Both the position numbers and the translations under genes were made by a program. Below are positions 1 through 64,000 of a DNA stretch of 64,000 nucleotides, piece by piece. This DNA is from Eubacteriales bacterium. GTDB lineage: Bacteria; Bacillota; Clostridia; Oscillospirales; Acutalibacteraceae. Numbering within the stretch: position 1 is the first letter of the stretch; every line of letters begins with the position of its first letter. The DNA is taken from NCBI GenBank assembly GCA_030533225.1, contig JAUNJO010000001.1, positions 34,402-98,401 of the forward strand, given 5' to 3'. The notes below the pieces were generated by a model. It did no database searches and had not been told where the DNA came from. It saw only the letters and a list, made by a program, of their open reading frames with translations.

Positions 1-559
1 CTCCCTCATAGGCGCCGTACTTAATCAAATCGCCGTACATGGTGCCGTTGTTCATCTTGTGTCCGTGGGTGATGATATTTTTGCTGTTTACACCTTGTGT
101 GCTTCTGTAGTCGATGAATATACTGCCTGCAAAGGTGTAGGAGAGGTCATAGTTTCTGTGCAGATAATACTGACTTCCGTAGCCGTCACCCTCATGCTTG
201 AGCACAGGGTAATTAACTCTGGTGCCGGGAATATCCACCCAAGCCTTGATTTCATCATTTATCTTTAAGAGTTCCTCCCAATCCTGCTTGGCGGTGTACA
301 CCTTGCCGTCAGGGGTTGTGGGGTCGGTTTTCTCATTCTCGGTGACAATGACGGTTTCGTCCTTTGTGGCTTCGTCATAAGAGGCAACGGAGGTGTCTGC
401 TCCGCATTTATCAATGAGAATTACCGCAGAGAAAATGCACAATGCAATTAGGACAGCCGATAAAACCGCAACTGTCACAAGGTTGACTATTTTCTTTTTT
501 TTACTGTTATTCGGAGCCGAAGTTTCCTCCAAAATCACAGGATTATTCATATCTTCCAT
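1..559 (-). CDS. srtB: Class B sortase (runs off the window start; absent from the ORF track)
   Basis: Manual translation from ATG 559: N-terminal TM, then AWVDIPGTRVNYPVL, YYLHRNYD, FAGSIFIDYR, NIITHGHKMNNGTMYGDL, all typical SrtB motifs; open to base 1. Confidence 0.88.
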   Translation of the reverse strand, partial: MEDMNNPVILEETSAPNNSKKKKIVNLVTVAVLSAVLIALCIFSAVILIDKCGADTSVASYDEATKDETVIVTENEKTDPTTPDGKVYTAKQDWEELLKINDEIKAWVDIPGTRVNYPVLKHEGDGYGSQYYLHRNYDLSYTFAGSIFIDYRSTQGVNSKNIITHGHKMNNGTMYGDLIKYGAYEG

Positions 560-694
560 AGTTACACCTCAAACAAGTGATACATAGGTATTTTATCACA
601 ACTTGAGTCTCTTGTAAATATATAGTCCGATTGTTAATAGAAAAGTAAAAAACGGAGACGATTCAGAACCGTCTCCGTTTCAGGTCTTTTTTAA

Positions 695-2206
695 TTAAAG
701 GATAATCGACTTACCGGTCATTTCCTCAGGCTGAGCAAGTCCCAAAATTTTGAGCATTGTGGGAGCAATGTCGGCAAGCACACCGCCCTCGCGAAGCTCG
801 CAGGGATAGCCTGCAACGCAGAACCTGACAGGATTTGTGGTGTGAGCTGTGAAGGGTGAGCCGTCAACATCCACCATTTTGTCGGCGTTGCCGTGGTCAG
901 CAGTAATGAGGGTTACGCCGCCCATTTTCTCGATGGAAGCGGCAACCTTGCCCACGCAGGTATCAACCGCCTCAACAGCGGAAACCGCTGCCTCAAACAC
1001 ACCTGTGTGACCTACCATGTCGCAGTTTGCAAAGTTCAGGATGATAACATCGTACTTGCCGCTTTCGATAGCCTCACAACACTTGTCGCAAACCTCGTAA
1101 GCGCTCATCTCAGGCTGCAGGTCGTAGGTTGCAACCTTGGGTGATGCAACAAGAATTCTGTCTTCAAGGTCGTACTGCTTCTCAACACCGCCGTTGAAGA
1201 AGAAGGTTACATGAGCATACTTCTCTGTCTCGGCAATTCTCAGCTGAGTGAGACCCTGCTTTGAAATATACTCACCGAAAGTATTTACAAGACTCTGAGG
1301 CTTAAATGCAACCTCAACATTGGGCATGGTTGCATCGTACTGTGTCATGCAAACATAGTAGAGGGGGAAGAAGCCGTTTTTACGCTCAAAGCCGTCAAAA
1401 GTCTCATCCACAAAAGTACGGGTGATTTCTCTTGCTCTGTCGGGACGGAAGTTGTAGAACACAACGCTGTCATTCTCTTTGATTGCCTCGCCACCCTCAA
1501 TAACTGCGGGCACAACAAACTCGTCTGTAACACCCTCGCTGTAGGAATCCTCAACAGCCTTGACTGCACAGCAGGCCTTTACGCCCTCTCTGAGCACCAT
1601 TGCATCGTAAGCCTTAACTACTCTCTCCCAACGGTTATCTCTGTCCATAGCATAGTATCTGCCCATAACGGTTGCGATTTTGCCTACACCGATTTCCTCA
1701 AGCTTCTCGGAACAAGCCTTAACAAAATCCTTTCCGCTTGAAGGGGGTACATCTCTGCCGTCGAGGAAAGCGTGAACATAAACCTTCTCAAGTCCCATCT
1801 TCTTGGCAAGCTCTACGATTGCGTAAAGATGAGTATTGTGGCTGTGAACACCGCCGTCGGAAAGAAGACCCATAAGGTGAAGTGCGGAATTGTTCTTAAT
1901 TGCATTATTGATAGCACCGCAAAGTGCTTCATTCTCAAAGAAATCTCCGTCTGCAATAGACTTTGTGATTCTGGTTAACTCCTGATAGACAATTCTGCCT
2001 GCGCCGATGTTGGTGTGACCGACTTCGGAGTTGCCCATCTGACCGTCGGGAAGACCAACATCCATGCCTGAAGCACCTATAGCGGTGGTGGGGTTCTCAG
2101 CAAAAATTCTGTCAAGATTGGGAGTATTGGCGGCAGCGATTGCGTTGCCCTCTTTTTCGGCAATGCCGAAGCCGTCAAGAATACATAAAATCAGAGGTTT
2201 TTTCAT
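695..2206 (-). CDS. gpmI: 2,3-bisphosphoglycerate-independent phosphoglycerate mutase
   Basis: ILDGFG, GNSEVGH, DGGVHSH, TADHGN motifs; in the pgk-tpiA operon. Confidence 0.98.
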
Positions 2207-2254
2207 ACTTTTATCTCCAATTCACTTAAAAATTCGTCTGATTACGCTTCGCGA

Positions 2255-3040
2255 TTACTTAGAAGCTGCTTCTACGATTTTTGCAAACTTCTCAGCAACC
2301 AAAGATGCGCCGCCGATAAGACCGCCGTCAACATTTACCTTGGAGAGAAGCTCCTCAGCGTTGCCGTCGTTCATAGAACCGCCGTACTGAATTGTAGTAG
2401 CCTCGGCAGTCTCGTTATCGTAAAGCTCTGCGATAACCTCTCTGATGATACCGCAAACCTCATCTGCCTGATCGGCAGTTGCAGTAAGACCTGTGCCGAT
2501 AGCCCAAACAGGCTCGTAAGCGATGATGATTTTGCTCATATCCTCTTTAGAAACGCCCTGAAGAGCAATTTTTGTCTGCATTCTGCAAACCTCGGCAGTA
2601 ACACCCTGCTCTCTCTGCTCAAGATATTCACCCACACAAAGGATTACCGTAAGGCCTTCCGAAAGTGCAGCCTTAACTCTCTTGTTGACGGTTACATCAG
2701 TCTCACCGAAGTACTGACGGCGCTCGGAGTGACCGATAATAACATACTCAAGACCCATTGCCTTGAGCATGGGAGCAGAAACCTCGGCAGTGAAAGCGCC
2801 GCTTTTCTCCCAGTGGCAGTTCTCTGCGCCGATTTTGATGTTTGTGCCCTCTGTCACCTCAAGAGCTGTCTGTAAATCAACATAAGGAACGCAAGCGATA
2901 ACATCGCAGTCTGCATCCTTAACGAGGGGAATCATAGCGGTGAGAAGCTCTTTAGCTTCTGCGGGAGTTTTGTTCATTTTCCAGTTACCTGCGATAACTG
3001 TCTTTCTTGTAGCCTTGTTCATTACAATACATCCTTTCAA
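2255..3040 (-). CDS. tpiA: Triosephosphate isomerase
   Basis: IAGNWKMN, IGHSERR, AYEPVWAIGTG, GGLIGGASL. Confidence 0.98.
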   Translation of the reverse strand: MKGCIVMNKATRKTVIAGNWKMNKTPAEAKELLTAMIPLVKDADCDVIACVPYVDLQTALEVTEGTNIKIGAENCHWEKSGAFTAEVSAPMLKAMGLEYVIIGHSERRQYFGETDVTVNKRVKAALSEGLTVILCVGEYLEQREQGVTAEVCRMQTKIALQGVSKEDMSKIIIAYEPVWAIGTGLTATADQADEVCGIIREVIAELYDNETAEATTIQYGGSMNDGNAEELLSKVNVDGGLIGGASLVAEKFAKIVEAASK

Positions 3041-3113
3041 AAATACTTTGACATATATACTTTAACATAGGTTTGGGGCGGATTGCTCCGCCCCTGTATT
3101 TTGTTGGAAATAA

Positions 3114-4322
3114 TTATTTGTCGGCAATAACTGCAACACCGGGGAGAACCTTTCCCTCGAGATACTCAAGAGAAGCACCGCCGCCTGTGGAGATATGGCT
3201 CATTGCATCGGCAAAGCCCAGGTTGATAACTGCTGCTGCGGAGTCGCCGCCGCCGATGATTGTGGTGGCGTCAGTCTCGGCAAGAGCCTTAGCAACTGCA
3301 ATAGTACCGCTTGCAAGACATGCGTTCTCGGAAACGCCCATAGGTCCGTTCCAAACAACAGTCTTAGCGCTCTTAACTGCCTGTGCAAACATCTCGGCAG
3401 TCTTGGGGCCGATATCAAGACCCATAAGGTCATCGGGAATTGCCATTGTATCAGCTACGGAAGTCTCAATATGAGCATCAATGGGATCGGGGAACTCCTT
3501 GGTAACTGTTGTGTCAACAGGAAGCATGAGCTTTTTGCCCAGTTTTTCAGCCTTCTCCATCATTTCCTTGCAGTAATCAATCTTTGTATCGTCAACAAGG
3601 GAAGTGCCCACATTGCCGCCCTGTGCCTTGATGAATGTGTAAGCCATGCCGCCGCCGATGATAAGTGTGTCGCACTTCTCAAGGAGGTTGGAGATAACAT
3701 TGAGCTTGTCTGCAACCTTTGCGCCGCCGAGAATTGCAACGAAAGGTCTGACAGGGTTCTCAACTGCATTGCCGAGGAAAGCGATTTCCTTCTGCATGAG
3801 GTAGCCTACAGCGGTCTCTTTGATGTGGTCGGTAACACCTGCGGTTGAGCAGTGTGCACGGTGAGCACTGCCGAATGCGTCCATTACGAATACATCTGCC
3901 AAAGAAGCAAGCTCAGAGGAGAAGGGCTCAAGATTCTTGGTCTCTTCTTTTCTGAAGCGGGTGTTCTGAAGAAGTACAACATCTCCGTTGTTCATCTCTG
4001 CTACTGCCTTCTTAGCGTTCTCGCCTACTACCTCGTCATCGTTTGCGAAAACTACTTCCTTGCCGAGAAGCTCGGAAAGGCGAACTGCTACGGGAGCAAG
4101 GGAGAACTTCTCTTCGGGGCCGTTCTTGGGCTTGCCGAGATGTGAGCAAAGAATTACCTTTGCACCGCCCTCAATAAGCTTTTTGATTGTGGGGAGAGCA
4201 GCAGTGATGCGGTTGTCGTTAGTGATAACGCCCTCTTTAAGAGGAACGTTAAAGTCGCAACGGCAAAGAACTCTTTTGCCCTCTACATTAAGGTCATCTA
4301 CAGTTACTTTGTTGAGATTCAT
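3114..4322 (-). CDS. pgk: Phosphoglycerate kinase
   Basis: [37 protein letters not shown]. Confidence 0.98.
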
Positions 4323-4493
4323 AAGTATTACCCTTTCATATAAAAAATTAGTTATAAAAAAACAAAATTAACCAAATATATTATATATCAACAATCCCCG
4401 TTTGGCAAGCATTAATGAGGGATTTTCCGAAATTTACAGTATTATTTTCCCGAAGCATGAAAATAATATTAAAAATGATATAAGAAGCAAAAT

Positions 4494-5000
4494 TTATGCG
4501 TCATCCCAGCTGTGTCGGTGAAGCTCACCTTTGGTAAGGAGCTCGGGATAATCCCACTGTCTCAGGGTTTCGTAGGTCGCAACGGCAACAGAGTTTGAGA
4601 GGTTAAGGCTTCTTGCCTCTGAAAGCATGGGAATACGGACACAGTGCTCCTTGTTCTTCATAAGCAGCCATTCGGGAAGTCCCCGGGTCTCCTTGCCGAA
4701 AACCAGATACGCTTTATCCGGGTATTTTACATCGGTGTGGATTTTTTGAGCTTTCGTTGAGAAATAGAAAAACTCTCCATCCTTATTTTTCTCAAAAAAA
4801 TCATCTAAATTATCGTAATATGTAATATCCAAAAGATACCAATAATCAAGGCCTGCACGCTTGAGCTTTTTGTCGTCAACCTCAAAGCCCATAGGACGCA
4901 CAAGATGAAGTCTTGCGCCGGTGGCGGCACAGGTCCGCGCAATGTTTCCGGTATTTTGGGGAATTTCAGGCTCTACAAGTACAATATTGAGTTCTGCCAA
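4494..5000 (-). CDS. trmL: tRNA (cytidine/uridine-2'-O)-methyltransferase, SpoU family
   Basis: PEIPQNTGNIARTC, KRAGLDYW, FGKETRGLP, RSLNLSNS. Confidence 0.93.
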   Translation of the reverse strand: MAELNIVLVEPEIPQNTGNIARTCAATGARLHLVRPMGFEVDDKKLKRAGLDYWYLLDITYYDNLDDFFEKNKDGEFFYFSTKAQKIHTDVKYPDKAYLVFGKETRGLPEWLLMKNKEHCVRIPMLSEARSLNLSNSVAVATYETLRQWDYPELLTKGELHRHSWDDA

Positions 5001-5090
5001 AACTTATCACCTCTAAGATATTCTAAACCGAGCACAATAATAAAGCAAGGAAAACTTGCGTGAATTTTGGAAATTAAGGAGGTAAAAACC

Positions 5091-5273
5091 GTGAGTGACA
5101 GCACAATGAAGCTTATGAAAGGAATGGCTATGGGCGCGATGCTTGGCATGACCGCCGGAGTAATAGGCACAAAAATGATGGAGAGCAACAAGAAAACCAT
5201 GAAAAGAAAGGCAAACAAAGCACTCCACACAGTTGAGAACATGATAGACACCGCCTCGTATATGTTCAAATAA
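5091..5273 (+). CDS. Small protein with Gly-rich hydrophobic N-terminus (YtxH-like)
   Basis: RBS AAGGAGG before GTG 5091; GMAMGAMLGMTAG pattern. Confidence 0.7.
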   Translation: MSDSTMKLMKGMAMGAMLGMTAGVIGTKMMESNKKTMKRKANKALHTVENMIDTASYMFK

Positions 5274-5404
5274 GCGCCGAGTCGCAAAGCCCTCAAAAAT
5301 CAGTGCCGACGGCGGTATTTGCCGAAAAACACGGATTTTCTTACACAGTTACTAAAACATCAAAAAACAAAAAACCGACCGAAAATTCGGTCGGTTAATC
5401 TTTA

Positions 5405-6922
5405 TCAGAGTGAACGGTCTACGGAAGTGGGTGTCATGAAGTTCAAGGGGTCGATGGGTGTTCCGTTCTCCCAAATCTCAAAGTGGAGATGGGCGCCGGT
5501 TGAAAAACCTGTTGAACCTACACCTGCCACAGCAGTGCCCTTTGAAACCTTATCGCCTACAGATACATAGAGGTACGCGCAATGAGCGTACATTGTGCTA
5601 TAGCCGTTGCCGTGGTCAATTATAACCTGATTGCCGTAGCCTGAACCGTTGTCGCCGGCAAACACAACAGTACCTGCGTCGGATGCCACAATGTCGGCAC
5701 CGTAGATACCTGAACCTGCGATATCAATACCGGAGTGGAAGCTTCCCCAACGGTTCTCGAAAAGTGTTGTGCAAAGTCCGGTTGAGGGTACAGGCCAGAT
5801 AAAATCGCCGTTTCCGATGTAGCTTTCCTGAGTTCCTACGACAAGAACCTCTGTTACAGGTTCTTTAACTACAACCCGAGCTGTCTCCACAGAATCAACC
5901 AAAACACCGTCAACATAGGAAAGGCGCAAGGTCTGCTGAACAGTACCGTTTTCGCCTGCCACCTTAGTTTCGCAGTAGGTGTTAAGCTCATTGTCGTCAT
6001 ATTCATAAACGGTTTCATAGTCCACCTGTTCGGTGAGCATAAGGTCAGTCTCAATGAGAATTGAGAAGTTTACCTTTGCTTCCTCAATGAGGGTGTCAAC
6101 ACTCTTTATGGTGTCGGCAGCATAAACATCAGTCACGACCTGAACATCATTGTAGAATGCTGCGGTTGTAGTCTGGTCATACTTTGCCTTTGCCTGCTCA
6201 AGAATATCAATAAGTGCCATATTGAGGGCATCTGCGTCCTCTGATGCACCGTAAAACTCTCCGTCAACGAAAAGTCCGCCTGCATTTGACACTACTACAT
6301 CAGAGTAGTCTACCAGCTTCTCATAAACCTCTTTTGCATCGGATTTCCTTTCAGTTACCAAAGAGGGATTCTTGACCTGGAGAACAGGGGTAAGGCTCTT
6401 GTCCTCCTTGGTGTCTGCCAATGCATCGTGGAAGTTTGCGCTCGCCTGAGTGAGGACTGCCTCCTCCTCGATGGTGGCAATATACTCACCGTCAATAGAA
6501 ACGGTGAGAGGCTTATCGCTGAGTGTCCAGAAACAAATTGTGAAAATCAGCACAAAAAGAGCCAAAACTGGGGCACAGGCGGTTGCGATGCCCTTGGGAG
6601 TTCTCATAAACATAAAATCAGAGCTTTTGATGTGAAAATTTCTGATTCCGCTGAATGCTTTGAGAGGGGTGAGGGTTTTCCATGTAATGCGTGAAAACTT
6701 CTTCACAATTACCGATGCGTCATGACGCACAGATTTTGCAGCACGCATAATAAAACGCACGAGCTTTTTGAGGTTAGGCTTTTGCTTTCTTAAAAAAGCC
6801 ACCGCAGATTTCTCTGCATTCTTAATATTAAATTTTTTCGCAGATGTTTTTTTAGCATTTTCGTTCCGAGTGAGGCTTGCAAATTTGCCGTAACCCTCAG
6901 CACCAATAAACTTAGTATCCAA
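5405..6922 (-). CDS. M23 family murein endopeptidase with G5 domain
   Basis: HSGID and HLHFE M23 motifs, GNGYGNQVIIDH, upstream G5-like segment ending VVVKEPVTEVLVVGT, one TM. Confidence 0.9.
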   Translation of the reverse strand: MDTKFIGAEGYGKFASLTRNENAKKTSAKKFNIKNAEKSAVAFLRKQKPNLKKLVRFIMRAAKSVRHDASVIVKKFSRITWKTLTPLKAFSGIRNFHIKSSDFMFMRTPKGIATACAPVLALFVLIFTICFWTLSDKPLTVSIDGEYIATIEEEAVLTQASANFHDALADTKEDKSLTPVLQVKNPSLVTERKSDAKEVYEKLVDYSDVVVSNAGGLFVDGEFYGASEDADALNMALIDILEQAKAKYDQTTTAAFYNDVQVVTDVYAADTIKSVDTLIEEAKVNFSILIETDLMLTEQVDYETVYEYDDNELNTYCETKVAGENGTVQQTLRLSYVDGVLVDSVETARVVVKEPVTEVLVVGTQESYIGNGDFIWPVPSTGLCTTLFENRWGSFHSGIDIAGSGIYGADIVASDAGTVVFAGDNGSGYGNQVIIDHGNGYSTMYAHCAYLYVSVGDKVSKGTAVAGVGSTGFSTGAHLHFEIWENGTPIDPLNFMTPTSVDRSL

Positions 6923-7094
6923 AAAAATTCTCCTTGATATTGCTTTTTTTCTCGTTTGTAATCAACTGTTACAAACTTGTAACTACTTTGGTTATTATAC
7001 AAAAGACTTTGTAAAAAAACAACCAAAACTGCGATTTTTCAGTCAATTAGCCACTTACGCTAAAGCAATCAAGGAGATTTTAGTTATTTTGACA

Positions 7095-7553
7095 TTAGTT
7101 ATTATACTGTAAGTTATATATATCCCAATTTTTCAACACAGAGTAATATTCCTCTATTGCCCTCTTTGCGCCCTCAAGGTCATGCTCAAGATAGTTGCCG
7201 CACTCCTCCATCTTTGAGCCGGGGATTTCCCCCTCGAACTCCAGAGCCTGCTTCAAGGTCTCCCTTATAAGAGTGATTGTGTCCCTATTTGAAAGGTCAC
7301 GCACAAGAAGATAAAAACCTGTTCTGCATCCCATAGGTCCGAAATACACAACATTGTTAGAAAATCTGCTGTTGCGAGCAAATGTTGCAAAAAGATGCTC
7401 AATGGTGTGCAGAGCCTTTTGCTCCAGAAAGGGAGGTTTGTTGGGTGCTACAAACCTCAAATCGTAGGTTGTAATGTCTCCGTCAAGTCGGGAAACATAA
7501 CATCCGGGTTTCAGGTTGTTGTGGTCAACAGTAAAGCTTGCAATTTTTTCCAT
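7095..7553 (-). CDS. luxS: S-ribosylhomocysteine lyase (AI-2 synthase)
   Basis: SFTVDH, HTIEHLFA, GPMGCRTGFY, CGNYLEH. Confidence 0.96.
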   Translation of the reverse strand: MEKIASFTVDHNNLKPGCYVSRLDGDITTYDLRFVAPNKPPFLEQKALHTIEHLFATFARNSRFSNNVVYFGPMGCRTGFYLLVRDLSNRDTITLIRETLKQALEFEGEIPGSKMEECGNYLEHDLEGAKRAIEEYYSVLKNWDIYNLQYNN

Positions 7554-7599
7554 TTCAATTACCCCTTTATATTATATATAGTATATGTAGTATATGAAT

Positions 7600-8742
7600 T
7601 TACTCTTTGCTGTAATCCTTAAAACAGATATTCAGGTCGGTGTGGCCCTTTACACCGGGGACTTCACCCGAGGCGCTGTACTGCCACATGGTGTAGTTGT
7701 AATAAAAGTAGGGCTTCGAGCTGTAGCCTGCATACCAGATGTCAATATCCTTGAGAGTGCCTAAATTGAGCTTATAATATCCAAGCTGCTCATTGGTGTA
7801 AACCATAGGTGTATAGCCAAGCTCAATTACCCTGTCACAAAAAGCTCGGGCACAAAGGGTTGCGGTCTCGGGGGATACACCGTCGATTCTTGTGGCGGTG
7901 CCGCTGAGAATTTCCCAGTCGTAAGCCAAGGGAAAATCAAGCTCAAAGCTCGAAAGAATATCGTGAGAATACTCCGCCTCCTCTATTGCCTCCTCCTCAT
8001 TCCTTGCCTGTGAGAAAAAGTATCCGCCAACCAAAAGTCCTGCTTCTCTTGCGTTCTTCAAGTTTTCTCTGCACATATCGTCCTCGTAAAGAGCACCCGA
8101 CTCGCCGTAGCCTCTGCCGCCGATTCTCACCATAACAAAATCCACACCGCTTTTCTTGACGGCGCCAAAGTCAATACTGCCGTTGTAAGTGGACACATCA
8201 ATTCCCACCAAGGAGGAAACCTCACCGTCCTCATAATAGTATCTGTAGCCGTTTTCTTCCCTGATATTGTCAATATCGTAGTCCGCCTTAGGTATATGGG
8301 GAATTGCAGGAATGTAGGTCTCCCCAAGCTCGGAGTTATAAAGGGGAATCATCTCCCCCTCCACGGTCACGGGACCTGTATAATTGTTTGTGTAGTTTTC
8401 CCTCCTTGAGAGCTTCAAAGACTTTACACAAAGGCAAATACTCAAAACAAGGTTTATCACCAAAAGCAGAGCAATAACTATTAGGTATCCTTTGCCCTTC
8501 TTCCCGGGTTTTCTTCTGTTTTTTGGTGTTTTCGGATTCAAAGAGCAGGGATTTTCCTCCTCGTCAGGCTTTTCCTCCACCGTAGTCGGTGTTTCCCCCT
8601 CTGAATCCGGCGTTTTCTCCTCTGTGAGCAAATCCTCCTGCAAAAGGGTTTTTTCATCTATAATACTGTCACAAATTTCAGCCGAAACCTTATCCGAATT
8701 TTCACTCAAAGGATCATTTTCAAATTCACTCATACATTTCAC
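7600..8742 (-). CDS. Membrane-anchored GH25 muramidase
   Basis: GIDVSTYNG, VRIGGRGYG, YFFSQA, AYDWE, MWQYS, TDLN after a single TM. Confidence 0.9.
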   Translation of the reverse strand: MKCMSEFENDPLSENSDKVSAEICDSIIDEKTLLQEDLLTEEKTPDSEGETPTTVEEKPDEEENPCSLNPKTPKNRRKPGKKGKGYLIVIALLLVINLVLSICLCVKSLKLSRRENYTNNYTGPVTVEGEMIPLYNSELGETYIPAIPHIPKADYDIDNIREENGYRYYYEDGEVSSLVGIDVSTYNGSIDFGAVKKSGVDFVMVRIGGRGYGESGALYEDDMCRENLKNAREAGLLVGGYFFSQARNEEEAIEEAEYSHDILSSFELDFPLAYDWEILSGTATRIDGVSPETATLCARAFCDRVIELGYTPMVYTNEQLGYYKLNLGTLKDIDIWYAGYSSKPYFYYNYTMWQYSASGEVPGVKGHTDLNICFKDYSKE

Positions 8743-8867
8743 ATCCTTATTTTATAGGATATCACAAATATATTTTGCTGTAAACAGCAACATGGGCAAA
8801 TCCTACACTTGCAATCTACTTTCAAATTCTGTATAATACATAATAAAATGGGAAAGGAGGGCGTTTT

Positions 8868-9110
8868 ATGGTCATGAGAGGCTACAAAAAGAAAACCAAA
8901 GACGAGCTTTTGAAGGCTATTGACGACTGCGTTTCAATCAGCCAGATTTTCGCACTTGTACAGCACGAGCAGATTGAACTTCGTATGCAAACCATGTGCA
9001 GTGCCTCAAACCTGCCCCCAAAATCCCCCAACATTCCTCAAAACCCCGAGGATTCTCCCCTTGAGCGCCTCAAAAACGCAGTAAAGCTTGCGGTTATTCA
9101 CAACAGATAA
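8868..9110 (+). CDS. Hypothetical protein
   Basis: Strong RBS AAAGGAGG, upstream TATAAT, downstream hairpin. Confidence 0.7.
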   Translation: MVMRGYKKKTKDELLKAIDDCVSISQIFALVQHEQIELRMQTMCSASNLPPKSPNIPQNPEDSPLERLKNAVKLAVIHNR

Positions 9111-9157
9111 GCACTAAAGTAAATCGCCCTGCCGAAAAAGTGGCAAGGCGATGTTTT

Positions 9158-10321
9158 TTACTCTTTTTCCGCTGTTTGATTTTTCTTTTTCTTCTTCGCG
9201 GTTACAATTCTGTGTATAAGAGGAAGGCTCTCATTTGCGTCCGGTTTCAAAGGCATATTCCAAATGTGAATAATACCGCTTTCATGGAGTTTGACAAGGA
9301 TAATCATCATCACAGGCATAAGCATCATACCCACAACACCGAATATCTTAAGTCCCACATACATGGAAACAAGGGTAACAATGGGGTGAAGTCCAACCTG
9401 GTCGCCGATGATTCTGGGTTCGATGATGTTTCGGATAATGGTAATCAAAACATACACAATCAGCACACCGATGCCCTGTCTGAAGTCTCCCAAAATCAGA
9501 CTGACAATGCCCCAGGGGATGAGCACCGTTCCTGTGCCCACAACAGGGAGAATATCCAAAACGGCAATAAGCGCCGCTAAAATCGGCGCATACTCAACTC
9601 TCAAAATTGAAAGTCCGATTAAGAGTTCGATGAATGTAATAAAGAGAATCAGCGCATAACCTCGGAGCATATACAGGATGTTTGTAACAAACAGTCTCTT
9701 GACATTTATCACAAGTTCCTTATTCTTGTCATTAAGCTGCAAAAGTACAAAGTTTGTAATCTTGTTGTAGTCCTTGGTGATGTAACAGGAAGCAACTATT
9801 GAGAAGATACAAGCTATCAAAAGTCCCGGTCCGTCTACAATAACCGTCTTTCCCATAGAGGTCGCAAGCCCCGTAACGCCCGAAACCGCAGCGTCAATTA
9901 TGGTGCCGGGGAGATTTCCTATGGTTTCGGTCAAATCAAAGGGAAGCCGGTCGGAAACACTTGAAACCCATGCCGTGACCGTGGCAAAGGTATTTTTTAC
10001 ATTCGGCACAAGGGACTTAATCCACACTAAAAATCCCGGTATTTCCTTGGAAAGCTGCCATCCCACAAGGCCGATTGCTGCAAAAATCGCACAAAGCACG
10101 GTGAGTACCAAGAGCAAAGACCAAAAGGTTCTGTTAATCTTGGTCTTTTTTACAAGCCACGCAACAGGCTTTTGCAGACAAACAGCAACCACAAGACCGA
10201 TAACGAAAGGCAAAAACCAAACCATCACATACTTTATGCCCACATACACAAGCAAAAGCAACACTACAACAAACAGAACATCTATAATGAATTTTCTTTT
10301 TCCTTCTGTTTTTAATGTCAA
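9158..10321 (-). CDS. ytvI: YtvI / AI-2E family integral membrane protein
   Basis: Multi-TM; LDILPVVGTG, RNIIEPRIIGDQVGLHP. Confidence 0.88.
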   Translation of the reverse strand: MTLKTEGKRKFIIDVLFVVVLLLLVYVGIKYVMVWFLPFVIGLVVAVCLQKPVAWLVKKTKINRTFWSLLLVLTVLCAIFAAIGLVGWQLSKEIPGFLVWIKSLVPNVKNTFATVTAWVSSVSDRLPFDLTETIGNLPGTIIDAAVSGVTGLATSMGKTVIVDGPGLLIACIFSIVASCYITKDYNKITNFVLLQLNDKNKELVINVKRLFVTNILYMLRGYALILFITFIELLIGLSILRVEYAPILAALIAVLDILPVVGTGTVLIPWGIVSLILGDFRQGIGVLIVYVLITIIRNIIEPRIIGDQVGLHPIVTLVSMYVGLKIFGVVGMMLMPVMMIILVKLHESGIIHIWNMPLKPDANESLPLIHRIVTAKKKKKNQTAEKE

Positions 10322-10467
10322 AATACCACCTGCTTTACATACACAATATTACTGTGTGCAAATTTTTCCCTTTTAGTCAATTCATTTCTCCGCAAAATTT
10401 GCTCCATTGACTATGAAAACCGATTATATTATACTAAATACAGAATGTTTACACAAGGGGTTATTTT

Positions 10468-11757
10468 ATGAAAAAATCGTTAACTTTTTTTATCGCTGTT
10501 CTTATGACACTAAGCATAATTTCCGCGGGTAATTTCAGTGCCTCGGTTACTTCTGACGGCTTCACGGTGACACCCCTGAGTGAAATTACCGCCGAAATCA
10601 AGGGTTACACAGGCGAGGGCGGAAGTGTGGCTATCCCCGAAAAAATCGGTGACTACACAGTTGTTTCCGTTGGAGAAAATGCTTTTCTTAAGAATAAGAA
10701 CATCGAATCTCTCAGCATCCCCGAAAGTGTGACCTCCATTGGCAAAAGCGCCTTTGCAGGCTCGTATATCAAATCCGTTACAATGGAAAACGGGGTTGTT
10801 ACTCTTGGCGACAACGCTTTTCGCGAATGTGTCTACCTCGAGAGTATTTCTCTGTCAAAGAGCCTTGACAGTATTCCGCAGGGATGTTTTTACTCATGCA
10901 CAAGGCTCACTACTCTCACAATTCCCGACAGTGTAAAGTCTATCGGTGACAGCGCTCTGTACGGATGCTCTCATCTTGAGGAAATTGAAATTCCCTCCTC
11001 GGTGAAGGTAATCGGCTCATATGCATTGGCAAATAACCTTCAACTTAAAAATATCCAGCTCTGTGAAGGACTGGAAGAAATCAAAAGCTGTGCTTTCTTC
11101 CAAAATCCCATGCTTGACAGGGTGGAAATCCCCTCCACCGTCAAATCAATCGGGGAATACGCCTTCACCGAATGTACAAGCCTTGAATCCGTAACTCTAA
11201 ACGAAGGACTTGAAAGTTTGGGCGAGAGCGCCTTTGACACCTGTCCCGTTAAAGAGATTTATCTGCCGGAAACCCTGAAGAGTATCGGCGAATTTGCAGT
11301 AGGCTACTACTACGACCAGGATATGTTCGGTTTTTGTAAGTATGAGAACTTCAGGATAATCTGCAATGAAGGCACCTTAGGTCACGCCTACGCCACAGAT
11401 AACGGTTTCTACTTCGTATTCGCCGATAAAGAAACCACACTCCCCACCGAAGCGCCCACGGAAATTCCCACAATAGTTCCCACTACTGTCCCCACAACTT
11501 CACAGCCTCAAGAGACACTCCCCTCCGCCGAAACAGAGCCTTCTGAGACTACAGTCCCTTCGGAAAACTTACCTCTCGGAGATGTAAATCTTGACGGCAA
11601 ACTGAACATCAAGGACGCAACCGCCATTCAGAAGCATGTGGCAAATATTGAGGTGCTGGGCAACAAATCCCTCTCACTTGCAGATGTTAATCTTGACCTG
11701 AAGATAAATGTTAAAGACGCCACGGAAATTCAGAAGAGAATAGCGGGAATAATCTAA
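10468..11757 (+). CDS. Secreted BspA-type leucine-rich repeat protein with C-terminal dockerin
   Basis: Signal peptide, repeated IPxSVxSIGxxAF LRR_5 units, P/T linker, LGDVNLDGKLNIKDATAIQK duplicated EF-hand. Confidence 0.9.
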   Translation: MKKSLTFFIAVLMTLSIISAGNFSASVTSDGFTVTPLSEITAEIKGYTGEGGSVAIPEKIGDYTVVSVGENAFLKNKNIESLSIPESVTSIGKSAFAGSYIKSVTMENGVVTLGDNAFRECVYLESISLSKSLDSIPQGCFYSCTRLTTLTIPDSVKSIGDSALYGCSHLEEIEIPSSVKVIGSYALANNLQLKNIQLCEGLEEIKSCAFFQNPMLDRVEIPSTVKSIGEYAFTECTSLESVTLNEGLESLGESAFDTCPVKEIYLPETLKSIGEFAVGYYYDQDMFGFCKYENFRIICNEGTLGHAYATDNGFYFVFADKETTLPTEAPTEIPTIVPTTVPTTSQPQETLPSAETEPSETTVPSENLPLGDVNLDGKLNIKDATAIQKHVANIEVLGNKSLSLADVNLDLKINVKDATEIQKRIAGII

Positions 11758-11763
11758 ACCGCA

Positions 11764-11797
11764 AGGGTGCAAGGATATTTGCTTTGCACCCGTTTTT
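11764..11797 (+). terminator. Intrinsic terminator after the LRR-dockerin gene
   Basis: GGGTGCAA...TTGCACCC stem followed by T tract. Confidence 0.75.
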
Positions 11798-11977
11798 GCT
11801 TCGGAAAATACGAAAACTCACGCAAAAATCCCCTGTTCTAAAAGAACAGGGTTTCAAAGGACAGTTATCTTTATGAAAAAGGAATTTGACACACAAATTC
11901 CCTGCTTGTGACAGTATAAGACAAAACTACCCGAAGGAGAGAAAAATAAAACTCTTTTTCGGGTAGTAGTTTTATAT

Positions 11978-12183
11978 AGTGATATTCTTTGCTGCGCTAA
12001 GAGTGATATGATTGCCGCCGGCAATCGTGGTATTAAAACCTATGGTTTTAGTGATATTTTATTCGCCTTTAAAAACTCGCAAAGCGAATAACACTCGGCA
12101 TTAGCCGAATATCACTGTGAAGCAATATCACTCGCCGAAAGGCGAATAAAACTGCCCAAGTGTCCTTAAGAACACTTGGGCAA
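11978..12183. repeat. REP-like palindromic repeat cluster (AGTGATATT / AATATCACT units)
   Basis: Forward units at 11978, 12002, 12050; reverse units at 12087, 12108, 12124; extra hairpins; lies between convergent genes. Confidence 0.6.
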
Positions 12184-12225
12184 AAGAACAGGGGATAAAT
12201 TTTACTCTTAAAAACTATTCTTTTA

Positions 12226-14292
12226 TTATTCGTCGGCGTCAAGCTTTGCCTGCTCAATTACCTTCTGTGCAACATTGGAGGGAGCGTCCTCGTACCTTAC
12301 GAACTCAAAGGTGTAGGTTCCTCTGCCCTGTGTTGCCTGACGGATAAAGGTGTTGAAATCGTGCATCTCAGCCATGGGAACTTCTGCCTCAACAATCTGC
12401 ATGCCGTCTTCACCGGGGCTCATGCCGAGGATTCTGCCTCGGCGCTTGTTTACTTCGCCCATGATATCGCCCATGTGAGCGTCGGAAACAGCAGCCTTAA
12501 GTGTGCCGTAAGGCTCCAAAAGTGTGGGGGCGGCAATTGCCATACCGTTTTTGTAAGCAATCTTTGCAGCCATCTTAAATGCCATTTCGTTGGAATCAAC
12601 AGGATGGTAAGAGCCATCGTAAAGAGTAGCCTTGAGGCCTACAACGGGATAACCTGCAAGAGGTCCCTTGTTGATTGCTTCAAGCAAGCCTTTTTCAACT
12701 GCGGGGAAGAAGTTTTTGGGAACAGAACCGCCCACAACTCTCTCTGAGAATTCAAGTCCTTCTGCATCGCAGGGCTCAAACTCAATCCAAACATCACCGA
12801 ACTGACCGGCACCGCCCGACTGCTTCTTGTGTCTGCCCTGAACCTGTACCTTCTTGCGGATAGCCTCTCTGTATGCTACCTTGGGAATCTTAAGCTCAAC
12901 ATCAACATTGAATTTACTCTTAAGTTTGGAAACTACAACATCAAGCTGCTGGTCACCGAGACCGGTAACAACCATTTCCTTGGTTTCCTTGTCGGACTTA
13001 AAGATAAGTGTGGGATCTTCCTCAACAAGACGAACCATACCCTGAGCGACCTTATCCTCCTCACCCTTCTTCTTGGGGTAGATAGCCATCTTAAAGGTCG
13101 GGTTCTGGTAACGGATGCCTGCAAGGATAACCTTTCTCTTGGGTGAACAAAGGGTGTCGCCTGTGTTAGCGTCGGAAAGCTTCGGGATAGCGCCAATGTC
13201 ACCTGCGCCGATGTAGGCAGCCTCCTCCTGCTTCTTGCCCTTGACGATGAGCACCTTGGTAATTCTCTCCTGCTCTCCTGTTCTCATGTTAATCAGAGAG
13301 GTTTCGGGAGAAATCTTACCTGAAACAACCTTGAAGTATGAAAGCTTGCCGACGAAGGGGTCAGCAACGGTCTTGAAGATAATAGCAGAGGCAGGAGAGT
13401 CCTCGTCAACTGCCACGGAAACATCCTCGCCGTCCTCGTTCTGAGCGATTTCGCCTGCTTTCTTGAGGGCATTGGGAGCGATTTCGGCAATCAAATCCAG
13501 CATCTGCTCAACACCTGCCAGGGTGAGTGCGTCGGCACAGATAACAGGGAACAGTGCGCCGTCCTTAACAGCCAGACGGACACCGCGCAGGATCTCCTCC
13601 TCGGTGAATTCCTCACCGCCGAAGTACTTTTCAAGAAGCTCCTCGTCACTTTCTGCAACGGCTTCCTTCAAAGCGTCCATATAAACATCATAATAATCAA
13701 ACTCAGGGCAGGCAATCTCGGTTGCCTTGCCATTATTATAGGAATAAGCCTTACCTGTCAGGATATTTACATAAGCCTCAGCCTTACCGCCCTTAACAAC
13801 AGGCACAAAGATGGGGCAGACATTCTGACCGAAGGTGTCCTTAAGTCCGTCGAGAATACCGTAGAAATCCACACTCTCGTCACAAAGTCCGTTGACGATG
13901 AAAATTCTTGACAGAGATGAGCGTCTGGCGGCTCTGAATGCCTTTTCGGTACCCACTCCGCTGCCGTGCTTAGCGGAAACAACTACCAAGGCTGTGTCTG
14001 CGGCACGAATACCCTCGGCCTCACCGGATTTGAAGTCGAAAAGTCCGGGAGTGTCAAGAATATTTATCTTCTTATCTCTCCACTCGATAGGTGCAACGGC
14101 AATGGAAACGGAAGCCTTTCTCTTAATCTCCTCAGGGTCAAAGTCCATAACGGTGTTGCCATCGGTTACCTTGCCCAAGCGGTCGCTGCCGCCTGCTATG
14201 TAAATCATTGCCTCAGCCATAGAGGTCATACCTGCCGAACCTCTACCCACGAGAGCCACATTAACGATGTCTTGTGCTTTGTACTGTTTCAA
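12226..14292 (-). CDS. fusA2: Elongation factor G paralog (EF-G2-like) with degenerate GTPase motifs
   Basis: Full EF-G domain order (DTPG, HKKQSGGAGQFG, GSYHPVDS, PTLLEP); TTG start with RBS AAAGGAG; G1 GRGSAGMT, G4 NGLC. Confidence 0.9.
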   Translation of the reverse strand: MKQYKAQDIVNVALVGRGSAGMTSMAEAMIYIAGGSDRLGKVTDGNTVMDFDPEEIKRKASVSIAVAPIEWRDKKINILDTPGLFDFKSGEAEGIRAADTALVVVSAKHGSGVGTEKAFRAARRSSLSRIFIVNGLCDESVDFYGILDGLKDTFGQNVCPIFVPVVKGGKAEAYVNILTGKAYSYNNGKATEIACPEFDYYDVYMDALKEAVAESDEELLEKYFGGEEFTEEEILRGVRLAVKDGALFPVICADALTLAGVEQMLDLIAEIAPNALKKAGEIAQNEDGEDVSVAVDEDSPASAIIFKTVADPFVGKLSYFKVVSGKISPETSLINMRTGEQERITKVLIVKGKKQEEAAYIGAGDIGAIPKLSDANTGDTLCSPKRKVILAGIRYQNPTFKMAIYPKKKGEEDKVAQGMVRLVEEDPTLIFKSDKETKEMVVTGLGDQQLDVVVSKLKSKFNVDVELKIPKVAYREAIRKKVQVQGRHKKQSGGAGQFGDVWIEFEPCDAEGLEFSERVVGGSVPKNFFPAVEKGLLEAINKGPLAGYPVVGLKATLYDGSYHPVDSNEMAFKMAAKIAYKNGMAIAAPTLLEPYGTLKAAVSDAHMGDIMGEVNKRRGRILGMSPGEDGMQIVEAEVPMAEMHDFNTFIRQATQGRGTYTFEFVRYEDAPSNVAQKVIEQAKLDADE

Positions 14293-14719
14293 AATGTTTA
14301 TCTCCTTTCGAGCTCCGTAACGAGCAAGTCGATTGTTAAAAGTTACTAATATTGTAACCACTTTTTAATTATATCAAAGCAATTTTTATAACACAACAAA
14401 AAAGTGTCCGAGAACCGAAAAATCAACTTCTTAGCCAATATAACAGGCCGACATTTGTGCAATTTGTATAGTAGTTTTTCTCATTTTTCTTATTATTTAA
14501 CCTAACATAACAAGTTTTATTCCTGTGTAGAATTATTATATGCAAAGAAACATCCTCACAGACCTAAACTGCGTTAAGTTGTTGTGTCGTAAGTTTTATT
14601 TGCAAGTAAAATACACAAATAGACGGCTGTACATTTGTACCTATTGCTAATAGTTTTATTTTTCTGAAATGTGATATAATTTTGAATGTAGAATTCAAAT
14701 TCATTTTGGAGGTGCAATA

Positions 14720-17700
14720 ATGAAATCATTTTTAAGAAAATCACTTGCTGTCCTTCTTGCAGTCCTGAGTGTTTTGGGACTTTTCGGAGGAATATCCACA
14801 GTCTTCGCCGCTGAAGGCTACAAAGCAGGGGATGTAATCTATGTTGACTACTCCGCCATTCCCCAGTGGTACACAGGAGTGGCTGACACAGGCTTCGGTA
14901 AGGTTACATCCGTACTCTATATCAACTTCTCGGCAAGCACCCGCTATGACTCGGGGGAAAAGGAAACCGTCACTATCGGCGATGTCACAGCTCGCTTTGA
15001 CCCCAAAACGGTTACCGAAAAGGTCGATGACTGCGTATATAAATATGTTGTGACCGAGGCAGACGCAGGCAAAACAACTCTCCGCTTCTGGAGAGGAAGC
15101 GAAACTAACCTTTGGAATCACTCCGTAGAGCTTACCTATGAGGATTTCTCCAAAGGCTACAACACCGTTTACGTTAACGACTACAACAACGGCGCCGAGG
15201 CTGTGGGCTCTGTGGGCACAAGCGAATACCTGCCCTATGATATTGAAGCAGAGCTTTCAATACTCCCTGTAGAAGAACAGGAGAACACCTACACCGTAAA
15301 TGTGTCCTGCAAAACCGAATTGCCCGTTGAGGCTCGGTATGAATACGAAATCTTCATAAACGAAGAGACCGTAGGCAAGACTCAAACCCACACCTTTACA
15401 GCCACAAACGTATATAACGCCATCAAAGCTACCGTCACCGCCACCGATACAGACGGCAATCTACTTGCAAAATGTGAAGTTACCGGTCAAATAATAATCG
15501 GCGGCACTGTTGTAAACAATGTTCAGGAAAATAACCTCTACGCTCACGCCGTTGTTGACGGCGGTCAGGACAATGACGCTTGGACCTATGCGGAAAAAGT
15601 GAGTGGCAAGTACTACTTCTTCCTGCCCTCTTCTGCAAGCGCCTCTCAGGTTGAGCTTTACAGCACCTACTCCTCACCTATAACAATCGGGGACACCGTA
15701 ATTAATCCCGGCGAGGTCAAAACCATTAACTACACAGCAGATACCAACTACTCCGTTACCGGCGGCGCAAATTATACCCTCTCCTTTAAGCGTTCCGGTG
15801 CTGAAGCCGCTGTATATGTGAACAACGACGGCACGGTTGACGGTTCACTTTGGAGCTTCTTAACCGCTGACAAAGAGAACTACACCTCCTGCTTTGCGGC
15901 AATCGCAAACGCTGACGGAACTCTTGACAATACCGATGTGAAAAAGATTAAGGGACGCGGCAACACCACATGGATGGCAGACAAAAAGCCCTTTAACCTC
16001 AACTTCAAATCCGCTGTTACAGTGGGCACGATGCAAACCACCAAGAAGTATTCCCTCCTTGCTAACTTCCAAGATGCCGCTATGGCTCGCAACCGCGTAC
16101 TTTACGACTTGGGAGATGCAGTCTCATTGCGTTACTCCTGCGACTCAAGATTTGTTGACTTCTATGTGGACGGCAGGTACATGGGTCAGTATCAAATGTG
16201 TCAGAAAATCGAACCCGGTGCAGACAACTTAGTAAACGAAATGGAAGATGACTGCCATATTGACTCAAACGGCAACTATGTAGAGGAATATCCTCTTCTC
16301 TTAGAGATTCCCTATGGGGAGGACTTCTGGACCTCTACGAACTCAGGCTTCGATGTTGTCATAAAGTCTCCCGATGTTGAGGGCAACGACAACCTCTATG
16401 CAAACGAAGTCAAGCAGTATGTTAAAACCCGATTTGATGCAATGGTAAACGCCATTAAGCAGGACAGTGAAAATCTCTCGGATTATATCAATATCGAGTC
16501 CTTTGCCAAGGCATATCTCATTCAGGAGCTGGGCAAGAACTGGGACACACACTCCTGGTATCTCGTATATGTTCCCGACGAGAACGGTGTTTACAAATTC
16601 GAAGCCTCTCCCGTTTGGGATTTTGACAACTCCATCGGCAATGCAAACGGTGTGGGAACTGACCTAAAAAAATTCGGTGTTGACGACTACACTCTGCCTA
16701 CAGGCTGGTGGGGCAAATACAAGACAGGTTCAAATAACATGACCTACCTCTGCACTCAGAACTCTCAGATTATGGAAGCCGCAAAGACCGTATGGTTTAA
16801 GAATTTTGTTCCTGCTCTTGATGTTTACGCATCAAACGGAAACACCCAAAAGGAAATTCTCTCGGCAGATGTTTACTACAATTCTCTCAAAGACTCCGCC
16901 GAGATGAACTATATGAAGTGGAGCCTTCTCACCAACTCAGGTTGGGTTGCAGACCACGGCAAATTAACCAAGGCAACCTTTGACTGTGAAACCCTCACCT
17001 ACACGGTTGACAGTACCCCGACAACCTACAATCAGTACACCTTCAAAGGTCAGTTTGACTACATGACCGACTGGCTCATGTCAAGAGCCGCTTGGATTTC
17101 CAACGAGTGGAAAGACTACTATGTTCCCGGCGAAGAAGTACCCGATGCACCTGTGACGGAAACAAAACCCGAACAGGTACCCTCGGCCGAGGTAACTCTC
17201 CCCGAAAACACCTTAACCGCTTTCGTATTCGACTCCTGGGGCAAAACCGAGGAGGAAAAACTCACAGAATACGGCGACAAGTCAGGTTATAATGCTACCT
17301 TCGGAGAAGGTGTTTTGAGAGCCAGTGTAAATTCCGACGGCTACCGCGCACTTGAGTGGTCAATAATGGAATACGGCGAAAGCGGACTTGAAATCGTACC
17401 CCTTATGACCGCAGGAAGCAAAAACCCCTGGGGCGACAATCCCTATGTTGAGGTTCAGCTTTCAACCAAGGGGTTTGAAGATATTGCAATCTCCCTCACC
17501 TCCGCAGGCTCTAAGAAATGTCCTGCAAGCTGGCAGCTTGCCTACAGCTATGACGGTGTAAACTTTACCGACATTGACGGCGCTGCCTACACTATCTCGG
17601 CTGAAAACAGAAAACTCCCCATAGTTTACTTTGACGGTACACCTCTGCCCCATGCAGTAGCCGACAAGGACACAGTTATCCTCAGACTGTACGCCAAATC

Positions 17701-18100
17701 CAACATAACCGTAGGCGGCGGTACAACCGCGGATGACCCCACAGGCGGTGAGTTATTAATCAACAACATTATTATCACAGGCTCTCCCGTGAGCAGCACA
17801 GTACCCTCCACCTCCGCCACAGAACCCACCGAGACAACCTCTCCTGCGACAACTACACAACCCTCCGACCCCTTAGATGAGCTTATCTTAGGTGATGTGG
17901 ACTTAAGCGGTAAGGTGAATGTCAAGGACGCAACCCTAATCCAAAAGCACATTGCAAACCTGGAAACATTCAACGAAATGCAGCTTAAATGTTCAGATGC
18001 AAACTGCGACGAGGCAGTTAACATCAAGGACGCAACCGAAATCCAGAAGTTCGTTGCAAATCTTCTGAGTGACAGTCCCATCGGAAAGATTATCCCATAA
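14720..18100 (+). CDS. Secreted CotH-kinase-family protein with C-terminal dockerin
   Basis: Signal peptide; IKGRGNTTW, KKPFNL, PVWDFDNS CotH motifs; LGDVDLSGKVNVKDATLIQK dockerin. Confidence 0.85.
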   Translation: MKSFLRKSLAVLLAVLSVLGLFGGISTVFAAEGYKAGDVIYVDYSAIPQWYTGVADTGFGKVTSVLYINFSASTRYDSGEKETVTIGDVTARFDPKTVTEKVDDCVYKYVVTEADAGKTTLRFWRGSETNLWNHSVELTYEDFSKGYNTVYVNDYNNGAEAVGSVGTSEYLPYDIEAELSILPVEEQENTYTVNVSCKTELPVEARYEYEIFINEETVGKTQTHTFTATNVYNAIKATVTATDTDGNLLAKCEVTGQIIIGGTVVNNVQENNLYAHAVVDGGQDNDAWTYAEKVSGKYYFFLPSSASASQVELYSTYSSPITIGDTVINPGEVKTINYTADTNYSVTGGANYTLSFKRSGAEAAVYVNNDGTVDGSLWSFLTADKENYTSCFAAIANADGTLDNTDVKKIKGRGNTTWMADKKPFNLNFKSAVTVGTMQTTKKYSLLANFQDAAMARNRVLYDLGDAVSLRYSCDSRFVDFYVDGRYMGQYQMCQKIEPGADNLVNEMEDDCHIDSNGNYVEEYPLLLEIPYGEDFWTSTNSGFDVVIKSPDVEGNDNLYANEVKQYVKTRFDAMVNAIKQDSENLSDYINIESFAKAYLIQELGKNWDTHSWYLVYVPDENGVYKFEASPVWDFDNSIGNANGVGTDLKKFGVDDYTLPTGWWGKYKTGSNNMTYLCTQNSQIMEAAKTVWFKNFVPALDVYASNGNTQKEILSADVYYNSLKDSAEMNYMKWSLLTNSGWVADHGKLTKATFDCETLTYTVDSTPTTYNQYTFKGQFDYMTDWLMSRAAWISNEWKDYYVPGEEVPDAPVTETKPEQVPSAEVTLPENTLTAFVFDSWGKTEEEKLTEYGDKSGYNATFGEGVLRASVNSDGYRALEWSIMEYGESGLEIVPLMTAGSKNPWGDNPYVEVQLSTKGFEDIAISLTSAGSKKCPASWQLAYSYDGVNFTDIDGAAYTISAENRKLPIVYFDGTPLPHAVADKDTVILRLYAKSNITVGGGTTADDPTGGELLINNIIITGSPVSSTVPSTSATEPTETTSPATTTQPSDPLDELILGDVDLSGKVNVKDATLIQKHIANLETFNEMQLKCSDANCDEAVNIKDATEIQKFVANLLSDSPIGKIIP

Positions 18101-18173
18101 GCAAAACACAGCAAAAACTCCCGACGCCGTAAACGCCGGGAGTTTTTTTAGGTTATTATCGCCATAAGCTTGT

Positions 18174-20543
18174 TTACAGATTTACGGAAAACTCCTTGCC
18201 GATTTCAAAGGGGATGGGCATATTGGCGACGAACTTTTGAATATTTGTTGCGTCTATAACATTCACCCTGCTGTCAAGGTTAACATCAGCCGCTAACAAG
18301 CCCAATTCGTCTAAATTCTCCAGCTTTGCCGAATACTTTTGGATGAGAGTCGCATCCTTGATATTGATTCTTCCGTCAAGGTCTGCGTCACCAAGCTTGT
18401 AGGTTAATGCAGGAGTTACCGTTGTCACAGCAGTAGTTGTGACTGCAGTCTCCGTTGTGCTCTCGGAAGTAGATGCGGTCGGCTCCGATTCATCCGGGGT
18501 AGCGGTAGTGGAAACCTCAGTTGTAACGGGTACTGAAGTGGGGTCAACATCAGAGTACACATAACTCTCAACATTCCATTTTCCGTCCGCCGTCTTATCG
18601 GTAACGTAGTAACCCAGGCCATCCGAGATTCCCCCGTCTATGTTCACGGTTTGGTTGCGGCCGGTACCCCCAAACACAAAGCCCTCAACATCAGCGGGGA
18701 TTTGGGCGGTGTAAATATCATATCCGTAGGAATTTGTCCTGACATAAGTCATAGGCACACCGGGCCAATAGACAGTATCCTGCTCACTTCCCCAATAGTA
18801 CACATTCACCTCGTCCCAGTTTTGGTTGTTGGTAAAGTACACATTGATCATTTCGGTCTGCTTCTCGGTTGTGGGAACAACAGTTGTAGCCGGTGCTGAT
18901 GTTGTCACTTCCTCAGGTATAGTAGTTTCTGCAGGATCTGTGGCAACGGTAGTTTGAGGCACAGTGGTCTCTACCGGGTCAGTGGAAACAGTGGTCTCGG
19001 GTACGGTGGTCTCGGATACGGTGGTCACAGGTGAGGTTGTAAGCTCTGTAACAGGCGCTGTAGTCTCAGCAGGAGTTGTAGGTTCGGAAGAAAGGTTTTC
19101 GGTTATCGCCTTAATTACAAAAGTACCGCCCATATCGTCGTTCAAATATTTGGAATAAAGGTCCTTTACGTCCTGAATATCCGATGACATCATTAGGTAA
19201 CTCATGTCTCTCTCTGCCTGTGACACGAAAATATAATCACTTCCGTTATTCAGCCACTCGCAGACGCCTATGGAATTATATGAGGCGGTATTTTGAGTAT
19301 TAATACGAATACCGATAGCACCCTTGCCTGCGGGCACCTCAACATTATCAAAATCCTCACATATGTAACCGGTGTAGGTAACAGTTCCCCGGCAGAGAGT
19401 TTGCCACAAATCGGTATCCGAGGTGGGCTGAGTATTTGCGTATGGGATATAATACACGGTATAGTCGGCGCCAAAAGCCGTGGTTTCAAAGATTACCTTA
19501 TCGAGAGTTCTATCCTCCTCGGAGAAGTCAAAGGCATTCATGTAAACAATATCCTTGTAGTTTCCCAGGTAGTTGAATTCATAAGTAGCTCCGTAAATTT
19601 CGTTTTGATAAATAGCCATTTCATCGGTTACTTTATCGAATCCGGTTATGGCATAGCTGGGCCCGAAAATTTTATCATAGAGCCAAACATCCTCGTAGGA
19701 AATATAGAAGTAACCTCCGTCGCCTGTATATGTGCCCCAGCTGTTTTTAATTATCCAAGCGCCGTTTTCTTTGGGAGTACCGGAAATACTTCCTGAAAAG
19801 TTCTCCTTCGGATAGTTATCGTCCCAACCCACAACGCTTACAGCGTGACCCATAAGATTTCCTAAACTAATGGTTGAGTCGGCACAGTAGTAGTCTCTGT
19901 TATTGCTCAGATATTGTCTATCCGAGTTAAAATTGGCAACTGCGGAACCGTACTTATAAATAAGGAGCTTTATACTGTCTCTGTCGGCATCATCGTTAAA
20001 GAATGTTACCGAGGTCGGTGCGTACTGAGGGGTAGCCGAAAATCTGTCAAAATCGCTCTCTGTGCTTTCCTCCGGGAAAGCTTCAATGCTAAACGGACCC
20101 TGACGGCTCATAAGATAGCCGAGGGGAATGTATGAATATCCGGCTGAGTCCGCCTCTCTCTGCCAGCCTGTGCCGTCCTCGTTTACGGTTCCCCAGATGT
20201 TCATGTGCTGAACAGAATAGACATCCGTTTCGATGTTGTTTTTAAGGAGCAAAGTCTCAAAACTCGCAAGAGAACCGAAAGCCCAACAGGTGTTGGATTG
20301 CTGAGTTCTGACAGGAGTGGTGAAGCCAGCCTCCTTTGAGCTGTACCGTGACGGCAAATCAACACCCACAGGCAAGATTTCAACATTTTCGGGAATATTG
20401 CTGCTCACGGGGAGCACTCCGCCTGTCATATTCGCACCGAGTGTGACGGGTGTGTCCTCCACCTCCACCGCAGATACCGAAACAGCTGTTATAATCAACA
20501 ACAAAGAAAGCAAAATTGCGGTGAATTTTCTGTAGACCTTCAT
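18174..20543 (-). CDS. Papain-like (C1A) cysteine peptidase + P/T linker + CBM26-like starch-binding module + dockerin
   Basis: QSNTCWAF, GHAVSVVGWDD, IKNSWG catalytic triad; VYFTNNQNWDEVNVYYW module; dockerin; ATG 20543 with RBS. Confidence 0.85.
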   Translation of the reverse strand: MKVYRKFTAILLSLLLIITAVSVSAVEVEDTPVTLGANMTGGVLPVSSNIPENVEILPVGVDLPSRYSSKEAGFTTPVRTQQSNTCWAFGSLASFETLLLKNNIETDVYSVQHMNIWGTVNEDGTGWQREADSAGYSYIPLGYLMSRQGPFSIEAFPEESTESDFDRFSATPQYAPTSVTFFNDDADRDSIKLLIYKYGSAVANFNSDRQYLSNNRDYYCADSTISLGNLMGHAVSVVGWDDNYPKENFSGSISGTPKENGAWIIKNSWGTYTGDGGYFYISYEDVWLYDKIFGPSYAITGFDKVTDEMAIYQNEIYGATYEFNYLGNYKDIVYMNAFDFSEEDRTLDKVIFETTAFGADYTVYYIPYANTQPTSDTDLWQTLCRGTVTYTGYICEDFDNVEVPAGKGAIGIRINTQNTASYNSIGVCEWLNNGSDYIFVSQAERDMSYLMMSSDIQDVKDLYSKYLNDDMGGTFVIKAITENLSSEPTTPAETTAPVTELTTSPVTTVSETTVPETTVSTDPVETTVPQTTVATDPAETTIPEEVTTSAPATTVVPTTEKQTEMINVYFTNNQNWDEVNVYYWGSEQDTVYWPGVPMTYVRTNSYGYDIYTAQIPADVEGFVFGGTGRNQTVNIDGGISDGLGYYVTDKTADGKWNVESYVYSDVDPTSVPVTTEVSTTATPDESEPTASTSESTTETAVTTTAVTTVTPALTYKLGDADLDGRINIKDATLIQKYSAKLENLDELGLLAADVNLDSRVNVIDATNIQKFVANMPIPFEIGKEFSVNL

Positions 20544-20878
20544 TGGATACTCCTCCCGATACATATGTATTTTCATTAATATATTAACACAGGCGACAAG
20601 CCCTGTAAAGTGTTGATTTCTTATACACGGACTTTTGGCATCGGTTTTGATGAAAGTCACGAAAAAAAACAGTATTCGGTTTATCCTTATGTTGCTGTTT
20701 CTTGTTCTGTCTGCAATCAGCGGATTACTGATTGATTTTTATATATTCCGTTCCTTCACAGTAGATTGATATAATACTTCTTCATTTGTAGTCCCTCCAT
20801 TCGATTACAGTATATCCATAATCGTTGCCAGCTTCAAATATACAAAAACAGAACCCCGAACTAAACAGTCCGAGGTTC

Positions 20879-21068
20879 TGTCGTAAACATCATTAAATGC
20901 CGAGTTTACAAGGCTTTTTTGTTCAATTTACAATGTAGCCGTTACAATGAAGCCGCTGGATTAACAATTTACGATTCTCGTGATTTACGACACGCATTTG
21001 TCGTAAAAGACGAGCAATGCTCAAAAAGTCATTTGTCGTAAATCTGTCGTAACCCCCGTTTTACGACA
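20879..21068. repeat. Six copies of TGTCGTAA(A), resembling tyrosine-integrase arm-type sites
   Basis: + at 20879, 20999, 21034, 21045; - at 20984, 21060; 21034/21045 pair spaced 11 bp. Confidence 0.6.
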
Positions 21069-21125
21069 TTTTTTTGGATTAACAAAACGCCGCAAACGCT
21101 GTCAAAACTCAATTTTCGTAGGTTT

Positions 21126-21158
21126 TTAGTCCGATAGAGGTTTCATTGTCGGGAGGAG
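21126..21158 (-). other. Probable att core: displaced 3' tip of lysS (LLPTMKPLSD*)
   Basis: Minus-strand translation resembles the LysRS C-terminal (L/F)PTMKP motif; lies just beyond the integrase 3' end. Confidence 0.65.
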
Positions 21159-21170
21159 TTTCCCCAACAA

Positions 21171-21303
21171 TTCATATCTCTTCATATTCGTTCAAACCCT
21201 TCATTTTGCTTGATTTCCCATAATTCATACTCATTCATATTACATCAGGGAAAAAGCAAATTTGTTGTCAAACTGATGTCATAGCAGTTCTTTTGTTGTC
21301 AGG
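21171..21303 (+). repeat. att-arm architecture: ~10-bp-phased TTCA(T/A) repeats and TG(T/A)TGTCA direct repeats
   Basis: TTCAW at 21171, 21181, 21191, 21200, 21224, 21234; TGTTGTCA/TGATGTCA at 21263, 21274, 21294. Confidence 0.55.
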
Positions 21304-21323
21304 AACCAACCCGAGAGCCCTTC

Positions 21324-22556
21324 TCAAAAGATGTCCAACCTTGATAAGTTGTTAAATGATTCCTGCTTCTTTTGATCCGTTGCTTCCGCATAGATATCCA
21401 TGGTTGTTTCAATGTTGCGATGGCCCATAATATCCTGGATCACTTTCAAATTTGTTTCGTGCTCACAGAGCCTGGTACAAAAAGTGTGCCTTAGATGATG
21501 GCAGGAGAAATCCGGAAGAATTACCGGTTCGCGTCTTTCGCGCTTAGCTTTTACAACCTCATCCGAGTTATGGCTGCAGATAATGCGTTTGATGGTTCGG
21601 TTAACAGACTGCGGTGTTTGCAACGAGCCATAACGGTTGATAAATATAAATCCCTTCATACCGTCAAGCTCTGGATCACAAGTTCCGTTCTCGTCTTGTT
21701 CTTCTTGTACCATTTGAAATGCATCATACACAACATCAAGCATCGGAATTGTGCGAATGCCTGCTTCGGTTTTCGGTTTTGAAATTTGCAGAGTAGACTT
21801 TCTGGAGTTCCCTATCGGATAGTATACAACGCTATGATTGATACTGATCTTTCGATTGTCAAAATCAAGGTCGTTCCACGTCAGCCCCAAAACCTCTCCA
21901 ATTCGGCCGCCGGTACCCAACAATACTGCAAACAGCGGCCACCAATGATAGTACACCGGATGGTTTGCAATATAGTCCATAAAGGATCGTTGCTCCGCCA
22001 AAGTGAGTGCATGGCGCATTCCTCTTGCTTTGTCGGATTCCTTGCTAACTTCCTTCATCACACCGTCTGACGGATTCTTTCTGATAATCTCATCACGAAC
22101 TGCCAGTTGGAATGTGGGGTGCAGCAAGGTGTGTACCGAATCTAACGTTCCCAACGATAAATCATCCACGTTGAGCAGATGCAGATAAAATTGAAGAACA
22201 TCAGAATACTTAACCTCAGCGATTTTCTTTCTGCCAAATGTGTCTCTGATGAAGCGATCATAGATGTAAAGATAGTTGCTTCGGGTCGTTTCTCTCAACT
22301 TGCATTTCGTTGACATATACCGATCGAACGTATCGTTGACAGTAGCTTTACCGGCAACATAGATATCCAGGCCATCCAATTGATCCTTCATCAATTGCTT
22401 TTCTTTTTCTCTAAGCGTGGTCAGATCATTCGCATATATAAACTTCCGCCTTCCCAAAGGGTCGGTATACGTATACATATATCGTTTGTCTGACGCCCTT
22501 TGTACCTCTCCTTTTCTCAGTGCTCTACCGCGCTCGTCTTTTCGTGCCTTTGCCAT
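21324..22556 (-). CDS. int: Tyrosine integrase, Tn916-like
   Basis: N-terminal arm-binding domain (GEVQRASDKRYMYTY), catalytic R (GRIGE), K, HHLRH, GH, Y; ATG 22556 with RBS. Confidence 0.96.
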   Translation of the reverse strand: MAKARKDERGRALRKGEVQRASDKRYMYTYTDPLGRRKFIYANDLTTLREKEKQLMKDQLDGLDIYVAGKATVNDTFDRYMSTKCKLRETTRSNYLYIYDRFIRDTFGRKKIAEVKYSDVLQFYLHLLNVDDLSLGTLDSVHTLLHPTFQLAVRDEIIRKNPSDGVMKEVSKESDKARGMRHALTLAEQRSFMDYIANHPVYYHWWPLFAVLLGTGGRIGEVLGLTWNDLDFDNRKISINHSVVYYPIGNSRKSTLQISKPKTEAGIRTIPMLDVVYDAFQMVQEEQDENGTCDPELDGMKGFIFINRYGSLQTPQSVNRTIKRIICSHNSDEVVKAKRERREPVILPDFSCHHLRHTFCTRLCEHETNLKVIQDIMGHRNIETTMDIYAEATDQKKQESFNNLSRLDIF

Positions 22557-22600
22557 ACTGATTACCTCCTTCAATAATATTGAAAAAGGGATCACAGCAC

Positions 22601-22771
22601 TTACTTCTTTTTGGACAAATACTCTTCCAAACTTCGCAAGGCAACTTCTGTCATTGACAAATTGTGCTTGGTGGCATACTCATTTAACAGCTTATGGGTT
22701 GCATCCGGCATACGGATTGTAATGGATGCTCTTTTTGCAGTTTCTTTCCGTGGTCGTCCCATTCGTGTCAT
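22601..22771 (-). CDS. 56-aa ribbon-helix-helix (CopG/Arc-like) protein, absent from the ORF track
   Basis: MTRMGRPRKETAKRASITIRMPDATHKLLNEYATKHNLSMTEVALRSLEEYLSKKK; RBS GGAGG. Confidence 0.8.
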   Translation of the reverse strand: MTRMGRPRKETAKRASITIRMPDATHKLLNEYATKHNLSMTEVALRSLEEYLSKKK

Positions 22772-22795
22772 ATGCTACCTCCAAACGCATTATTT

Positions 22796-22824
22796 ATTAT
22801 ACTTATTGTAAGACAGAAAGTCAA
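22796..22824 (-). promoter_or_regulatory. Sigma-A promoter for RHH-int
   Basis: TTGACT-17-TATAAT. Confidence 0.8.
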
Positions 22825-22878
22825 TACCTCGTGTGCTTTTCGTCCCCATATTATTCCATACTTCATAGTTTCGACCTT

Positions 22879-23088
22879 TCAGATTTCCCGGAATGACTCC
22901 AAAAACCTTTCAAATATTTCACAGTTTACTAATGCTATTCCATCAATTTTATATACCGCTTTGGCCTCTTTTGCCAATGCTTGAAATTTAGTTAGCCCAA
23001 GGCTATACTTTTCGGCGCCTTCTTTATATCGCACAAACTTTTTTGCATATTGCTTTGTCTTCTCGACGTCCTGCCGTTGATATCCCAT
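22879..23088 (-). CDS. xis: Excisionase-like protein (DUF6462-like)
   Basis: KKFVRYKEGAEKYSLGLTKFQALAKEAKAVYKI; upstream of int; RBS AAGGAGG. Confidence 0.8.
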   Translation of the reverse strand: MGYQRQDVEKTKQYAKKFVRYKEGAEKYSLGLTKFQALAKEAKAVYKIDGIALVNCEIFERFLESFREI

Positions 23089-23467
23089 TATCCAGCTCCT
23101 CCTTCTATTCAAATTTTTAGTAGTTATGCTTTTGCACTCCGCCTGTAGCGAACAGGTCCATAGGAATTTCACCTTCCCGCCTTCATTGTGGCCGGACCGC
23201 GAATTACGGAAGTCTCATTATCCCCGGATAGATCATCGCGTTATGCAGGTGCCACCCGCATATCAGTGCTCATGGAACTGTTTGCCGGACAGTTGGATAG
23301 CCGCTTCTTATTCCGGGACCGTGGAGGCAAAAACTATTCAGTTTTCAAGGTCCACTAAAAGTCATAAGGATGCTTTCATAGAGAAACACGTAAGGAAATT
23401 TGGAAATATGGCAAATCACGAAAAAATTTTCAAGAATAATGCTCCGGACGAATCCGGAGCATTATTC

Positions 23468-23659
23468 TTAAATGATGAATTTACTTATTTTCAATGCTAT
23501 GTGCATCAAAATATACTGGTGTAGATCCTCGTCAAACTTACCGTTTATGTAACAGTGGTTGTTGATCAAAGGCTCATACAGTGTAATAATTCGCAAGAAA
23601 TCATCATGATTACCTGCGACTGCACCCTGAAGGGTGATTCGGAACGTATCCTTATCCAT
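23468..23659 (-). CDS. Helix-turn-helix protein (HTH_16, Tn916 Orf8-like)
   Basis: LQGAVAGNHDDFLRIITLYEPLI...DEDLHQ; start overlaps the sigma-gene stop. Confidence 0.8.
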   Translation of the reverse strand: MDKDTFRITLQGAVAGNHDDFLRIITLYEPLINNHCYINGKFDEDLHQYILMHIALKISKFII

Positions 23660-24071
23660 TCTCATCACCACCTTCCGATAACTTCTTTCGCAGAGCTGCG
23701 AGAGCCCTTCGCTTTTGGTCAGATACATAGGTAGAGGGACAGTTGAGCTTCTTTGCCACTTCTTTTACCTTAAGATTGTCCACGAAAAGCAGTTTTAGGA
23801 TCTGTTTTCTCAAAAGAGGAAGCTGCGCATAGGCATTGGCCAGACGTTCTTCCTCAAAATTGAAATCATCCTCCTGCAGTAAAAGCTGTCGCATCCACAC
23901 GTCCTCTGTAATAGGAAGAAACTCCTCACCGAGTTCTTCCAGTGAAACAATATCCACGGGGATTTCCATTTTCCGCAGATAATCAAGCTTTGCGCGTCGT
24001 ATCAACGTGTCGAGCCACGCCGTAAACTCAGCGCGGAGCTTGTCCCGATCAGCGTTTTGTCGGTAGTCCAA
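23652..24071 (-). CDS. Sigma-70 region 4 protein (Tn916 Orf7-like)
   Basis: LANAYAQLPLLRKQILKLLFVDNLKVKEVAKKL; TTG start after GGAGG. Confidence 0.8.
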   Translation of the reverse strand: MDYRQNADRDKLRAEFTAWLDTLIRRAKLDYLRKMEIPVDIVSLEELGEEFLPITEDVWMRQLLLQEDDFNFEEERLANAYAQLPLLRKQILKLLFVDNLKVKEVAKKLNCPSTYVSDQKRRALAALRKKLSEGGDENG

Positions 24072-24368
24072 ACATATGCCTCCTTTGGGGCATACCACCG
24101 AGCAAAACTATATTTACAACATGCCACAGTGGCATGCCGTGAAATTATTTTCTGTGTTCGTACAGTAAGGTCCACAGCAATCAGAACATTGGAATCACCT
24201 CCTTCCTGCAATACAAACAAAAAGCGACCCAACCATAAATGAATATGGTAAGGCCGCTTATACTGGCGTGCATATAAAACCGGCGGATGAATGCCGGTAT
24301 GTAACTTTTTGATTTTCCTTGCGTTTGTCCTGTTGTTAGTTTGTTCTCCGTTTCATACGCTACTCCCA

Positions 24369-24710
24369 CTAATCTTTATCTGCGAATCGCTCCATTGTAT
24401 CAAGATAGTTTCCAAAGCTTTCACACACAAGAATTCTTTGCTCAACGTCATATTTTTCAATGCGCTGTGCAATCTCCCGGAGGTAAACAATTTCCGGATG
24501 ATTATAATACTTGCTTAATAGCTGATCTACCGTTACATCCAGGCTGTTTGAAATGATAATAATCATTTCCAGACTCGGTTTTCCGACTCCGTTTTCTATA
24601 TGTGCGATATGGCTATTGCTGCAATGACATTTTTCAGCAAGCTCTTCTTGACGTAGACCGAGCAGTAAACGGTATTTGCGTACATTTTCACCTAATGTTT
24701 TGTAGTCCAC
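24369..24710 (-). CDS. XRE-family HTH regulator
   Basis: GENVRKYRLLLGLRQEELAE...HIENGVGKPSLE. Confidence 0.9.
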   Translation of the reverse strand: MDYKTLGENVRKYRLLLGLRQEELAEKCHCSNSHIAHIENGVGKPSLEMIIIISNSLDVTVDQLLSKYYNHPEIVYLREIAQRIEKYDVEQRILVCESFGNYLDTMERFADKD

Positions 24711-24879
24711 TGTTACACCTTCTCCTTATATAAATATCTTACTGAAACTATAGGGAGATTGGAAGAAAGCATAAGTACAGTACAATCACAAATAGTGCAA
24801 GTAAGCGTCAAAAAAATCAAAAAGTTCAATAAGAAAAGCAAATGAGTCCACTATTAGTGATAGCAGACTCATCTGTAAT

Positions 24880-25254
24880 TCACCCAAACAAATCGAGGTT
24901 ATCCAGCATTGTTGCAACATCTTGTTCGAGTGCTTCTGGAACCGGCGCAGTTCGCAAGTCGGAAGTACCTGATAACTGTAACGAAGCCATCTTCTCATCA
25001 ACTATAGCCCTTATGATTTGCTCCATTTTCTCTTGCGAGAGGTTGGAGCCGACCTTGACCTCTATTTTACAATATGGGGACTGAAGTTCAGGGTGAGAAA
25101 CCAGATACTCATTTAACGCTGCAACAATGACTGCACTTTTCTTATTGCCCAGGTATTCTAAAAATTCGCCGGCTCTGTATTCTTCATCGGATTCCGAGCC
25201 GAACTGCAGTGAAAATCTATATTTGCCGTTTTTCTTCACCTTGCATCCCTCCAC
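24880..25254 (-). CDS. Probable ParR-like partition adaptor
   Basis: Immediately downstream of parM; RHH-like N-terminus (YRFSLQF...KKSAVIVAALNEY), acidic tail. Confidence 0.6.
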   Translation of the reverse strand: MEGCKVKKNGKYRFSLQFGSESDEEYRAGEFLEYLGNKKSAVIVAALNEYLVSHPELQSPYCKIEVKVGSNLSQEKMEQIIRAIVDEKMASLQLSGTSDLRTAPVPEALEQDVATMLDNLDLFG

Positions 25255-25256
25255 CC

Positions 25257-26174
25257 TTATGCATTAGGGCGGAGCATCTGCGTTCTGCCGAGCATTTCGT
25301 ATCCTAAGGCATTGGCATTCGGGGAGTCCACGAAACTGCCTCTCATAACCATAGGAGAATTCTCAAGGAACGGACGGAGCAAAATGCTACCACCGCCGAC
25401 AAAGATTGCCGGGTTGGATCTCAGGTCAACCTGCAACTCACGAAGCTGGTTCAAAATATTGCTTGCGTGCTGCTTGGTTGCTCCCTTGATCGTTTCTACG
25501 ACATCTTGCGGCAAGAACATTTCCTTACCACAGAGCACGTCGCTGATATGCTCGTCCTCAAGCAACATATCGTGGTAGGAATTAACCTTGCGTATGATTT
25601 CATTATTCATGGTAATAACACCGGATTCCAAACTTCTGCAGAATTGGAAGTCCAGCTTACCGTTCTTAAGAAGCAGAACGTCGGTGGTGTATCCGCCGAT
25701 ATCCACGATGAAAATACGCGGGGTATTTACGATCAGGCTACTTTGCGGCACCACCGCAGCATATGCCTGCGGAAAGACCATAACCTTATCAATTATAATA
25801 CTATACGGCTTCTCTTTGTAGATAAAATTGATGGGGCCGCCTTTTTGAAAGTAGTTGGCAAACTTATTTTTGAGCACACCATAGTGCTCGGGCGGAAGTC
25901 CCACCGCCAATTGAATCTGCTCAAAAGGTGTGTTCCTGCCCGCGGATTCCAGTTCCTTTGCGATTGCGATGAGGGTAAGAATGAAGTATCTCTCATCGTT
26001 GGTTTTGTCCTTCATATAGTTCAGACGTTTACCGCTGAGCGTCCAGAATTTATTGCCGTACTCCAAGACCTCATCGGTCAAGGGCGGCTTTACCGTATGC
26101 TCGGCAAGTCCGGCAACGAAGGAATGATTTACGGTTTTGATGGCAAAATTGCCGTGGTCAATTGCGATTAACAT
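25257..26174 (-). CDS. parM: ParM/StbA actin-like ATPase
   Basis: IAIDHGNFAIK, VGLPPEHY, VDIGGYTTD, FVGGGS; ATG 26174 with RBS GGAGG. Confidence 0.9.
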   Translation of the reverse strand: MLIAIDHGNFAIKTVNHSFVAGLAEHTVKPPLTDEVLEYGNKFWTLSGKRLNYMKDKTNDERYFILTLIAIAKELESAGRNTPFEQIQLAVGLPPEHYGVLKNKFANYFQKGGPINFIYKEKPYSIIIDKVMVFPQAYAAVVPQSSLIVNTPRIFIVDIGGYTTDVLLLKNGKLDFQFCRSLESGVITMNNEIIRKVNSYHDMLLEDEHISDVLCGKEMFLPQDVVETIKGATKQHASNILNQLRELQVDLRSNPAIFVGGGSILLRPFLENSPMVMRGSFVDSPNANALGYEMLGRTQMLRPNA

Positions 26175-26310
26175 TTGAATCACCTCCAGGTTTTTTATTT
26201 GTACAACTTTATTACACGATTCGTTATGCGTATTTACAACAAGAATACTCATAATTCGAAAAAAAGCACACAGAAAAAGGGCGAAGCAAATTTTGCCCCG
26301 CCCAATTCCT

Positions 26311-27378
26311 TTACTGTGACCGTTTTCTCTGGAAGCAATACTCCCAGATATAATCGTCCAGACCTTTGTAATTTGGATCCCACAAATAGGTCCCATACCG
26401 GAAACCCATATCACCAAGTAATGCGAGCAGACTGTTATATCCGTTCTGCACGTGATGGTTAATTGCAAAATCCATATCAAAGGCAGTTTTGATCTCTACC
26501 AAGCCTTCACGACGAAGTTCTGTCAAAGTGAGTTCCAACTGAGTAAGCGTGTTTACACCGGGAACAGCCAAAATCGTCATTCCGGTCAACGCATGAATGA
26601 CGTCCGCCTTCATTGGTCCCTCCGTCAAAATCAAAGTCGGTCTGACAGAACCAACAAGATGCGTCCATCCTTCAGCACGGCAACCGTCTTCCTGGTCTGC
26701 ACTGGATATCCAGCGAAACTTTCTTCTCGTAACATTGTCGCGTCGGACCTGTAGGCCCTGTATTCTGCCAAGGTGATCACGAACCGGTATCAGGATACCG
26801 CGTTTCTCGTGGATAAAACACCATGAGCCGCTTGTATCCCGATAGAACCCCGGTACGCCTGCAAGATAATGTCCTTCCGAGCGAAGTTGCTTCGCTATGG
26901 CGCTCATACCGAACACGGGCGTTGTCTTATAACCCAGTCGTTCAATATCCGCATCGGTAAGTCCACGGTTCAGCAGGTTTTCTCTGTGATCTGCAGCAAG
27001 GGACAGCTTAGAGAGCAATGCGCTGTAAGTAGCGTGCCGCGAATCGATGTCCGTAAGCGGACACTCGGATTTTACCTCAGGCTGAACCACAGTTCTTTTG
27101 CGTGGCTTCATATCCTCAGGAACACCGAGCCGTTCGATAATGGTCTTTCGTGCCTTATCTCGCGATACGCCGGTATAGAGGGTGTACAAATCAAATATAC
27201 CCCCGGATATTCCACATCGCGGGCATCTGTAAACATCTTTCTTGAGATTGATGTTGAGATGTTTCTTGCGAGGACTATCATCGCAGCACGGGCATTGCAC
27301 ATTGTATGAGTTTCTGCCCGATGGTGGCATCTCTATGCCGAGTAGTGGAATTATATCCCACATGTGAAATATCTCCAT
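26311..27378 (-). CDS. CHC2 zinc-finger / TOPRIM (DUF3854-like) primase-like protein
   Basis: CPCCDD...CPRC Zn finger; ILTEGPMKAD, AFDMD, KGLDD. Confidence 0.75.
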   Translation of the reverse strand: MEIFHMWDIIPLLGIEMPPSGRNSYNVQCPCCDDSPRKKHLNINLKKDVYRCPRCGISGGIFDLYTLYTGVSRDKARKTIIERLGVPEDMKPRKRTVVQPEVKSECPLTDIDSRHATYSALLSKLSLAADHRENLLNRGLTDADIERLGYKTTPVFGMSAIAKQLRSEGHYLAGVPGFYRDTSGSWCFIHEKRGILIPVRDHLGRIQGLQVRRDNVTRRKFRWISSADQEDGCRAEGWTHLVGSVRPTLILTEGPMKADVIHALTGMTILAVPGVNTLTQLELTLTELRREGLVEIKTAFDMDFAINHHVQNGYNSLLALLGDMGFRYGTYLWDPNYKGLDDYIWEYCFQRKRSQ

Positions 27379-27433
27379 ACAGCCTCCTTTCCGGGGATGA
27401 CTTAGGCGTCATCCCCAAATATATGGTGATTAC

Positions 27434-28183
27434 TCACGCGCTGGCTTGCTGTAAGGCATATTCACATATCAGCTGAGCTGCAGCCTTGGTCTCTTCAGAC
27501 CCGGTAAATTTCTCGGCAACCCATTTGAGTGCCTTAGGATCTTCTCTCAGAACCTCGCCGAGCGTTTTGCCGTTATACTTTGTAATCGGGCAAGGCACCA
27601 TCATAGCGTTGTTGAGACGCTCTTCATAGGTAAGTTCTTTCTTCGGTTCTTCCATTACGGTGTATTCTTCTTCGGTAGTTGCTGCCGCTGTGCTTGTCAC
27701 AACCGTACCAGACTCAGTTGGAGACGTTCCCGTCATACCCAGTTCATCCGGTGCAACCTGCTCAAAATCTTCGCCTGCCATAGCAAACTGAAGACCGAAG
27801 CCGGCATTACGGAGAGCGATGCCCACTGCCGCAGTCTGCGCCCACTCGCGCGGAGACACAGAAGGCTTATCCTCGCAAACACCACGGGAGGCCGTTGCCT
27901 CAGCGAGATAACAGTCCACAGGGTCCTTATAGCTCGGATAAATCCTTGCGGTAGCCACAAAGCAGTCTTTTGACGGTGTTGCCTGCACAGCGATTTTTCC
28001 TTCCGGATATTTCATGCGGAACCACGCAATCTGAATCATTACCGGGAGGCGCTTGCGCGTCTCCTGGCTGTTCAAATCGGTGAAATCCACTGCAAACGGT
28101 GCCGGATCGAAGCCGTCCACCTTGTTAATGTTTTCGATAAGCGCCATCACAGCAGCTTTATCATTCGAGTTATTTTGACTCAT
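27434..28183 (-). CDS. Putative Rad52/Sak-like single-strand annealing protein
   Basis: IAWFRMKYPEGKI and EWAQTAAVGIALRNAGFG motifs; C-terminal KYNGKTLGEV...LKW module. Confidence 0.55.
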   Translation of the reverse strand: MSQNNSNDKAAVMALIENINKVDGFDPAPFAVDFTDLNSQETRKRLPVMIQIAWFRMKYPEGKIAVQATPSKDCFVATARIYPSYKDPVDCYLAEATASRGVCEDKPSVSPREWAQTAAVGIALRNAGFGLQFAMAGEDFEQVAPDELGMTGTSPTESGTVVTSTAAATTEEEYTVMEEPKKELTYEERLNNAMMVPCPITKYNGKTLGEVLREDPKALKWVAEKFTGSEETKAAAQLICEYALQQASA

Positions 28184-28196
28184 TTCAAAGCCCTCC

Positions 28197-28640
28197 TTAT
28201 ACGTTAATGTATGTGTTGCGATACTGCATCCACACCGGAAGCAGTGTCAGGATATAGTTCCCGATGGTAGACTTATACTGGTCTTGGGAAGTGGGTTTGA
28301 AGCTGGAAAAACGCTTTCTGCCGTCCTGCACAACCTTTTCAAAGGACTGTGCGGCAGTTTCTCGCTTCTTCAATCCCTCCGCATCGGTTCGCATACCGAA
28401 TTTTCTCTCAGTCAGCACAAATTTCACATAGCTGTCAACCAACTGGTAATGGAATCCCATCACCTTGGGATCGGTCGTAATCGGCGCCGACTTGCTGAGA
28501 GACTCAAAGGTTTCCAACACACAAATGCGGTAATTCACTTCCTGCATCTTTAGGTTGTCCTCAAGGGGCAAGCTTCCGGATGCAATTTGGGAACGGTAAT
28601 TGTTTTGCAGATTTCTGTAATTATCTAAGATAGTTGCCAT
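28197..28640 (-). CDS. Hypothetical ICE protein
   Basis: Co-oriented and translationally coupled within the operon. Confidence 0.75.
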   Translation of the reverse strand: MATILDNYRNLQNNYRSQIASGSLPLEDNLKMQEVNYRICVLETFESLSKSAPITTDPKVMGFHYQLVDSYVKFVLTERKFGMRTDAEGLKKRETAAQSFEKVVQDGRKRFSSFKPTSQDQYKSTIGNYILTLLPVWMQYRNTYINV

Positions 28641-28645
28641 GATGA

Positions 28646-28831
28646 TTACTCCTCTCCGTCTTTAATGGCAAAGTCACGAATCACTTCGTGCTTTTCAGCG
28701 TTAATGATTGCACCGAACGCACGGTCAAAATCGACCTTGGTCACAAATACGACCTCTTCATCGCTGTATACCAGTCTGACGCGGTCTCCATCATAGTTCC
28801 AGTCTGCCAAATAGATTCTGTTATTACCCAT
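28646..28831 (-). CDS. Small hypothetical protein
   Basis: RBS AAAGGAG before ATG 28831. Confidence 0.65.
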   Translation of the reverse strand: MGNNRIYLADWNYDGDRVRLVYSDEEVVFVTKVDFDRAFGAIINAEKHEVIRDFAIKDGEE

Positions 28832-28848
28832 AATTGAACTCCTTTCGG

Positions 28849-31020
28849 TTATACGAGTTCCTGCAGGCGATGGGCCAAGCAGGTTCCTCTTTTTTCGGTA
28901 TCTGTTTTCTTTATTGCAATACATAATGCTCTGCGTTCGCCGACGATAATGACCTTTTCCTTGCCACGGGTGATAGCCGTGTACACAAGAGGTCTCGTCA
29001 GCATAATGTGATGAGCGCATTGCAGATTGATAATCACAGACTTGTATTCCGAGCCCTGCGATTTGTGGATGGTCGATGCATAGCCCAGGTCAATCATATC
29101 GAGTTCGCTGGAATCATACTCCTTGGTACGACCGTCACCGAAGTCGATAACGATCGTTGCCTCGTCTCCAAACTTGAAAATACTGCGGATATACCCAATA
29201 TCTCCGTTGTTGACGTCTTCAAAGTTTTTGATTTGCATGACTTTGTCACCGGTTCTAAACTTCCTCTTTCCACAGGAAACCTCCTGTTTGCCTGCCTCAG
29301 GGGGATTGACCATCTCCCGAAGCATTTCGTTGAGTGCGTTTACACCGGTTTCTGTTTTCTGACGGTAGGGACTTAACAGTGCCACGTTGTCCACGCCGAA
29401 CCTTGCAACCTCTTGCATATACAACGCCGCGATGCGATTGGCTGAGTCTGACATACTGGCAGAGTCTACGAAGTGAAAATCGCTTCCGTACTCCAGACTC
29501 AGATTGCCGTGTCTGATCAGCTTTGCATTCACTGCAATGCGGCTGCCATCGGTTTGGCGGAACACTCTGTCCAGTCTGACAACCGGGATACGTGCGCTGG
29601 CGATCATCTCGCTGAGCACAGCACCGGGTCCGACGGATGGTAGCTGGTCCGAATCTCCAATCAGAACAATTTGTGCATTTGCCTTTACCGCTTCGAGAAG
29701 TCTTCCGGCAAGATGGATATCCATCATTGACACCTCATCCACAAGAATGATATCGGCATCCAGTGCCATTGGCTCTCCGTAATCTCCGTCCTCACCGGCC
29801 ATAAGGCCCAACGCTTTGTGTATCGTTGCGGCTTCAAGACCTGTTGATTGCTCCATTCTTCGAGCAGCACGCCCGGTGGGAGCACACAAGCAAATCTCTT
29901 TGCGTGGATTATAACGACGATAGATATCAAGAATAGCACGAAGAATCATGCTCTTTCCGGTTCCGGGGCCTCCGGTAATGACTGATAAGCCCTGTGTCAA
30001 CGCCATCTTCACAGCCTCACGCTGTTCAGGTGCCAGTTTGAGCTTCAAGCGAAGCTCTTCGGCATCCAAATCAGCTTCCAAATCACCATATGAATGGCTC
30101 CTGGCACTGCGCATCTGCCGGGATAGCAGTTCAGCCAGGTTGCTTTCGGCATAGGCTGTTTTACTGCGATAAACATTCCCTTGGTAAGAAACAAGTTTTC
30201 CGCTATAAATGAGTCTGGCGGCTCGATTTGCCACCATATCCTCAGTGAGCTGCGGCGTATCCAGTATTTTTAGGCAAGCCTTTACGAATGCGTGCTTTTC
30301 CATGCAAAGATTTCCTTTGCCTTCTGCATCGGTAAGCGTGTAGAGGATCCCTTCGTCCACGCGTTCAGTCGAGAGCTGGTCAAATCCCATACTCATTGCG
30401 ATTTTATCGGCGGTTCTGAAACCAATGCCGGCAATCTCGCACAACTGATACGGATGGTTCTTGACGATCTCCATCGTTTTCTCACCGTACTCCTTATACA
30501 GCTTTACAGCCCTGTTGGGTGTGACGCCGTGCGGCGACAGAAAAGCCACCACATCACGTGCCCCTCGGTTTGCCATATAGGAGTCACAGATTTTCTTCAG
30601 CTTATTAGAGCTGATTCCGGAAATAGTCAGCAATCGTTCCGGTTCCTTATCCAGAACCTCAAGTGCTGCAAGGCCAAAAGCATCGAAGATCTTTTCAGCC
30701 ATTTTAGGACCGATACCCTTGATTTGACCTGAGGACAGGTAGGCAATGATACCTTCTCGCGTCGGTGTGATTACCTCATCGTAGGTTTCAACCTCAAACT
30801 GAACTCCGTGCTTCGGATTTTTGGACCAGTGTCCCTGTAATTCGTAACGCTGTTTGTCAGCAATCGGAAGACCGTAGCCAACCGCTTTAACCTGCGTCAC
30901 AAGGTCTCCTGCAGAGTCTTTTATCTTCTCACACGGTCGATACACGGCAATCATAAAACTACCGGCATCAATCGTTGAGACGCTCTGAGGATAGATTAGT
31001 CTTTCAAACTGACATAACAA
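28849..31020 (-). CDS. recD2: RecD2-like SF1B 5'-3' helicase
   Basis: HhH repeats (IKGIGPKMA, IAGIGFRTAD), GGPGTGKS, DEVSM, GDSDQLPSVGPG, HKSQGSE, YTAITR; TTG start with RBS. Confidence 0.93.
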   Translation of the reverse strand: MLCQFERLIYPQSVSTIDAGSFMIAVYRPCEKIKDSAGDLVTQVKAVGYGLPIADKQRYELQGHWSKNPKHGVQFEVETYDEVITPTREGIIAYLSSGQIKGIGPKMAEKIFDAFGLAALEVLDKEPERLLTISGISSNKLKKICDSYMANRGARDVVAFLSPHGVTPNRAVKLYKEYGEKTMEIVKNHPYQLCEIAGIGFRTADKIAMSMGFDQLSTERVDEGILYTLTDAEGKGNLCMEKHAFVKACLKILDTPQLTEDMVANRAARLIYSGKLVSYQGNVYRSKTAYAESNLAELLSRQMRSARSHSYGDLEADLDAEELRLKLKLAPEQREAVKMALTQGLSVITGGPGTGKSMILRAILDIYRRYNPRKEICLCAPTGRAARRMEQSTGLEAATIHKALGLMAGEDGDYGEPMALDADIILVDEVSMMDIHLAGRLLEAVKANAQIVLIGDSDQLPSVGPGAVLSEMIASARIPVVRLDRVFRQTDGSRIAVNAKLIRHGNLSLEYGSDFHFVDSASMSDSANRIAALYMQEVARFGVDNVALLSPYRQKTETGVNALNEMLREMVNPPEAGKQEVSCGKRKFRTGDKVMQIKNFEDVNNGDIGYIRSIFKFGDEATIVIDFGDGRTKEYDSSELDMIDLGYASTIHKSQGSEYKSVIINLQCAHHIMLTRPLVYTAITRGKEKVIIVGERRALCIAIKKTDTEKRGTCLAHRLQELV

Positions 31021-31054
31021 TTTTTTTGCTCCTTTCTTTGAAAGATTTGGAAAC

Positions 31055-31099
31055 AAAAAAACTCCTGAATACAACAGTTAAACTGTGTTCCAAGAGTTT
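31055..31099 (-). terminator. Internal intrinsic terminator upstream of recD2
   Basis: Long stem AAACTCTTGGA...TTCAGGAGTTT followed by T tract on the minus strand. Confidence 0.7.
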
Positions 31100-31121
31100 G
31101 TTTTGAATCGGCATTGGCGCA

Positions 31122-31646
31122 TCATTTGAACATCGCCGCCTGTTCCATGTATGATATTGGGTTGGATAAAGACATCGGAATGTGGTTGCTCTCCAGCTTC
31201 ACGGTTTTCTTATCGCCGTTCTTCTGGGTAACGAGCTTCTGCACTTCCAGATAAAGCATATCGTCAAATACGATGATAGGCATTCTGAGCATCGCAGCAT
31301 TTGCAATTTCGCTCTTCATCCCATTGCTGATACGGTTGCCGCATACAAGCAGCACGTCGCTTCTTTCAAGCAACTCAATGCCAAATTTCAATGCGATTGC
31401 TCGCTCATTCGGCATGTTGTCACACAGAAGCATCGGCAGATACGCGTGTGGCGCTCTTACACACATATTCAACTTCTTCATCGCATAAAACATATACGCT
31501 CTCGCTGTGCGCATATTTTGAAGCATTCCTTCTTTATCTTCTGCGCTGAACGGTGAGCATACATATGCTTTCTTCCTGCATTTGTCCTCCGCTAAGAACT
31601 GATACATCAATTCTTGCTCCCAATAATCGTGATAAATGTTTTCCAT
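31122..31646 (-). CDS. DUF4406 / nucleoside-deoxyribosyltransferase-like protein
   Basis: AYVCSPF, APHAYLP, ELLERSDVLLVCG.RISNGM..EI. Confidence 0.7.
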   Translation of the reverse strand: MENIYHDYWEQELMYQFLAEDKCRKKAYVCSPFSAEDKEGMLQNMRTARAYMFYAMKKLNMCVRAPHAYLPMLLCDNMPNERAIALKFGIELLERSDVLLVCGNRISNGMKSEIANAAMLRMPIIVFDDMLYLEVQKLVTQKNGDKKTVKLESNHIPMSLSNPISYMEQAAMFK

Positions 31647-31658
31647 TTCTGCTCCTTT

Positions 31659-32696
31659 CTATATCGGTTGAACCGATACCTTGACCTTCCGGCTGTGAGA
31701 AGTGCTCAGAACATCCTCGTAGATGGTAGGATATCTTTCCTTAAGCACTTTCGAATCCGGACGTTTACTTGTTCGTGTTACGAAGTCGATGAGAAGCTTG
31801 TCACTGGTCGTCTCTAAAACGCCGTGCTCGTGGTTCTTCATTACTTCGGCAATTCGCACGCTGTGTGCCTCGATCTCCTTTTCATAGGTTTTGATTTCTG
31901 CGTTACAGTCTGCAATTTTGCCCTGAAGCAATGCAATCCTGCGCAGAGAAGGCTCGTATTTTGGCGAGAATTCGATACTGGGAAGGCCTTTGGTACTGGG
32001 GCCCATAATACGGGCAAGGGATTCCAAAGCCAGTTTGGGCGCAACACCTGCCATTGTAGGCGGTTTGTCGTGCTCCAAGCTCCAGATCCATTCATCCAAT
32101 CGCTCAAAGATCATATCTTCCTTTGCTCTGTCTCTTACGATATCCGGCATAGCCAAATCGTTATCCGGGTTGTTGCCCCAGATGGCAGAGAAAGCACCGA
32201 TTTCAACGTCAGCAACAGCCAGATAAAATCTAAGCTGCAGCTCATAGTACAGAGGAATGGCACCGTCGGCCCATTCGTCAGATTTGTGGAAGGTGCAACT
32301 CTTGCATTCCAAGATGCCCGGCTCTCCATCACTCGCACGTGTAAAACGGCGGTCAAAGTTTGCCAAAGCATAGGGGTGGTCTGCGTGCTGATACAGGTTT
32401 GTATCTACCGTTACGATATTGCCGGTCTTTTTGGCGTACCAATGAGCCGCAATCGGTTCCAGAAGATGTCCCATCTCCAGCTGATTTGCATTTGCCTTCT
32501 TAGGTGGCTTCATACGCCCTTTTTTAATGTTCCAGAGCTCAAGAGGCGTGGTCCAGGGAGAAACACCGAATATTGCCGCAACATCACTGCCGCCGACTGT
32601 ATACGGGATTTTACCGTGTGGTCCGTGCATACGAGCTTCCAGCCATTCTTCATTTGTCATGCCTGCGGTATCGCAAAGGATAATCGGTGCTGCCAT
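31659..32696 (-). CDS. yqaJ: YqaJ / lambda-exonuclease family nuclease
   Basis: VGGSDVAAIFG, GHLLEP, ANFDR, LECKS, QLRFY. Confidence 0.92.
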   Translation of the reverse strand: MAAPIILCDTAGMTNEEWLEARMHGPHGKIPYTVGGSDVAAIFGVSPWTTPLELWNIKKGRMKPPKKANANQLEMGHLLEPIAAHWYAKKTGNIVTVDTNLYQHADHPYALANFDRRFTRASDGEPGILECKSCTFHKSDEWADGAIPLYYELQLRFYLAVADVEIGAFSAIWGNNPDNDLAMPDIVRDRAKEDMIFERLDEWIWSLEHDKPPTMAGVAPKLALESLARIMGPSTKGLPSIEFSPKYEPSLRRIALLQGKIADCNAEIKTYEKEIEAHSVRIAEVMKNHEHGVLETTSDKLLIDFVTRTSKRPDSKVLKERYPTIYEDVLSTSHSRKVKVSVQPI

Positions 32697-33838
32697 CAGT
32701 AGCTCACCGCCTTTGCAAGGTCGAAGTCTGACCATTTAAGAGTAAGGGCCCTTGCCATGTTTTCCTCAACCTCCAGCATTTTGCTTTCAGGTGTACACTG
32801 GGTTTTGAGGATAAACGGAATTTCCTGCAGCGCAAGAAAAACGTCGTGTGCCGTTGCCGGTCCGTCGCCGTATGCCATCTCAAACATCGAGATTGCTTCG
32901 ACTGCGGCCTTTTTCGGCAAACTCAGTTTCTTGCAGACTCTTGTCATCGCATTGACCGGATAGTCAAGGTTGATTTCCAGTAATGCTTCCAGTTTGGCAA
33001 TCATATCTCCAAACTGGGCGAAGAGCTGATCAAGGACATCGGTAAAGTCCGAAATCTTGGACTGATGTCTATGATCAACGGCAACGCATTTCCCGATATG
33101 AATCGGATGCTGTCCGCCGACAAGAAGTGCAGAGACTTTCGCGGATGCGACGCCGGTGTCCGAGGTCATAAATCGGATACCCGGAGTCAGTTTGGAGGCA
33201 TACGCTCCTTTGCCCGATGCAGTTAGTGTCTTGACGTAAGCACCAAGCAATTCTTCACGCTGTTTCGGCATTCTCCAGGATGCACTGACTAAGGAATGAT
33301 CACAGTAGCCGGCTTCAAATTCACTGCCGGGAAATCTGTCATCAAGCTTAGCTTTCAGTGTGGTAAGCAGCTCGTTAATCGGAAGAATGGAATAATCCAC
33401 ACTGTCACCGGAGTGTACAGCAGAAATCTTCTCATCTCTGATCAACAGGAGTGCTTCAGCCGGGAATAATTGAAGGCAGGCATTCAGAACGTTGGCAAGA
33501 ACATCGCGGCCAAGCTTAGGCAATGCGGTTCCTCCAATTTTAGCCCTGTCTAAAAGGCTCTTGTAGGCCGTCTCTCGAACGGGATATAAATCTCCGTTTA
33601 CTCGAATGGCAAGCCCGAGGTTTTCAGCCGTATCGTCTACGGCCTCTTGTGTGACACCGGAGGCAAAATCACTGAGACTTCCATAAAGCGGCGAAGACTT
33701 GTCAAGCGGCTCAACCTGCAGGGTGTTAACCTGACATCTGTGCCACAGACTTTGCTTAGCCTGTTCTTCGTGGTAGTCCAGCATATCCTCATAGGTGCCA
33801 AACGTGTTGTGATAGCTGTCCTGACATTGTTTTAGCAT
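32696..33838 (-). CDS. Conserved ICE protein, possibly DUF932-like
   Basis: First gene of the operon, coupled to yqaJ; family call from overall resemblance only. Confidence 0.5.
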   Translation of the reverse strand: MLKQCQDSYHNTFGTYEDMLDYHEEQAKQSLWHRCQVNTLQVEPLDKSSPLYGSLSDFASGVTQEAVDDTAENLGLAIRVNGDLYPVRETAYKSLLDRAKIGGTALPKLGRDVLANVLNACLQLFPAEALLLIRDEKISAVHSGDSVDYSILPINELLTTLKAKLDDRFPGSEFEAGYCDHSLVSASWRMPKQREELLGAYVKTLTASGKGAYASKLTPGIRFMTSDTGVASAKVSALLVGGQHPIHIGKCVAVDHRHQSKISDFTDVLDQLFAQFGDMIAKLEALLEINLDYPVNAMTRVCKKLSLPKKAAVEAISMFEMAYGDGPATAHDVFLALQEIPFILKTQCTPESKMLEVEENMARALTLKWSDFDLAKAVSY

Positions 33839-33951
33839 AGTACATGCTCCTTTCTTTTGTGACGGAATTACCCGCCCTGATATATAACAAAAACCAGCAA
33901 CCTCGAAAGACTGCTGGTTTGTGCCCAATTATATAGAATTGGTCCGGAAAC

Positions 33952-34075
33952 AAAAAAAGTGCCATTCACCCAAATAGGTAAATGACACTGTGAAAACTCT
34001 GATAACTGTGTTCGGTACACGACCAAACTCTGATACTAACACAATTATTATAGCAGATTGTTTCCCAATAGTCAA
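33952..34075 (-). promoter_or_regulatory. Conserved leader copy 1: promoter, hairpin flanked by TATCAGA repeats, terminator
   Basis: TTGACT-17-TGnTATAAT (34075-34047); 60 bp identical to copy 2; terminator stem + T7. Confidence 0.85.
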
Positions 34076-34111
34076 TCTTTTCGCAAAAGAAAGGAGCTTA
34101 ATGCCTTCAAA

Positions 34112-34231
34112 TCAGCGTTTCTTTGGCTCTCTGTTCGCCACTCTCGTGTTATTGATCATAATAACACAGGCAATGAAAAAGCCGATAGCACCGCCTACAA
34201 CGACACCACCGGCGAAGATTAACCAACCCAT
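34112..34231 (-). CDS. 39-aa membrane peptide (DUF3789-like), absent from the ORF track
   Basis: MGWLIFAGGVVVGGAIGFFIACVIMINNTRVANREPKKR; RBS AGGAGG. Confidence 0.7.
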   Translation of the reverse strand: MGWLIFAGGVVVGGAIGFFIACVIMINNTRVANREPKKR

Positions 34232-34326
34232 AGCATACCTCCTTATTTATGATATAGAGAAAGGACGCTGCACGAGGCAACGTCCTTGTGTTAACTTATA
34301 TTAGAACCTTACAGACTGGAGTTTGT

Positions 34327-34557
34327 TTATTTCTTTTTTATCGTTTGAGGAATTATCGCAAGTACCGCACCTACTACGAAAGAAACAATTACTTTAACAA
34401 AGGCATTATGTCTTATACTTTCAATAAAATATTCCATAGGTTCAGCAGCAAGTTTGATTCTAAATTGGGGCAAAAAACACATTAGCAAATATGCCGCTAT
34501 AAACCCTAAACAAAACAAAATGATTGATAACCATATCTTCTTATTCATACAAACCAA
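34327..34557 (-). CDS. Small two-TM hypothetical protein
   Basis: Two hydrophobic segments; AT-rich patch. Confidence 0.55.
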   Translation of the reverse strand: MVCMNKKIWLSIILFCLGFIAAYLLMCFLPQFRIKLAAEPMEYFIESIRHNAFVKVIVSFVVGAVLAIIPQTIKKK

Positions 34558-34774
34558 CTCCCATACAGACTTCTAATTTACTTGATTCATTCATACTGTG
34601 AATGCGATATAATCAGCCATATCAAACCAAAATCACTCGCATATGGCTGACTATAAGACTACACAGACACATCATCTATACTAATAACATTACGAAGATG
34701 CCGCTATATTCAGTCGTCAGCAAATAGATATCTCCAATTGCAAATCTTCTCCTTGTTAAATTAGCAGTGGTTGA

Positions 34775-35617
34775 TCAGATATTAAGCAATTTTGCAACTT
34801 CTTCTACCGTATCGAGAACGATATGGAAGTCCAACTCGCCGATATATTTGTTTTCTGCAACGTAGTTATTCCACAGCAGGACCATTTGAGGTTCTTCACG
34901 AATGTCCTTCAGGATATCTTTCCAGTCGTTCATATCCTGAACCGAGTCACGCTTTTGTGCCGTATGTAAAACAGCAGCTTTCAAAACATCAGGGCGAACT
35001 TCATTTTGACGGCTACGGTAAAGGGTGTGCAGATCGTAATAATCTCTGGCTCTTGTGGTACCGATATTACGGCGAATAATCGTCTCGTATTTCTCGGCAA
35101 GGATAGTTTCCAGGGTATATGCCATAACGGGAACCGACTTTTCATCAAACAGCATCGGGAAGTCATACTGAATCGCCGCCGGAGTAATAACGTCACCGGT
35201 GGTAACGTCTATTTTCATCGGGCTATCGATTTTGCCGTATTTTGCACGAAGGTGGACGCGGAAGTTATTGTATGCATCATCCTCGCGGATCGGCTCGATG
35301 CTTTGATATTCAAATACGATACCGTCGTTTACATCTACAGCCAAAATCTCTTGGATGGCCTTAACGATTTCATCTTCTTCCATCTGAATACCGCGCACGG
35401 TAGTATCCATATCCATCGTTGTACGCTCACCAATTCCAATCATGGAAGAGATCAGCAGACCGCCCTTGAGAATGAAATTATTCTTATAAGCAGAGTTTGC
35501 CAAACGTTCCAATACACGCTCAAAGAGAAACATTTGCAGAATTTCTTGAGCACGAAGGTTTTTCTTCGCTGCCATACTGCGTATAGTTCCTTTTAATTGC
35601 TCCGGTGTTTTCATCAC
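34775..35617 (-). CDS. abiEii: AbiEii nucleotidyltransferase toxin (type IV TA)
   Basis: FILKGGLL, RTTMDMD, IDVTTGD, EKYETI, RARDYYD. Confidence 0.92.
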   Translation of the reverse strand: MMKTPEQLKGTIRSMAAKKNLRAQEILQMFLFERVLERLANSAYKNNFILKGGLLISSMIGIGERTTMDMDTTVRGIQMEEDEIVKAIQEILAVDVNDGIVFEYQSIEPIREDDAYNNFRVHLRAKYGKIDSPMKIDVTTGDVITPAAIQYDFPMLFDEKSVPVMAYTLETILAEKYETIIRRNIGTTRARDYYDLHTLYRSRQNEVRPDVLKAAVLHTAQKRDSVQDMNDWKDILKDIREEPQMVLLWNNYVAENKYIGELDFHIVLDTVEEVAKLLNI

Positions 35618-36210
35618 AATACCTCCATATAGGTTCTGATTTTATCTTCGATCCCGAAAACCTTTCCGTACTTCAAAAGCTTTCGGTTGTTTGGTTTTGA
35701 TTTGAAATAATCTTTAATTGCCTGAGAGTATAGTTGCAAGTCAATCTGATTCTTATCCCGAATCAAATCGCAAATACAACGCTCTCTATCATACAAGCGC
35801 ACTGTTGCGCCTTGAGGAGAGGTTGTTTCTGTAATTCCCAATTCATAGATCTCCGGCTGAACATAGTGACAGCGGAGATTGGGATTATCTCTCTTTAATC
35901 GGCTGATGTTTTTTCCCTGTGGCACGGTGACGTCGAAGGTGTGGGGTGTTCGATCTGACAGTCCCCATAAGTATAATGCTGTGCCATAAGAAAAGACAAC
36001 CTTGTCATACTGTATTTGAATCATCGCAAATTCATCGGCAAGATCATCCGCAAGCACATAAAGACCTTTACGGATTTGAGCAAGCTTGCCGCTTTCCATA
36101 TATTTGCGAAGCATTGGTCTGCTGATTCCTGCAGCTTCTACAGCGCTTGTTTTTATTAAGCCATTATTTTCATTTGCGATCCTTTGAATTTCATTCCAAA
36201 TGCTATCCAT
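35614..36210 (-). CDS. abiEi: AbiEi antitoxin / transcriptional repressor
   Basis: N-terminal wHTH, IRKGLY, SYGTALYLWGL, YDRERCICDL; overlaps the toxin start. Confidence 0.9.
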   Translation of the reverse strand: MDSIWNEIQRIANENNGLIKTSAVEAAGISRPMLRKYMESGKLAQIRKGLYVLADDLADEFAMIQIQYDKVVFSYGTALYLWGLSDRTPHTFDVTVPQGKNISRLKRDNPNLRCHYVQPEIYELGITETTSPQGATVRLYDRERCICDLIRDKNQIDLQLYSQAIKDYFKSKPNNRKLLKYGKVFGIEDKIRTYMEVL

Positions 36211-36230
36211 GAGAACACACCTCCAAAAGC

Positions 36231-36279
36231 ATTTACATTCTTGCTTTACATTATACATTATTAAAGCACGAATGTAAAT
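36231..36279. promoter_or_regulatory. 18-bp inverted repeat, probable AbiEi operator
   Basis: ATTTACATTCTTGCTTTA (36231-48) vs TAAAGCACGAATGTAAAT (36262-79), 17/18 match. Confidence 0.75.
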
Positions 36280-36345
36280 AGTTTTTCTAAAATTTAGTGT
36301 GTCCTAATTGATACCTATTATTCACAAATAAAAAAACAGAGAAAA

Positions 36346-36672
36346 TTACTCGACATCTTCAGATGTCAGTTTGCCGGTTTTCTTATATCGAAGTCCTTCA
36401 GGAGAATCGAAAACTTCTTCTCCAAAAGTATAATCTCCATGATAGAATTTCGTAATATCCATTTCCAAAGCCTCGATTATACGACAAGCGAGTTCAAAAG
36501 AACTGGACATTATTCTGCGTTCTCCGCTTTCAAATTTTTGATATTGCTGTAAAACCACCTTGGCTCTATCTGCAACTTGCTTTTGCGTCAAGCCCAAGAT
36601 AACTCTTCTTTCTCTTAAAATATCACAGGGCTTAAAGTGTGCAATTTGAAATCCACTATAATCAAAATCCAT
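36346..36672 (-). CDS. XRE-family HTH regulator with its own promoter
   Basis: LRERRVILGLTQKQVADRA...QKFESGER; TTGACA-17-TAATAT and palindrome TACATTCA-AC-TGAATGTA upstream. Confidence 0.88.
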   Translation of the reverse strand: MDFDYSGFQIAHFKPCDILRERRVILGLTQKQVADRAKVVLQQYQKFESGERRIMSSSFELACRIIEALEMDITKFYHGDYTFGEEVFDSPEGLRYKKTGKLTSEDVE

Positions 36673-36784
36673 GTTCTTTTCTCCTTACATTCAGTTGAAT
36701 GTATTTATATTACACCCAATTGAGTGCATTGTCAATAGTTTTTTGAAAATCCATGAAAAAAGGGTGTCACCGAAGTGACACCCT

Positions 36785-38382
36785 CAGACTGTAGACAAAG
36801 TCCCGAAAGGGGCTTTGTTTTTTGCAAAAAAAATGAAAAAAGAGGTAAAGTATGGTATAATTAAGATATAAAAGAGGTGCCGGAAATGCTGAATAAAAGT
36901 GAAGAAAAACGAAATCAAATACAAATGTTTTGTATAGAGGATTTAGTACCGAAAGACCATTTATTAAGGAAAATAGAAAGAGCAATAGATTGGAGCTTTA
37001 TCTATGAATTGGTTGAGGATAAATACAGCTTAGACAACGGCAGACCGAGCATAAACCCGGTTACACTCATAAAAATACCGATTATACAATATTTGTACGG
37101 AATAAAAAGTATGAGGCAAACCATAAAGGAAATAGAAGTAAATGTCGCATACCGTTGGTTCTTAGGATTGGATTTAACAGATAAAGTGCCACATTTCTCA
37201 ACTTTCGGAAAAAACTATGTACGCAGATTTAAAGATACAGATATATTTGAACAGATATTCAGCCGAATACTTGAAGAATGTATAAAGCACGGGTTGGTAA
37301 AACCCAAAGAAGTATTTGTAGATGCAACACATGTAAAAGCGTGTGCCAACAACAAAAAGGTTACAACTGAAATTGTAAAGCAGGAAGCAATGTTTTATGA
37401 AGAACAATTAGAGAAAGAAATTAATTTTGACCGAGCCAATCATGGTAAAAAGCCTCTTAAAGATAAGAAGTATGACGACGATGACAATAACAATAACAGT
37501 GGTTCTTCATCGGGCGGGAACTTTAAAGAGGAAAAATGCAGCACAAGCGACCCGGAGAGCGGTTGGTTTCATAAAGGCGAGCATAAACAGGTATTTGCAT
37601 ATTCAATAGAAACCGCCTGTGACAAACATGGTTGGATATTAGGATACACTGTAAACAGGGGAAATCTTCACGACAGCAGAACATTTAAAGGACTCTATGA
37701 CAAGATAAAAAATCCTGAGATAGAAACAATAATAGCGGACGCAGGATACAAAACACCGGCAATAGCAAAGCTTTTAATAGACGATGGAATAGAACCATTA
37801 TTTCCATACAAGCGACCACAGACTAAAGACGGCTTTTTCAAAAAATATGATTATGTATATGATGAATACTTTGACTGTTATATATGTCCGAATAACAAAA
37901 TCTTAAATTACTCAACAACAAACCGAGAGGGATACCGAGAATACAAGAGTTGTCCACAGGACTGTGAAAAATGTCCGTATTTATCTCAGTGTACAGAAAG
38001 CCAAAACCATGTAAAAGTAGTTACGCAACATATCTGGGAAAATTACCTTGAAATATGCGAAGATATTCGGCACACAAAGGGAAACAAAGAACTTTATAGT
38101 AAAAGAAAAGAAACCATAGAACGACTTTTTGGCACAGCCAAAGAGCATCACGGCTTCAGATATACGCAAATGGTAGGCAAGGCTAAAATGGAAATGAAGG
38201 TCGGGCTTACTTTTGCATGCCTAAATCTTAAAAAGTTAGCAAAAATACTGGATAGAAAACAGGGATATACTGACTTTTCACGAGATTTATTTGATGTTTT
38301 ATTAAATTTTCTTTATTTCAATTCACAAAAAGAAAAAAGCAGATTTTCTGTTGCTTAGAAAATCTGCTTTGTCTACAGACTG
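36785..38382 (+). mobile_element. IS1182-family insertion sequence with 16-bp terminal IRs and 24-bp target duplication
   Basis: IRL CAGACTGTAGACAAAG, IRR CTTTGTCTACAGACTG; DR AGGGTGTCACCGAAGTGACACCCT at 36761-36784 and 38383-38406. Confidence 0.92.
36877..38358 (+). CDS. tnp: IS1182-family DDE transposase
   Basis: DLVPKDHLLRKI, GRPSINP, FVDATHVKA, ADAGY, RKETIERLFG. Confidence 0.95.
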   Translation: MPEMLNKSEEKRNQIQMFCIEDLVPKDHLLRKIERAIDWSFIYELVEDKYSLDNGRPSINPVTLIKIPIIQYLYGIKSMRQTIKEIEVNVAYRWFLGLDLTDKVPHFSTFGKNYVRRFKDTDIFEQIFSRILEECIKHGLVKPKEVFVDATHVKACANNKKVTTEIVKQEAMFYEEQLEKEINFDRANHGKKPLKDKKYDDDDNNNNSGSSSGGNFKEEKCSTSDPESGWFHKGEHKQVFAYSIETACDKHGWILGYTVNRGNLHDSRTFKGLYDKIKNPEIETIIADAGYKTPAIAKLLIDDGIEPLFPYKRPQTKDGFFKKYDYVYDEYFDCYICPNNKILNYSTTNREGYREYKSCPQDCEKCPYLSQCTESQNHVKVVTQHIWENYLEICEDIRHTKGNKELYSKRKETIERLFGTAKEHHGFRYTQMVGKAKMEMKVGLTFACLNLKKLAKILDRKQGYTDFSRDLFDVLLNFLYFNSQKEKSRFSVA

Positions 38383-38440
38383 AGGGTGTCACCGAAGTGA
38401 CACCCTCATAAACGGATACTATGAGCTATTCGCTCTTAGG

Positions 38441-38881
38441 TTAAGCCTCTTCATCTTCGGCATCCATAAATTCCGTGTATGTTTCCGGAGGATCTCCGTA
38501 AAGCATAACGATATCGTTGAAATCAGCATCCCAAGAAGACAAATAACATTCTGCTTCTACGACATCGGGGTGCTTGGTTGCTTCCAGATAGGCTTTTTTT
38601 ATGTCATCATTGACCGGTTCAGAGAAGGACCAAAGCTGCGAAAAGCCTTTAATAAAGGCAATTTTTGCACTGCCAAAGCCGAAGTTCTCCTTATGTTCCA
38701 TTTTAACGTGACCGTCTTCATCAAAAACAGGTTTACCCTCAGCATCACGAACGATGATCCACTTTTCAGTTCTACCGCAGCGACAGCAGTGACGGTATTC
38801 CTCTTGGGTACGGCAGTTAAAATCCGTTGTATACATACCCTTACATTGCGGGCATTCAATAATATCTTGTACGCTACTCAT
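38441..38881 (-). CDS. Hypothetical protein with CxxC/CxxC zinc ribbon
   Basis: CPQC...CCRC; last gene of operon 2. Confidence 0.7.
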   Translation of the reverse strand: MSSVQDIIECPQCKGMYTTDFNCRTQEEYRHCCRCGRTEKWIIVRDAEGKPVFDEDGHVKMEHKENFGFGSAKIAFIKGFSQLWSFSEPVNDDIKKAYLEATKHPDVVEAECYLSSWDADFNDIVMLYGDPPETYTEFMDAEDEEA

Positions 38882-38899
38882 TTGTAAACGCTCCTTTCT

Positions 38900-39832
38900 T
38901 TATACGGCAGCACGGAGGCTCCATAGCCCACGTCCGTCGTGATTGAAATGTTCAGGATTACACTGAAGAGTCTGGCGGATTTTTTCTTTCCACCATTTGT
39001 TTGCCTGAGCCTTTTTGTGTGGTTCTATCTGTTCATAAAGATACGTGAGGGAGACAGCTCCGTCACATTCTTCGAGAACAGCAGCAACGACATCGCGCCA
39101 AGTTGCCCCTGGCATATCACGGATATCCATCGTCTTTTGACTGCACATAAGCACAGGGATTGCCATCGGCGAATCCTTGCGTACAATCAGCACGTACTCA
39201 TGCAGAATCGGGATAAATGACCCGGAATATTGGGTGTTGTCCGAAAAGCAATTGTGTTGCGCCTTAATGATGATGTTTTCCATGGTACCGGGCTTGACGA
39301 TTTCGGCAATCATACTATAAAGCTTGCCTTTCTTTTTGATGTCGCCCATAAGCACAGCCATTCTTCCGCCTTTTTCCAAAGCTGAAAACTGCTTCATCAT
39401 CGCGTAGTTCATCGCCTGAACAAAGCGTTCCCAGTCTGGGATGCGGGACAGATCAAGTAGCATCGGATCGTAGCCGTATTTATTCTTCACGTCAGCGGCT
39501 TTGTACATCACATCTGAATACTTGATGATATCCCAGTATGGTGGATGCCAGAAAATGAATTCCGGCCTTTCCTGGATATCGCAGTTCATAATGTCAAAAC
39601 CACTGTGAAGGTCATAGATCCGGCTCTGGATGCCGAGCTTGTCTGCAGCTGCCTTAGTGGTGCCACTACCACACATATAGTCGCAGATCTCTTGGGGCTT
39701 AAAGAACCCAATTAGATCCTCAATCAACTTTGGAGAGCAGTTACCACGGTAACGGTTGTTGCCACCGGCACCGCGTTCCGGATAGGACACGATGCTGGTA
39801 AGCGGTCTTGATAATTCATTTTTGTAAGCCAT
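38900..39832 (-). CDS. Orphan amino-DNA methyltransferase with C-terminal HTH
   Basis: DYMCGSGTT (motif I), FWHPPY (motif IV), C-terminal TWRDVVAAVL...KIRQTLQ domain. Confidence 0.82.
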   Translation of the reverse strand: MAYKNELSRPLTSIVSYPERGAGGNNRYRGNCSPKLIEDLIGFFKPQEICDYMCGSGTTKAAADKLGIQSRIYDLHSGFDIMNCDIQERPEFIFWHPPYWDIIKYSDVMYKAADVKNKYGYDPMLLDLSRIPDWERFVQAMNYAMMKQFSALEKGGRMAVLMGDIKKKGKLYSMIAEIVKPGTMENIIIKAQHNCFSDNTQYSGSFIPILHEYVLIVRKDSPMAIPVLMCSQKTMDIRDMPGATWRDVVAAVLEECDGAVSLTYLYEQIEPHKKAQANKWWKEKIRQTLQCNPEHFNHDGRGLWSLRAAV

Positions 39833-40732
39833 TTAATCACCTCCAACTTGCTTTTTGTCGGAGGATTTGGCTTCGGTATGCGTATTTTGAGCAATATACT
39901 CATTTACGACCGTATGCGCCACCTCAGAAACGGATTCCCAATAGCTTTCCCAATAGCCGTCGTTCATTCCGAGTGCTTTATGAATGCGTTCCGGAATGCT
40001 TTTGTCGGCAATGAGTGCTTTGTACTGTTCATCCGTTAAGGCGCCAACACTATCCCAACCTTCAATCTGGTTCACAAAGTCCTCAGTGCGACTCAAATCA
40101 ATGAATTCGCGGCCGAGTGTTCCGTAAACTGAGTTTGGGAGAAGAAGCGACATCTTGGTAATGGCCACACTGTAATGACTGGAAGAATGCCATCCGTCGA
40201 GCCATCCTTCATAGGAATCAGCATCGGTATCAACCTGATATTCGTTGCTATCCATCCAGTCTGCCAGGCACCCGTTTTTCATTTCATTCTCAAGCTTTGC
40301 GTTCAATTTGGCCTTTGCCTCATAATAATCCGCATACACTTCGGTGGAATGACCGTAATCATCGTTTGCCGCCCAGTCTTCCTCAAGAATATAGATTTCT
40401 AAGGTCTTTCGGGGACTTTTCAGCACGAGGATCTCTTCGGGAGCCATAATGACATAATCCAGTGTAATATCGTCCAGCTTCTTTTCGGTTCCATAGAGAG
40501 CAGAAAAGCGTCTCTCGACGTCTTCGATATCACTCGGAAGACAAGGCGGATCGAAATAACAGTGGATATCCGGAGTTTCATTTTCCGTTTCTCTGTCATC
40601 GTCGGTTCTTATCTCCAGAATGAAACCGTTTAAGCCTCGATAATCACTTGCTGCAGTGCCGACGACTTCAGCACCGACACGGTACGTAACACCTTCATAG
40701 ATAAATTCCTGTCCAACAACGTTATAAACCAT
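39833..40732 (-). CDS. Hypothetical ICE protein
   Basis: Coupled in operon with RBS; no family recognised. Confidence 0.75.
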   Translation of the reverse strand: MVYNVVGQEFIYEGVTYRVGAEVVGTAASDYRGLNGFILEIRTDDDRETENETPDIHCYFDPPCLPSDIEDVERRFSALYGTEKKLDDITLDYVIMAPEEILVLKSPRKTLEIYILEEDWAANDDYGHSTEVYADYYEAKAKLNAKLENEMKNGCLADWMDSNEYQVDTDADSYEGWLDGWHSSSHYSVAITKMSLLLPNSVYGTLGREFIDLSRTEDFVNQIEGWDSVGALTDEQYKALIADKSIPERIHKALGMNDGYWESYWESVSEVAHTVVNEYIAQNTHTEAKSSDKKQVGGD

Positions 40733-40744
40733 ACCGACACCCCC

Positions 40745-41872
40745 TTAAATGTGATAATCGATGCCGACGAAGACCACGTCATCATCTGCGTCATCGATAA
40801 ACTCATCAACGGTGCGGCGCCATCCTTCGATGGTAATCAATTTCCTATTCACTAAATCAAAATCTTCGAATTCAGACTTGGAACGGTATTCTTCCTCGTG
40901 GAAGAGGTCGTGTACGCTGATTGGATACTTCCATTCATCCGGGATACCATACTCGTGCAGGTACTCCTCTAAGGTCTGTCCTTGACGATAAACGAGCTCA
41001 CCATAGGATAAAACGCCCTTATCGGTAATACTGCAGTATTTTTCCTCAGTTTCGCCGGCTTGGAACATTGCTTCAAGCTTATGGAATCTTTCTGTAGCTT
41101 TTTGATTACGCCAACGGCGCATCTCATCCCACTGGATATCTTTTTTTCGAGCACAGGCAACCCATCGATAGTCTTCCGGCGCCGGATACTCGTCATCGGT
41201 GAAAAGACCTCTTTCGCCGAAAGAATATTCGGTGCAATCCGTTTTAACAAGGAACATCGCCGGCCAACGTCCGCCAATGCTATACCAGTCATATACGCCG
41301 TCAGGATTATACCATTCGCCGTACTTGCCGGTTTCCTCGTTTCGGACCGCATAACATTCCTGTTCAAGATAGTCTTCAAACGATTTGTACATTTTCCTGC
41401 GCGGATAATCAGGAAGGACCTTCATCTTCTTTGCTCGTTTGGAGCGTTTGGGATGATGAAGCGGACCGAAATCTTTTTGATATACCAGTCCGTCCTTTAC
41501 GATGAATCTGCCCCAAAGCGGACGGGAGTTTTCCTCAACGATACGTCCATCGGGAAGTCTTACGCAGGTAACGTGCTTGTTATAATCGGCAAGGAATTCT
41601 TCTGTGCGATCCTCAAACACAAGATATCTCTTGTCTTCGGTACAACAGTTGAATCGCTCCATCTTTTCACGGATAACGGGGATCAACTCACGTCCAAAAG
41701 CCGTTCCGATGCTATTGAGCATTTCCGAACGAATTCTCGTCATCACGTTTTCGATGATTTTGCCGGGTTGTAAGGAGTGAATTTCCTCCTGAGCTTTTGC
41801 TATGTCTTGTTCCCATTCGGGATCCGGAGTAACTTCCGGAAGATATACAGTTAATAAAGATCTAAAATGCAT
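40745..41872 (-). CDS. Hypothetical protein with phage-type YNP..YDWYSIGGRW motif
   Basis: Motif YNPDGVYDWYSIGGRW; ATG 41872 after RBS AAAGGA. Confidence 0.7.
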   Translation of the reverse strand: MHFRSLLTVYLPEVTPDPEWEQDIAKAQEEIHSLQPGKIIENVMTRIRSEMLNSIGTAFGRELIPVIREKMERFNCCTEDKRYLVFEDRTEEFLADYNKHVTCVRLPDGRIVEENSRPLWGRFIVKDGLVYQKDFGPLHHPKRSKRAKKMKVLPDYPRRKMYKSFEDYLEQECYAVRNEETGKYGEWYNPDGVYDWYSIGGRWPAMFLVKTDCTEYSFGERGLFTDDEYPAPEDYRWVACARKKDIQWDEMRRWRNQKATERFHKLEAMFQAGETEEKYCSITDKGVLSYGELVYRQGQTLEEYLHEYGIPDEWKYPISVHDLFHEEEYRSKSEFEDFDLVNRKLITIEGWRRTVDEFIDDADDDVVFVGIDYHI

Positions 41873-41892
41873 AATAGACCGTCCTTTCTTAT

Positions 41893-41929
41893 AAAAAGAA
41901 TGGGCAACTGTATTCTTCCAGCTGCCCAC
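41893..41929 (-). terminator. Internal intrinsic terminator after the VWA gene
   Basis: 11-bp stem GTGGGCAGCTG/CAGTTGCCCAT + TCTTTTT. Confidence 0.75.
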
Positions 41930-41947
41930 CTTTTATATCTGATGTTG

Positions 41948-44257
41948 TTATACCCGTATATGTCGCTTGACCACATTGGTCAGCTTCGTGGGCAGTTGTG
42001 TTAAGTCAGAAATGTCAAGAAACGAATCACCGTAGATTCGCTCTATATTCTGCTTATCGTTACCGATTGCTGCGGCAATAAAGAGAATACCTTTTCTTTG
42101 ATATTCCTGCTTAATACCTCGCAGATCTTCTTCAGCAGCCGTGCCGTAATAGCCGTCTGCCGCAGGTTGACCGTCTGAAACCAGTATGAGCAGCTTTACT
42201 GCTTCCGGTCGTTTTGAGAGCTTCTCTGCAACAAATCGCAGAGCTGCACCGTCTCGGTTGCTTCCTCGTGCACTGATATCCATCATTCGGTATTTATCAT
42301 CCTGGTCGAAGCTGTCAAACTCAGCATAAGAATAGAGGTCAACAGACTCGCCACTGCCATGGTACCCGGTTGAATGACCGTATACCGTAACGGGAATGTC
42401 GAGGCTCTGACAGAAATCATACAGAATAATTGCTGCGGCACGAGCATAGGTGCAACGGTCGCAGGAGCACATAGAACCGGATTCATCCAAAAGAAGCCCT
42501 ACAGCAAGTTCGGGGATTTCCTGAGGCAAATTGTTCTTATAGAACACCTTACCGTCATTTCGGCAAAGAGCGTGGGCATCAAGCCTTCGTCCCATAACGA
42601 GACCGGTTTGTTTGCCACCGCGCCGATTTTCCTTGAGTTGCTTTAGAAGACTCTTTTGAAGCTGACGGGATATGGTAATGAGTGGCCCGGAGATATAATT
42701 GTACTGGTCAACCAGTTCTTCATCCACCGAAGCAATTCGATTTACCCGAACTGAGATACCCTCATGAACATTCCCGTAGGAAATATTCTGGGCCACGTCG
42801 TTGAGTTCTCGAATGCGCTCATTCTCTAACTGCTCACAGGCAGCCTTTTCCGCCATTTTCTCCAGTAAGCGCTCGATATCGGCGGCAGCACCATCGTACA
42901 TCTCTCGCTGATAGTCATTGTCGTGTTCAATGGTTCCACCGGTAGGATTGGAAACGCCGGATGTCTGTCGCAACGGTATTCGACCTTTTTCAACACGGGA
43001 CACCTTTTGCTTACCGCCTCCGGCACCACCACCGGGCATCGCTTCGCCTTCACCCATAGGAGAACCTGATGAGGTGCCTTCGCCACCACCAGACTCAGAT
43101 GAATTTTCATCAACCTCTGAATCAGTCTGGGGAGCAGCGTTCTCATCTTCGCCTTCAGGATTAGAACCAGAACCGTCCTCACCGTCTTCAGCATCCTCAT
43201 GGGTTTTCTCTCGCGCTTTTGCTGTGGCTGAGGTGTTCGATTCTCCGGCACCTTCCGGTACAGGAGTGCTGTTGCCGGTACCGGCAGTTGAACTACCTGC
43301 AATGGACTGCAGCACTTCGGAAAGGGTTTGCGCAATGCTTGAGGTGCCACCGGCAGCTTCGGCCTCTTGCTGGCGCTTTTTACATTCCTCGCAGAAGTCC
43401 TCAAGATAATCCCAGCATCTCACAATGATTGTATTGATGACAGCGAGCCTTTCCTTGCCGGATCGGCTCATAAGTGCTGTATCAATATCGTTGATAAGAC
43501 TGAAGACCACCTGAATTCGTTCTTCTGACAGAGGCTCCTCACCGTATTTAATCTCACCAAACTTGGCATAGGACAGCATAATCTGAGCAATGCTTTCGAA
43601 AATGTGTCTATCTTCCGTGTCTTCCTTTTCGATAAGCTCCGTAACGGTAGGAATCTCTTCGAAGTGAATTGCTCGAAGCTCTTCCAGACCGTAGCCAAGT
43701 TTACCCGGGAAGTTAGCGAGTATACGGTTTTCTACATATCCGTCATCGATGATATTGGAAATGTAGCCGGATATATATTGCACCATTTCAAGGTTCTTGG
43801 CATCTTCCTTTACGTACTCCCAAAAAGCTTTTTCTCTTCGGGCATCCGCAGAGGTTGTCAGAACCGGTGGGTATGGATACCATTTATACGTGCTCAAATA
43901 ATTGGAGTGAGTCTGCTGAGCCAAAAAATCCGTATACAGGATATGTCCAAGCTCGTGTGCAAACACACCGAGGATTATCTGATATCTGTTTTCGCGTCCT
44001 TTTGTTTTGGAAATGAACGGATGCCCGGCATTGATCTTAACGGACATATTATCGGTAGCAGCAAAGAATCCATCCTTGGCGTTCCAATAGATGTTGACAC
44101 GGACACGCCGGTTATAATGATACCGGCGCGTCTGTGCAGCTGCTAAATCTTCAAGATGTCCCGCAAAAAGACGGGACGTGAAGAATTGTCTGTCCGTGAT
44201 TTTGCTTCGCTTCTCGTTCAGACGCTGTTTAACTAATTTGTGATTCACCCTTGCCAT
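41948..44257 (-). CDS. HExxH + acidic linker + VWA (CobT-like) protein
   Basis: HELGH, E/G/S-rich linker, LLLDESGSM MIDAS, NRDG, ILVSDGQP. Confidence 0.85.
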   Translation of the reverse strand: MARVNHKLVKQRLNEKRSKITDRQFFTSRLFAGHLEDLAAAQTRRYHYNRRVRVNIYWNAKDGFFAATDNMSVKINAGHPFISKTKGRENRYQIILGVFAHELGHILYTDFLAQQTHSNYLSTYKWYPYPPVLTTSADARREKAFWEYVKEDAKNLEMVQYISGYISNIIDDGYVENRILANFPGKLGYGLEELRAIHFEEIPTVTELIEKEDTEDRHIFESIAQIMLSYAKFGEIKYGEEPLSEERIQVVFSLINDIDTALMSRSGKERLAVINTIIVRCWDYLEDFCEECKKRQQEAEAAGGTSSIAQTLSEVLQSIAGSSTAGTGNSTPVPEGAGESNTSATAKAREKTHEDAEDGEDGSGSNPEGEDENAAPQTDSEVDENSSESGGGEGTSSGSPMGEGEAMPGGGAGGGKQKVSRVEKGRIPLRQTSGVSNPTGGTIEHDNDYQREMYDGAAADIERLLEKMAEKAACEQLENERIRELNDVAQNISYGNVHEGISVRVNRIASVDEELVDQYNYISGPLITISRQLQKSLLKQLKENRRGGKQTGLVMGRRLDAHALCRNDGKVFYKNNLPQEIPELAVGLLLDESGSMCSCDRCTYARAAAIILYDFCQSLDIPVTVYGHSTGYHGSGESVDLYSYAEFDSFDQDDKYRMMDISARGSNRDGAALRFVAEKLSKRPEAVKLLILVSDGQPAADGYYGTAAEEDLRGIKQEYQRKGILFIAAAIGNDKQNIERIYGDSFLDISDLTQLPTKLTNVVKRHIRV

Positions 44258-44287
44258 AAAATAGGGTTAGCCTCCTCTCTGATAAAT

Positions 44288-46162
44288 TTATGCGGTCGCC
44301 TTACGCCTCTTAGGAGGAATAATAGGCTCTAAAACCGCGCTGATAAGTGCTTCACGGTCGAGTTCGTCTGCCGTTGCCTTACTGATAATGGTGTACATAG
44401 CCGAATTGTAGACGTCACCTGTGATTTCAGCACTGATAATCCAGTCGATAAGACCTCGCATACCGTAGGAACCGTCTGTAATACTGTTCTTTCGGCAATA
44501 CTCAGCCAGATCATTAACAACCTGGACCATCTGCAACACCTGAAATTCATCGGTGGCACCTGTAACCGACATTGCACGTTGTACCATTACCTCAGGGGAT
44601 GGCATTTCCACGTCTCGCACCAGACTCATACGGTCAATAACCGACTGGTTCATACCACGGCATCCCTCGTAGCTGACGTTGGTCGTAACAACCACAACAG
44701 CATCCGGGTGACGCTCGATGATTTCGCCGGTCGGCAATGTGATAGAACCGGTCTGCTCAAGCAAGGAGTTAAGACCGACCAACACACCGGGTTGAACGAT
44801 TGTCGAAGGCTCCTGGATTTCGATAACGTAACCGTTCTTCAGGGCCTTGATAAAGTCCGTTTCCACATAGGTGTAAGTCTGTCCGCTGCTCTTTGCGTTT
44901 TCATCACGCTTAGAAAGCGCTCTGACCTTCTCAGTGACCTTATCAAGCACAATGGCCATACAGTCCTGAGAGCTTGCATCCGGCTTCTCAACACCCGTGA
45001 GAACCTTGTAAACACCTGCAGGGTCATAATCCATATCGTCAAGCTCAGGCAAATTCATCAGTTTCGAGACATTGGCGTAGTTAACTCCGCCCATACTCTT
45101 AAGGAGTGCATTTTCTGCATCCAACTGTGCATCTCCCGTAGAGCTCGCATCCGAGTCCGGAAAGATCATACCGACAAAGTCGAAAATCTCTGTGCCTGCC
45201 GAACAGGTATATTTCATATACGGCAGATTCAGTCCTGCAGCAATCGCCTTGGCGCCCATCGTTTTACCGGTACCTGCAGGTCCGCGCAACAAGAAGTTAC
45301 GCATCTGCATCGGTTTCCCGGTGGTGAGCTGAGCGTGCTTACAGATATCCACGACCTCATCCGGAATGATGTACCAAGCCGGAAGTGTAGGGATCAATGA
45401 CTGCTCAACAGCATTAAAGCTTCTTTTACCAAATTCATACTTGCCAACAAAGTCCTCGTGTTCCACCAAGGTCGTGGCCTTACTTACGGTAACGCGGCCG
45501 GTCTGTGCCATAATGACAAACTCACCGGCAATGACGGTCTTCGGTGCAAAGAGCCCCGAGTCCATCTGTGCCTGGGAGACGCGCAACAAATTCCCCGATT
45601 TATCTACGTTCACTTTAACGTGAGCCGCACAGGTTTCATCTTTGATGCGCCGATACGCGTTATCACAAAGGATAGCCATTGCATCCCTTGCGCCGTCAAA
45701 ATCCGCAAAGCCTTTGGCATAGTGGTCACGGTAGGTATTGAAGTTCTCCTCAAACTCATCGTCTGACATCAGTACCGGGAACAGTGCCATCATTACGGCA
45801 GCACCGTCTCTTCCGGAAGAGTTCAAGGTATAATTCTCAAAGACCTCCGTGCCTTTGTCATAAACCGAGGCCATAATGCTGCCCTTATCGCTGTCATAGA
45901 CAACCAAATGGTAAACATCCGGACCTACGGAGGACTTGTATTCTGCAACAGTTCTTTGGTCAATGATTCCAACCGCGCCTTCTCCTGTGGCTTGCATACA
46001 GTTTATAACTGCATGGATCGCCTTGATCATTGTGGCGCAGAGGGTTGAGGTTGTTTTATCACCGTACTTGGATGATACGTTGACCTTTTTGTTGGACAGC
46101 GTATTAAACGGTGCCGGCAAATCTCTGCCGAAATTGAAAATGTTGTTCATGTATGTAGCCAT
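44288..46162 (-). CDS. MoxR/CbbQ-like AAA+ ATPase with long N-terminal extension
   Basis: GPAGTGKT, IEIQEP (atypical Walker B), GLNSLLE, NQSVIDR; ATG 46162 with RBS. Confidence 0.85.
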   Translation of the reverse strand: MATYMNNIFNFGRDLPAPFNTLSNKKVNVSSKYGDKTTSTLCATMIKAIHAVINCMQATGEGAVGIIDQRTVAEYKSSVGPDVYHLVVYDSDKGSIMASVYDKGTEVFENYTLNSSGRDGAAVMMALFPVLMSDDEFEENFNTYRDHYAKGFADFDGARDAMAILCDNAYRRIKDETCAAHVKVNVDKSGNLLRVSQAQMDSGLFAPKTVIAGEFVIMAQTGRVTVSKATTLVEHEDFVGKYEFGKRSFNAVEQSLIPTLPAWYIIPDEVVDICKHAQLTTGKPMQMRNFLLRGPAGTGKTMGAKAIAAGLNLPYMKYTCSAGTEIFDFVGMIFPDSDASSTGDAQLDAENALLKSMGGVNYANVSKLMNLPELDDMDYDPAGVYKVLTGVEKPDASSQDCMAIVLDKVTEKVRALSKRDENAKSSGQTYTYVETDFIKALKNGYVIEIQEPSTIVQPGVLVGLNSLLEQTGSITLPTGEIIERHPDAVVVVTTNVSYEGCRGMNQSVIDRMSLVRDVEMPSPEVMVQRAMSVTGATDEFQVLQMVQVVNDLAEYCRKNSITDGSYGMRGLIDWIISAEITGDVYNSAMYTIISKATADELDREALISAVLEPIIPPKRRKATA

Positions 46163-46187
46163 GACTGAGTAATTCCTTTCTGCAGTT

Positions 46188-46916
46188 TCACTGCGTGAGA
46201 TTGATTTTGATGCCCTGAGGGATACACTTGACGTCATCAAGCCCGTTCTTTTCAAGCTCTTTGCAAATGGCAGGCCAGCTTTCCTTAACGGGAAGTTCAT
46301 CGGCGGTCAGAATGATTTCGGTCATTCCTTCACCAATTGCCTCATTGCAACGCTTGTTAAGCTCAATAATGTGTGCATCAGCCCATTCAAAGGCGACCAG
46401 GTCGAAGTTTTCTTCCTGAGGTTCATTCGTGTCCGTGTCATCTTCCTCAGACTCATTTGGTTTTGCAGGAGCACAGTTGCATTCAATTGTCACAACCTGT
46501 AGATTTTGGATGACTACGTGTGCACGGCGATAACCACCTGCACGGTTGAGTAAAATGAACACATCTTCGCCCAGTTCAATGAGCTGTCGGGCATTCGGTG
46601 CTTCCCAGACCCATCTTGCTTCCGGATAGGATGCTGTTACAAGCTCTGTAATCCGTCTGAGTATGACAGAGTAAGCAATGTCTCTCACATCTTTTTCCGT
46701 CGGCTCCTTAGGCTCCGGTAATGCCGGCAATGGTAACGGTTCTACTACCTCAACTCGCTTAGGAGAGAGAAACAGCAGCCGTAATGCCGTAATGAAAATG
46801 CCGATGATGAGGAGGAAAATGATTGGCCAAAGCCGACATAAATACATCAGCAAGGTCAACATCACAAGGATCACTAAGACTTCATAGGCAATATGCCGTT
46901 TCCAATCCTTCTTCAC
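46188..46916 (-). CDS. Hypothetical membrane protein
   Basis: Two N-terminal TMs; coupled in operon. Confidence 0.75.
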   Translation of the reverse strand: MKKDWKRHIAYEVLVILVMLTLLMYLCRLWPIIFLLIIGIFITALRLLFLSPKRVEVVEPLPLPALPEPKEPTEKDVRDIAYSVILRRITELVTASYPEARWVWEAPNARQLIELGEDVFILLNRAGGYRRAHVVIQNLQVVTIECNCAPAKPNESEEDDTDTNEPQEENFDLVAFEWADAHIIELNKRCNEAIGEGMTEIILTADELPVKESWPAICKELEKNGLDDVKCIPQGIKINLTQ

Positions 46917-47299
46917 AGTTTTTGATTTCCTTTCCGTAATCGAGATGGCGGAATGTAAATATGCAACCAGAGTGCATCGCTGTCATCCGCCTGGTTTTTC
47001 AAGAGAATTGCCGCGGGGAGTGTCGGGCAGTACAGCTCACCACGCATATTATCGTGACTTACAAATACCTGCCCGAGCACGGTCTTTCCTCGGAATCCGC
47101 TTGACAGTTGCAAGACTTCACGGAAATTGTCAGCGTCGTTATGAACAACGATGCTGCACTGCTTATGGGGAGAGACACACATAAGAATGCTTCTCACCTC
47201 CTCGGCAGTAAGGCTCCGATCGGTCTTTTCGTTCAGTATTGCTCTGAACTTTGTGTTCTTTTCTGACTCAGACAAGAGACAGAAAGCCGCATTCCGCAT
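46913..47299 (-). CDS. Hypothetical protein
   Basis: ATGA-type overlap with the next gene. Confidence 0.7.
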   Translation of the reverse strand: MRNAAFCLLSESEKNTKFRAILNEKTDRSLTAEEVRSILMCVSPHKQCSIVVHNDADNFREVLQLSSGFRGKTVLGQVFVSHDNMRGELYCPTLPAAILLKNQADDSDALWLHIYIPPSRLRKGNQKL

Positions 47300-47394
47300 A
47301 AGACACCTCCTTCAGAACGCAAAAAAGCGCACATGGTTCTCATTACAGAAACTCATGTGCGCCCTTAATACGCTCTATTCATTTGTTCGCTCCT

Positions 47395-47886
47395 TTAATT
47401 CTGATCATCAAAGAACGAATTGCCGCCAAAAGGTTCAAAGCCGGTGAAACCACCAGAGCCGTCGCCGGAATTAGCTGCAGGAGCTTGAGCAGGTGCCTGA
47501 TTGCTTGTGCCGTTCGTCGCATTGCCGTTGGAATTGGACTTTCCGCCGCCGGAAGCGTACTCAATCTCATCGAGAATGATAACTGTACAACTCTTCTTTT
47601 CGTGCGTGTTCTGGTCTTCCCAGACATCCTCGTCCAACCGGCCCTCAATGTTGATGAAAGAGCCTTCCTTCAGCTGCATCTTTTCGATACGATCGACGAT
47701 CGGGCCAAAGCCCTTTACGGAATAGTTGAGCCATCTTGCGTTGTTCTCAGCCTTCGGATCATAGACCTTCTTGCCGATGCGGAAACGTACCGATGCGGCA
47801 GAGTCATTACCTCTGGTGATACTGATGGCGGGTTTGTTGTCATATCCTCTGGAAATGACGACTTGGGTTGCGAATACCTTTAACAT
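47395..47886 (-). CDS. ssb: Single-stranded DNA-binding protein
   Basis: OB-fold (GSFINIEGRLDEDVW), G/N/Q linker, acidic-aromatic C-tail (FFDDQN). Confidence 0.85.
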   Translation of the reverse strand: MLKVFATQVVISRGYDNKPAISITRGNDSAASVRFRIGKKVYDPKAENNARWLNYSVKGFGPIVDRIEKMQLKEGSFINIEGRLDEDVWEDQNTHEKKSCTVIILDEIEYASGGGKSNSNGNATNGTSNQAPAQAPAANSGDGSGGFTGFEPFGGNSFFDDQN

Positions 47887-47967
47887 AGGTTACTCCTTTC
47901 TGCAGGGTTTGCCTGCAACAAAAATTTATATTTCAACCCACACTGTTGTGGGGCGAAACCGGGAAAT

Positions 47968-48093
47968 AAAAAAAGTGCCAATCAGCACATAAGTGCTAAC
48001 TGACACTGTGAAAACTCTGATAACTGTGTTCGGTACACGACCAAACTCTGATACTAACACGGTTATTATAGCAGATTATTTCCCAATAGTCAA
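47968..48093 (-). promoter_or_regulatory. Conserved leader copy 2
   Basis: TTGACT-17-TGnTATAAT (48093-48065); 15-bp terminator stem + T7; heads the ssb-AAA-VWA-MTase operon. Confidence 0.85.
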
Positions 48094-48113
48094 TCTTTTC
48101 GCAAAAAATCAGG

Positions 48114-48281
48114 TCAATCGGCTTTTACAAGAGACTTTTCAATCTCGGTTCTTGCAAAATCCAATGCTACCATAGCCTTGACTTCATCAAAGCGAAAAGT
48201 GCCATCTTCGGTTTCGTTTTCTTTGATTACTGCTTCAAGCTTACCAAGCAGTTCGTAGATCTTTTCTTTATTAGAACCCAC
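48114..48281 (-). CDS. 55-aa hypothetical protein, absent from the ORF track
   Basis: GTG start after GAGGTG; MGSNKEKIYELLGKLEAVIKENETEDGTFRFDEVKAMVALDFARTEIEKSLVKAD. Confidence 0.6.
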   Translation of the reverse strand: MGSNKEKIYELLGKLEAVIKENETEDGTFRFDEVKAMVALDFARTEIEKSLVKAD

Positions 48282-48284
48282 TTA

Positions 48285-48740
48285 TTACACCTCATTCCTA
48301 ACTTCCATTGCATAGTAGTTAAATACTACGTATTCGTTATCCTGTGTATAAACCGGTGCCTTCATGGACAGATACACAATAACAGTATCTCCGAGCTTCA
48401 GCTTCTTAATCTTATGTCTTACAGAGATTTTCAGCGAGTTTTCTTCCAACTTCAGTGTGATGCTCTTTACACGCTTTCTGAGTCCAGTAACTTCGATGTT
48501 CTCACAAACACCCGAAACACTCACATAATTACCGTTAAGACTATTATATAGTAGGAAAACCCCGTTTACAATAAGCAGAGCCATAAAAACCAAGCTCGGA
48601 AGCCACAGATACACATTACGGTAGAAGATCATAATCACCGTGAAGAGGAGAAGAAAGCCGGCAGCACCGGCAAACCTTGAAATGATTTGCCACTGAAGCA
48701 CCTCCGGCAACGCTTTGAACCGTTCCTTCATAGACTTCAC
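48285..48740 (-). CDS. Hypothetical membrane protein
   Basis: Two TMs then beta-rich domain. Confidence 0.75.
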   Translation of the reverse strand: MKSMKERFKALPEVLQWQIISRFAGAAGFLLLFTVIMIFYRNVYLWLPSLVFMALLIVNGVFLLYNSLNGNYVSVSGVCENIEVTGLRKRVKSITLKLEENSLKISVRHKIKKLKLGDTVIVYLSMKAPVYTQDNEYVVFNYYAMEVRNEV

Positions 48741-48741
48741 C

Positions 48742-49305
48742 TCACAATATTACGATTTTTTTGTTCTTCAGGAGCACCATAACGGCTGCCGTAACCTTAT
48801 CGCGACAAGCAGCGTGTTCCATCTGGCATTCCAGGATATTATCAAAGATATTTTCCTTGGTATAGATGGTCTCCACAAGCTTTTGACGGTTGTCAACGTA
48901 AAGCAGCTCTTCCGTTGCTTTAATCTGACGCTCGTGCAGGTAAACAAGCTCTGCCATACTCAGTCTGATACCGGCTTTGGTCAGCCAATTGAGAATAGAC
49001 GCCTCAAAGCGACCTGTCACCGGACTGAGATTGGAATTTGTCGCAGCACAGAGCACGCATCTGGTAAGAATTCTGTAACGGGCGACAAGGGTGTCTTCCG
49101 ACTCGTACTCCACCAGACCCATTCTGTAAAGGTGCTCGATGGCACGCTCCTGAGATGAATTCTTGGTTTCGTAGAACCCGAACTTGCCAGCCAGCCAGAG
49201 CTGTGCTTCCACCTTTGTGAGCTGGAACACCTGACCGCCTCTGCCGACATATATATTGCGCTCTGTGGATTTCTCCTGAACAATACCTTTGGAAATATAA
49301 ATCAT
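48742..49305 (-). CDS. Hypothetical ICE protein
   Basis: RBS GAGGTG; coupled in operon. Confidence 0.75.
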   Translation of the reverse strand: MIYISKGIVQEKSTERNIYVGRGGQVFQLTKVEAQLWLAGKFGFYETKNSSQERAIEHLYRMGLVEYESEDTLVARYRILTRCVLCAATNSNLSPVTGRFEASILNWLTKAGIRLSMAELVYLHERQIKATEELLYVDNRQKLVETIYTKENIFDNILECQMEHAACRDKVTAAVMVLLKNKKIVIL

Positions 49306-49363
49306 ACTTCATCACCTCGTGTTCTTTTACTTACATTACACGATGTGAGGGATGATTTTACAA

Positions 49364-49723
49364 CTAAAGAACGTACATTAACGCAACACAGGCCACGATG
49401 ACCAGGAATAACACGCCAATAATGATGGCAATCTTCTTGATAAGCTCCTTGTCCAGCCCTTCACGTTCATGACCTTCATCAATTGTGCGGATATCATCGT
49501 AATATCCGTCGTACCCATCATCCACGACCGTTTCGGGTTCATCATTGCTGCTCACGGGGACTTTGGCAGGCTTCTTTTTCTTTTTTCGGGTTTTCTTTTT
49601 GGTTTCCGACGTATCTTTTGGCTTTTCTTCCTGTGTCTTACCTGTTGGAAGCTTACCGCACTCTGCACAAAAAGAAACGGCGTCCTCAATCAGATCAGCG
49701 CCGCAATAGGGACAGTATTTCAT
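49364..49723 (-). CDS. Zinc-ribbon protein with C-terminal TM
   Basis: MKYCPYCG...FCAECG; C-terminal hydrophobic helix. Confidence 0.75.
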   Translation of the reverse strand: MKYCPYCGADLIEDAVSFCAECGKLPTGKTQEEKPKDTSETKKKTRKKKKKPAKVPVSSNDEPETVVDDGYDGYYDDIRTIDEGHEREGLDKELIKKIAIIIGVLFLVIVACVALMYVL

Positions 49724-49856
49724 CGTACACACTCCTTTTTCAGCGAAAATAAAAAAGTGGATCCGGTTAAGGACCCACTTTTGGACGATACAATTATAGC
49801 ACATTCTCTTTTACTTGTCATCGGCAAAACTGTGCCAATTTCGTGCCAATTTGCTG

Positions 49857-50057
49857 TCATTTCATATGTATTAGATATTCACGCAAAGCATTTATATCCA
49901 TTTCGGATACCAGGGCGCGCGCATTCTCCCGGCGAGTAATATAATGGAGTTCGCCGGTGGATACATAGCCATATAACTGCTCATACGGATCATATCCAGC
50001 TTTTTTTAATGCGTTTACAGCAATTTCAATGTCTTTTTCAAATGTCTTCACGTCCAA
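49857..50057 (-). CDS. IreB/ReoM (DUF965)-like protein
   Basis: ALKKAGYDPYEQLYGYVSTGELHYITRRENAR matches the IreB pattern KGYNP..Q..GY..SGDP.YIT....AR. Confidence 0.7.
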   Translation of the reverse strand: MDVKTFEKDIEIAVNALKKAGYDPYEQLYGYVSTGELHYITRRENARALVSEMDINALREYLIHMK

Positions 50058-50074
50058 TTTCTTTGCTCTTCTTT

Positions 50075-50959
50075 CTATAATTCCAAGATACCTTGGTTCT
50101 TACGTTTACCCGTCAGTATTTGACATTGTTTTCCCGTTACCAGGGAACGAACCTGATTTCCTATGTCATCCATAAACCATTCGTTAATGCAGAACGGCTC
50201 GATATCCTCACGGCATAAATGGTCGATGACGGTGCGAATCAATCCTTTGTATTCTTCTGTATCTACAACCTTTTTCTCTTTCAGCAAACTAAGAAATGCT
50301 TCCTTGTCACGAGAGGTTAAAAATTCTCTGCTCGTAAATATGCCAACAAGGACAAGGGTTATGGCCTTTAAGCTTGTAGGTTTTAAGTCCCTAATCACCG
50401 AATCAAATTGCTTGATTTGACTACGAAGCTGGTACAATGTCATCGGCACCATATAGGGTCTTGCATAAGCTGTCAAATAGTCTGCGATGAACTCTTTCCA
50501 TACCTGATAGCCGATATAAATCATATCTTCTTCCGCGCTCAATGACGGGTCACAGCAATGCTTCTCATAAAAGGATTGCCCGTGGTACTCATTCCGAGTT
50601 GCGTAAACATGAGCCAATTCGTGCGTTAAGCTATTAACCCACTCAAAAAAAGGAAAAGGCACGGATGTATTGATAATAATCCCGGAATTTTCTCCCTCCA
50701 CAAGAGCAGAGGCGTTCGTATCCATATAGAACGCAGGATTCATATAATCTTCAGCCAACCATGAAGGAAAGCATTTACTGCAGAAGTCCTCATAGACTTG
50801 GGGAAAGGTTTCAAACGTACAGTATGCTATCTTTACGTTGTCTTCCGAATACTCCGTATCGAATGCATCGTTGAAGCACCGAAATGCTTCCTTCATTGCA
50901 ATCGGAACTTCATCCGGCTCGATAGACGGATTTTGATAGATAGTCATTTTCTCACCCAA
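50075..50959 (-). CDS. HExxH putative metallopeptidase-like protein
   Basis: LTHELAHVY, downstream WKEFIADY. Confidence 0.65.
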   Translation of the reverse strand: MGEKMTIYQNPSIEPDEVPIAMKEAFRCFNDAFDTEYSEDNVKIAYCTFETFPQVYEDFCSKCFPSWLAEDYMNPAFYMDTNASALVEGENSGIIINTSVPFPFFEWVNSLTHELAHVYATRNEYHGQSFYEKHCCDPSLSAEEDMIYIGYQVWKEFIADYLTAYARPYMVPMTLYQLRSQIKQFDSVIRDLKPTSLKAITLVLVGIFTSREFLTSRDKEAFLSLLKEKKVVDTEEYKGLIRTVIDHLCREDIEPFCINEWFMDDIGNQVRSLVTGKQCQILTGKRKNQGILEL

Positions 50960-50963
50960 GCCT

Positions 50964-52355
50964 TTACTTATACATATCCTCCAGGGTTATAAGGAGAACC
51001 TCACCTTGATCGGCAAGCTCTTGTAAGCCCTGTGTAAACCCGGATTTCGAGAAAATGTAGAAGTGATACTTATCGCCCTTGCCAAACACCTCTGCATAGT
51101 GCTTTAGTAGCTCAAGCTCATCTACACCAATAGGCGTGCTACGATACTTGCAGGAACCGATGATATAATCTTTGCCTTCCGCAGGAGTACCTACGATATC
51201 AATTTGTATTTCTTTTTTCTCTTTCGGATCCGTACCCCACCACTGTCCGATATCCGATAATTCAATCGGCAATTCATCTGCATAGCGGAGCAAATATTCT
51301 CTGCACATCTGCTCAAACACGATGCCCATATAGTCTGGGTAATACTTCTTGATAGCAGTATCGTAAATCCTATTGATTCTTCCGGTGTTGATAGCAGACA
51401 TATTCTTAGGCACAAAACGGTACCAGAACCGGAAGAAATTATCTCCGATCAGATAGATCGTCTTGCGGCCGGCCTTTTCCGTAATCGGTGTCTCTTTTTT
51501 CAATATACCAAGATCCACAAGAACTCTCAGATATTTCGCGCATATGCCGGTCTCTAAACCAACCTTGGTTGAAATTTCGTTGGAATGAGAAGATCCCGTT
51601 GCAACGGCAGAAATAATCGAATTATAGATTGCCGGCTCACGAAGCTCCTGCTTCAAAAGGTTCTCCGGCTCCTCAAACAAATAGCCTGCAGGATTTAGCA
51701 AATTGTCAAGTAACGCCTCATCCACGTTGTCCTTCACGTCAAGCTTGTTGATATAGTGAGGAACACCACCGGTGATACCGTAAATCAGTGCTTGATCTTC
51801 ATAAGACAACGTTGGGTTGAAGACAGGGATTTCCTTATAGGTTAATGCCTGAATCTTATATTGTGCAGTCCTGCGACCAAACAGAGGGCTCTCATATCCC
51901 AACACCTGATTTTCCATAAAGCTCATAGAAGAGCCGCACAAAATCAAAAACAGTTTTCCGTTTTGCCAGGTATGGTCAATGATATGCTGCAGACGAGAGG
52001 AGATGGACTTATCTGCCTTAGCAAGATAAGGATACTCGTCAATAACAAAAACAAGGCGCTCTTTTTCTGCCATCTTCGTAATCTGCGCAAAAGCATTATC
52101 AAAGCTTGCGTAAACCGGTGCAGTTGTTGCATCCTTATTGTCCTTTTCAAAAACAGCGAGAGACAAGGCCTCAAGATTTTCGTTTGCGGTTGCATTTAGC
52201 GCCGAGAAGAAAACCGTCGGCTTGCCCTCACAGAATTCGTTAATAAGGGACGTCTTTCCGACACGTCTTCTACCATAAATGATAGCACATTCAAAATTGC
52301 CGTTATCATATCGTTTATTCAAATCGGTTAATTCGCGCTCTCTACCAAAAAACAT
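50964..52355 (-). CDS. Archaeal-type ATPase + wHTH + DUF234/PD-(D/E)XK protein
   Basis: FFGREREL, YGRRRVGKT, VIDEYPYL, FEQMCREY, QIDIVG...GSCKY; own TTGACT-17-TATAAT promoter at 52433-52405. Confidence 0.88.
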   Translation of the reverse strand: MFFGRERELTDLNKRYDNGNFECAIIYGRRRVGKTSLINEFCEGKPTVFFSALNATANENLEALSLAVFEKDNKDATTAPVYASFDNAFAQITKMAEKERLVFVIDEYPYLAKADKSISSRLQHIIDHTWQNGKLFLILCGSSMSFMENQVLGYESPLFGRRTAQYKIQALTYKEIPVFNPTLSYEDQALIYGITGGVPHYINKLDVKDNVDEALLDNLLNPAGYLFEEPENLLKQELREPAIYNSIISAVATGSSHSNEISTKVGLETGICAKYLRVLVDLGILKKETPITEKAGRKTIYLIGDNFFRFWYRFVPKNMSAINTGRINRIYDTAIKKYYPDYMGIVFEQMCREYLLRYADELPIELSDIGQWWGTDPKEKKEIQIDIVGTPAEGKDYIIGSCKYRSTPIGVDELELLKHYAEVFGKGDKYHFYIFSKSGFTQGLQELADQGEVLLITLEDMYK

Positions 52356-52470
52356 AATAGCCTCCTACGAGTTACAAACTTACGATACACCTACTCGTGA
52401 GTTTATTATACTCTTATGATAGCCAAAAGTCAATAGAATCAGTCAAAATCATAAAATTAATAACCAAAAA

Positions 52471-52505
52471 GAAAAAGCAGTATGGTTTTTTAGGCCATAC
52501 TGCTT
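52471..52505 (-). terminator. Terminator ending operon 3
   Basis: AGCAGTATGG/CCATACTGCT stem + T tract. Confidence 0.8.
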
Positions 52506-52514
52506 CTCTAAAAG

Positions 52515-53168
52515 TTAGAACATAGGAACCTCAGGTTCCGTGTAGTTCTGAGTTGACTGTGGCTGAGTGCCTGTGCTTCGATTCTGTTTCGGCTTTGCCA
52601 TATACTGCGCAGATAACCACGCCATATAATGTGCCTGCGTCAAAAGCAGAAGTTCGCTCAAGGTCTCAAATGCCATGCTGACAGCAACGTGATTTTCCGG
52701 TTTGCTACCAAACTTAGGCACGATAAGACCTTTTTCGGTAACGTCTCCGGGACCGCTGTCGGCTACGAACAGGATATCTGAACGGCTACCGACAATGATT
52801 TTCGCCACACGGGACAAGCTCCTGCCATCCGGTCTGGAGCGTCCTTGCTTAGCGAGCTTCTCTGCAGAAGTCCCGCCAAGGCATTCATAGAGTGGCGTCT
52901 GATCGTTGCTTTTCTTTTTGTTCTGCATCATATACCGAAGCTCACCGTAATTCAGTTTACGGCACAGCTCCAAAAATTCATCTGCAGCAATGTAAATATG
53001 GATGTTGTTCGTCTGTCTCTGCCCGGCAGGGCGGTTGAGGTCATAGGTTGCAAAGGCGAGATGGATTTTCCCAAACTCAAATGCATCGTATAAGCTCTCA
53101 ACGAAACAGTTCTTGGCATCCTTTCTGGAAATCTGATAATTATTACGTTCTTCAGCCATTTGCTTCAC
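52515..53168 (-). CDS. Hypothetical ICE protein
   Basis: Coupled to the upstream gene; no family recognised. Confidence 0.75.
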   Translation of the reverse strand: MKQMAEERNNYQISRKDAKNCFVESLYDAFEFGKIHLAFATYDLNRPAGQRQTNNIHIYIAADEFLELCRKLNYGELRYMMQNKKKSNDQTPLYECLGGTSAEKLAKQGRSRPDGRSLSRVAKIIVGSRSDILFVADSGPGDVTEKGLIVPKFGSKPENHVAVSMAFETLSELLLLTQAHYMAWLSAQYMAKPKQNRSTGTQPQSTQNYTEPEVPMF

Positions 53169-53880
53169 CTCCGTGTATCGGCAGATCGTTCATCATCTTG
53201 ATCATCATATCCCGGTTCGCTATAAACTGCGGGAAGAAATCTTCCTCCAGGTTGTAATCCAAATACAGCTTCACGAAAATAATGTTGATAATTTGATTCA
53301 TGCTGTCCATTCGGATTTTCGTGATTGCCTTTTGGATAAGCGGACTGAGTATGGAGATCGTTTTATGCCACTGAATAAAATACTCATCCTGGACAGGAAT
53401 GTCAAACTGTGTCAGCCACTCTCTCACCGTATGCGTCTCGTTCTTGCCACAACGGGTAGGATGGGTAAACAGGTACTCGATATCCTTGACATTCATATCC
53501 TTAGGAGCTTTCACTGAGGTGTCAATGCAGATGGTTCTGCCAATCGGATACATAGCACATACTACCGGCTTACACTCGTGTACAACGCATTTGTTGTTTT
53601 CAAGCAACGGGCAATGACCGGCCGCATCATGAGGAACAATGCGAGCGATGGGCATATGCGAGGTATCTCCGAGATAAGTGTCGCAGTATCTCTTAATGAA
53701 ATCAAACGTAGAGATACCGAGCTTCTTGGAGATTCGGAACACATCCTTTGGGGTGCAAAGGATGTCCTCACGATTCATACAGCATTTGCCGCATTGATTG
53801 CAGCTAAACTGGAACGTGTCATCGATGCCAATCAGCATCTTTTCTTTCATTTGTAATATTCGATCTAATCTTGGATCCAT
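53152..53880 (-). CDS. YkgJ-family (CxxCxxCC) zinc/iron-chelating protein
   Basis: FSCNQCGKCC, CPLL...CVVHECKPVVCAMYP. Confidence 0.88.
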   Translation of the reverse strand: MDPRLDRILQMKEKMLIGIDDTFQFSCNQCGKCCMNREDILCTPKDVFRISKKLGISTFDFIKRYCDTYLGDTSHMPIARIVPHDAAGHCPLLENNKCVVHECKPVVCAMYPIGRTICIDTSVKAPKDMNVKDIEYLFTHPTRCGKNETHTVREWLTQFDIPVQDEYFIQWHKTISILSPLIQKAITKIRMDSMNQIINIIFVKLYLDYNLEEDFFPQFIANRDMMIKMMNDLPIHGGEANG

Positions 53881-53976
53881 AATAAATAATTCTCCTATTC
53901 TGAATGAAGGGGCACATTGCTGCACCCCTTCGGATTATGTCATACTGACTCTGATACTTTTGTGATTCCGTAGAGC

Positions 53977-54300
53977 TTACTTATCGAAATTTCTCCACGG
54001 AATCTTGTTATGGTTAAACTTGATGGGCTTAAATCCAATGCTGTCACAGAAGAAGGTTCCCAGACCTTCTGCCCAAACAACATCGGATACACTCATAGAA
54101 CGGCCACGATATCCGGCTGGATGCTCCATATTGAAGATATAGAAGATATCATCCAGTCGTTTAACGTCCAAATCGCCGTCAAACACAAGCTCATAGGTAC
54201 ACTCGCGAATACCACCATGCTTCACTGTGAACTCATAGTTCATATACATCAGGTTATAGCGGTCCTCCTCAGGTGCAATCTGGAACAGTTTTACTTTCAT
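53977..54300 (-). CDS. YodL-like domain protein
   Basis: YELVFDG, LDDIFYIFN..HPAGYRGRSMSVSDVV, FFCDSIGF. Confidence 0.85.
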   Translation of the reverse strand: MKVKLFQIAPEEDRYNLMYMNYEFTVKHGGIRECTYELVFDGDLDVKRLDDIFYIFNMEHPAGYRGRSMSVSDVVWAEGLGTFFCDSIGFKPIKFNHNKIPWRNFDK

Positions 54301-54733
54301 TCCGCCAGGCTCCTTTCATAAGATATCGGGTGTCCAGCATTTGAAAGACGTGCGGTGCTGTACAATTCTCATCCTCGGGGAAACGATTCTGTTTATCGGG
54401 AACGATGACACGCAAAACCTTGCGTCCACATTCCCAAAATTCAGACAATCGCACTGGGCAATCCTCATAGATACCCTCGACCATATCGCCATCCTTGAAT
54501 TGCTCTCCGGCCTGCACACGCAAGCCGAAGGTGTTCAGAATGCGACCGATTTCCTCGTTAGGATAATTCAGCACCAGCTGAAAGTCTGGATGATTGTATT
54601 TCCCCATGCCGTGCGTATGGCAGTTACAGAGATACGGCAAAAAACCGTTTTCGACCTCATCACAGCAAGCGCACTTCACACCGTTCATCACAAGATGGAT
54701 GACCCAATCGATTTTAGGCTTCACTGTAATCAC
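54269..54733 (-). CDS. DUF4262-like protein
   Basis: CHTHGMGKYNHPDFQLV; RVIVPDKQNRFP. Confidence 0.6.
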   Translation of the reverse strand: MITVKPKIDWVIHLVMNGVKCACCDEVENGFLPYLCNCHTHGMGKYNHPDFQLVLNYPNEEIGRILNTFGLRVQAGEQFKDGDMVEGIYEDCPVRLSEFWECGRKVLRVIVPDKQNRFPEDENCTAPHVFQMLDTRYLMKGAWRNESKTVPDCT

Positions 54734-55103
54734 CGTCCTTTACGTCAAGTAACCACAGATGTTCCTCATCCATATGTGTCGCACTCCATCTGCAATTCAG
54801 GTGCCTGCCTAATAGCAGTTCTGCTACGCCCATACCGATGCCGTTTACACTGAAATCCCATTCTGCAGACTCAGGGAGAGATTCTATTCGAGCAGCTTCA
54901 TCTGCACCGACAGTCTCCATCAGCTTATATAGTTCCGACAGAGGAAGTCTTCCATTGGACAGTTGAACCGCCCAATAGTCGTGGTCATCAATATTGGCCT
55001 TGCAGATAATCTCTCTGCCGAGGATCTTGCTGATCTCAATGCCGATGTGCTCAGAAACCTCCGCCCAAGGAAGTTTAACCGCCTTTACGTGCTCACTCAT
55101 CAT
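54714..55103 (-). CDS. Hypothetical protein
   Basis: Coupled in operon. Confidence 0.7.
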   Translation of the reverse strand: MMSEHVKAVKLPWAEVSEHIGIEISKILGREIICKANIDDHDYWAVQLSNGRLPLSELYKLMETVGADEAARIESLPESAEWDFSVNGIGMGVAELLLGRHLNCRWSATHMDEEHLWLLDVKDGDYSEA

Positions 55104-55491
55104 TCTTCACCTCCTGAGGCTCTATAGAACCTTTATCGGCAATATCAAGTAAGCTCTTGCTGGTCCATCCGACAACGGCAACCAAAAACTCCTCGATACT
55201 ATTGTGAAGAATGGCTCTCGCCATATGAAATCCCACAGACTCGATCTTTTCATCATCAGAAGCGATTTCGGCAAAGAAGGCATTCGCAAAAGCTTCCGCC
55301 TTTTTCTCATCGTTCATAACGTCAAGCAGACGTCTGCAGGTTTCCTCGTCTGCCAAGGGAAACGGATGTTTCGGCATATTATCCTGATTGGTTTTGGATT
55401 CGGCAAGCTTCTCGATTGCTCTTGTCAGCTTTGGCAGCTGATGCTCAAAGAAATTCTTGCCATACATTGTTTCGTGAAACTGTAATCCCAT
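55093..55491 (-). CDS. Hypothetical protein
   Basis: N-terminal FHETMYGKNFFEHQLPKL..AIEKL motif; coupled. Confidence 0.7.
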   Translation of the reverse strand: MGLQFHETMYGKNFFEHQLPKLTRAIEKLAESKTNQDNMPKHPFPLADEETCRRLLDVMNDEKKAEAFANAFFAEIASDDEKIESVGFHMARAILHNSIEEFLVAVVGWTSKSLLDIADKGSIEPQEVKNDE

Positions 55492-55493
55492 AA

Positions 55494-55994
55494 TTATTTC
55501 CTTTCTGCCACGTAGGACCCGTAATGAATTGTGTCATCCTCATCTGAACGGTACACGCCGATACATACCTCGTGACCTTCGCCACGCTCCGGATTGTGCT
55601 CTACAAAGCTTACCAGTTCCGGATCTTCTTTGGTTCCTTTATCCCAGTAGATATTAATCGCCGGGAAATTAGAGTCATCAATTGCCTTTGCACTGAGATG
55701 GGTTCCATCAGGCAATGGCAAAATAATACTCGGGTACCATTCGGGTGTGGAGTTTGTTTCAGGTGAGTCTGACAGAGAGAAACGCTGCTTACCGGTTTTA
55801 CCTGCAGCAAAGCGTTTCCTTGATTTGTCCAGCTCAGTCTGGAGCGCAGTATATATCTGCTCCACCTGACGCTGCGTGTAAGAATAGTTTGAGGAGCCGG
55901 ACAGATTACCAAGCAAGCGTACCATTTTGATAATCTTATTGACTCTGGCTTCCGCCAAACGCACAAAGCGTTCGTCCTTAGGCTCTCTGCTCAT
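55494..55994 (-). CDS. Hypothetical protein with RFVRLAEARVNK...LGNLS..SNY N-terminal domain
   Basis: Helical motif recalled from MGE proteins; function unknown. Confidence 0.7.
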   Translation of the reverse strand: MSREPKDERFVRLAEARVNKIIKMVRLLGNLSGSSNYSYTQRQVEQIYTALQTELDKSRKRFAAGKTGKQRFSLSDSPETNSTPEWYPSIILPLPDGTHLSAKAIDDSNFPAINIYWDKGTKEDPELVSFVEHNPERGEGHEVCIGVYRSDEDDTIHYGSYVAERK

Positions 55995-56209
55995 ACCGTC
56001 ACCGCCTTTGCAACAGACGTAAGATGTAGGAAGTAACGTGTATTTTGCGTCTCAAACCGAATGACGCTATCGGAAAGCCGTTTCATATTGATCACCGTAG
56101 TGGTTTGTCTGTAACCACCATCGCGCTCGATAATTACTGCAGGCTGTCCGATTGCAAGAGGAAGAATCATACTTCCGGCAATACAAAGTGTTTTCTTCTG
56201 CTGATTCAT
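55991..56209 (-). CDS. Small hypothetical protein
   Basis: RBS GGAGG; ATGA overlap. Confidence 0.7.
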   Translation of the reverse strand: MNQQKKTLCIAGSMILPLAIGQPAVIIERDGGYRQTTTVINMKRLSDSVIRFETQNTRYFLHLTSVAKAVTV

Positions 56210-56248
56210 TGTGTCTATCCTCCAATAAACAAAAATAGACGAAGCAAT

Positions 56249-56548
56249 TTAAGCTCCGTCTTGGTTGTGCTGCTCATCATATTGAGCCAGCATTGATTCA
56301 AATTCGTATCCCGGCACAATGCAAACTCCAAGGGTAAGTGCTTTTTCAAGCTTGATTCCCGGACGTTCGACGACAATAAGATAGTCGGTTCTGCTACTCA
56401 CATTGTATACAGGATGCGCCCCGCGTTCTTTTAGCATTGCCATGAGAACCTTACGGGTGTACTTGCGTAATTTGCCCGTCGCTGCAACCTTCTTCTGCAG
56501 AAACGGAAAGTTTTGATTCGCACTCACATTGTGCTTCTCCTTCCTCAT
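56249..56548 (-). CDS. Stand-alone BRCT domain (ligase C-terminal-like); start uncertain
   Basis: VAATGKLRKYTR....MLKERGA....NVSSRTDYLIV......KLEKA..LGV. Confidence 0.8.
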   Translation of the reverse strand: MRKEKHNVSANQNFPFLQKKVAATGKLRKYTRKVLMAMLKERGAHPVYNVSSRTDYLIVVERPGIKLEKALTLGVCIVPGYEFESMLAQYDEQHNQDGA

Positions 56549-56969
56549 CACCCTGTAGGATCCACGGGCGATGTGTTTTGTTGAACTCTTGATATCCAAC
56601 CCAGTCCTCATTGTCAAAAATGCGGCTCACGTGAAGCTGTAAAGCGTATTCCTCGCGTTCATTCCTGGAATGAAGCCAAGCACAGCTCTTCGCATAATCT
56701 ACAAGTCCCTCAAAAAGAGCCTGTTCACCGTCTCTTTCGATAATGAATCGGGCAAGTGCAAACCAATCCGCTTCCAGAATATCTCCGATTTCCGTCATAC
56801 AGCCGGTGCGGTAGATATATTTCTTATCTCGCCCTGTACCGCTAATATGAACCGCTTTTCCGGTTCCAAACCGAATGCGCAACTGTTTACAAGTTAGTTC
56901 CTGAATGTTATACCGTTCATCATCAATCACATAATAACCGGTCTGGCGGAAATCCTGAACCTTTAACAT
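56451..56969 (-). CDS. Hypothetical protein (3' end overlaps the BRCT gene)
   Basis: Coupled to the MTase-like gene; long C-terminal overlap makes the 3' boundary doubtful. Confidence 0.6.
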   Translation of the reverse strand: MLKVQDFRQTGYYVIDDERYNIQELTCKQLRIRFGTGKAVHISGTGRDKKYIYRTGCMTEIGDILEADWFALARFIIERDGEQALFEGLVDYAKSCAWLHSRNEREEYALQLHVSRIFDNEDWVGYQEFNKTHRPWILQGDEEGEAQCECESKLSVSAEEGCSDGQITQVHP

Positions 56970-56971
56970 TG

Positions 56972-57658
56972 TTACGTTCCTTTTTCAATCGGCTCTTCCA
57001 TAAAAGGAACTGCCGCGCAGGGAGTATACCACTGGGACCAGTTTTCCATCGTCAAGGTGTTTCCGTGAATGACAACTGCAGGGATCCCGTACAAGCTCAA
57101 CTGGATATATGCCATCCATACGCAGCGGATATCAATATCCTGCGCCACAAAGAAGCTTTTGCAGCGATAATCAATACCTTTGCGCTGCATTGCCCAAACT
57201 GCGCCGATAACCATCGTACCGGAACCGCAGGTAGGCTCGTTGATCGTGATGGGACCTTCTCTGTCCGTAGGCTCGTCAACCCCTATCATTTGGGCCATCA
57301 TCCTACAGATATGGTCGGGAGTGAAGAACTGACCGTTCCACTCGTTGTTGAGACGTAACTGATGATAGACGTCGCCGAGAATATCGCACGGATCTTCAGC
57401 GTGTTCTCGTGTGGCCAGTGTAAGCAAAGCAAACATTCTGGCATACGAAGACAGTACCTCCGGTGCCATCTTGGAAGCAATCTCCTGATATCGTTTTTCC
57501 CGTTCCTCGGCATTGGCAGGATCCATCTGGGCCGCAATGCTCGTTGCCGTGATCTCTAAAAACGTGGTAAACACCGTGTTGAGACCATTTGATTGGGCAA
57601 GACTTCGGATTTCATCAATCAGTTCGTCCTTGTAACTGCGTTTCTTTGCCATCGTCAC
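56972..57658 (-). CDS. Short N6-DNA-methylase-like protein (SAM-binding half only)
   Basis: GQFFTP, INEPTCGSG, QDID, HGNTL; ends without an NPPY/F motif. Confidence 0.8.
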   Translation of the reverse strand: MTMAKKRSYKDELIDEIRSLAQSNGLNTVFTTFLEITATSIAAQMDPANAEEREKRYQEIASKMAPEVLSSYARMFALLTLATREHAEDPCDILGDVYHQLRLNNEWNGQFFTPDHICRMMAQMIGVDEPTDREGPITINEPTCGSGTMVIGAVWAMQRKGIDYRCKSFFVAQDIDIRCVWMAYIQLSLYGIPAVVIHGNTLTMENWSQWYTPCAAVPFMEEPIEKGT

Positions 57659-57664
57659 ATCTCC

Positions 57665-57925
57665 TTAAAACGGGAGATCTTCATCCTGTGCATCATGCAT
57701 TCCTTCCACCGGTGCCTCTTCGTAATACCAGGCATAGTCTCTGATAAACTCTCTTACCTCAAAAAGGCAGAAAGCAATGAAAAGGCAAAGGAAAAAGATG
57801 TTGCTGACACACTCAAAGATGAGTCCGAGCTGAAAAGCAAGGTAGACGTTGGATATCCCAACAGGGATAATGATTGCCGCCATGACGAGCATAGCGATGG
57901 TTAAGATGAATGATAATTTTCTCAT
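57665..57925 (-). CDS. Small membrane protein, first gene of operon 3
   Basis: Two TMs; RBS AAAGGAG. Confidence 0.65.
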   Translation of the reverse strand: MRKLSFILTIAMLVMAAIIIPVGISNVYLAFQLGLIFECVSNIFFLCLFIAFCLFEVREFIRDYAWYYEEAPVEGMHDAQDEDLPF

Positions 57926-58025
57926 AGTGAGACACGCTCCTTTTCGTTTTGTTTATATAGTAACGGCAAGCCCTGAGGCTCCCCGAGAAAAAAGGTTGGG
58001 GGAACCTTTCGGCTCCGATCTATAT

Positions 58026-58100
58026 AAAAAAAGCACCCATCAAAAACACATACGTGCATTCAATGAGTGCTCTTGTAGCCAGTTATGGTGGCTCTGATAG
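58026..58100 (-). promoter_or_regulatory. Second, degenerate TATCAGAG-hairpin-terminator module in tandem with leader copy 3
   Basis: TATCAGAG-CC-accataact-GGCT-ACAAGAG then AGCACTCATT/GATGGGTGCT stem + T tract. Confidence 0.65.
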
Positions 58101-58172
58101 GTTGTAAAAAGAAGGGATAGCCCCTTCAGTTTCGGTATCTTGTGCTTCTTACTGGAAGAAAGCATAAGAAAT

Positions 58173-58291
58173 AAAAAAAGTGCCCAAAGATAAAATCTCG
58201 GGCACTGTGAAAACTCTGATAACTACTACTGCCATTAGGCAATATCTGATACTAACATATATATTATAACAATCTTACGCCTGATAGTCAA
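58173..58291 (-). promoter_or_regulatory. Conserved leader copy 3 (diverged)
   Basis: TTGACT-17-TGnTATAAT (58291-58263); shares 22-bp and 13-bp blocks with copies 1/2; different hairpin sequences. Confidence 0.85.
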
Positions 58292-58321
58292 GTATTTGCG
58301 GCAAAAACCGTTGGACACTGG

Positions 58322-59098
58322 TCAATCCCGAATAACACCTATCAAAACAAAACGTGCATTATCGAACTCATAACTGCAGGTGGACAACGTCAGAACCCTG
58401 TCTGTGACTGCAGGAGAAAGGTCGCTTTCTATCCAGGACTTTTCCTTGATTTCTTTAATCCAAGATTCAAAGTCGTCGTCAGACTGGAACCCCAGTTTCC
58501 AGGCATCTTCTTTTACGCCGGCTACGTAACCGGCAAAGAAGTCTATCCGGTAGACTGTGTCCGGAGTAATAAACAGCCCGGTTGGATGGCATTCGAAGTA
58601 TTCTTGCTTTTTATATTTCGTAAGTCCCGAGAACATTTTACCGTTCTTCATGTGATGGCCATAAATGATGGTATGTCGATCTGACAGAGAGGCATCAACC
58701 CGAGAGTCCATAAAGATGCATCCGCTGCTATTCCATTTACCGTCAAACAAATGCTTTAGATAATAACTGTTGTCATCGCCTTGTACGACGGGATAACTGA
58801 TATCGGTGTCGGGAATGTAGATCCAACCAACACAGTCTGGGTTAATCGCCAGTAATGCATCAAAGTCAATTTTAGGGTCATTGCTCGGCACCTGCGTTTC
58901 TCCAGACTCACTTTGATTTGTGTCCGTTGGTTCGGACTCGGGTGTCACCCGTGGTATGGAGACATAATTCTCTAAGTCAGTATAGGTATCGGCACTTTCT
59001 TTGTTTTCCTTCAGCTCCCGGAAAACGCGAATTCCGGAGAATATAGCGATAAACGCCAAAAGCATAACCAGTATGGAGATAATAATCTTTTTTATCAT
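58322..59098 (-). CDS. srtB: Class B sortase
   Basis: VGWIYIPDTDISYPVVQ, IYGHHMKNG, LTLSTC, ARF. Confidence 0.92.
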   Translation of the reverse strand: MIKKIIISILVMLLAFIAIFSGIRVFRELKENKESADTYTDLENYVSIPRVTPESEPTDTNQSESGETQVPSNDPKIDFDALLAINPDCVGWIYIPDTDISYPVVQGDDNSYYLKHLFDGKWNSSGCIFMDSRVDASLSDRHTIIYGHHMKNGKMFSGLTKYKKQEYFECHPTGLFITPDTVYRIDFFAGYVAGVKEDAWKLGFQSDDDFESWIKEIKEKSWIESDLSPAVTDRVLTLSTCSYEFDNARFVLIGVIRD

Positions 59099-59925
59099 AA
59101 TTTGTTCGCTTTCTCTTTCATCTGCTTTGCGGAAGGGTTGCTATAGATAAGAGTTGTTTGCACGTTGCTGTGGCCGGCTTGGTTGGCAACCTCGTGAATA
59201 CGGTACTCACCGGTATCAAGGGCATGGCTACAAAAATAGTGCCGCAGCATCTTTGGCGTAATCGTATCCGAATACTGATTGAAGATCTGGTTGATCCTGG
59301 ACGCTGCCATTCGCACAGACTGGCGGCTCACGAAGAGATAGGGACTCTCTGACTTGCGGACCTTAAGGTACTCGCGGATGGCGTGCACCGTCTTGTCATT
59401 CAAGTATACGGTTCGGTACTTATCGCCCTTACCGACGATGTAGATCTCCTTAGCAACCAAATCCACGTGCTCCAGTTTGAGATTCACACACTCAGACCGA
59501 CGAATGCCGGTGTAGGTGTAGAGTGTCACAATAGCGAAGTCGCGTTTGCTTCCGCCCTCCAAAAGCCTTTGGCGGAATGCTTCCACGTCCTTTTGCTCAA
59601 CGGTGCAGGGATTGGCATACTGGACCTGCACCTTCATAAAATCATTCTTTAGGATTGCCATCTCGGTCTGACACCCGGAGCTGATCAGGAACTCGTTGAA
59701 TGCCCGTAAAGAAGAAAGGTGGTTATTTACGGATTTTGGATTATACCCCTTTATGTTTCTCATATATGAGATATAATCAAGGACGTTTGCTCGGTATAAC
59801 ATAAGTGGTATTGTTCCGAAACTGTCTTCACACCATCGATTAAATATACGCACCTTGTCGCAGTAGTTCTTCGCGGTATTTTCTGATTTCCCTATTCCGC
59901 GTAGATAGTCATAAAATTCTTTCAT
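59095..59925 (-). CDS. XerC/D-like tyrosine recombinase
   Basis: SAM-like N-domain, TGIRRSE, GKGDK, KMLRH, AGH, TLIY; no arm-binding domain. Confidence 0.92.
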   Translation of the reverse strand: MKEFYDYLRGIGKSENTAKNYCDKVRIFNRWCEDSFGTIPLMLYRANVLDYISYMRNIKGYNPKSVNNHLSSLRAFNEFLISSGCQTEMAILKNDFMKVQVQYANPCTVEQKDVEAFRQRLLEGGSKRDFAIVTLYTYTGIRRSECVNLKLEHVDLVAKEIYIVGKGDKYRTVYLNDKTVHAIREYLKVRKSESPYLFVSRQSVRMAASRINQIFNQYSDTITPKMLRHYFCSHALDTGEYRIHEVANQAGHSNVQTTLIYSNPSAKQMKEKANKL

Positions 59926-60062
59926 TGTTATCGCCTCCTACCTCTATTACACGAATAGGAGGCAGGAGATACAACAAAAAATTATGTTTAACTGAGTTTG
60001 GTGGAAAAGAATGTTGATTATGTTTAACTCAGGTCCTGTTTGAAAAGCAACGGATATCTCCA

Positions 60063-60090
60063 CTTAAACATAATTGTCATTATATTTAAC
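60063..60090. promoter_or_regulatory. dif-like 11-6-11 recombination site upstream of the recombinase
   Basis: CTTAAACATAA-TTGTCA-TTATATTTAAC; extra half-sites TTATGTTTAAC at 59982 and 60018. Confidence 0.65.
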
Positions 60091-60188
60091 CCAGTCCGGC
60101 GTCAAAAATCAGAGTGGCTACGATAGTGAATTTACAAAAAGCACTTGATATTATTCCTCAAAATGAATATAATATATAATAGTGAATT

Positions 60189-60404
60189 ATGAAGGGAGTG
60201 TTTGCAGTGGATTACATCTCTACAATCGAAGCCGGCGAAAAATGGAATCTGTCACACAGACGTGTTGCAATCCTTTGCTCTGAGGGACGGATCCCGGGCG
60301 TTAAGAAAGTCGGTAACACATGGCTTATTCCGGCTGATGCAGATAAACCTGCAGATGCTCGTGTGAAAACCGGTAAGTATATTAAAACTCAGTCTGAAGA
60401 ATAA
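60189..60404 (+). CDS. Small HTH (excisionase/MerR-like) DNA-binding protein
   Basis: YISTIEAGEKWNLSHRRVAILCSEGRIPGVKKVGNTWLIP; promoter TTGATA-17-TATAAT at 60145-60173. Confidence 0.85.
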   Translation: MKGVFAVDYISTIEAGEKWNLSHRRVAILCSEGRIPGVKKVGNTWLIPADADKPADARVKTGKYIKTQSEE

Positions 60405-60434
60405 GAAGCAGAATTTCAAGAAGGTGGTGAGGAG

Positions 60435-61034
60435 ATGGCAAGGCGATTCAAAGAGGCCAGAAAAAAGAATAACTTAAAGCTGACCGCTGCTGCAAAGCTG
60501 CTTGGCGTCTCTCAGCCCACACTCAGTTCATGGGAGGCCGGCCGAAAGTCTCCCACACTGGACAATCTTGAAAAGATGGCCGAGCTCTATGATGTGACGA
60601 CCGATTACCTGCTCGGCAGAGAAAAGACCGGAACTACAGCGATCTCTCTTCCATTGACACAGGAAAAGATTCTAATCTCAAATGGGAAACCGCTTTGGTC
60701 AAGCAAATACGGTTGGCTACTCATCAGCGCATCGGCGCAGGAGTATATCACCGCAACAGGCGAACGTATTCCTTTTGACGCTGCCGGAAAGGTTATTGAA
60801 GTACCGGAGCGATTTGCTGAAAGCAATGTTCCTCAATCAGAGCCGTTAACTCGGTCTGACGTAACATTACAAACTCAAGTGTGGGTAGAGCCCATTTCTC
60901 CAGACTCAGATTTGCGCGAACAATTGCGTGGCTGGTATCAGGTTAAAGACCGTTTCGTTGAAAACGAGTATGGTATCAAGTTTTCTATAGACAGTTACGG
61001 AGCTAAATGGTTGGCATTCAAATCAAATATATAA
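60435..61034 (+). CDS. XRE-family HTH protein with uncharacterised C-terminal domain
   Basis: RFKEARKKNNLKLTAAAKLLGVSQPTLSSWEAG...DVTTDYLLG. Confidence 0.85.
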   Translation: MARRFKEARKKNNLKLTAAAKLLGVSQPTLSSWEAGRKSPTLDNLEKMAELYDVTTDYLLGREKTGTTAISLPLTQEKILISNGKPLWSSKYGWLLISASAQEYITATGERIPFDAAGKVIEVPERFAESNVPQSEPLTRSDVTLQTQVWVEPISPDSDLREQLRGWYQVKDRFVENEYGIKFSIDSYGAKWLAFKSNI

Positions 61035-61106
61035 CTTACAAAGGCGCCGCATTCTGCGACGCCTTTGGTTATGTTCTGCATACCCACAAATTACGTATTT
61101 GATATT

Positions 61107-61775
61107 TTATATCCGAAAGATCCCAAAGTTTTTCAGGGCGAGCTTTCTTTTCTGAAAAACAAACAACATTCCAACAAGCAAAACTACCACAATCCCCATA
61201 CTAAACAACAAGTACTGCGACATCTGCAATCCATCCTCTTTGATTGTCAAGTCATAGATTTCATCTGTATACTCAACAACGACGGCATTACCATACCTTT
61301 CTGTAATTTCCTCAAGCATATTTTGAGTTTCCAAGTCATACTTTCGGTCTTTCAATATACCTAACTTAATGCAGTTGTTTTGTTCATTAAGTCCGGTTGA
61401 GACAAGGCCTAAATCTTTTTTCATATACTCGTCGATTTCCCTTTGAATTTGAAATAGGTAATTTCGACTATACTCTTGATAAACAAAGGTCAACGAAGAA
61501 TCGTCTTTTACAAGTTCAATCATTTTTTGCTTTCCAGACTCATTATTTTGAATGCCAAAGGTTAGATTGCTTGCTCCACCATCTGTAGACCATACACCGC
61601 AAATATAATCGGGCATATTTTCATACCACGCTTCATATAGTTCTCCAGCGGTATTATATTTTGCTTCTTCTGCGGATGCAATAATTGAACAAGAGCAAAT
61701 AAGCAATATGGCGAGAATCAAAGCAGATACGTGGGTAGTTATCTTCCAGACAGAGCACTTGTCAAAAGGAAACAA
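61107..61775 (-). CDS. Hypothetical secreted/membrane-anchored protein, 5' end possibly damaged
   Basis: Signal-like hydrophobic stretch, C-terminal TM + basic tail; no clear RBS. Confidence 0.6.
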   Translation of the reverse strand: MFPFDKCSVWKITTHVSALILAILLICSCSIIASAEEAKYNTAGELYEAWYENMPDYICGVWSTDGGASNLTFGIQNNESGKQKMIELVKDDSSLTFVYQEYSRNYLFQIQREIDEYMKKDLGLVSTGLNEQNNCIKLGILKDRKYDLETQNMLEEITERYGNAVVVEYTDEIYDLTIKEDGLQMSQYLLFSMGIVVVLLVGMLFVFQKRKLALKNFGIFRI

Positions 61776-62017
61776 TCGAGAAATTGAGCGGAAATTTGTA
61801 CCCCCTCACTTGTCCATAGAAAAAATCGGGTTGCTGCACACCCTTGATTTGAAAATATGCAAAAAATATCCCTCGGTATCGATTGACACCGAGGGGACGG
61901 ACGGCAGAGAAAAGAAAAAGGCTTACCGAGTTTTTATGCTCAGTCAGCCGTTGGATATGAAATTGTCAGCTGTGCCGGAGAAGATTTTTCGGGTTCAGCG
62001 AGTAGGGATAGATACAA

Positions 62018-62049
62018 ATGCACCCTGCGGATTTTTCTCCGCAGGGTGC
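62018..62049 (-). terminator. Hairpin ending the pilus operon
   Basis: GCACCCTGCGGA/TCCGCAGGGTGC 12-bp stem. Confidence 0.7.
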
Positions 62050-62069
62050 GCCTGACGATTATTTATCTC

Positions 62070-62699
62070 TTAGCTGTTCTTTTTGCCGTGCAGCGCCGTG
62101 CCGATGGCGCCCGCAAGGGAAACCATCATCAGCGCAAACCACAATGCCATATTGCTGTTATCGCCCGTCTGCGGCCCATCCGGGTTATCCGGATTGTCCG
62201 GCAGTGGATATTTGTTTACGAATTTGATTTTATCCGGTTTGCCGTCCATACCGGAAACCGATAGTACAATCTCGCTTTCTAACCCTTTCCCATCCTGCCG
62301 GTTTGTAATATACACCTTCATGGTATAGACTGTATCGTCATAGGTACACTGGCTGTTGCTGCCCTGGACCTGAGAAATGGTATAGGTATAAACGCCCGGC
62401 TTTTCATAAGTGAGTGCGGGAACTTTTACCGTTCCGCTGCCTTTGATAGTGAGCGGATATCCGTCTTTGGTGCTGCCCAGCGGCATGGGATTGAACAGCG
62501 CATCATCAGCCTGCATCACAATTTTATACTCCTCGTCCGGCGACGGGGCGGCTCCCTCCAGCTTTATTTCCACAGACGGCAGCTCCACCCGCAGCGGCTC
62601 CGCCGCCAGCGCCGTCACAGGAAGCCCTGCTACAGCCAGCACTGCCAACAGCGCGCCTGCAAGTAAAGCCCTGTATCCTTTCTTTTTCATATTCCGCAT
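62070..62699 (-). CDS. Sortase-anchored pilin (Spy0128/FctA-like domain)
   Basis: Signal peptide, YEKPGVYTYTISQ, YDDTVY, FVNKY, PQTGD + TM + basic tail. Confidence 0.85.
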   Translation of the reverse strand: MRNMKKKGYRALLAGALLAVLAVAGLPVTALAAEPLRVELPSVEIKLEGAAPSPDEEYKIVMQADDALFNPMPLGSTKDGYPLTIKGSGTVKVPALTYEKPGVYTYTISQVQGSNSQCTYDDTVYTMKVYITNRQDGKGLESEIVLSVSGMDGKPDKIKFVNKYPLPDNPDNPDGPQTGDNSNMALWFALMMVSLAGAIGTALHGKKNS

Positions 62700-62704
62700 T
62701 CCTC

Positions 62705-63481
62705 CTATTTCGCCGCCATGCGGGGCTGCATTGCCGCCAGTACAATCGTTCTTGCATCGCTGAACTCCGAAGAACAGGTGCTCAGCGCCAATACCTGCGG
62801 CGCTTTTGAAGCGCGCAGTGTTTCTATCGTTTCCTGTCGGACATACAGCGCATGCTGCTCCGCATAATCCAGCAGGCCATCTATATCAGTCCGCCACTGA
62901 TCCGGCTCGAAGATATTGTCCTCCGATGCACTCACCAGCAGACAGGCAAAAATTTCAAGATCATAGCCCTTGCCGGGCACAAGCAGCGTTCCTGTACGGT
63001 TCTCGTCAAAGAACGCTTTATTCTTAAACAAATCCAGGTCTCCGAACATACCGCCGTTTTCCATGTGATGGCCGTACAGCAGTGAACAGGGCTCAGAGAA
63101 ATCAGAGGCGTTGCGGGAGTCCAGATAAATGCTCCCTGCCAGCGCAAAGTTTCCGTACACATCCGTGTTGATATAGCTAAGGTTGGTTTCCCCCTGCAAA
63201 ACGGGGTAATCGATTTTCGTGTTGTCCACGGTAATCCATGCGCACACATCCGGGTTGACGGCCAGAAGCTCCGCAAAAGAGGGTCCGTCGGGCGCATCCG
63301 CATTCGGCTTGAGTTTCAGCATATCCGCCTGCACATTCTCGGCGGCGGCGTAAATCCGATTGTTGTCCCACAGAGCGTATGCAGCATACGCACCGCAGAC
63401 GCACAGGGCTGCCACAACCAAAAAGGTAATGACGGAATTGGCAGCCTTCAAAATCCGATGCCGTATCGTTTTTTCACCCAT
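62705..63481 (-). CDS. srtB: Pilus-associated class B sortase
   Basis: AWITVDNTKIDYPVLQG, LLYGHHM, LALSTC, ARTIV. Confidence 0.93.
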   Translation of the reverse strand: MGEKTIRHRILKAANSVITFLVVAALCVCGAYAAYALWDNNRIYAAAENVQADMLKLKPNADAPDGPSFAELLAVNPDVCAWITVDNTKIDYPVLQGETNLSYINTDVYGNFALAGSIYLDSRNASDFSEPCSLLYGHHMENGGMFGDLDLFKNKAFFDENRTGTLLVPGKGYDLEIFACLLVSASEDNIFEPDQWRTDIDGLLDYAEQHALYVRQETIETLRASKAPQVLALSTCSSEFSDARTIVLAAMQPRMAAK

Positions 63482-63588
63482 TCTCCGGCTGCCCTCCTTT
63501 CCGTCCGGGGTATCTGCCGCCGCAGCGGAGGGCGGAAAACCGTCCTCCGCTACCGCGGTCTATCGTTTATCGTATGGTATTGCTGTTT

Positions 63589-64000
63589 TTAGTTTTCGCG
63601 GGCTGTGCGTCTCTTGACAAAGAACACGGCCAGGCCAACAACCACGAAGGCCAGCAGCAGAATGTAGGGCAGGCTGTCCAGCAGCACGCCGGTATCCACG
63701 TTGATGCCCTTGTTGTTGACGATCTTTACGGATTCGCCGTCTGCGTCCATTGTGGAAGTGGCGCCGTCTTGCATGACGGTAGCTTCAGCAGCATTGATGC
63801 TATACTTCGCAGCGTCGTACTTGCCGCCTGCTTCATTGGTGTAATCCTTTTCCTTTACGACATAGGTTACGTCTGCGGGCAAGTTCTGGAAGGTGACGGT
63901 GCCGTCATGCTTGAGCTTGATGGTCTTGGTCACGGACTTGGTGGCGGGATTGGAGCCGTCGTCCGCCTCCCAATCGGCCTCTGTGGTGGATATCGATTCG
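63589..64000 (-). CDS. Pilin subunit, C-terminal part (continues beyond window)
   Basis: Frame open to 64000; YVVKE, IVNNK, VDTGVLLDSLPY sorting signal, TM, KRR tail. Confidence 0.85.
   Translation of the reverse strand, partial: ESISTTEADWEADDGSNPATKSVTKTIKLKHDGTVTFQNLPADVTYVVKEKDYTNEAGGKYDAAKYSINAAEATVMQDGATSTMDADGESVKIVNNKGINVDTGVLLDSLPYILLLAFVVVGLAVFFVKRRTAREN

Follow-up and report, generated by a model that had tools for sequence, protein, structure and literature searches.

What the GTP hydrolysis of elongation factor G (EF-G) pays for is a long-running debate. Translocation has been described as driven by binding energy and not by hydrolysis, which pays for release (PMC12775393), and Bacteroides EF-G2, which matters for colonising the gut, demonstrates that a translocase can do without hydrolysis. 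Could a factor of this family also dispense with the nucleotide itself? This question is raised by a gene in a 64,000-nucleotide stretch of DNA from a member of the Acutalibacteraceae (GenBank GCA_030533225.1, contig JAUNJO010000001.1), hereafter called the window. A preliminary description, made from the letters of the window, had proposed an EF-G paralog with degenerate GTP motifs and intact domains II–V in a Ruminococcus-like host.

The paralog and its remodelled G domain

Read as an open reading frame on the minus strand, the gene starts with TTG at 14292 and ends with the stop codon at 12226–12228. The gene, its putative signals and the relevant parts of its product are located as follows:

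12226–14292, minus strand: coding sequence for the EF-G paralog of EFG II type (688 aa; start TTG, stop TAA)
14348–14377, minus strand: sigma-70-like promoter match TTGATA-18-AATATT, 9/12, a consensus match only
14301–14309, minus strand: Shine-Dalgarno GAAAGGAGA, 8 nt 5' of the TTG, read from the sequence
12152–12183, minus strand: intrinsic terminator-like hairpin, 14 bp stem and T-run, 43 nt past the stop
14224–14247, minus strand: remodelled P-loop (G1), G16-R-G-S-A-G-M22-T23, AHIDAGKT to GRGSAGMT
14107–14121, minus strand: G2/switch I, RKASV, canonical RGITI, Thr to Ser; the EFG II Clostridia pattern is RxxSI
14041–14055, minus strand: G3/switch II, DTPGL, canonical DTPGH, catalytic His to Leu84
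13879–13893, minus strand: G4, NGLCD versus NKxD (S. aureus NKMD), Lys to Gly and Asp to Cys
13528–13539, minus strand: G5, CADA versus CG(S/T)A (S. aureus CGTA), Gly to Ala and Ser to Asp254
12523–12885, minus strand: domain IV, tip loops QSGGAGQFG and GSYHPVDS near-identical to canonical EF-G

The source genome, a 95-contig assembly, carries its canonical fusA at C50:15769-17835, beside rpsL, rpsG and tuf, with a match of 1190 bits to the canonical EF-G equivalog TIGR00484. The window gene fails the same model (574.8 versus a cut-off of 659.4) and is, as proposed, a paralog; a profile search of the genome found no further EFG II copy. Domains II–V are intact, as the preliminary description had it. 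The Pfam models GTP_EFTU, EF-G_D2, EFG_III, EFG_IV and EFG_C all match above threshold, giving the five-domain layout of EF-G/EF-2 translational GTPases, in which a G domain carrying a G' insert precedes domains II–V. In line with this, AlphaFold2 predicted a confident five-domain EF-G fold (pLDDT 84.5, pTM 0.80) that superimposes on ribosome-bound EF-G with TM values of 0.82–0.87 and has a ribosome-bound-like shape. We also considered NF009381 as a family marker, which the paralog passes (835.8 versus 583), and dropped it, since the canonical EF-G of the same genome does better (855) and matches also occur in 10 control genomes.

The gene is monocistronic. It sits between dockerin-protein genes and not in a str-operon context; its neighbours, encoding an LRR-dockerin protein, an AI-2E transporter, a GH25 protein and a CotH-dockerin protein, are functionally unrelated, and none of them is an operon partner. 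The flanking genes are syntenic only in the clade that shares the Met22 P-loop described below (the K-to-M clade) and in its sister clade. No Rfam match to a 5' leader or riboswitch was found upstream. A Gut-1 RNA downstream of the gene was rejected as a linked element, as it recurs at only one of 14 related loci, in that case on the strand opposite to the paralog. A Tn916-type element lies nearby, and the paralog is outside it. The codon usage of the paralog (self-consistent CAI 0.612, rank 102 of 1582 ORFs) is near that of rpsL; taken as a weak proxy for expression, this suggests that the gene is probably well expressed.

Aligning the paralog residue by residue with S. aureus EF-G (2xex/3zz0) using HMMER confirmed the degenerate motifs GRGSAGMT, DTPGL, NGLC and CAD. 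Met22, encoded by ATG at 14227–14229, stands in place of the Walker A lysine and Arg17 in place of histidine. With the Walker A Lys and the catalytic His gone, Lys and Asp missing from G4 and Gly and Ser from G5, the paralog fits a sequence proxy for pseudo-GTPases. It resembles class I pseudoGTPases, the nucleotide-binding-deficient class, such as AAGAB (PMC12490416), in which a GTPase fold is under selection while the G1, G3, G4 and G5 consensus is lost; the difference is that the nucleotide-free state of the window paralog is a prediction only. The literature searched contained no pseudoGTPase of the translation-factor family without the Walker A lysine.

Family membership and the order of the losses

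Judged by its sequence, the paralog is a member of the known EFG II subfamily and of its Clostridia subgroup (Margus, Remm & Tenson 2011, PMC3150367; 'EFGII' in Atkinson 2015, PMC4342817). All of its closest relatives in a set of 1.8 billion representative proteins are EFG II-type. In our trees, canonical EF-G forms a monophyletic clade (support 100) with the paralog outside, the monophyly of the remainder being weak (12). With the EF-G2 proteins of T. thermophilus (Tth), B. thetaiotaomicron (Bt) and M. smegmatis (Msm), the paralog was compared outside these trees, through PDB profile scores and signature positions.

The paralog shares with EFG II the status of a second, five-domain EF-G copy off the str operon, coexisting with a canonical EF-G and with the catalytic His gone. 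Its P-loop opens with Gly16 and not with Ala, and a Gly also occupies the site of the monovalent-cation Asp. The G2 motif has relaxed to xxxSx (RxxSI in Clostridia) and reads RKASV in the window and RKASI in the clade. At the last P-loop position, where EFG II conserves a hydrophobic Leu (Leu25 of 1WDT), the window has Met25, its sister species within the clade have Leu and the relatives L, V or I. Whereas G1 GhxxxGKT, G4 NKxD and G5 gSAx are described as conserved in EFG II (PMC3150367), the window paralog has other residues in place of Lys in G1, of Lys and Asp in G4, and of Gly and Ser in G5. This departure is derived and does not exclude the paralog from EFG II, because its clade nests within GKT-bearing EFG II sequences.

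The losses were not simultaneous. Among the best 150 representatives, only one canonical EF-G and two others keep the switch-II His; as far as sequences tell, its loss is near-universal in EFG II-like proteins and hence inherited, not specific to this gene. The loss alone is no proof of a dead GTPase, because T. thermophilus EF-G2 reportedly has GTPase activity (10.64898/2026.05.25.727771). The changes from NKxD to NGxCD and from GSA to GDA have a single origin in an Acutalibacteraceae-level clade that includes R. bromii (NGxC support 99%). The K-to-M change likewise arose once, in a clade nested within the NGxC clade (SH-aLRT 100%). This K22M clade, which also carries H17R and S18G, is small, comprising six species inside the R. 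bromii genus in the GTDB sense. The Walker A Lys is absent from just one other of 146 representative EFG II-like relatives.

The intermediate stage is preserved in R. bromii ATCC 27255, whose orthologue is 63% identical to the window paralog, and in other Acutalibacteraceae. These have DTPGL, NGLCD and CGDA and a monocistronic gene like that of the window, but an intact P-loop, GHSGxGKT, in contrast to GRGSxGMT and the lost G5 Gly of the window clade. In the orthologue of Merdimmobilis hominis, the corresponding motifs read GKT, SKMD and CGSA. As R. bromii ATCC 27255 groups with same-genus genomes in the tree, the assignment to a Ruminococcus-like host stands. By these comparisons, what is new here is only the set of P-loop changes, K22M with H17R and S18G. 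The preliminary description had spoken of several independent changes. This was right for the P-loop lysine, whose loss is new, and wrong for the other three of four, which are inherited, the His in EFG II and G4 and G5 in the Acutalibacteraceae-level clade.

Conservation and selection

The motifs GRGS[AS]GMTS, DTPGL, NGLCD and C[AV]DA recur in 19/19 full-length protein clusters (79–100% identity to the window paralog; collected from NCBI, ENA and the Logan assemblies) as well as in 6/6 GTDB species genomes. The preliminary description, which had argued against a sequencing error and named retention of GKT/NKxD in orthologues as its refutation, holds on both counts, K-to-M being kept in all six species. 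The Gly and Ser codons of GRGSxGMTS vary synonymously across the clade. Overall, the K-to-M clade has a dN/dS of 0.098, with 0.085 for the G core, 0.049 for domain V and 0.033 for domain IV, which is the most constrained part of the protein; the sister clade has 0.074. Values of about 0.1, a check that the preliminary description had suggested, indicate that the paralog is kept intact by purifying selection. Moreover, it is present in 199 of the 222 species of the R. bromii genus.

Only eight substitutions are fixed in and unique to the K-to-M clade, and four of them, H17R, S18G, K22M and L30I, map to the P-loop or helix alpha1. The stem of the clade shows no acceleration, its length being 0.17 versus 0.21 and 0.32 for the sister stems.

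Possible modes of action on the ribosome

The losses in the G domain, together with the selection that keeps the paralog intact, suggest that it is probably active on the ribosome without GTP; slow translocation, braking and recycling are the conceivable roles. We propose that it is a functional ribosome factor that does not hydrolyse and probably does not bind GTP, most likely a slow nucleotide-independent translocase, a tentative reading to which we give slightly less than an even chance. By the order seen in the tree, the catalytic switch-II His was missing from the EFG II ancestor onwards. An Acutalibacteraceae-level ancestor then dropped the guanine-reading Lys and Asp of G4 and changed the G5 Ser to Asp, and the six-species clade finally dropped the Walker A Lys (K22M) along with H17R and S18G. 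We infer that GTP hydrolysis has been lost and that nucleotide binding at useful affinity has most likely been lost as well. The paralog may still dock at the ribosomal factor site, where its intact and constrained domain IV would reach the decoding centre, and could drive slow translocation without nucleotide, as the hydrolysis-free Bacteroides EF-G2 does without hydrolysis. It would leave the ribosome because the tight GTP state is never formed.

As a model for this mode of action we take the EF-G2 of Bacteroides thetaiotaomicron (fusA2, BT2167; PDB 7UVP/8DMF). Both are EFG II-type paralogs in gut anaerobes, monocistronic, accompanied by an essential EF-G1 and devoid of GTPase residues, and the predicted fold of the paralog matches 8DMF with a Foldseek TM of 0.82. 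However, the paralog fails NF058620 (554.7 bits versus a cut-off of 1000) and lacks about 30 residues (688 versus 718 aa), the profile alignment splitting at 508. In addition, Bt EF-G2 retains the P-loop Lys. Han et al. reportedly found a 26-residue region unique to EF-G2 to be essential for release, and this region presumably lies in the extra segment. Its apparent absence from the paralog counts against a slow translocase, as does the weak binding of apo EF-G to ribosomes. The G2 motifs also differ (YGYSV in Bt EF-G2, PMC3150367, versus RKASV in the window). As relayed by papers citing Han 2023 (EMBO J), Bt EF-G2 promotes translocation without GTPase activity, and its gene is induced by carbon limitation (Townsend 2020, PMC6989115). 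The preliminary description had considered the window paralog a convergent analogue of this protein; since the two fall in the same EFG II subfamily, convergence does not apply.

If the slow-translocase reading is true and the paralog supports elongation, it would demonstrate in vivo that factor binding energy alone drives and resets translocation. Loss of the tight GTP state would then be an alternative solution to the release that Bacteroides EF-G2 achieves with its extra 26-residue segment. That the paralog is the first natural EF-G-family translocase to run without any nucleotide is conceivable but doubtful. The natural series within one family, from a His-less factor with an intact pocket through a rebuilt base pocket to one without the Walker A lysine, has its intermediate stage in cultured relatives (R. 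bromii), and comparing the three grades would directly test whether nucleotide binding is dispensable for an EF-G-type factor. The answer bears on translation under energy limitation in starch-degrading keystone gut Firmicutes.

A different outcome of ribosome binding would be a translation brake. Under stress, the paralog would then sit at the factor site of (post-translocation) ribosomes and slow protein synthesis in competition with EF-G1, without translocating. Such a trap without GTPase has been reported for M. smegmatis EF-G2 (PDB 9K0Z/9K10, among our matches). This EFG II protein, in which P-loop and switch residues are substituted, reportedly has a stress-specific role, lacks ribosome-dependent GTPase activity, traps post-translocated ribosomes and acts as a brake, not a translocase. 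In the family profile it is less similar than canonical EF-G (538 versus 676 bits). By analogy, this protein counts against the slow-translocase reading. It shares the substituted P-loop with the window paralog, a factor that has lost its GTP state would make a poor motor, and the high codon adaptation would suit stoichiometric action. However, the domain IV loops of MsmEF-G2 are reported to be displaced from the tRNA, whereas the tip loops of the paralog are near-canonical and in its most constrained part. A trap also needs tight binding, which nucleotide loss is expected to weaken. We consider a brake unlikely, albeit worth weighing.

It is also possible, though unlikely, that the rebuilt pocket still binds nucleotide, with Arg17 replacing the charge of Lys22, comparable to WNK kinases, and Asp254 reading the base. 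The paralog would then be an NTP switch, possibly of altered base specificity. H17R and K22M were fixed on the same branch, and the remaining nucleotide and Mg ligands (Thr23, Ser61, Asp80, Asn134 and Asp254) are intact and have stayed invariant in the clade after the change. Of the G-motif positions, 21/24 are invariant in the K-to-M clade, where 68% is the baseline for the G core (binomial p ~0.03, hand calculation); the pocket thus appears more conserved than the mean G-core site. A pocket that still binds something would look alike, which counts against a nucleotide-free factor. Furthermore, across 146 EFG II-like representative clusters, the G5 Ser position is acidic in 6/19 of those lacking the G4 Asp and in 5/127 of those keeping it (Fisher p 0.0007, ignoring phylogeny), a pattern that suggests recurrent functional relocation of the Asp. 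On the other hand, exchanging the Walker A Lys for Met is the classical way of abolishing nucleotide binding, and nearly all relatives outside the clade keep this Lys (missing in just 1/146). In canonical EF-G, P-loop position 2 is described as a contact of the sarcin-ricin loop and would thus face rRNA and not the phosphates; Arg17 may therefore strengthen rRNA binding instead.

A ribosomal protection protein of the Tet(M)/Tet(O) type, conferring antibiotic resistance, is highly improbable. The superfamily is the same and tet_protect models match weakly, but NF012153 gives 275.5 bits against a cut-off of 775 and the Tet(M), Tet(Q) and Tet(W) models stay far under their cut-offs. The domain IV loops are EF-G-like, and the paralog is vertically inherited, almost universal in the genus and outside the nearby Tn916-type element. 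Lastly, four of the five G motifs being off the canonical consensus in a 95-contig assembly might point to a gene in decay, or to faulty sequencing or assembly of a single metagenome-assembled genome. This is refuted by the same motif set in open frames of six species and 19 independent full-length clusters, by a dN/dS of ~0.1 at dS ~1 with synonymous variation within the motifs, and by the presence of a ribosome-binding site, a terminator and high codon adaptation. In public databases, all these paralogs are labelled plainly 'elongation factor G', which masks the difference.

Gene, motifs and family placement

We place the gene at 12226–14292 on the minus strand (688 aa), because the TTG at 14292 is preceded at the right spacing by GAAAGGAGA and yields the N-terminus MKQYK, in agreement with all homologues. 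The longest open frame on this strand opens at a GTG at 14361. The flanking genes lie on the opposite strand, and the gene is therefore monocistronic, with two nearby signals:

14348–14377, promoter-like match (basis: sequence match)
12152–12183, strong terminator hairpin

Residue-by-residue HMMER alignment to S. aureus EF-G bore out each degenerate G motif reported in the preliminary description. Its remark that domains II–V look intact also stands: every EF-G domain scores above threshold (Pfam), and the domain IV decoding-centre loops QSGGAGQFG and GSYHPVDS are nearly the same as in S. aureus EF-G.

Table. G motifs of canonical EF-G and of the window protein.
G1: canonical AHIDAGKT; window protein GRGSAGMT
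G2: canonical RGITI; window protein RKASV
G3: canonical DTPGH; window protein DTPGL
G4: canonical NKMD; window protein NGLC(D)
G5: canonical CGTA; window protein CADA

The EF-G fold is predicted to be intact. AlphaFold2, run with a 30-sequence alignment, gave a pLDDT of 84.5 and a pTM of 0.80, with low confidence only in switch I, the switch II tip and the domain IV tip loops. The best Foldseek matches were ribosome-bound EF-Gs (TM 0.82–0.87), with further matches to the EF-G2 structures of T. thermophilus (1WDT, 0.75), B. thetaiotaomicron (8DMF, 0.82) and M. smegmatis (9K0Z, 0.84).

The genome carries a canonical fusA, which TIGR00484 scores at 1190 bits, in the row rpsL-rpsG-fusA-tuf, and no further copy of the second-copy EF-G subfamily, EFG II, was found in it. 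The window protein scores too low for the canonical EF-G equivalog (574.8 versus a cut-off of 659.4) and for the Bacteroides EF-G2 model (554.7 versus a cut-off of 1000). NF009381, the best NCBIfam model, was rejected as a family marker because it gives a higher score to the canonical EF-G of this genome. A 157-sequence tree groups the canonical EF-Gs in one clade (support 100) with the query outside.

When 1.84 billion representative proteins were scanned in full with HMMER, the 150 nearest clusters comprised one canonical EF-G, two others with the switch II His, and the rest without it. Most of the latter have a P-loop starting with G or S, a Gly in place of the cation-binding Asp, and a Ser within G2. 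These are the published EFG II signatures, with G2 as RxxSI in the Clostridia sub-subgroup (PMC3150367), and the 'EFGII' of Atkinson 2015 agrees with them (PMC4342817). We assign the window protein, like its nearest relatives, to EFG II. The family's own profile nevertheless scored canonical EF-G structures higher (676 bits) than the EF-G2s of T. thermophilus, B. thetaiotaomicron and M. smegmatis (573, 571 and 538 bits), which fits the description of the Clostridia group by Margus as the least diverged (PMC3150367).

Three layers of motif loss

The preliminary description took several independent changes as an argument against a sequencing error. They are indeed no error, but named genome loci, motif tables and a 48-sequence maximum-likelihood tree order its four changes into three layers, ancient, intermediate and recent, of which only the last, the P-loop change, is new.

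Tier A relatives (≤60% identity: Merdimmobilis hominis, Acetanaerobacterium elongatum, Solibaculum and Avimonas) have GHxxxGKT, DTPGL, mostly [NST]KxD at G4 (exceptions: NEMD in the Avimonas group, SRLD in Solibaculum) and mostly CGS[AS]. Here the His is lost and the remaining motifs are largely canonical. NG[LVM]CD with CGDA marks Tier B (Faecalispora, Caccousia, Limousia, Anaeromassilibacillus relatives and all of the R. bromii genus, R. bromii ATCC 27255 among them), a state with a single origin (support 99); R. bromii is a cultured relative at the intermediate state. In the clade sister to the window's group the G5 Gly is lost as well (C[VI]EA). K22M also arose once, in the window's clade (support 100), whose stem branch has no unusual length in this tree. 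Only eight fixed substitutions are unique to that clade, four of them in the P-loop or helix α1 (H17R, S18G, K22M, L30I), the others being S399T, S443T, P603S and N606H.

The Lys is missing from just one other of the 146 EFG II-like representatives, the 696-aa cluster P0178 (GHSGSGTTT). It keeps NKMD and CGSA; either a separate loss or, the cluster being a singleton, a sequencing error could account for it.

Neither the EFG II family nor its lack of the catalytic His is new. In the Acutalibacteraceae group, the NGxCD/GDA pocket deviates from EFG II as published. Absence of the Walker A Lys is almost unique among the sampled relatives, and we found no conserved, selected case in an EF-G-family protein in the literature searched.

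At the orthologous loci L039–L068, start codons are TTG or GTG in the K22M clade and many other species of the genus, whereas 14 of 17 K-bearing sequences of the nearest sister clades use ATG. This contrast may reflect different translational control of the paralog.

Conservation and possible function

Searching 5.8 billion protein clusters brought up 19 more at 79–100% identity, drawn from assemblies in NCBI, ENA and Logan. GRGS[AS]GMTS, DTPGL, NGLCD and C[AV]DA occur in all 19 full-length sequences (query counted in, one 659-aa match put aside). The paralog is present in 199 of 222 species of the GTDB genus (112/118 among high-quality genomes), and the proposed Lys-to-Met change holds in six: the window's own, one at 93% and four at 79–80% identity. 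Selection on the gene is likewise evident: pairwise dS among these six is 0.3–1.3 and dN/dS 0.04–0.13, with means of 0.098 for the whole gene, 0.085 for the G core, 0.033 for domain IV and 0.049 for domain V, compared with 0.074 for the whole gene and 0.050 for the G core in the Lys-keeping sister clade. The species share fixed residues in the P-loop, G3, G4 and G5 but encode them with different synonymous codons; 21 of 24 G-motif positions are invariant in the clade, against a G-core baseline of 68%. On a self-consistent codon adaptation index topped by EF-Tu, ribosomal proteins, GAPDH, PGK and DnaK, the gene scores 0.612 (rank 102 of 1582 ORFs, next to rpsL).

The Walker A Lys contacts the β and γ phosphates, and Lys-to-Met is a textbook nucleotide-dead change. 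In M. smegmatis EF-G1, H88Y nearly abolishes GTPase activity. T. thermophilus EF-G2 is reported to hydrolyse GTP (10.64898/2026.05.25.727771). This protein presumably lacks the catalytic His, in which case the absence of that residue does not by itself prove a dead GTPase. Translocation is driven by EF-G binding energy, and hydrolysis pays for release (PMC12775393). B. thetaiotaomicron EF-G2, which is induced by carbon starvation (PMC6989115), is reported to translocate slowly without hydrolysis. Because its domain IV is canonical and its most constrained part, we tentatively infer that the window protein is a slow, nucleotide-independent translocase. It would enter no tight GTP state, and leaving the ribosome would require no hydrolysis.

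A brake or ribosome trap is conceivable though rather unlikely, with M. smegmatis EF-G2, which traps post-translocation ribosomes, as its model. Somewhat less probable is a rebuilt pocket that still binds nucleotide, Arg17 supplying the lost charge; Arg17, however, stands where the His of canonical EF-G reportedly contacts the sarcin-ricin loop, and may strengthen rRNA binding instead. Asp or Glu occupies the G5 Ser position in 6 of 19 clusters without the G4 Asp versus 5 of 127 with it (Fisher p = 0.0007, representative clusters, kinship not corrected for), so the G4-to-G5 carboxylate swap recurs, which suggests repeated relocation of the base-reading carboxylate in EFG II. G4 Asp loss with G5 Asp/Glu gain is seen in several unrelated EFG II lineages (for example clusters P0196, P0228, P0231, P0245 and P0264, among P0122–P0271). 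The swap is relevant to the window's clade because the G5 Asp remains there, as do the P-loop Thr, G2 Ser, G3 Asp and G4 Asn; its pocket may keep some role. A Tet-like protection protein is highly improbable, the protein scoring below the Tet model cut-offs, and a pseudogene or assembly error, the least credible reading, is rejected on the shared motifs, low dN/dS and synonymous changes inside the motifs.

Surroundings of the paralog

10468–11757, plus strand, secreted dockerin-bearing BspA-type LRR protein, flanking the paralog
12083–12154, minus strand, Gut-1 RNA match (RF01706), 50.8 bits versus gathering score 50, full-length model
14720–18100, plus strand, secreted dockerin-bearing CotH-domain protein (1126 aa), flanking the paralog
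18174–20660, minus strand, secreted dockerin-bearing papain-family peptidase with CBM26 starch-binding module
21324–22595, minus strand, Tn916-type tyrosine integrase (Phage_integrase and Integrase_DNA domains)
23158–23221, minus strand, pemK RNA cis-regulatory motif (RF02913), 70.7 bits

All three dockerin proteins flank the paralog and are amylosome-like components, consistent with the R. bromii lineage. The Gut-1 RNA match directly follows the paralog's terminator and overlaps a second terminator-like hairpin (12128–12149). It appears unlinked to the paralog, because of 14 related loci a single one carries such a match (locus L071, 6367–6441), and there the RNA and the paralog lie on opposite strands. 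The pemK motif adjoining the integrase suggests that a mobile element carrying a toxin-antitoxin module is integrated ~7 kb from the paralog. At 36001–38000 the GC content drops to 0.355, versus 0.42–0.49 elsewhere, and the AT skew is reversed; this stretch may be foreign or intergenic DNA.

Follow-up and report, generated by a model that had tools for sequence, protein, structure and literature searches.

What could be the function of a near-consensus promoter which is followed almost at once by a strong terminator, and which stands in this form before several operons of one mobile element? The question is raised by a stretch of 64,000 nt (the window) from a gut Eubacteriales bacterium of the class Clostridia (GCA_030533225.1, contig JAUNJO010000001.1, positions 34,402-98,401 of the forward strand). 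The answer that we favor, at somewhat less than an even chance, is that each leader acts as a gate before an early operon of an integrative mobile element, closed by default and opened by factor-dependent, probably processive antitermination. If true, the leader decides whether the early genes of the element get transcribed at all.

Architecture and surroundings of the leaders

The initial annotation had listed three minus-strand elements of ~120 bp (window positions 33952-34075, 47968-48093 and 58173-58291), each composed of TTGACT-17-TGnTATAAT, TGTTAGTATCAGA, a 7-bp hairpin, AGTTATCAGAGTTTTCAC and a long terminator. Positions and order of parts were confirmed, and so were the finer details: exactly 60 bases are identical between copies 1 and 2; the arms of hairpin 1 are GTTTGGT/ACCGAAC in copies 1 and 2, but TATTGCC/GGCAGTA in copy 3; and the first terminator (T1; AGTG...CACT plus U-tract) has a different stem in each copy, with pairing kept in all three. 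For AGTTATCAGAGTTTTCACAGTG, which follows hairpin 1, three exact matches were observed and 0 expected. The complete leaders are multi-hairpin 5' UTRs of 110-250 nt with one to three tandem terminators; the region behind T1 is class-specific and conserved as far as the RBS. Their features are:

34047-34075, minus strand: leader 1 promoter; -35 TTGACT (34070-34075), 17-bp spacer, TGC-TATAAT, -10 at 34047-34052
34029-34041, minus strand: leader 1 box 1, TGTTAGTATCAGA; family word AAGUWUCA, AGU starting 9 nt past the -10
34010-34028, minus strand: leader 1 hairpin 1, GTTTGGT-CGTGT-ACCGAAC
33990-34009, minus strand: leader 1 box 2 plus linker, ACAGTTATCAGAGTTTTCAC
33951-33989, minus strand: leader 1 T1 plus U-tract, stem-loop 33958-33989
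33839-33950, minus strand: leader 1 class-1 extension; hairpin CCAATT/AATTGG, T2, third hairpin, RBS
33891-33920, minus strand: leader 1 second terminator T2, tail TTGTTATATAT
33838, minus strand: ATG of the first gene behind leader 1, encoding a 380-aa protein
48065-48093, minus strand: leader 2 promoter, TTGACT-17-TGC-TATAAT
47967-48059, minus strand: leader 2 common module; box 1 48047-48059 (TGTTAGTATCAGA), hairpin 1 48028-48046
47974-48027, minus strand: leader 2 box 2 (48008-48027) and T1 (47974-48007), then U-tract
47887-47966, minus strand: leader 2 class-2 extension, GGTTTC-CCCACA/TGTGGG-TTGAAATA; within it, hairpin GCAGG/CCTGC adjoining the RBS; ssb ATG at 47886
58263-58291, minus strand: leader 3 promoter, TTGACT-17-TGT-TATAAT
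58172-58257, minus strand: leader 3 common module; box 1 58245-58257 (TGTTAGTATCAGA), hairpin 1 58227-58244 (TATTGCC-TAAT-GGCAGTA)
58179-58226, minus strand: leader 3 box 2 (58207-58226) and T1 (58179-58206), then U-tract
57926-58171, minus strand: leader 3 class-3 extension; hairpin GCTTTCTT/AAGAAGC, T2 58111-58127, T3, RBS
58033-58070, minus strand: leader 3 terminator T3, tail TTTTTTTATATAGAT; first ORF ATG at 57925
49753-49821, minus strand: trimmed fourth gate; ATGACA-17-TGC-TATAAT, UUGUAUCGUCC, then AAAAGUG-stem-CACUUUUUUAUUUUC

The trimmed gate at 49821-49753, which had escaped the initial annotation, contains neither hairpin 1 nor box 2; the gene behind it (ATG 49723) encodes a Zn-ribbon/TM protein. 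No further full copy exists in the whole 1.79-Mb host genome, and the full covariance model, run with filters off, found none in the element besides the three. The statement that the leader heads every long ICE operon proved too strong, as neither the pilus module to the right of 61 kb nor the T4SS genes on contig C38 have one. The three operons contain replication and recombination genes, an ssb-MoxR-VWA-methylase group, and a methylase with cargo, respectively. Among the gene labels given originally, Pfam matches back YqaJ, RecD2, SSB, AAA, VWA and two methylases; for DUF932, SSAP, BRCT and YodL, Pfam gave no match.

Conserved words and a covarying hairpin in related elements

A covariance model was built from close copies and used on sampled genomes of the order and the class. 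Beyond the host genome it matched ~30 copies, divergent ones included. The leader occurs in 10 of 401 genomes of the order sample (the host genome counted in) and in 8 of 399 of the class sample (counting the host and two genomes already found at the order level). Related elements of several bacterial orders thus carry it. Typically an element has three copies at intervals of 7-10 kb, first class 3, then class 2, then class 1, and in relatives the leaders stand co-oriented and directly in front of orthologous operons; the set is regulon-like, as had been proposed. The proteins encoded behind the leaders are 60-84% identical between elements and must therefore be expressed at some point. The initial annotation could not match the leader to a named RNA family, and the Rfam comparison likewise gave no match, even at E≤10.

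The structure of the RNA is under selection, as originally suggested, and covariation is strong. Over 33 copies, 95.0% of cells are paired, compared with 72.1% after shuffling and about 41-45% with partners slid; all 7 pairs of hairpin 1 show changes on both sides. Cells deviating from Watson-Crick pairing are wobbles in 96 and mismatches in 32 cases; the fold therefore belongs to the sense strand. The proposal of fixed twin UAUCAGA boxes did not survive the comparison: box 2 varies in relatives (UUUCCGUGG, UACCGUG, AUCCAAG etc.), and the exact twin box is specific to a subfamily. Conserved instead are the words AAGUWUCA, ACAGUUWUC and ACAGUGUC, a core of three AGU-N-UC words about 30 and 18 nt apart, plus the terminator foot and the register to the -10 box. 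Sequence identity is 70-89% for words and foot, 45-52% for hairpin 1, whose loop varies in sequence and length, and 24-44% for the stem top; this pattern is the same whether copies of one element or of different elements are compared, which speaks for selection rather than gene conversion. The distance from the -10 to the AGU of box 1 is 9 nt in 22 of 26 copies and 8 or 10 nt in the other four; nearly all have a 17-bp spacer and an extended TG.

These data bear on the counter-explanation raised at the outset, a dsDNA operator. Here the boxes, possibly together with the inverted repeat of hairpin 1, would bind an element-encoded repressor and restrict expression to a transient phase on entry into a new cell, the terminator being a separate matter. 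As in p576 (PMC6294495), establishment-type genes do have strong sigma-A promoters with heptamer-like direct repeats beside them. The start site is overlapped by box 1, whose register to the -10 is nearly fixed, and the element has HTH_3 and HTH_17 genes. However, no single repressor could read hairpin 1, which is not the same in all leaders of an element, and the predominance of wobbles fits sense-strand RNA pairing rather than a DNA palindrome. Moreover, the words are much farther apart than the Reg576 operators (2 bp), the third lies inside the terminator, and the HTH_17/HTH_3 pair is present in only 3 of 6 elements. We regard an operator as highly improbable.

Termination, read-through and the proposed gate

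T1 has a fold energy of -24 to -30 kcal/mol in the three copies (z -4.0 to -4.9) and a 7-U tract. Behind it follow class-specific hairpins and, in two of the three leader classes, one or two extra terminators: a conserved second one in class 1 and two in class 3. Inside the operons, co-oriented terminators recur at junctions that match across several elements, namely behind ssb and the primase-like gene and ahead of the Zn-ribbon and sigma genes. In the window these include:

47327-47362, minus strand: strong internal terminator directly after ssb in operon 2 (-18.5 kcal/mol); also after ssb in element G355
26279-26303, minus strand: internal terminator after the primase-like (DUF3854) gene of operon 1; equivalent junction in G355 and G484
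24224-24257, minus strand: terminator before the Orf7-like sigma-r4 gene; equivalent junction in G232, G484 and G513

According to the favored gate, the near-consensus sigma-A promoter of each leader would fire, and the first ~50 nt of RNA would present AAGUWUCA at the 5' side, a clamp hairpin with free sequence but kept pairing, ACAGUUWUC and ACAGUGUC; the three words are the putative recognition site. Without help, RNA polymerase would stop and release an RNA of ~90 nt. A factor loaded onto the 5' module would render the polymerase resistant to the terminators of the leader and to those within the operon, which would be expressed only with this factor. The factor may be encoded by the element or by the host; alternatively, the RNA may act alone. 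T1 is predicted to terminate efficiently in vivo and read-through to be conditional. Antitermination is presumably processive rather than local, as with lambda N/nut, HK022 put or Q/AlpA, because hairpins and further terminators follow T1. The original idea of promoters silenced by immediate termination unless a factor intervenes thus stands as the best reading of the data, except that the leader continues past the first terminator. Several findings argue against a gate: no trans-acting factor was found; the hairpin loop is not conserved, unlike that of boxB; all proven RNA antiterminators (put, EAR, conAn2, canT) are larger than this module of ~50 nt and a single hairpin; and the -10-like hexamer of box 1 is a partial match only. 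In addition, the internal terminators could merely set expression levels gene by gene.

A simpler function is that of a constitutive attenuator or insulator, which we consider unlikely. The terminators would stop a fixed large share of transcripts, giving low output from a strong promoter, and would block read-through from the upstream operon or host promoters; a dedicated factor would not be needed, and the words would contribute to promoter escape or to the stability or processing of the RNA. Since each leader follows the preceding operon directly, with no other terminator in between, T1 also ends the upstream unit. Insulating terminators are documented for Tn916 (PMC11658703), and EGeRS1 of pLS20 blocks read-through (PMC8708921). 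The presence of T1-spanning contigs in RNA libraries fits the attenuator as well as the gate: metatranscriptome contigs from 90-95% relatives run from the leader across T1 into ssb, although these are assembled contigs lacking transcript ends and possibly derived from DNA. On the other hand, two to three strong tandem terminators would leave almost nothing for well conserved 10-kb operons, and three fixed words, a covarying hairpin and the -10 register would have no explanation across several orders.

Alternatively, the ~90-nt terminated leaders might themselves be the product, as had been suggested initially, acting as sRNAs by base pairing in trans or as a sponge that offers the repeated word to some RNA-binding protein. 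The combination of a strong promoter with a short structured RNA and a terminator predicted to be efficient agrees with this idea, as does the repetition of the word within single-stranded stretches; the conserved terminator foot and U-tail appear to resemble RNA chaperone sites. The idea is weakened by the fact that no promoter-like site was found between T1 and the start codons behind the three leaders, so that the operons depend on the leader promoter. Without exception, an operon of the same orientation directly follows the unit, and the parts behind T1 are conserved to the RBS, as expected of a 5' UTR. Furthermore, the complement of the box is found nowhere in the element, and the stem of the terminator encloses the third word. 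An sRNA is hence quite unlikely.

Slightly less probable still is a classical local attenuator, with T1 toggled between terminator and antiterminator by a ligand, a tRNA, a ribosome or an RNA-binding protein, as in riboswitches, HutP, TRAP or PyrR. A small conserved 5' domain does stand directly before a terminator, and since the third word forms the 5' foot of T1, a protein bound to the three words could conceivably hold this arm open like HutP. Yet neither a conserved alternative partner for the 5' arm of T1 nor a conserved leader peptide was found, the trimmed fourth gate has neither hairpin 1 nor box 2, and a switch confined to T1 would carry the polymerase past neither the T2 and T3 of classes 1 and 3 nor the terminators within the operons.

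Comparison with known systems and candidate partners

The layout resembles the Q/AlpA cassettes (lambdoid PR'-qut-tR' yielding 6S RNA; Pseudomonas PalpB-tB; PMC9371919). Both have a strong housekeeping-sigma promoter, an intrinsic terminator within about 100 nt, a short terminated RNA as default product (predicted for the leader), a long operon with more terminators behind, and a conserved element just past the -10 in nearly fixed register; the leader hexamer nAGUwU keeps the key -10 positions A2 and T6. In contrast to Q/AlpA, no Q or AlpA homolog was detected for the leader system, its promoter spacer has no family-wide conserved DNA element, it possesses an RNA hairpin that covaries and is under selection, whereas Q systems work without one, and there are 3-4 cassettes per element instead of one.

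In lambda N/nut and HK022 put, as here, a short 5' RNA module of single-stranded box and hairpin heads each early operon; these modules allow read-through of the following terminators, which is what we propose for the leader. The leader words, however, are unrelated to boxA, and its loop varies, whereas N reads the boxB loop; put consists of two stem-loops, the leader module of one hairpin. No N-like protein was found, and the hosts are Clostridia. Among Firmicutes, conAn of pLS20 (ConAn1 plus conAn2 RNA) and canT of Tn916 are cis-acting RNAs which carry polymerase past many terminators of long operons (PMC8191782, PMC11658703). They are single-copy; conAn2, situated behind the first gene, contains a GC-rich tract and measures at least about 300 nt, and the activity of canT resides on a fragment of 452 nt, whereas the leader module comprises about 50 nt at +1 and comes in three copies, each with its own terminator.

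Establishment regulons (p576 EGeRS2/Reg576, pLS20 EGeRS1, IncN CUP) share with the leader a cassette repeated before several operons of ssb/orphan-methylase type on a mobile element; EGeRS2 likewise has strong sigma-A promoters with extended -10, and the block to read-through by EGeRS1 is a further likeness. But EGeRS2 is controlled on DNA by an RHH repressor via dual TTATCCC operators, whereas the conserved part of the leader is a transcribed, covarying RNA with terminators, and EGeRS1 differs in being 420-750 bp long, GC-rich and devoid of a promoter. LoaP, a NusG paralog, acts on leaders of Firmicute antibiotic and polysaccharide operons, which show the same succession of promoter, small hairpin, intrinsic terminator and long operon. 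LoaP must be encoded nearby; in contrast, the host genome contains no NusG paralog, its sole NusG being the housekeeping protein, encoded outside the element.

Among the element's proteins, no Q-, N- or AlpA-like match to a trans-acting factor was obtained, and ten conserved proteins matched no family at all. Like Tn916, the element encodes a Tn916-type integrase and an Orf7/Orf8-like pair:

23652-24098, minus strand: Orf7-like sigma-r4 protein, 148 aa
23468-23728, minus strand: HTH_16 Orf8-like protein, 86 aa

Being the only regulators found in five of six elements, these two proteins are a candidate partner of the leader.

The three leaders and their relatives

The leaders lie on the minus strand of the window, each in front of one operon, whose Pfam assignments are listed alongside:

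33952-34075, minus strand: leader 1 (class 1), heading operon 1 (YqaJ, DUF7768, RecD2, a DUF3854 primase-like protein, ParM)
47968-48093, minus strand: leader 2 (class 2), heading operon 2 (SSB, an AAA_5 ATPase, a VWA protein, an N6_N4 methylase)
58173-58291, minus strand: leader 3 (class 3), heading operon 3 (N6 methylase, CxxCxxCC, DUF4262, an IreB paralog, others)

At these places the sequence reads exactly as the initial annotation had described it. All three copies possess TTGACT, a 17-bp spacer and TGnTATAAT, which are the best promoter-like sites of their regions. These are followed by the boxes TGTTAGTATCAGA and AGTTATCAGAGTTTTCACAGTG, which flank a 7-bp hairpin (the latter box with three exact matches versus zero expected), and each copy is closed by a long terminator extending from AGTG to CACT and a U-tract. 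Copies 1 and 2 indeed have 60 identical bases in common, the first hairpin of copy 3 is unlike theirs, and the three terminator stems differ in sequence while their pairing is kept (-24 to -30 kcal/mol, z about -4 to -5). The observation is confirmed, and the interpretation attached to it is partly supported. That the leaders constitute an uncatalogued family of cis-regulatory leaders is well supported; the mechanism of this family we infer.

In agreement with the annotation, which had found no named RNA family to fit, the leaders match nothing in Rfam 15: the scan of the window at gathering thresholds returned only pemK and Gut-1, both away from the leaders, and the scan of the three leader loci at E<=10 gave two noise matches only, outside the leaders. 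We found no description of the family in the literature. The three leaders are the only copies in the whole host genome of 1.79 Mb, and the full covariance model, run with filters off, detected no further copy in the element. A pattern scan of species-representative genomes revealed nine near-identical copies in Oscillospirales-type MAGs (Acutalibacteraceae, Ruminococcaceae, Oscillospiraceae and Ruminococcus), and from these nine the covariance model R1 was built. The search of Clostridia genomes proposed along with the observation recovered divergent copies at both sampling levels: R1 found them in 10 of 401 genomes sampled at order level and a second model, R2, in other families in 8 of 399 genomes sampled at class level, where both numbers count the host genome and the second also counts two genomes from the order-level set. 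Two weak matches (loci L038 and L039) are plain terminators and were dropped as false positives. A typical element contains three co-oriented copies in constant order, 7-10 kb apart. By means of blastn, no similar DNA was found in the plasmid collection, and one match, an unannotated faecal 'Bacteriophage sp.' fragment, in the phage collection. Viral contigs contain two true members, of which one belongs to a 'provirus' that is 15% complete and the other sits at the edge of its contig; neither shows evidence of phage identity.

Conserved words, covarying stems and leader architecture

Covariation, which had been put forward as a further check, is pronounced. In 33 model-aligned copies 95.0% of the cells pair, compared with 72.1% in column shuffles (0 of 500 as high) and about 41-45% for slid partners; having been fitted to the covariance model, the alignment is somewhat biased toward the structure. 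Hairpin 1, which occurs in about ten distinct stem sequences, shows changes on both sides at 7 of 7 pairs, and its few pairing breaks are mostly located at the loop-closing pair. In the stem of the module's terminator T1, covariation is seen at the seven inner pairs; the foot with its six pairs (AGUGUC/GGCACU) is nearly invariant in sequence, and a U.G wobble is retained there in 28 of the 33 copies. Because wobble cells (96) by far outnumber mismatch cells (32), it is the transcribed sense strand that carries the fold.

The weighted consensus is taTaA-GUaUCA, hairpin, AcAGu-UaUCaGagUUUucAcAGUGUC ... uGGCACUUUUUUU. Instead of the UAUCAGA twin box, which the initial annotation had taken for the conserved feature, three related words are found family-wide, namely AAGUWUCA, ACAGUUWUC and ACAGUGUC, the third being the 5' foot of the terminator; the exact twin box is thus specific to the subfamily present in the window. 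Sequence identity is high in box 1 (0.70-0.82), boxes 2-3 (0.73-0.78) and the foot with the U-tract (0.89), and low in hairpin 1 (0.45-0.52) and the stem top (0.24-0.44), with similar values within and between elements. Gene conversion cannot explain this pattern, since the variable hairpin sits between identical boxes; selection on the words can account for it. The register relative to the promoter is nearly fixed as well: counted from the -10 hexamer, the AGU of box 1 starts 9 nt downstream in 22 of 26 copies, and the remaining four deviate by one nucleotide (8 or 10 nt). Nearly all of the 26 have the 17-bp spacer and the extended TG. The hexamer nAGUwU is located at about +3 to +8. Its A2 and T6 are invariant; a -10-like match does not explain the other invariant bases.

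For the flanking comparison, 26 copies were lined up with their flanks. They show the leaders to be longer than initially annotated: behind the common module of about 90 nt, conserved class-specific parts continue up to the RBS:

Class 1, minus strand (before the 380-aa protein, YqaJ and RecD2): CCAATT/AATTGG hairpin, second terminator at 33891-33920 with a UUGUUAUAUAU tail, third hairpin
Class 2, minus strand (before ssb): GGUUUC-hairpin-GGGUUGAAAUAAAUA, GCAGG/CCUGC hairpin beside the RBS
Class 3, minus strand: GCUUCUU/AAGAAGC hairpin, two extra terminators at 58111-58127 and 58033-58070
49753-49821, minus strand: trimmed fourth unit with promoter, GUAUC core and AAAGUG...CACUUUUUUAUUUUC terminator kept, hairpin 1 and box 2 absent

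The final leader terminator of classes 1 and 3 bears a conserved tail, UUGUUAUAUAU or UUUUUUAUAUAGAU, in all elements (window 33878-33890 and 58015-58032, minus strand). A second promoter at the UUAUAUA tails was rejected, as no TAnnnT hexamer occurs on either strand, and so was a sigma-54 reading of TGGCAC-N5-TTG, which is missing the GC of the -12 element. No sigma-A-like site was detected between T1 and the start codons in the three leaders; the operons consequently rely on the leader promoters or on transcription reading in from upstream. The gene behind the trimmed unit encodes a conserved, lysine-rich Zn-ribbon protein of 119 aa, and at the same junction a terminator also occurs in the related genomes G232 and G513. 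Neither an antisense promoter nor an RNA complementary to the boxes was seen. Outside the leaders, the minus strand of the element contains six TATCAGA boxes versus about 2.7 expected, which are not kept in relatives.

Predicted termination control and its relation to known systems

In all copies, T1 starts about 50 nt past the predicted start site. Classical attenuators and riboswitches possess a conserved helix that competes with the terminator, whereas the leaders are devoid of one: folding the alignment without the 3' arm of T1 yields hairpin 1 only, and single-sequence folds give no common partner for the 5' arm. A conserved leader peptide is also missing. Moreover, a switch at T1 alone cannot pass two or three strong tandem terminators. 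Further terminators stand within the operons, for example:

47327-47362, minus strand: very strong terminator directly after ssb, -18.5 kcal/mol, with a similar sequence in the related genome G355

No promoter-like site was found between this terminator and the following 9 kb of operon 2. Several elements share co-oriented terminators at the junctions after ssb, after the primase-like gene, before the Zn-ribbon gene and before the sigma gene. Most of the gated proteins are 60-84% identical across elements, and genes conserved to this degree must be expressed at some time. Metatranscriptome contigs of relatives with 90-95% identity run from the leader through T1 into ssb; these are assemblies without transcript ends that may include DNA, and are for that reason suggestive only. 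Taken together, the lack of a competing helix, the tandem terminators, the shared internal terminators and the conserved genes point to a gate that is off by default and needs a factor to make the polymerase terminator-resistant; to this reading we assign slightly less than an even chance. By default, the leader terminators would stop transcription; a factor loading at the 5' module would then render the polymerase resistant to terminators. By analogy, the covarying hairpin would favour recognition at the RNA level as in nut or put, and the nearly fixed register with the nAGUwU hexamer a promoter-coupled recognition like that of Q or AlpA.

Functionally, the nearest counterparts are the Q/AlpA cassettes, N/nut, put, conAn, canT and the regulatory repeats of plasmid establishment regulons. 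Like the Q/AlpA cassettes, the leaders have an intrinsic terminator shortly 3' of a housekeeping-sigma promoter. Those cassettes, however, have a factor-binding DNA element in or near the promoter, for which the leaders offer no family-wide equivalent (TTGACTATTG is common to class 1 and 2 promoters only, class 3 promoters differ, and the middle of the spacer is variable); in place of their -10-like pause element, the leaders would present the nAGUwU hexamer. The Q- or AlpA-family protein typical of such elements was not matched here, nor was an N-type protein. Lambda N/nut consists of a boxA word, which the leader words do not resemble, and a boxB hairpin with a conserved loop, whereas the loop of hairpin 1 varies in sequence and length (4-7 nt). 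HK022 put and the EAR-type antiterminators, in which a cis-acting structured RNA suffices for processive read-through, form two stem-loops or a large fold; the leader module has one hairpin. The conAn system of pLS20, as described, uses a large conAn2 RNA (GC-rich tract plus SL1), which follows conAn1 where the conjugation operon begins, in contrast to a module of about 50 nt with a GC content of 0.26-0.42, located at +1 before the first gene in three copies. As likewise described, canT of Tn916 is a cis RNA of about 450 nt near the element end, needed for T1-T3 read-through, and differs in size and copy number. EGeRS2/Reg576 of p576 comprises two directly repeated heptamers with 2 bp between them, which lie upstream of the -35 and are bound by an RHH repressor; the leader words are transcribed, lie downstream of the start site and are about 30 and 18 nt apart, and Pfam scans showed no RHH protein. 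EGeRS1 of pLS20 is a GC-rich, structured, promoterless sequence of 420-750 bp, whereas the leaders are AT-rich, 110-250 nt long and equipped with a near-consensus promoter. In Frpo-type single-strand promoters, the -35 and -10 form within a hairpin of the transferred strand; in the leaders they are unpaired, of the duplex type and upstream of hairpin 1. LoaP-dependent leaders, finally, have a NusG paralog with the operon; none was found here, and the single NusG gene of the host genome lies outside the element (C41:11970-12278). Judged by these comparisons, the leader fails the defining features of every family that could be tested; it would resemble such systems in working but is a member of none.

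Searches of the conserved ORFs against Pfam, PHROGs, NCBIfam and PDB sequences gave no antiterminator, NusG/KOW or RNA-binding family. For ten conserved ORFs (window 27434-53168), present in most or all of six elements, Pfam, PHROGs and NCBIfam gave no match; among their products are the 380-aa first protein of operon 1 (65-76% identity across elements) and a basic 217-aa protein (61-69%). A 71-aa protein present in three of the six elements gave only a sub-threshold HTH_17 match (21.3 bits, cut-off 27) and is blank in PHROGs and NCBIfam. The PDB searches were uninformative except for a 148-aa protein, which is ECF/sigma-28-like. The Zn-ribbon protein was rejected as a Q-like factor; it is membrane-anchored and not Q-like. 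The only regulator set common to five of the six elements is a sigma-r4/HTH_16 pair, whose link to the leaders is speculation. We consider it possible, albeit rather unlikely, that in mobile elements of Clostridia a new processive antitermination system loads at the module of about 50 nt (5' word, clamp hairpin, two words) and acts as a switch for all early operons; its partner would be the Orf7/Orf8-like pair, one of the ten proteins without a family, or the host polymerase by itself. Such a loading site would be far smaller than conAn2 and canT and unrelated to nut, put and qut.

Integrative elements of gut and rumen Clostridia transfer defence, anti-defence and cargo genes. Here, a single compact and easily recognised cassette, present in an element family spanning several orders, is predicted to control three early operons (ssb, recombination genes, the MoxR-VWA pair, orphan methylases). 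If a dedicated factor opens the gate, we would be dealing with a new antitermination system that uses a very small RNA site and lends itself to biochemistry and to use as a genetic part; if no factor is needed, the leaders would show clearly how a mobile element is insulated by terminators. In either case the covariance model can serve to annotate such elements, together with their early regulons, in metagenomes, and the motif can be submitted to Rfam as it stands.

Setting of the leaders in the mobile element

At its left end, beyond which host genes follow, the element resembles Tn916: this part comprises an HTH_3 gene, an Orf7-like sigma-r4 gene, an Orf8-like HTH_16 gene, the pemK RNA, DUF6462 and a Tn916-type integrase (21324-22595). 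The right side contains a sortase-pilus module and a second Xer-type recombinase, and no leader. Contig C38 of the host genome, which has a VirD4-type and a possible VirB4-like gene, is also without a leader copy; the statement that the leader heads every long ICE operon was thus an overclaim. The label ICE itself is provisional, as the window's contig has no T4SS genes and G232, which has the same three-leader module with three serine recombinases at its end and defence-type neighbours, has no T4SS either. What is conserved as a unit are the three gated operons together with the sigma-r4/HTH_16 pair. The recombinase module is exchangeable: the tyrosine integrase at 21324-22595 here contrasts with three large serine recombinases in G232 (C1 173750-178700), which stand behind the same pair.

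The two Rfam matches of the window are:

23158-23221, minus strand: pemK RNA (RF02913, 70.7 bits), between the Orf8-like HTH_16 gene and the DUF6462 gene (97 aa)
12083-12154, minus strand: Gut-1 RNA (RF01706, 50.8 bits, barely above threshold), directly 3' of a 711-aa EF-G-family gene, outside the element

Being just upstream of the integrase, the pemK RNA lies inside the regulatory/recombination module and not beside a pemK toxin gene. The IreB-family paralog of operon 3 (66 aa; 49857-50057, minus strand) has a counterpart in G232 only. Between operon 2 and leader 1, an AbiEii/AbiEi toxin-antitoxin pair (34775-36258, minus strand) with its own promoter (36278-36250) is absent in the compared relatives. 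An inserted IS with a DDE_Tnp_1_6 transposase (36877-38358, plus strand) separates the last gene of operon 2 from the terminator GGGTGTCAC...GTGACACCC (36762-36783, minus strand), which marks the end of this operon in relatives.
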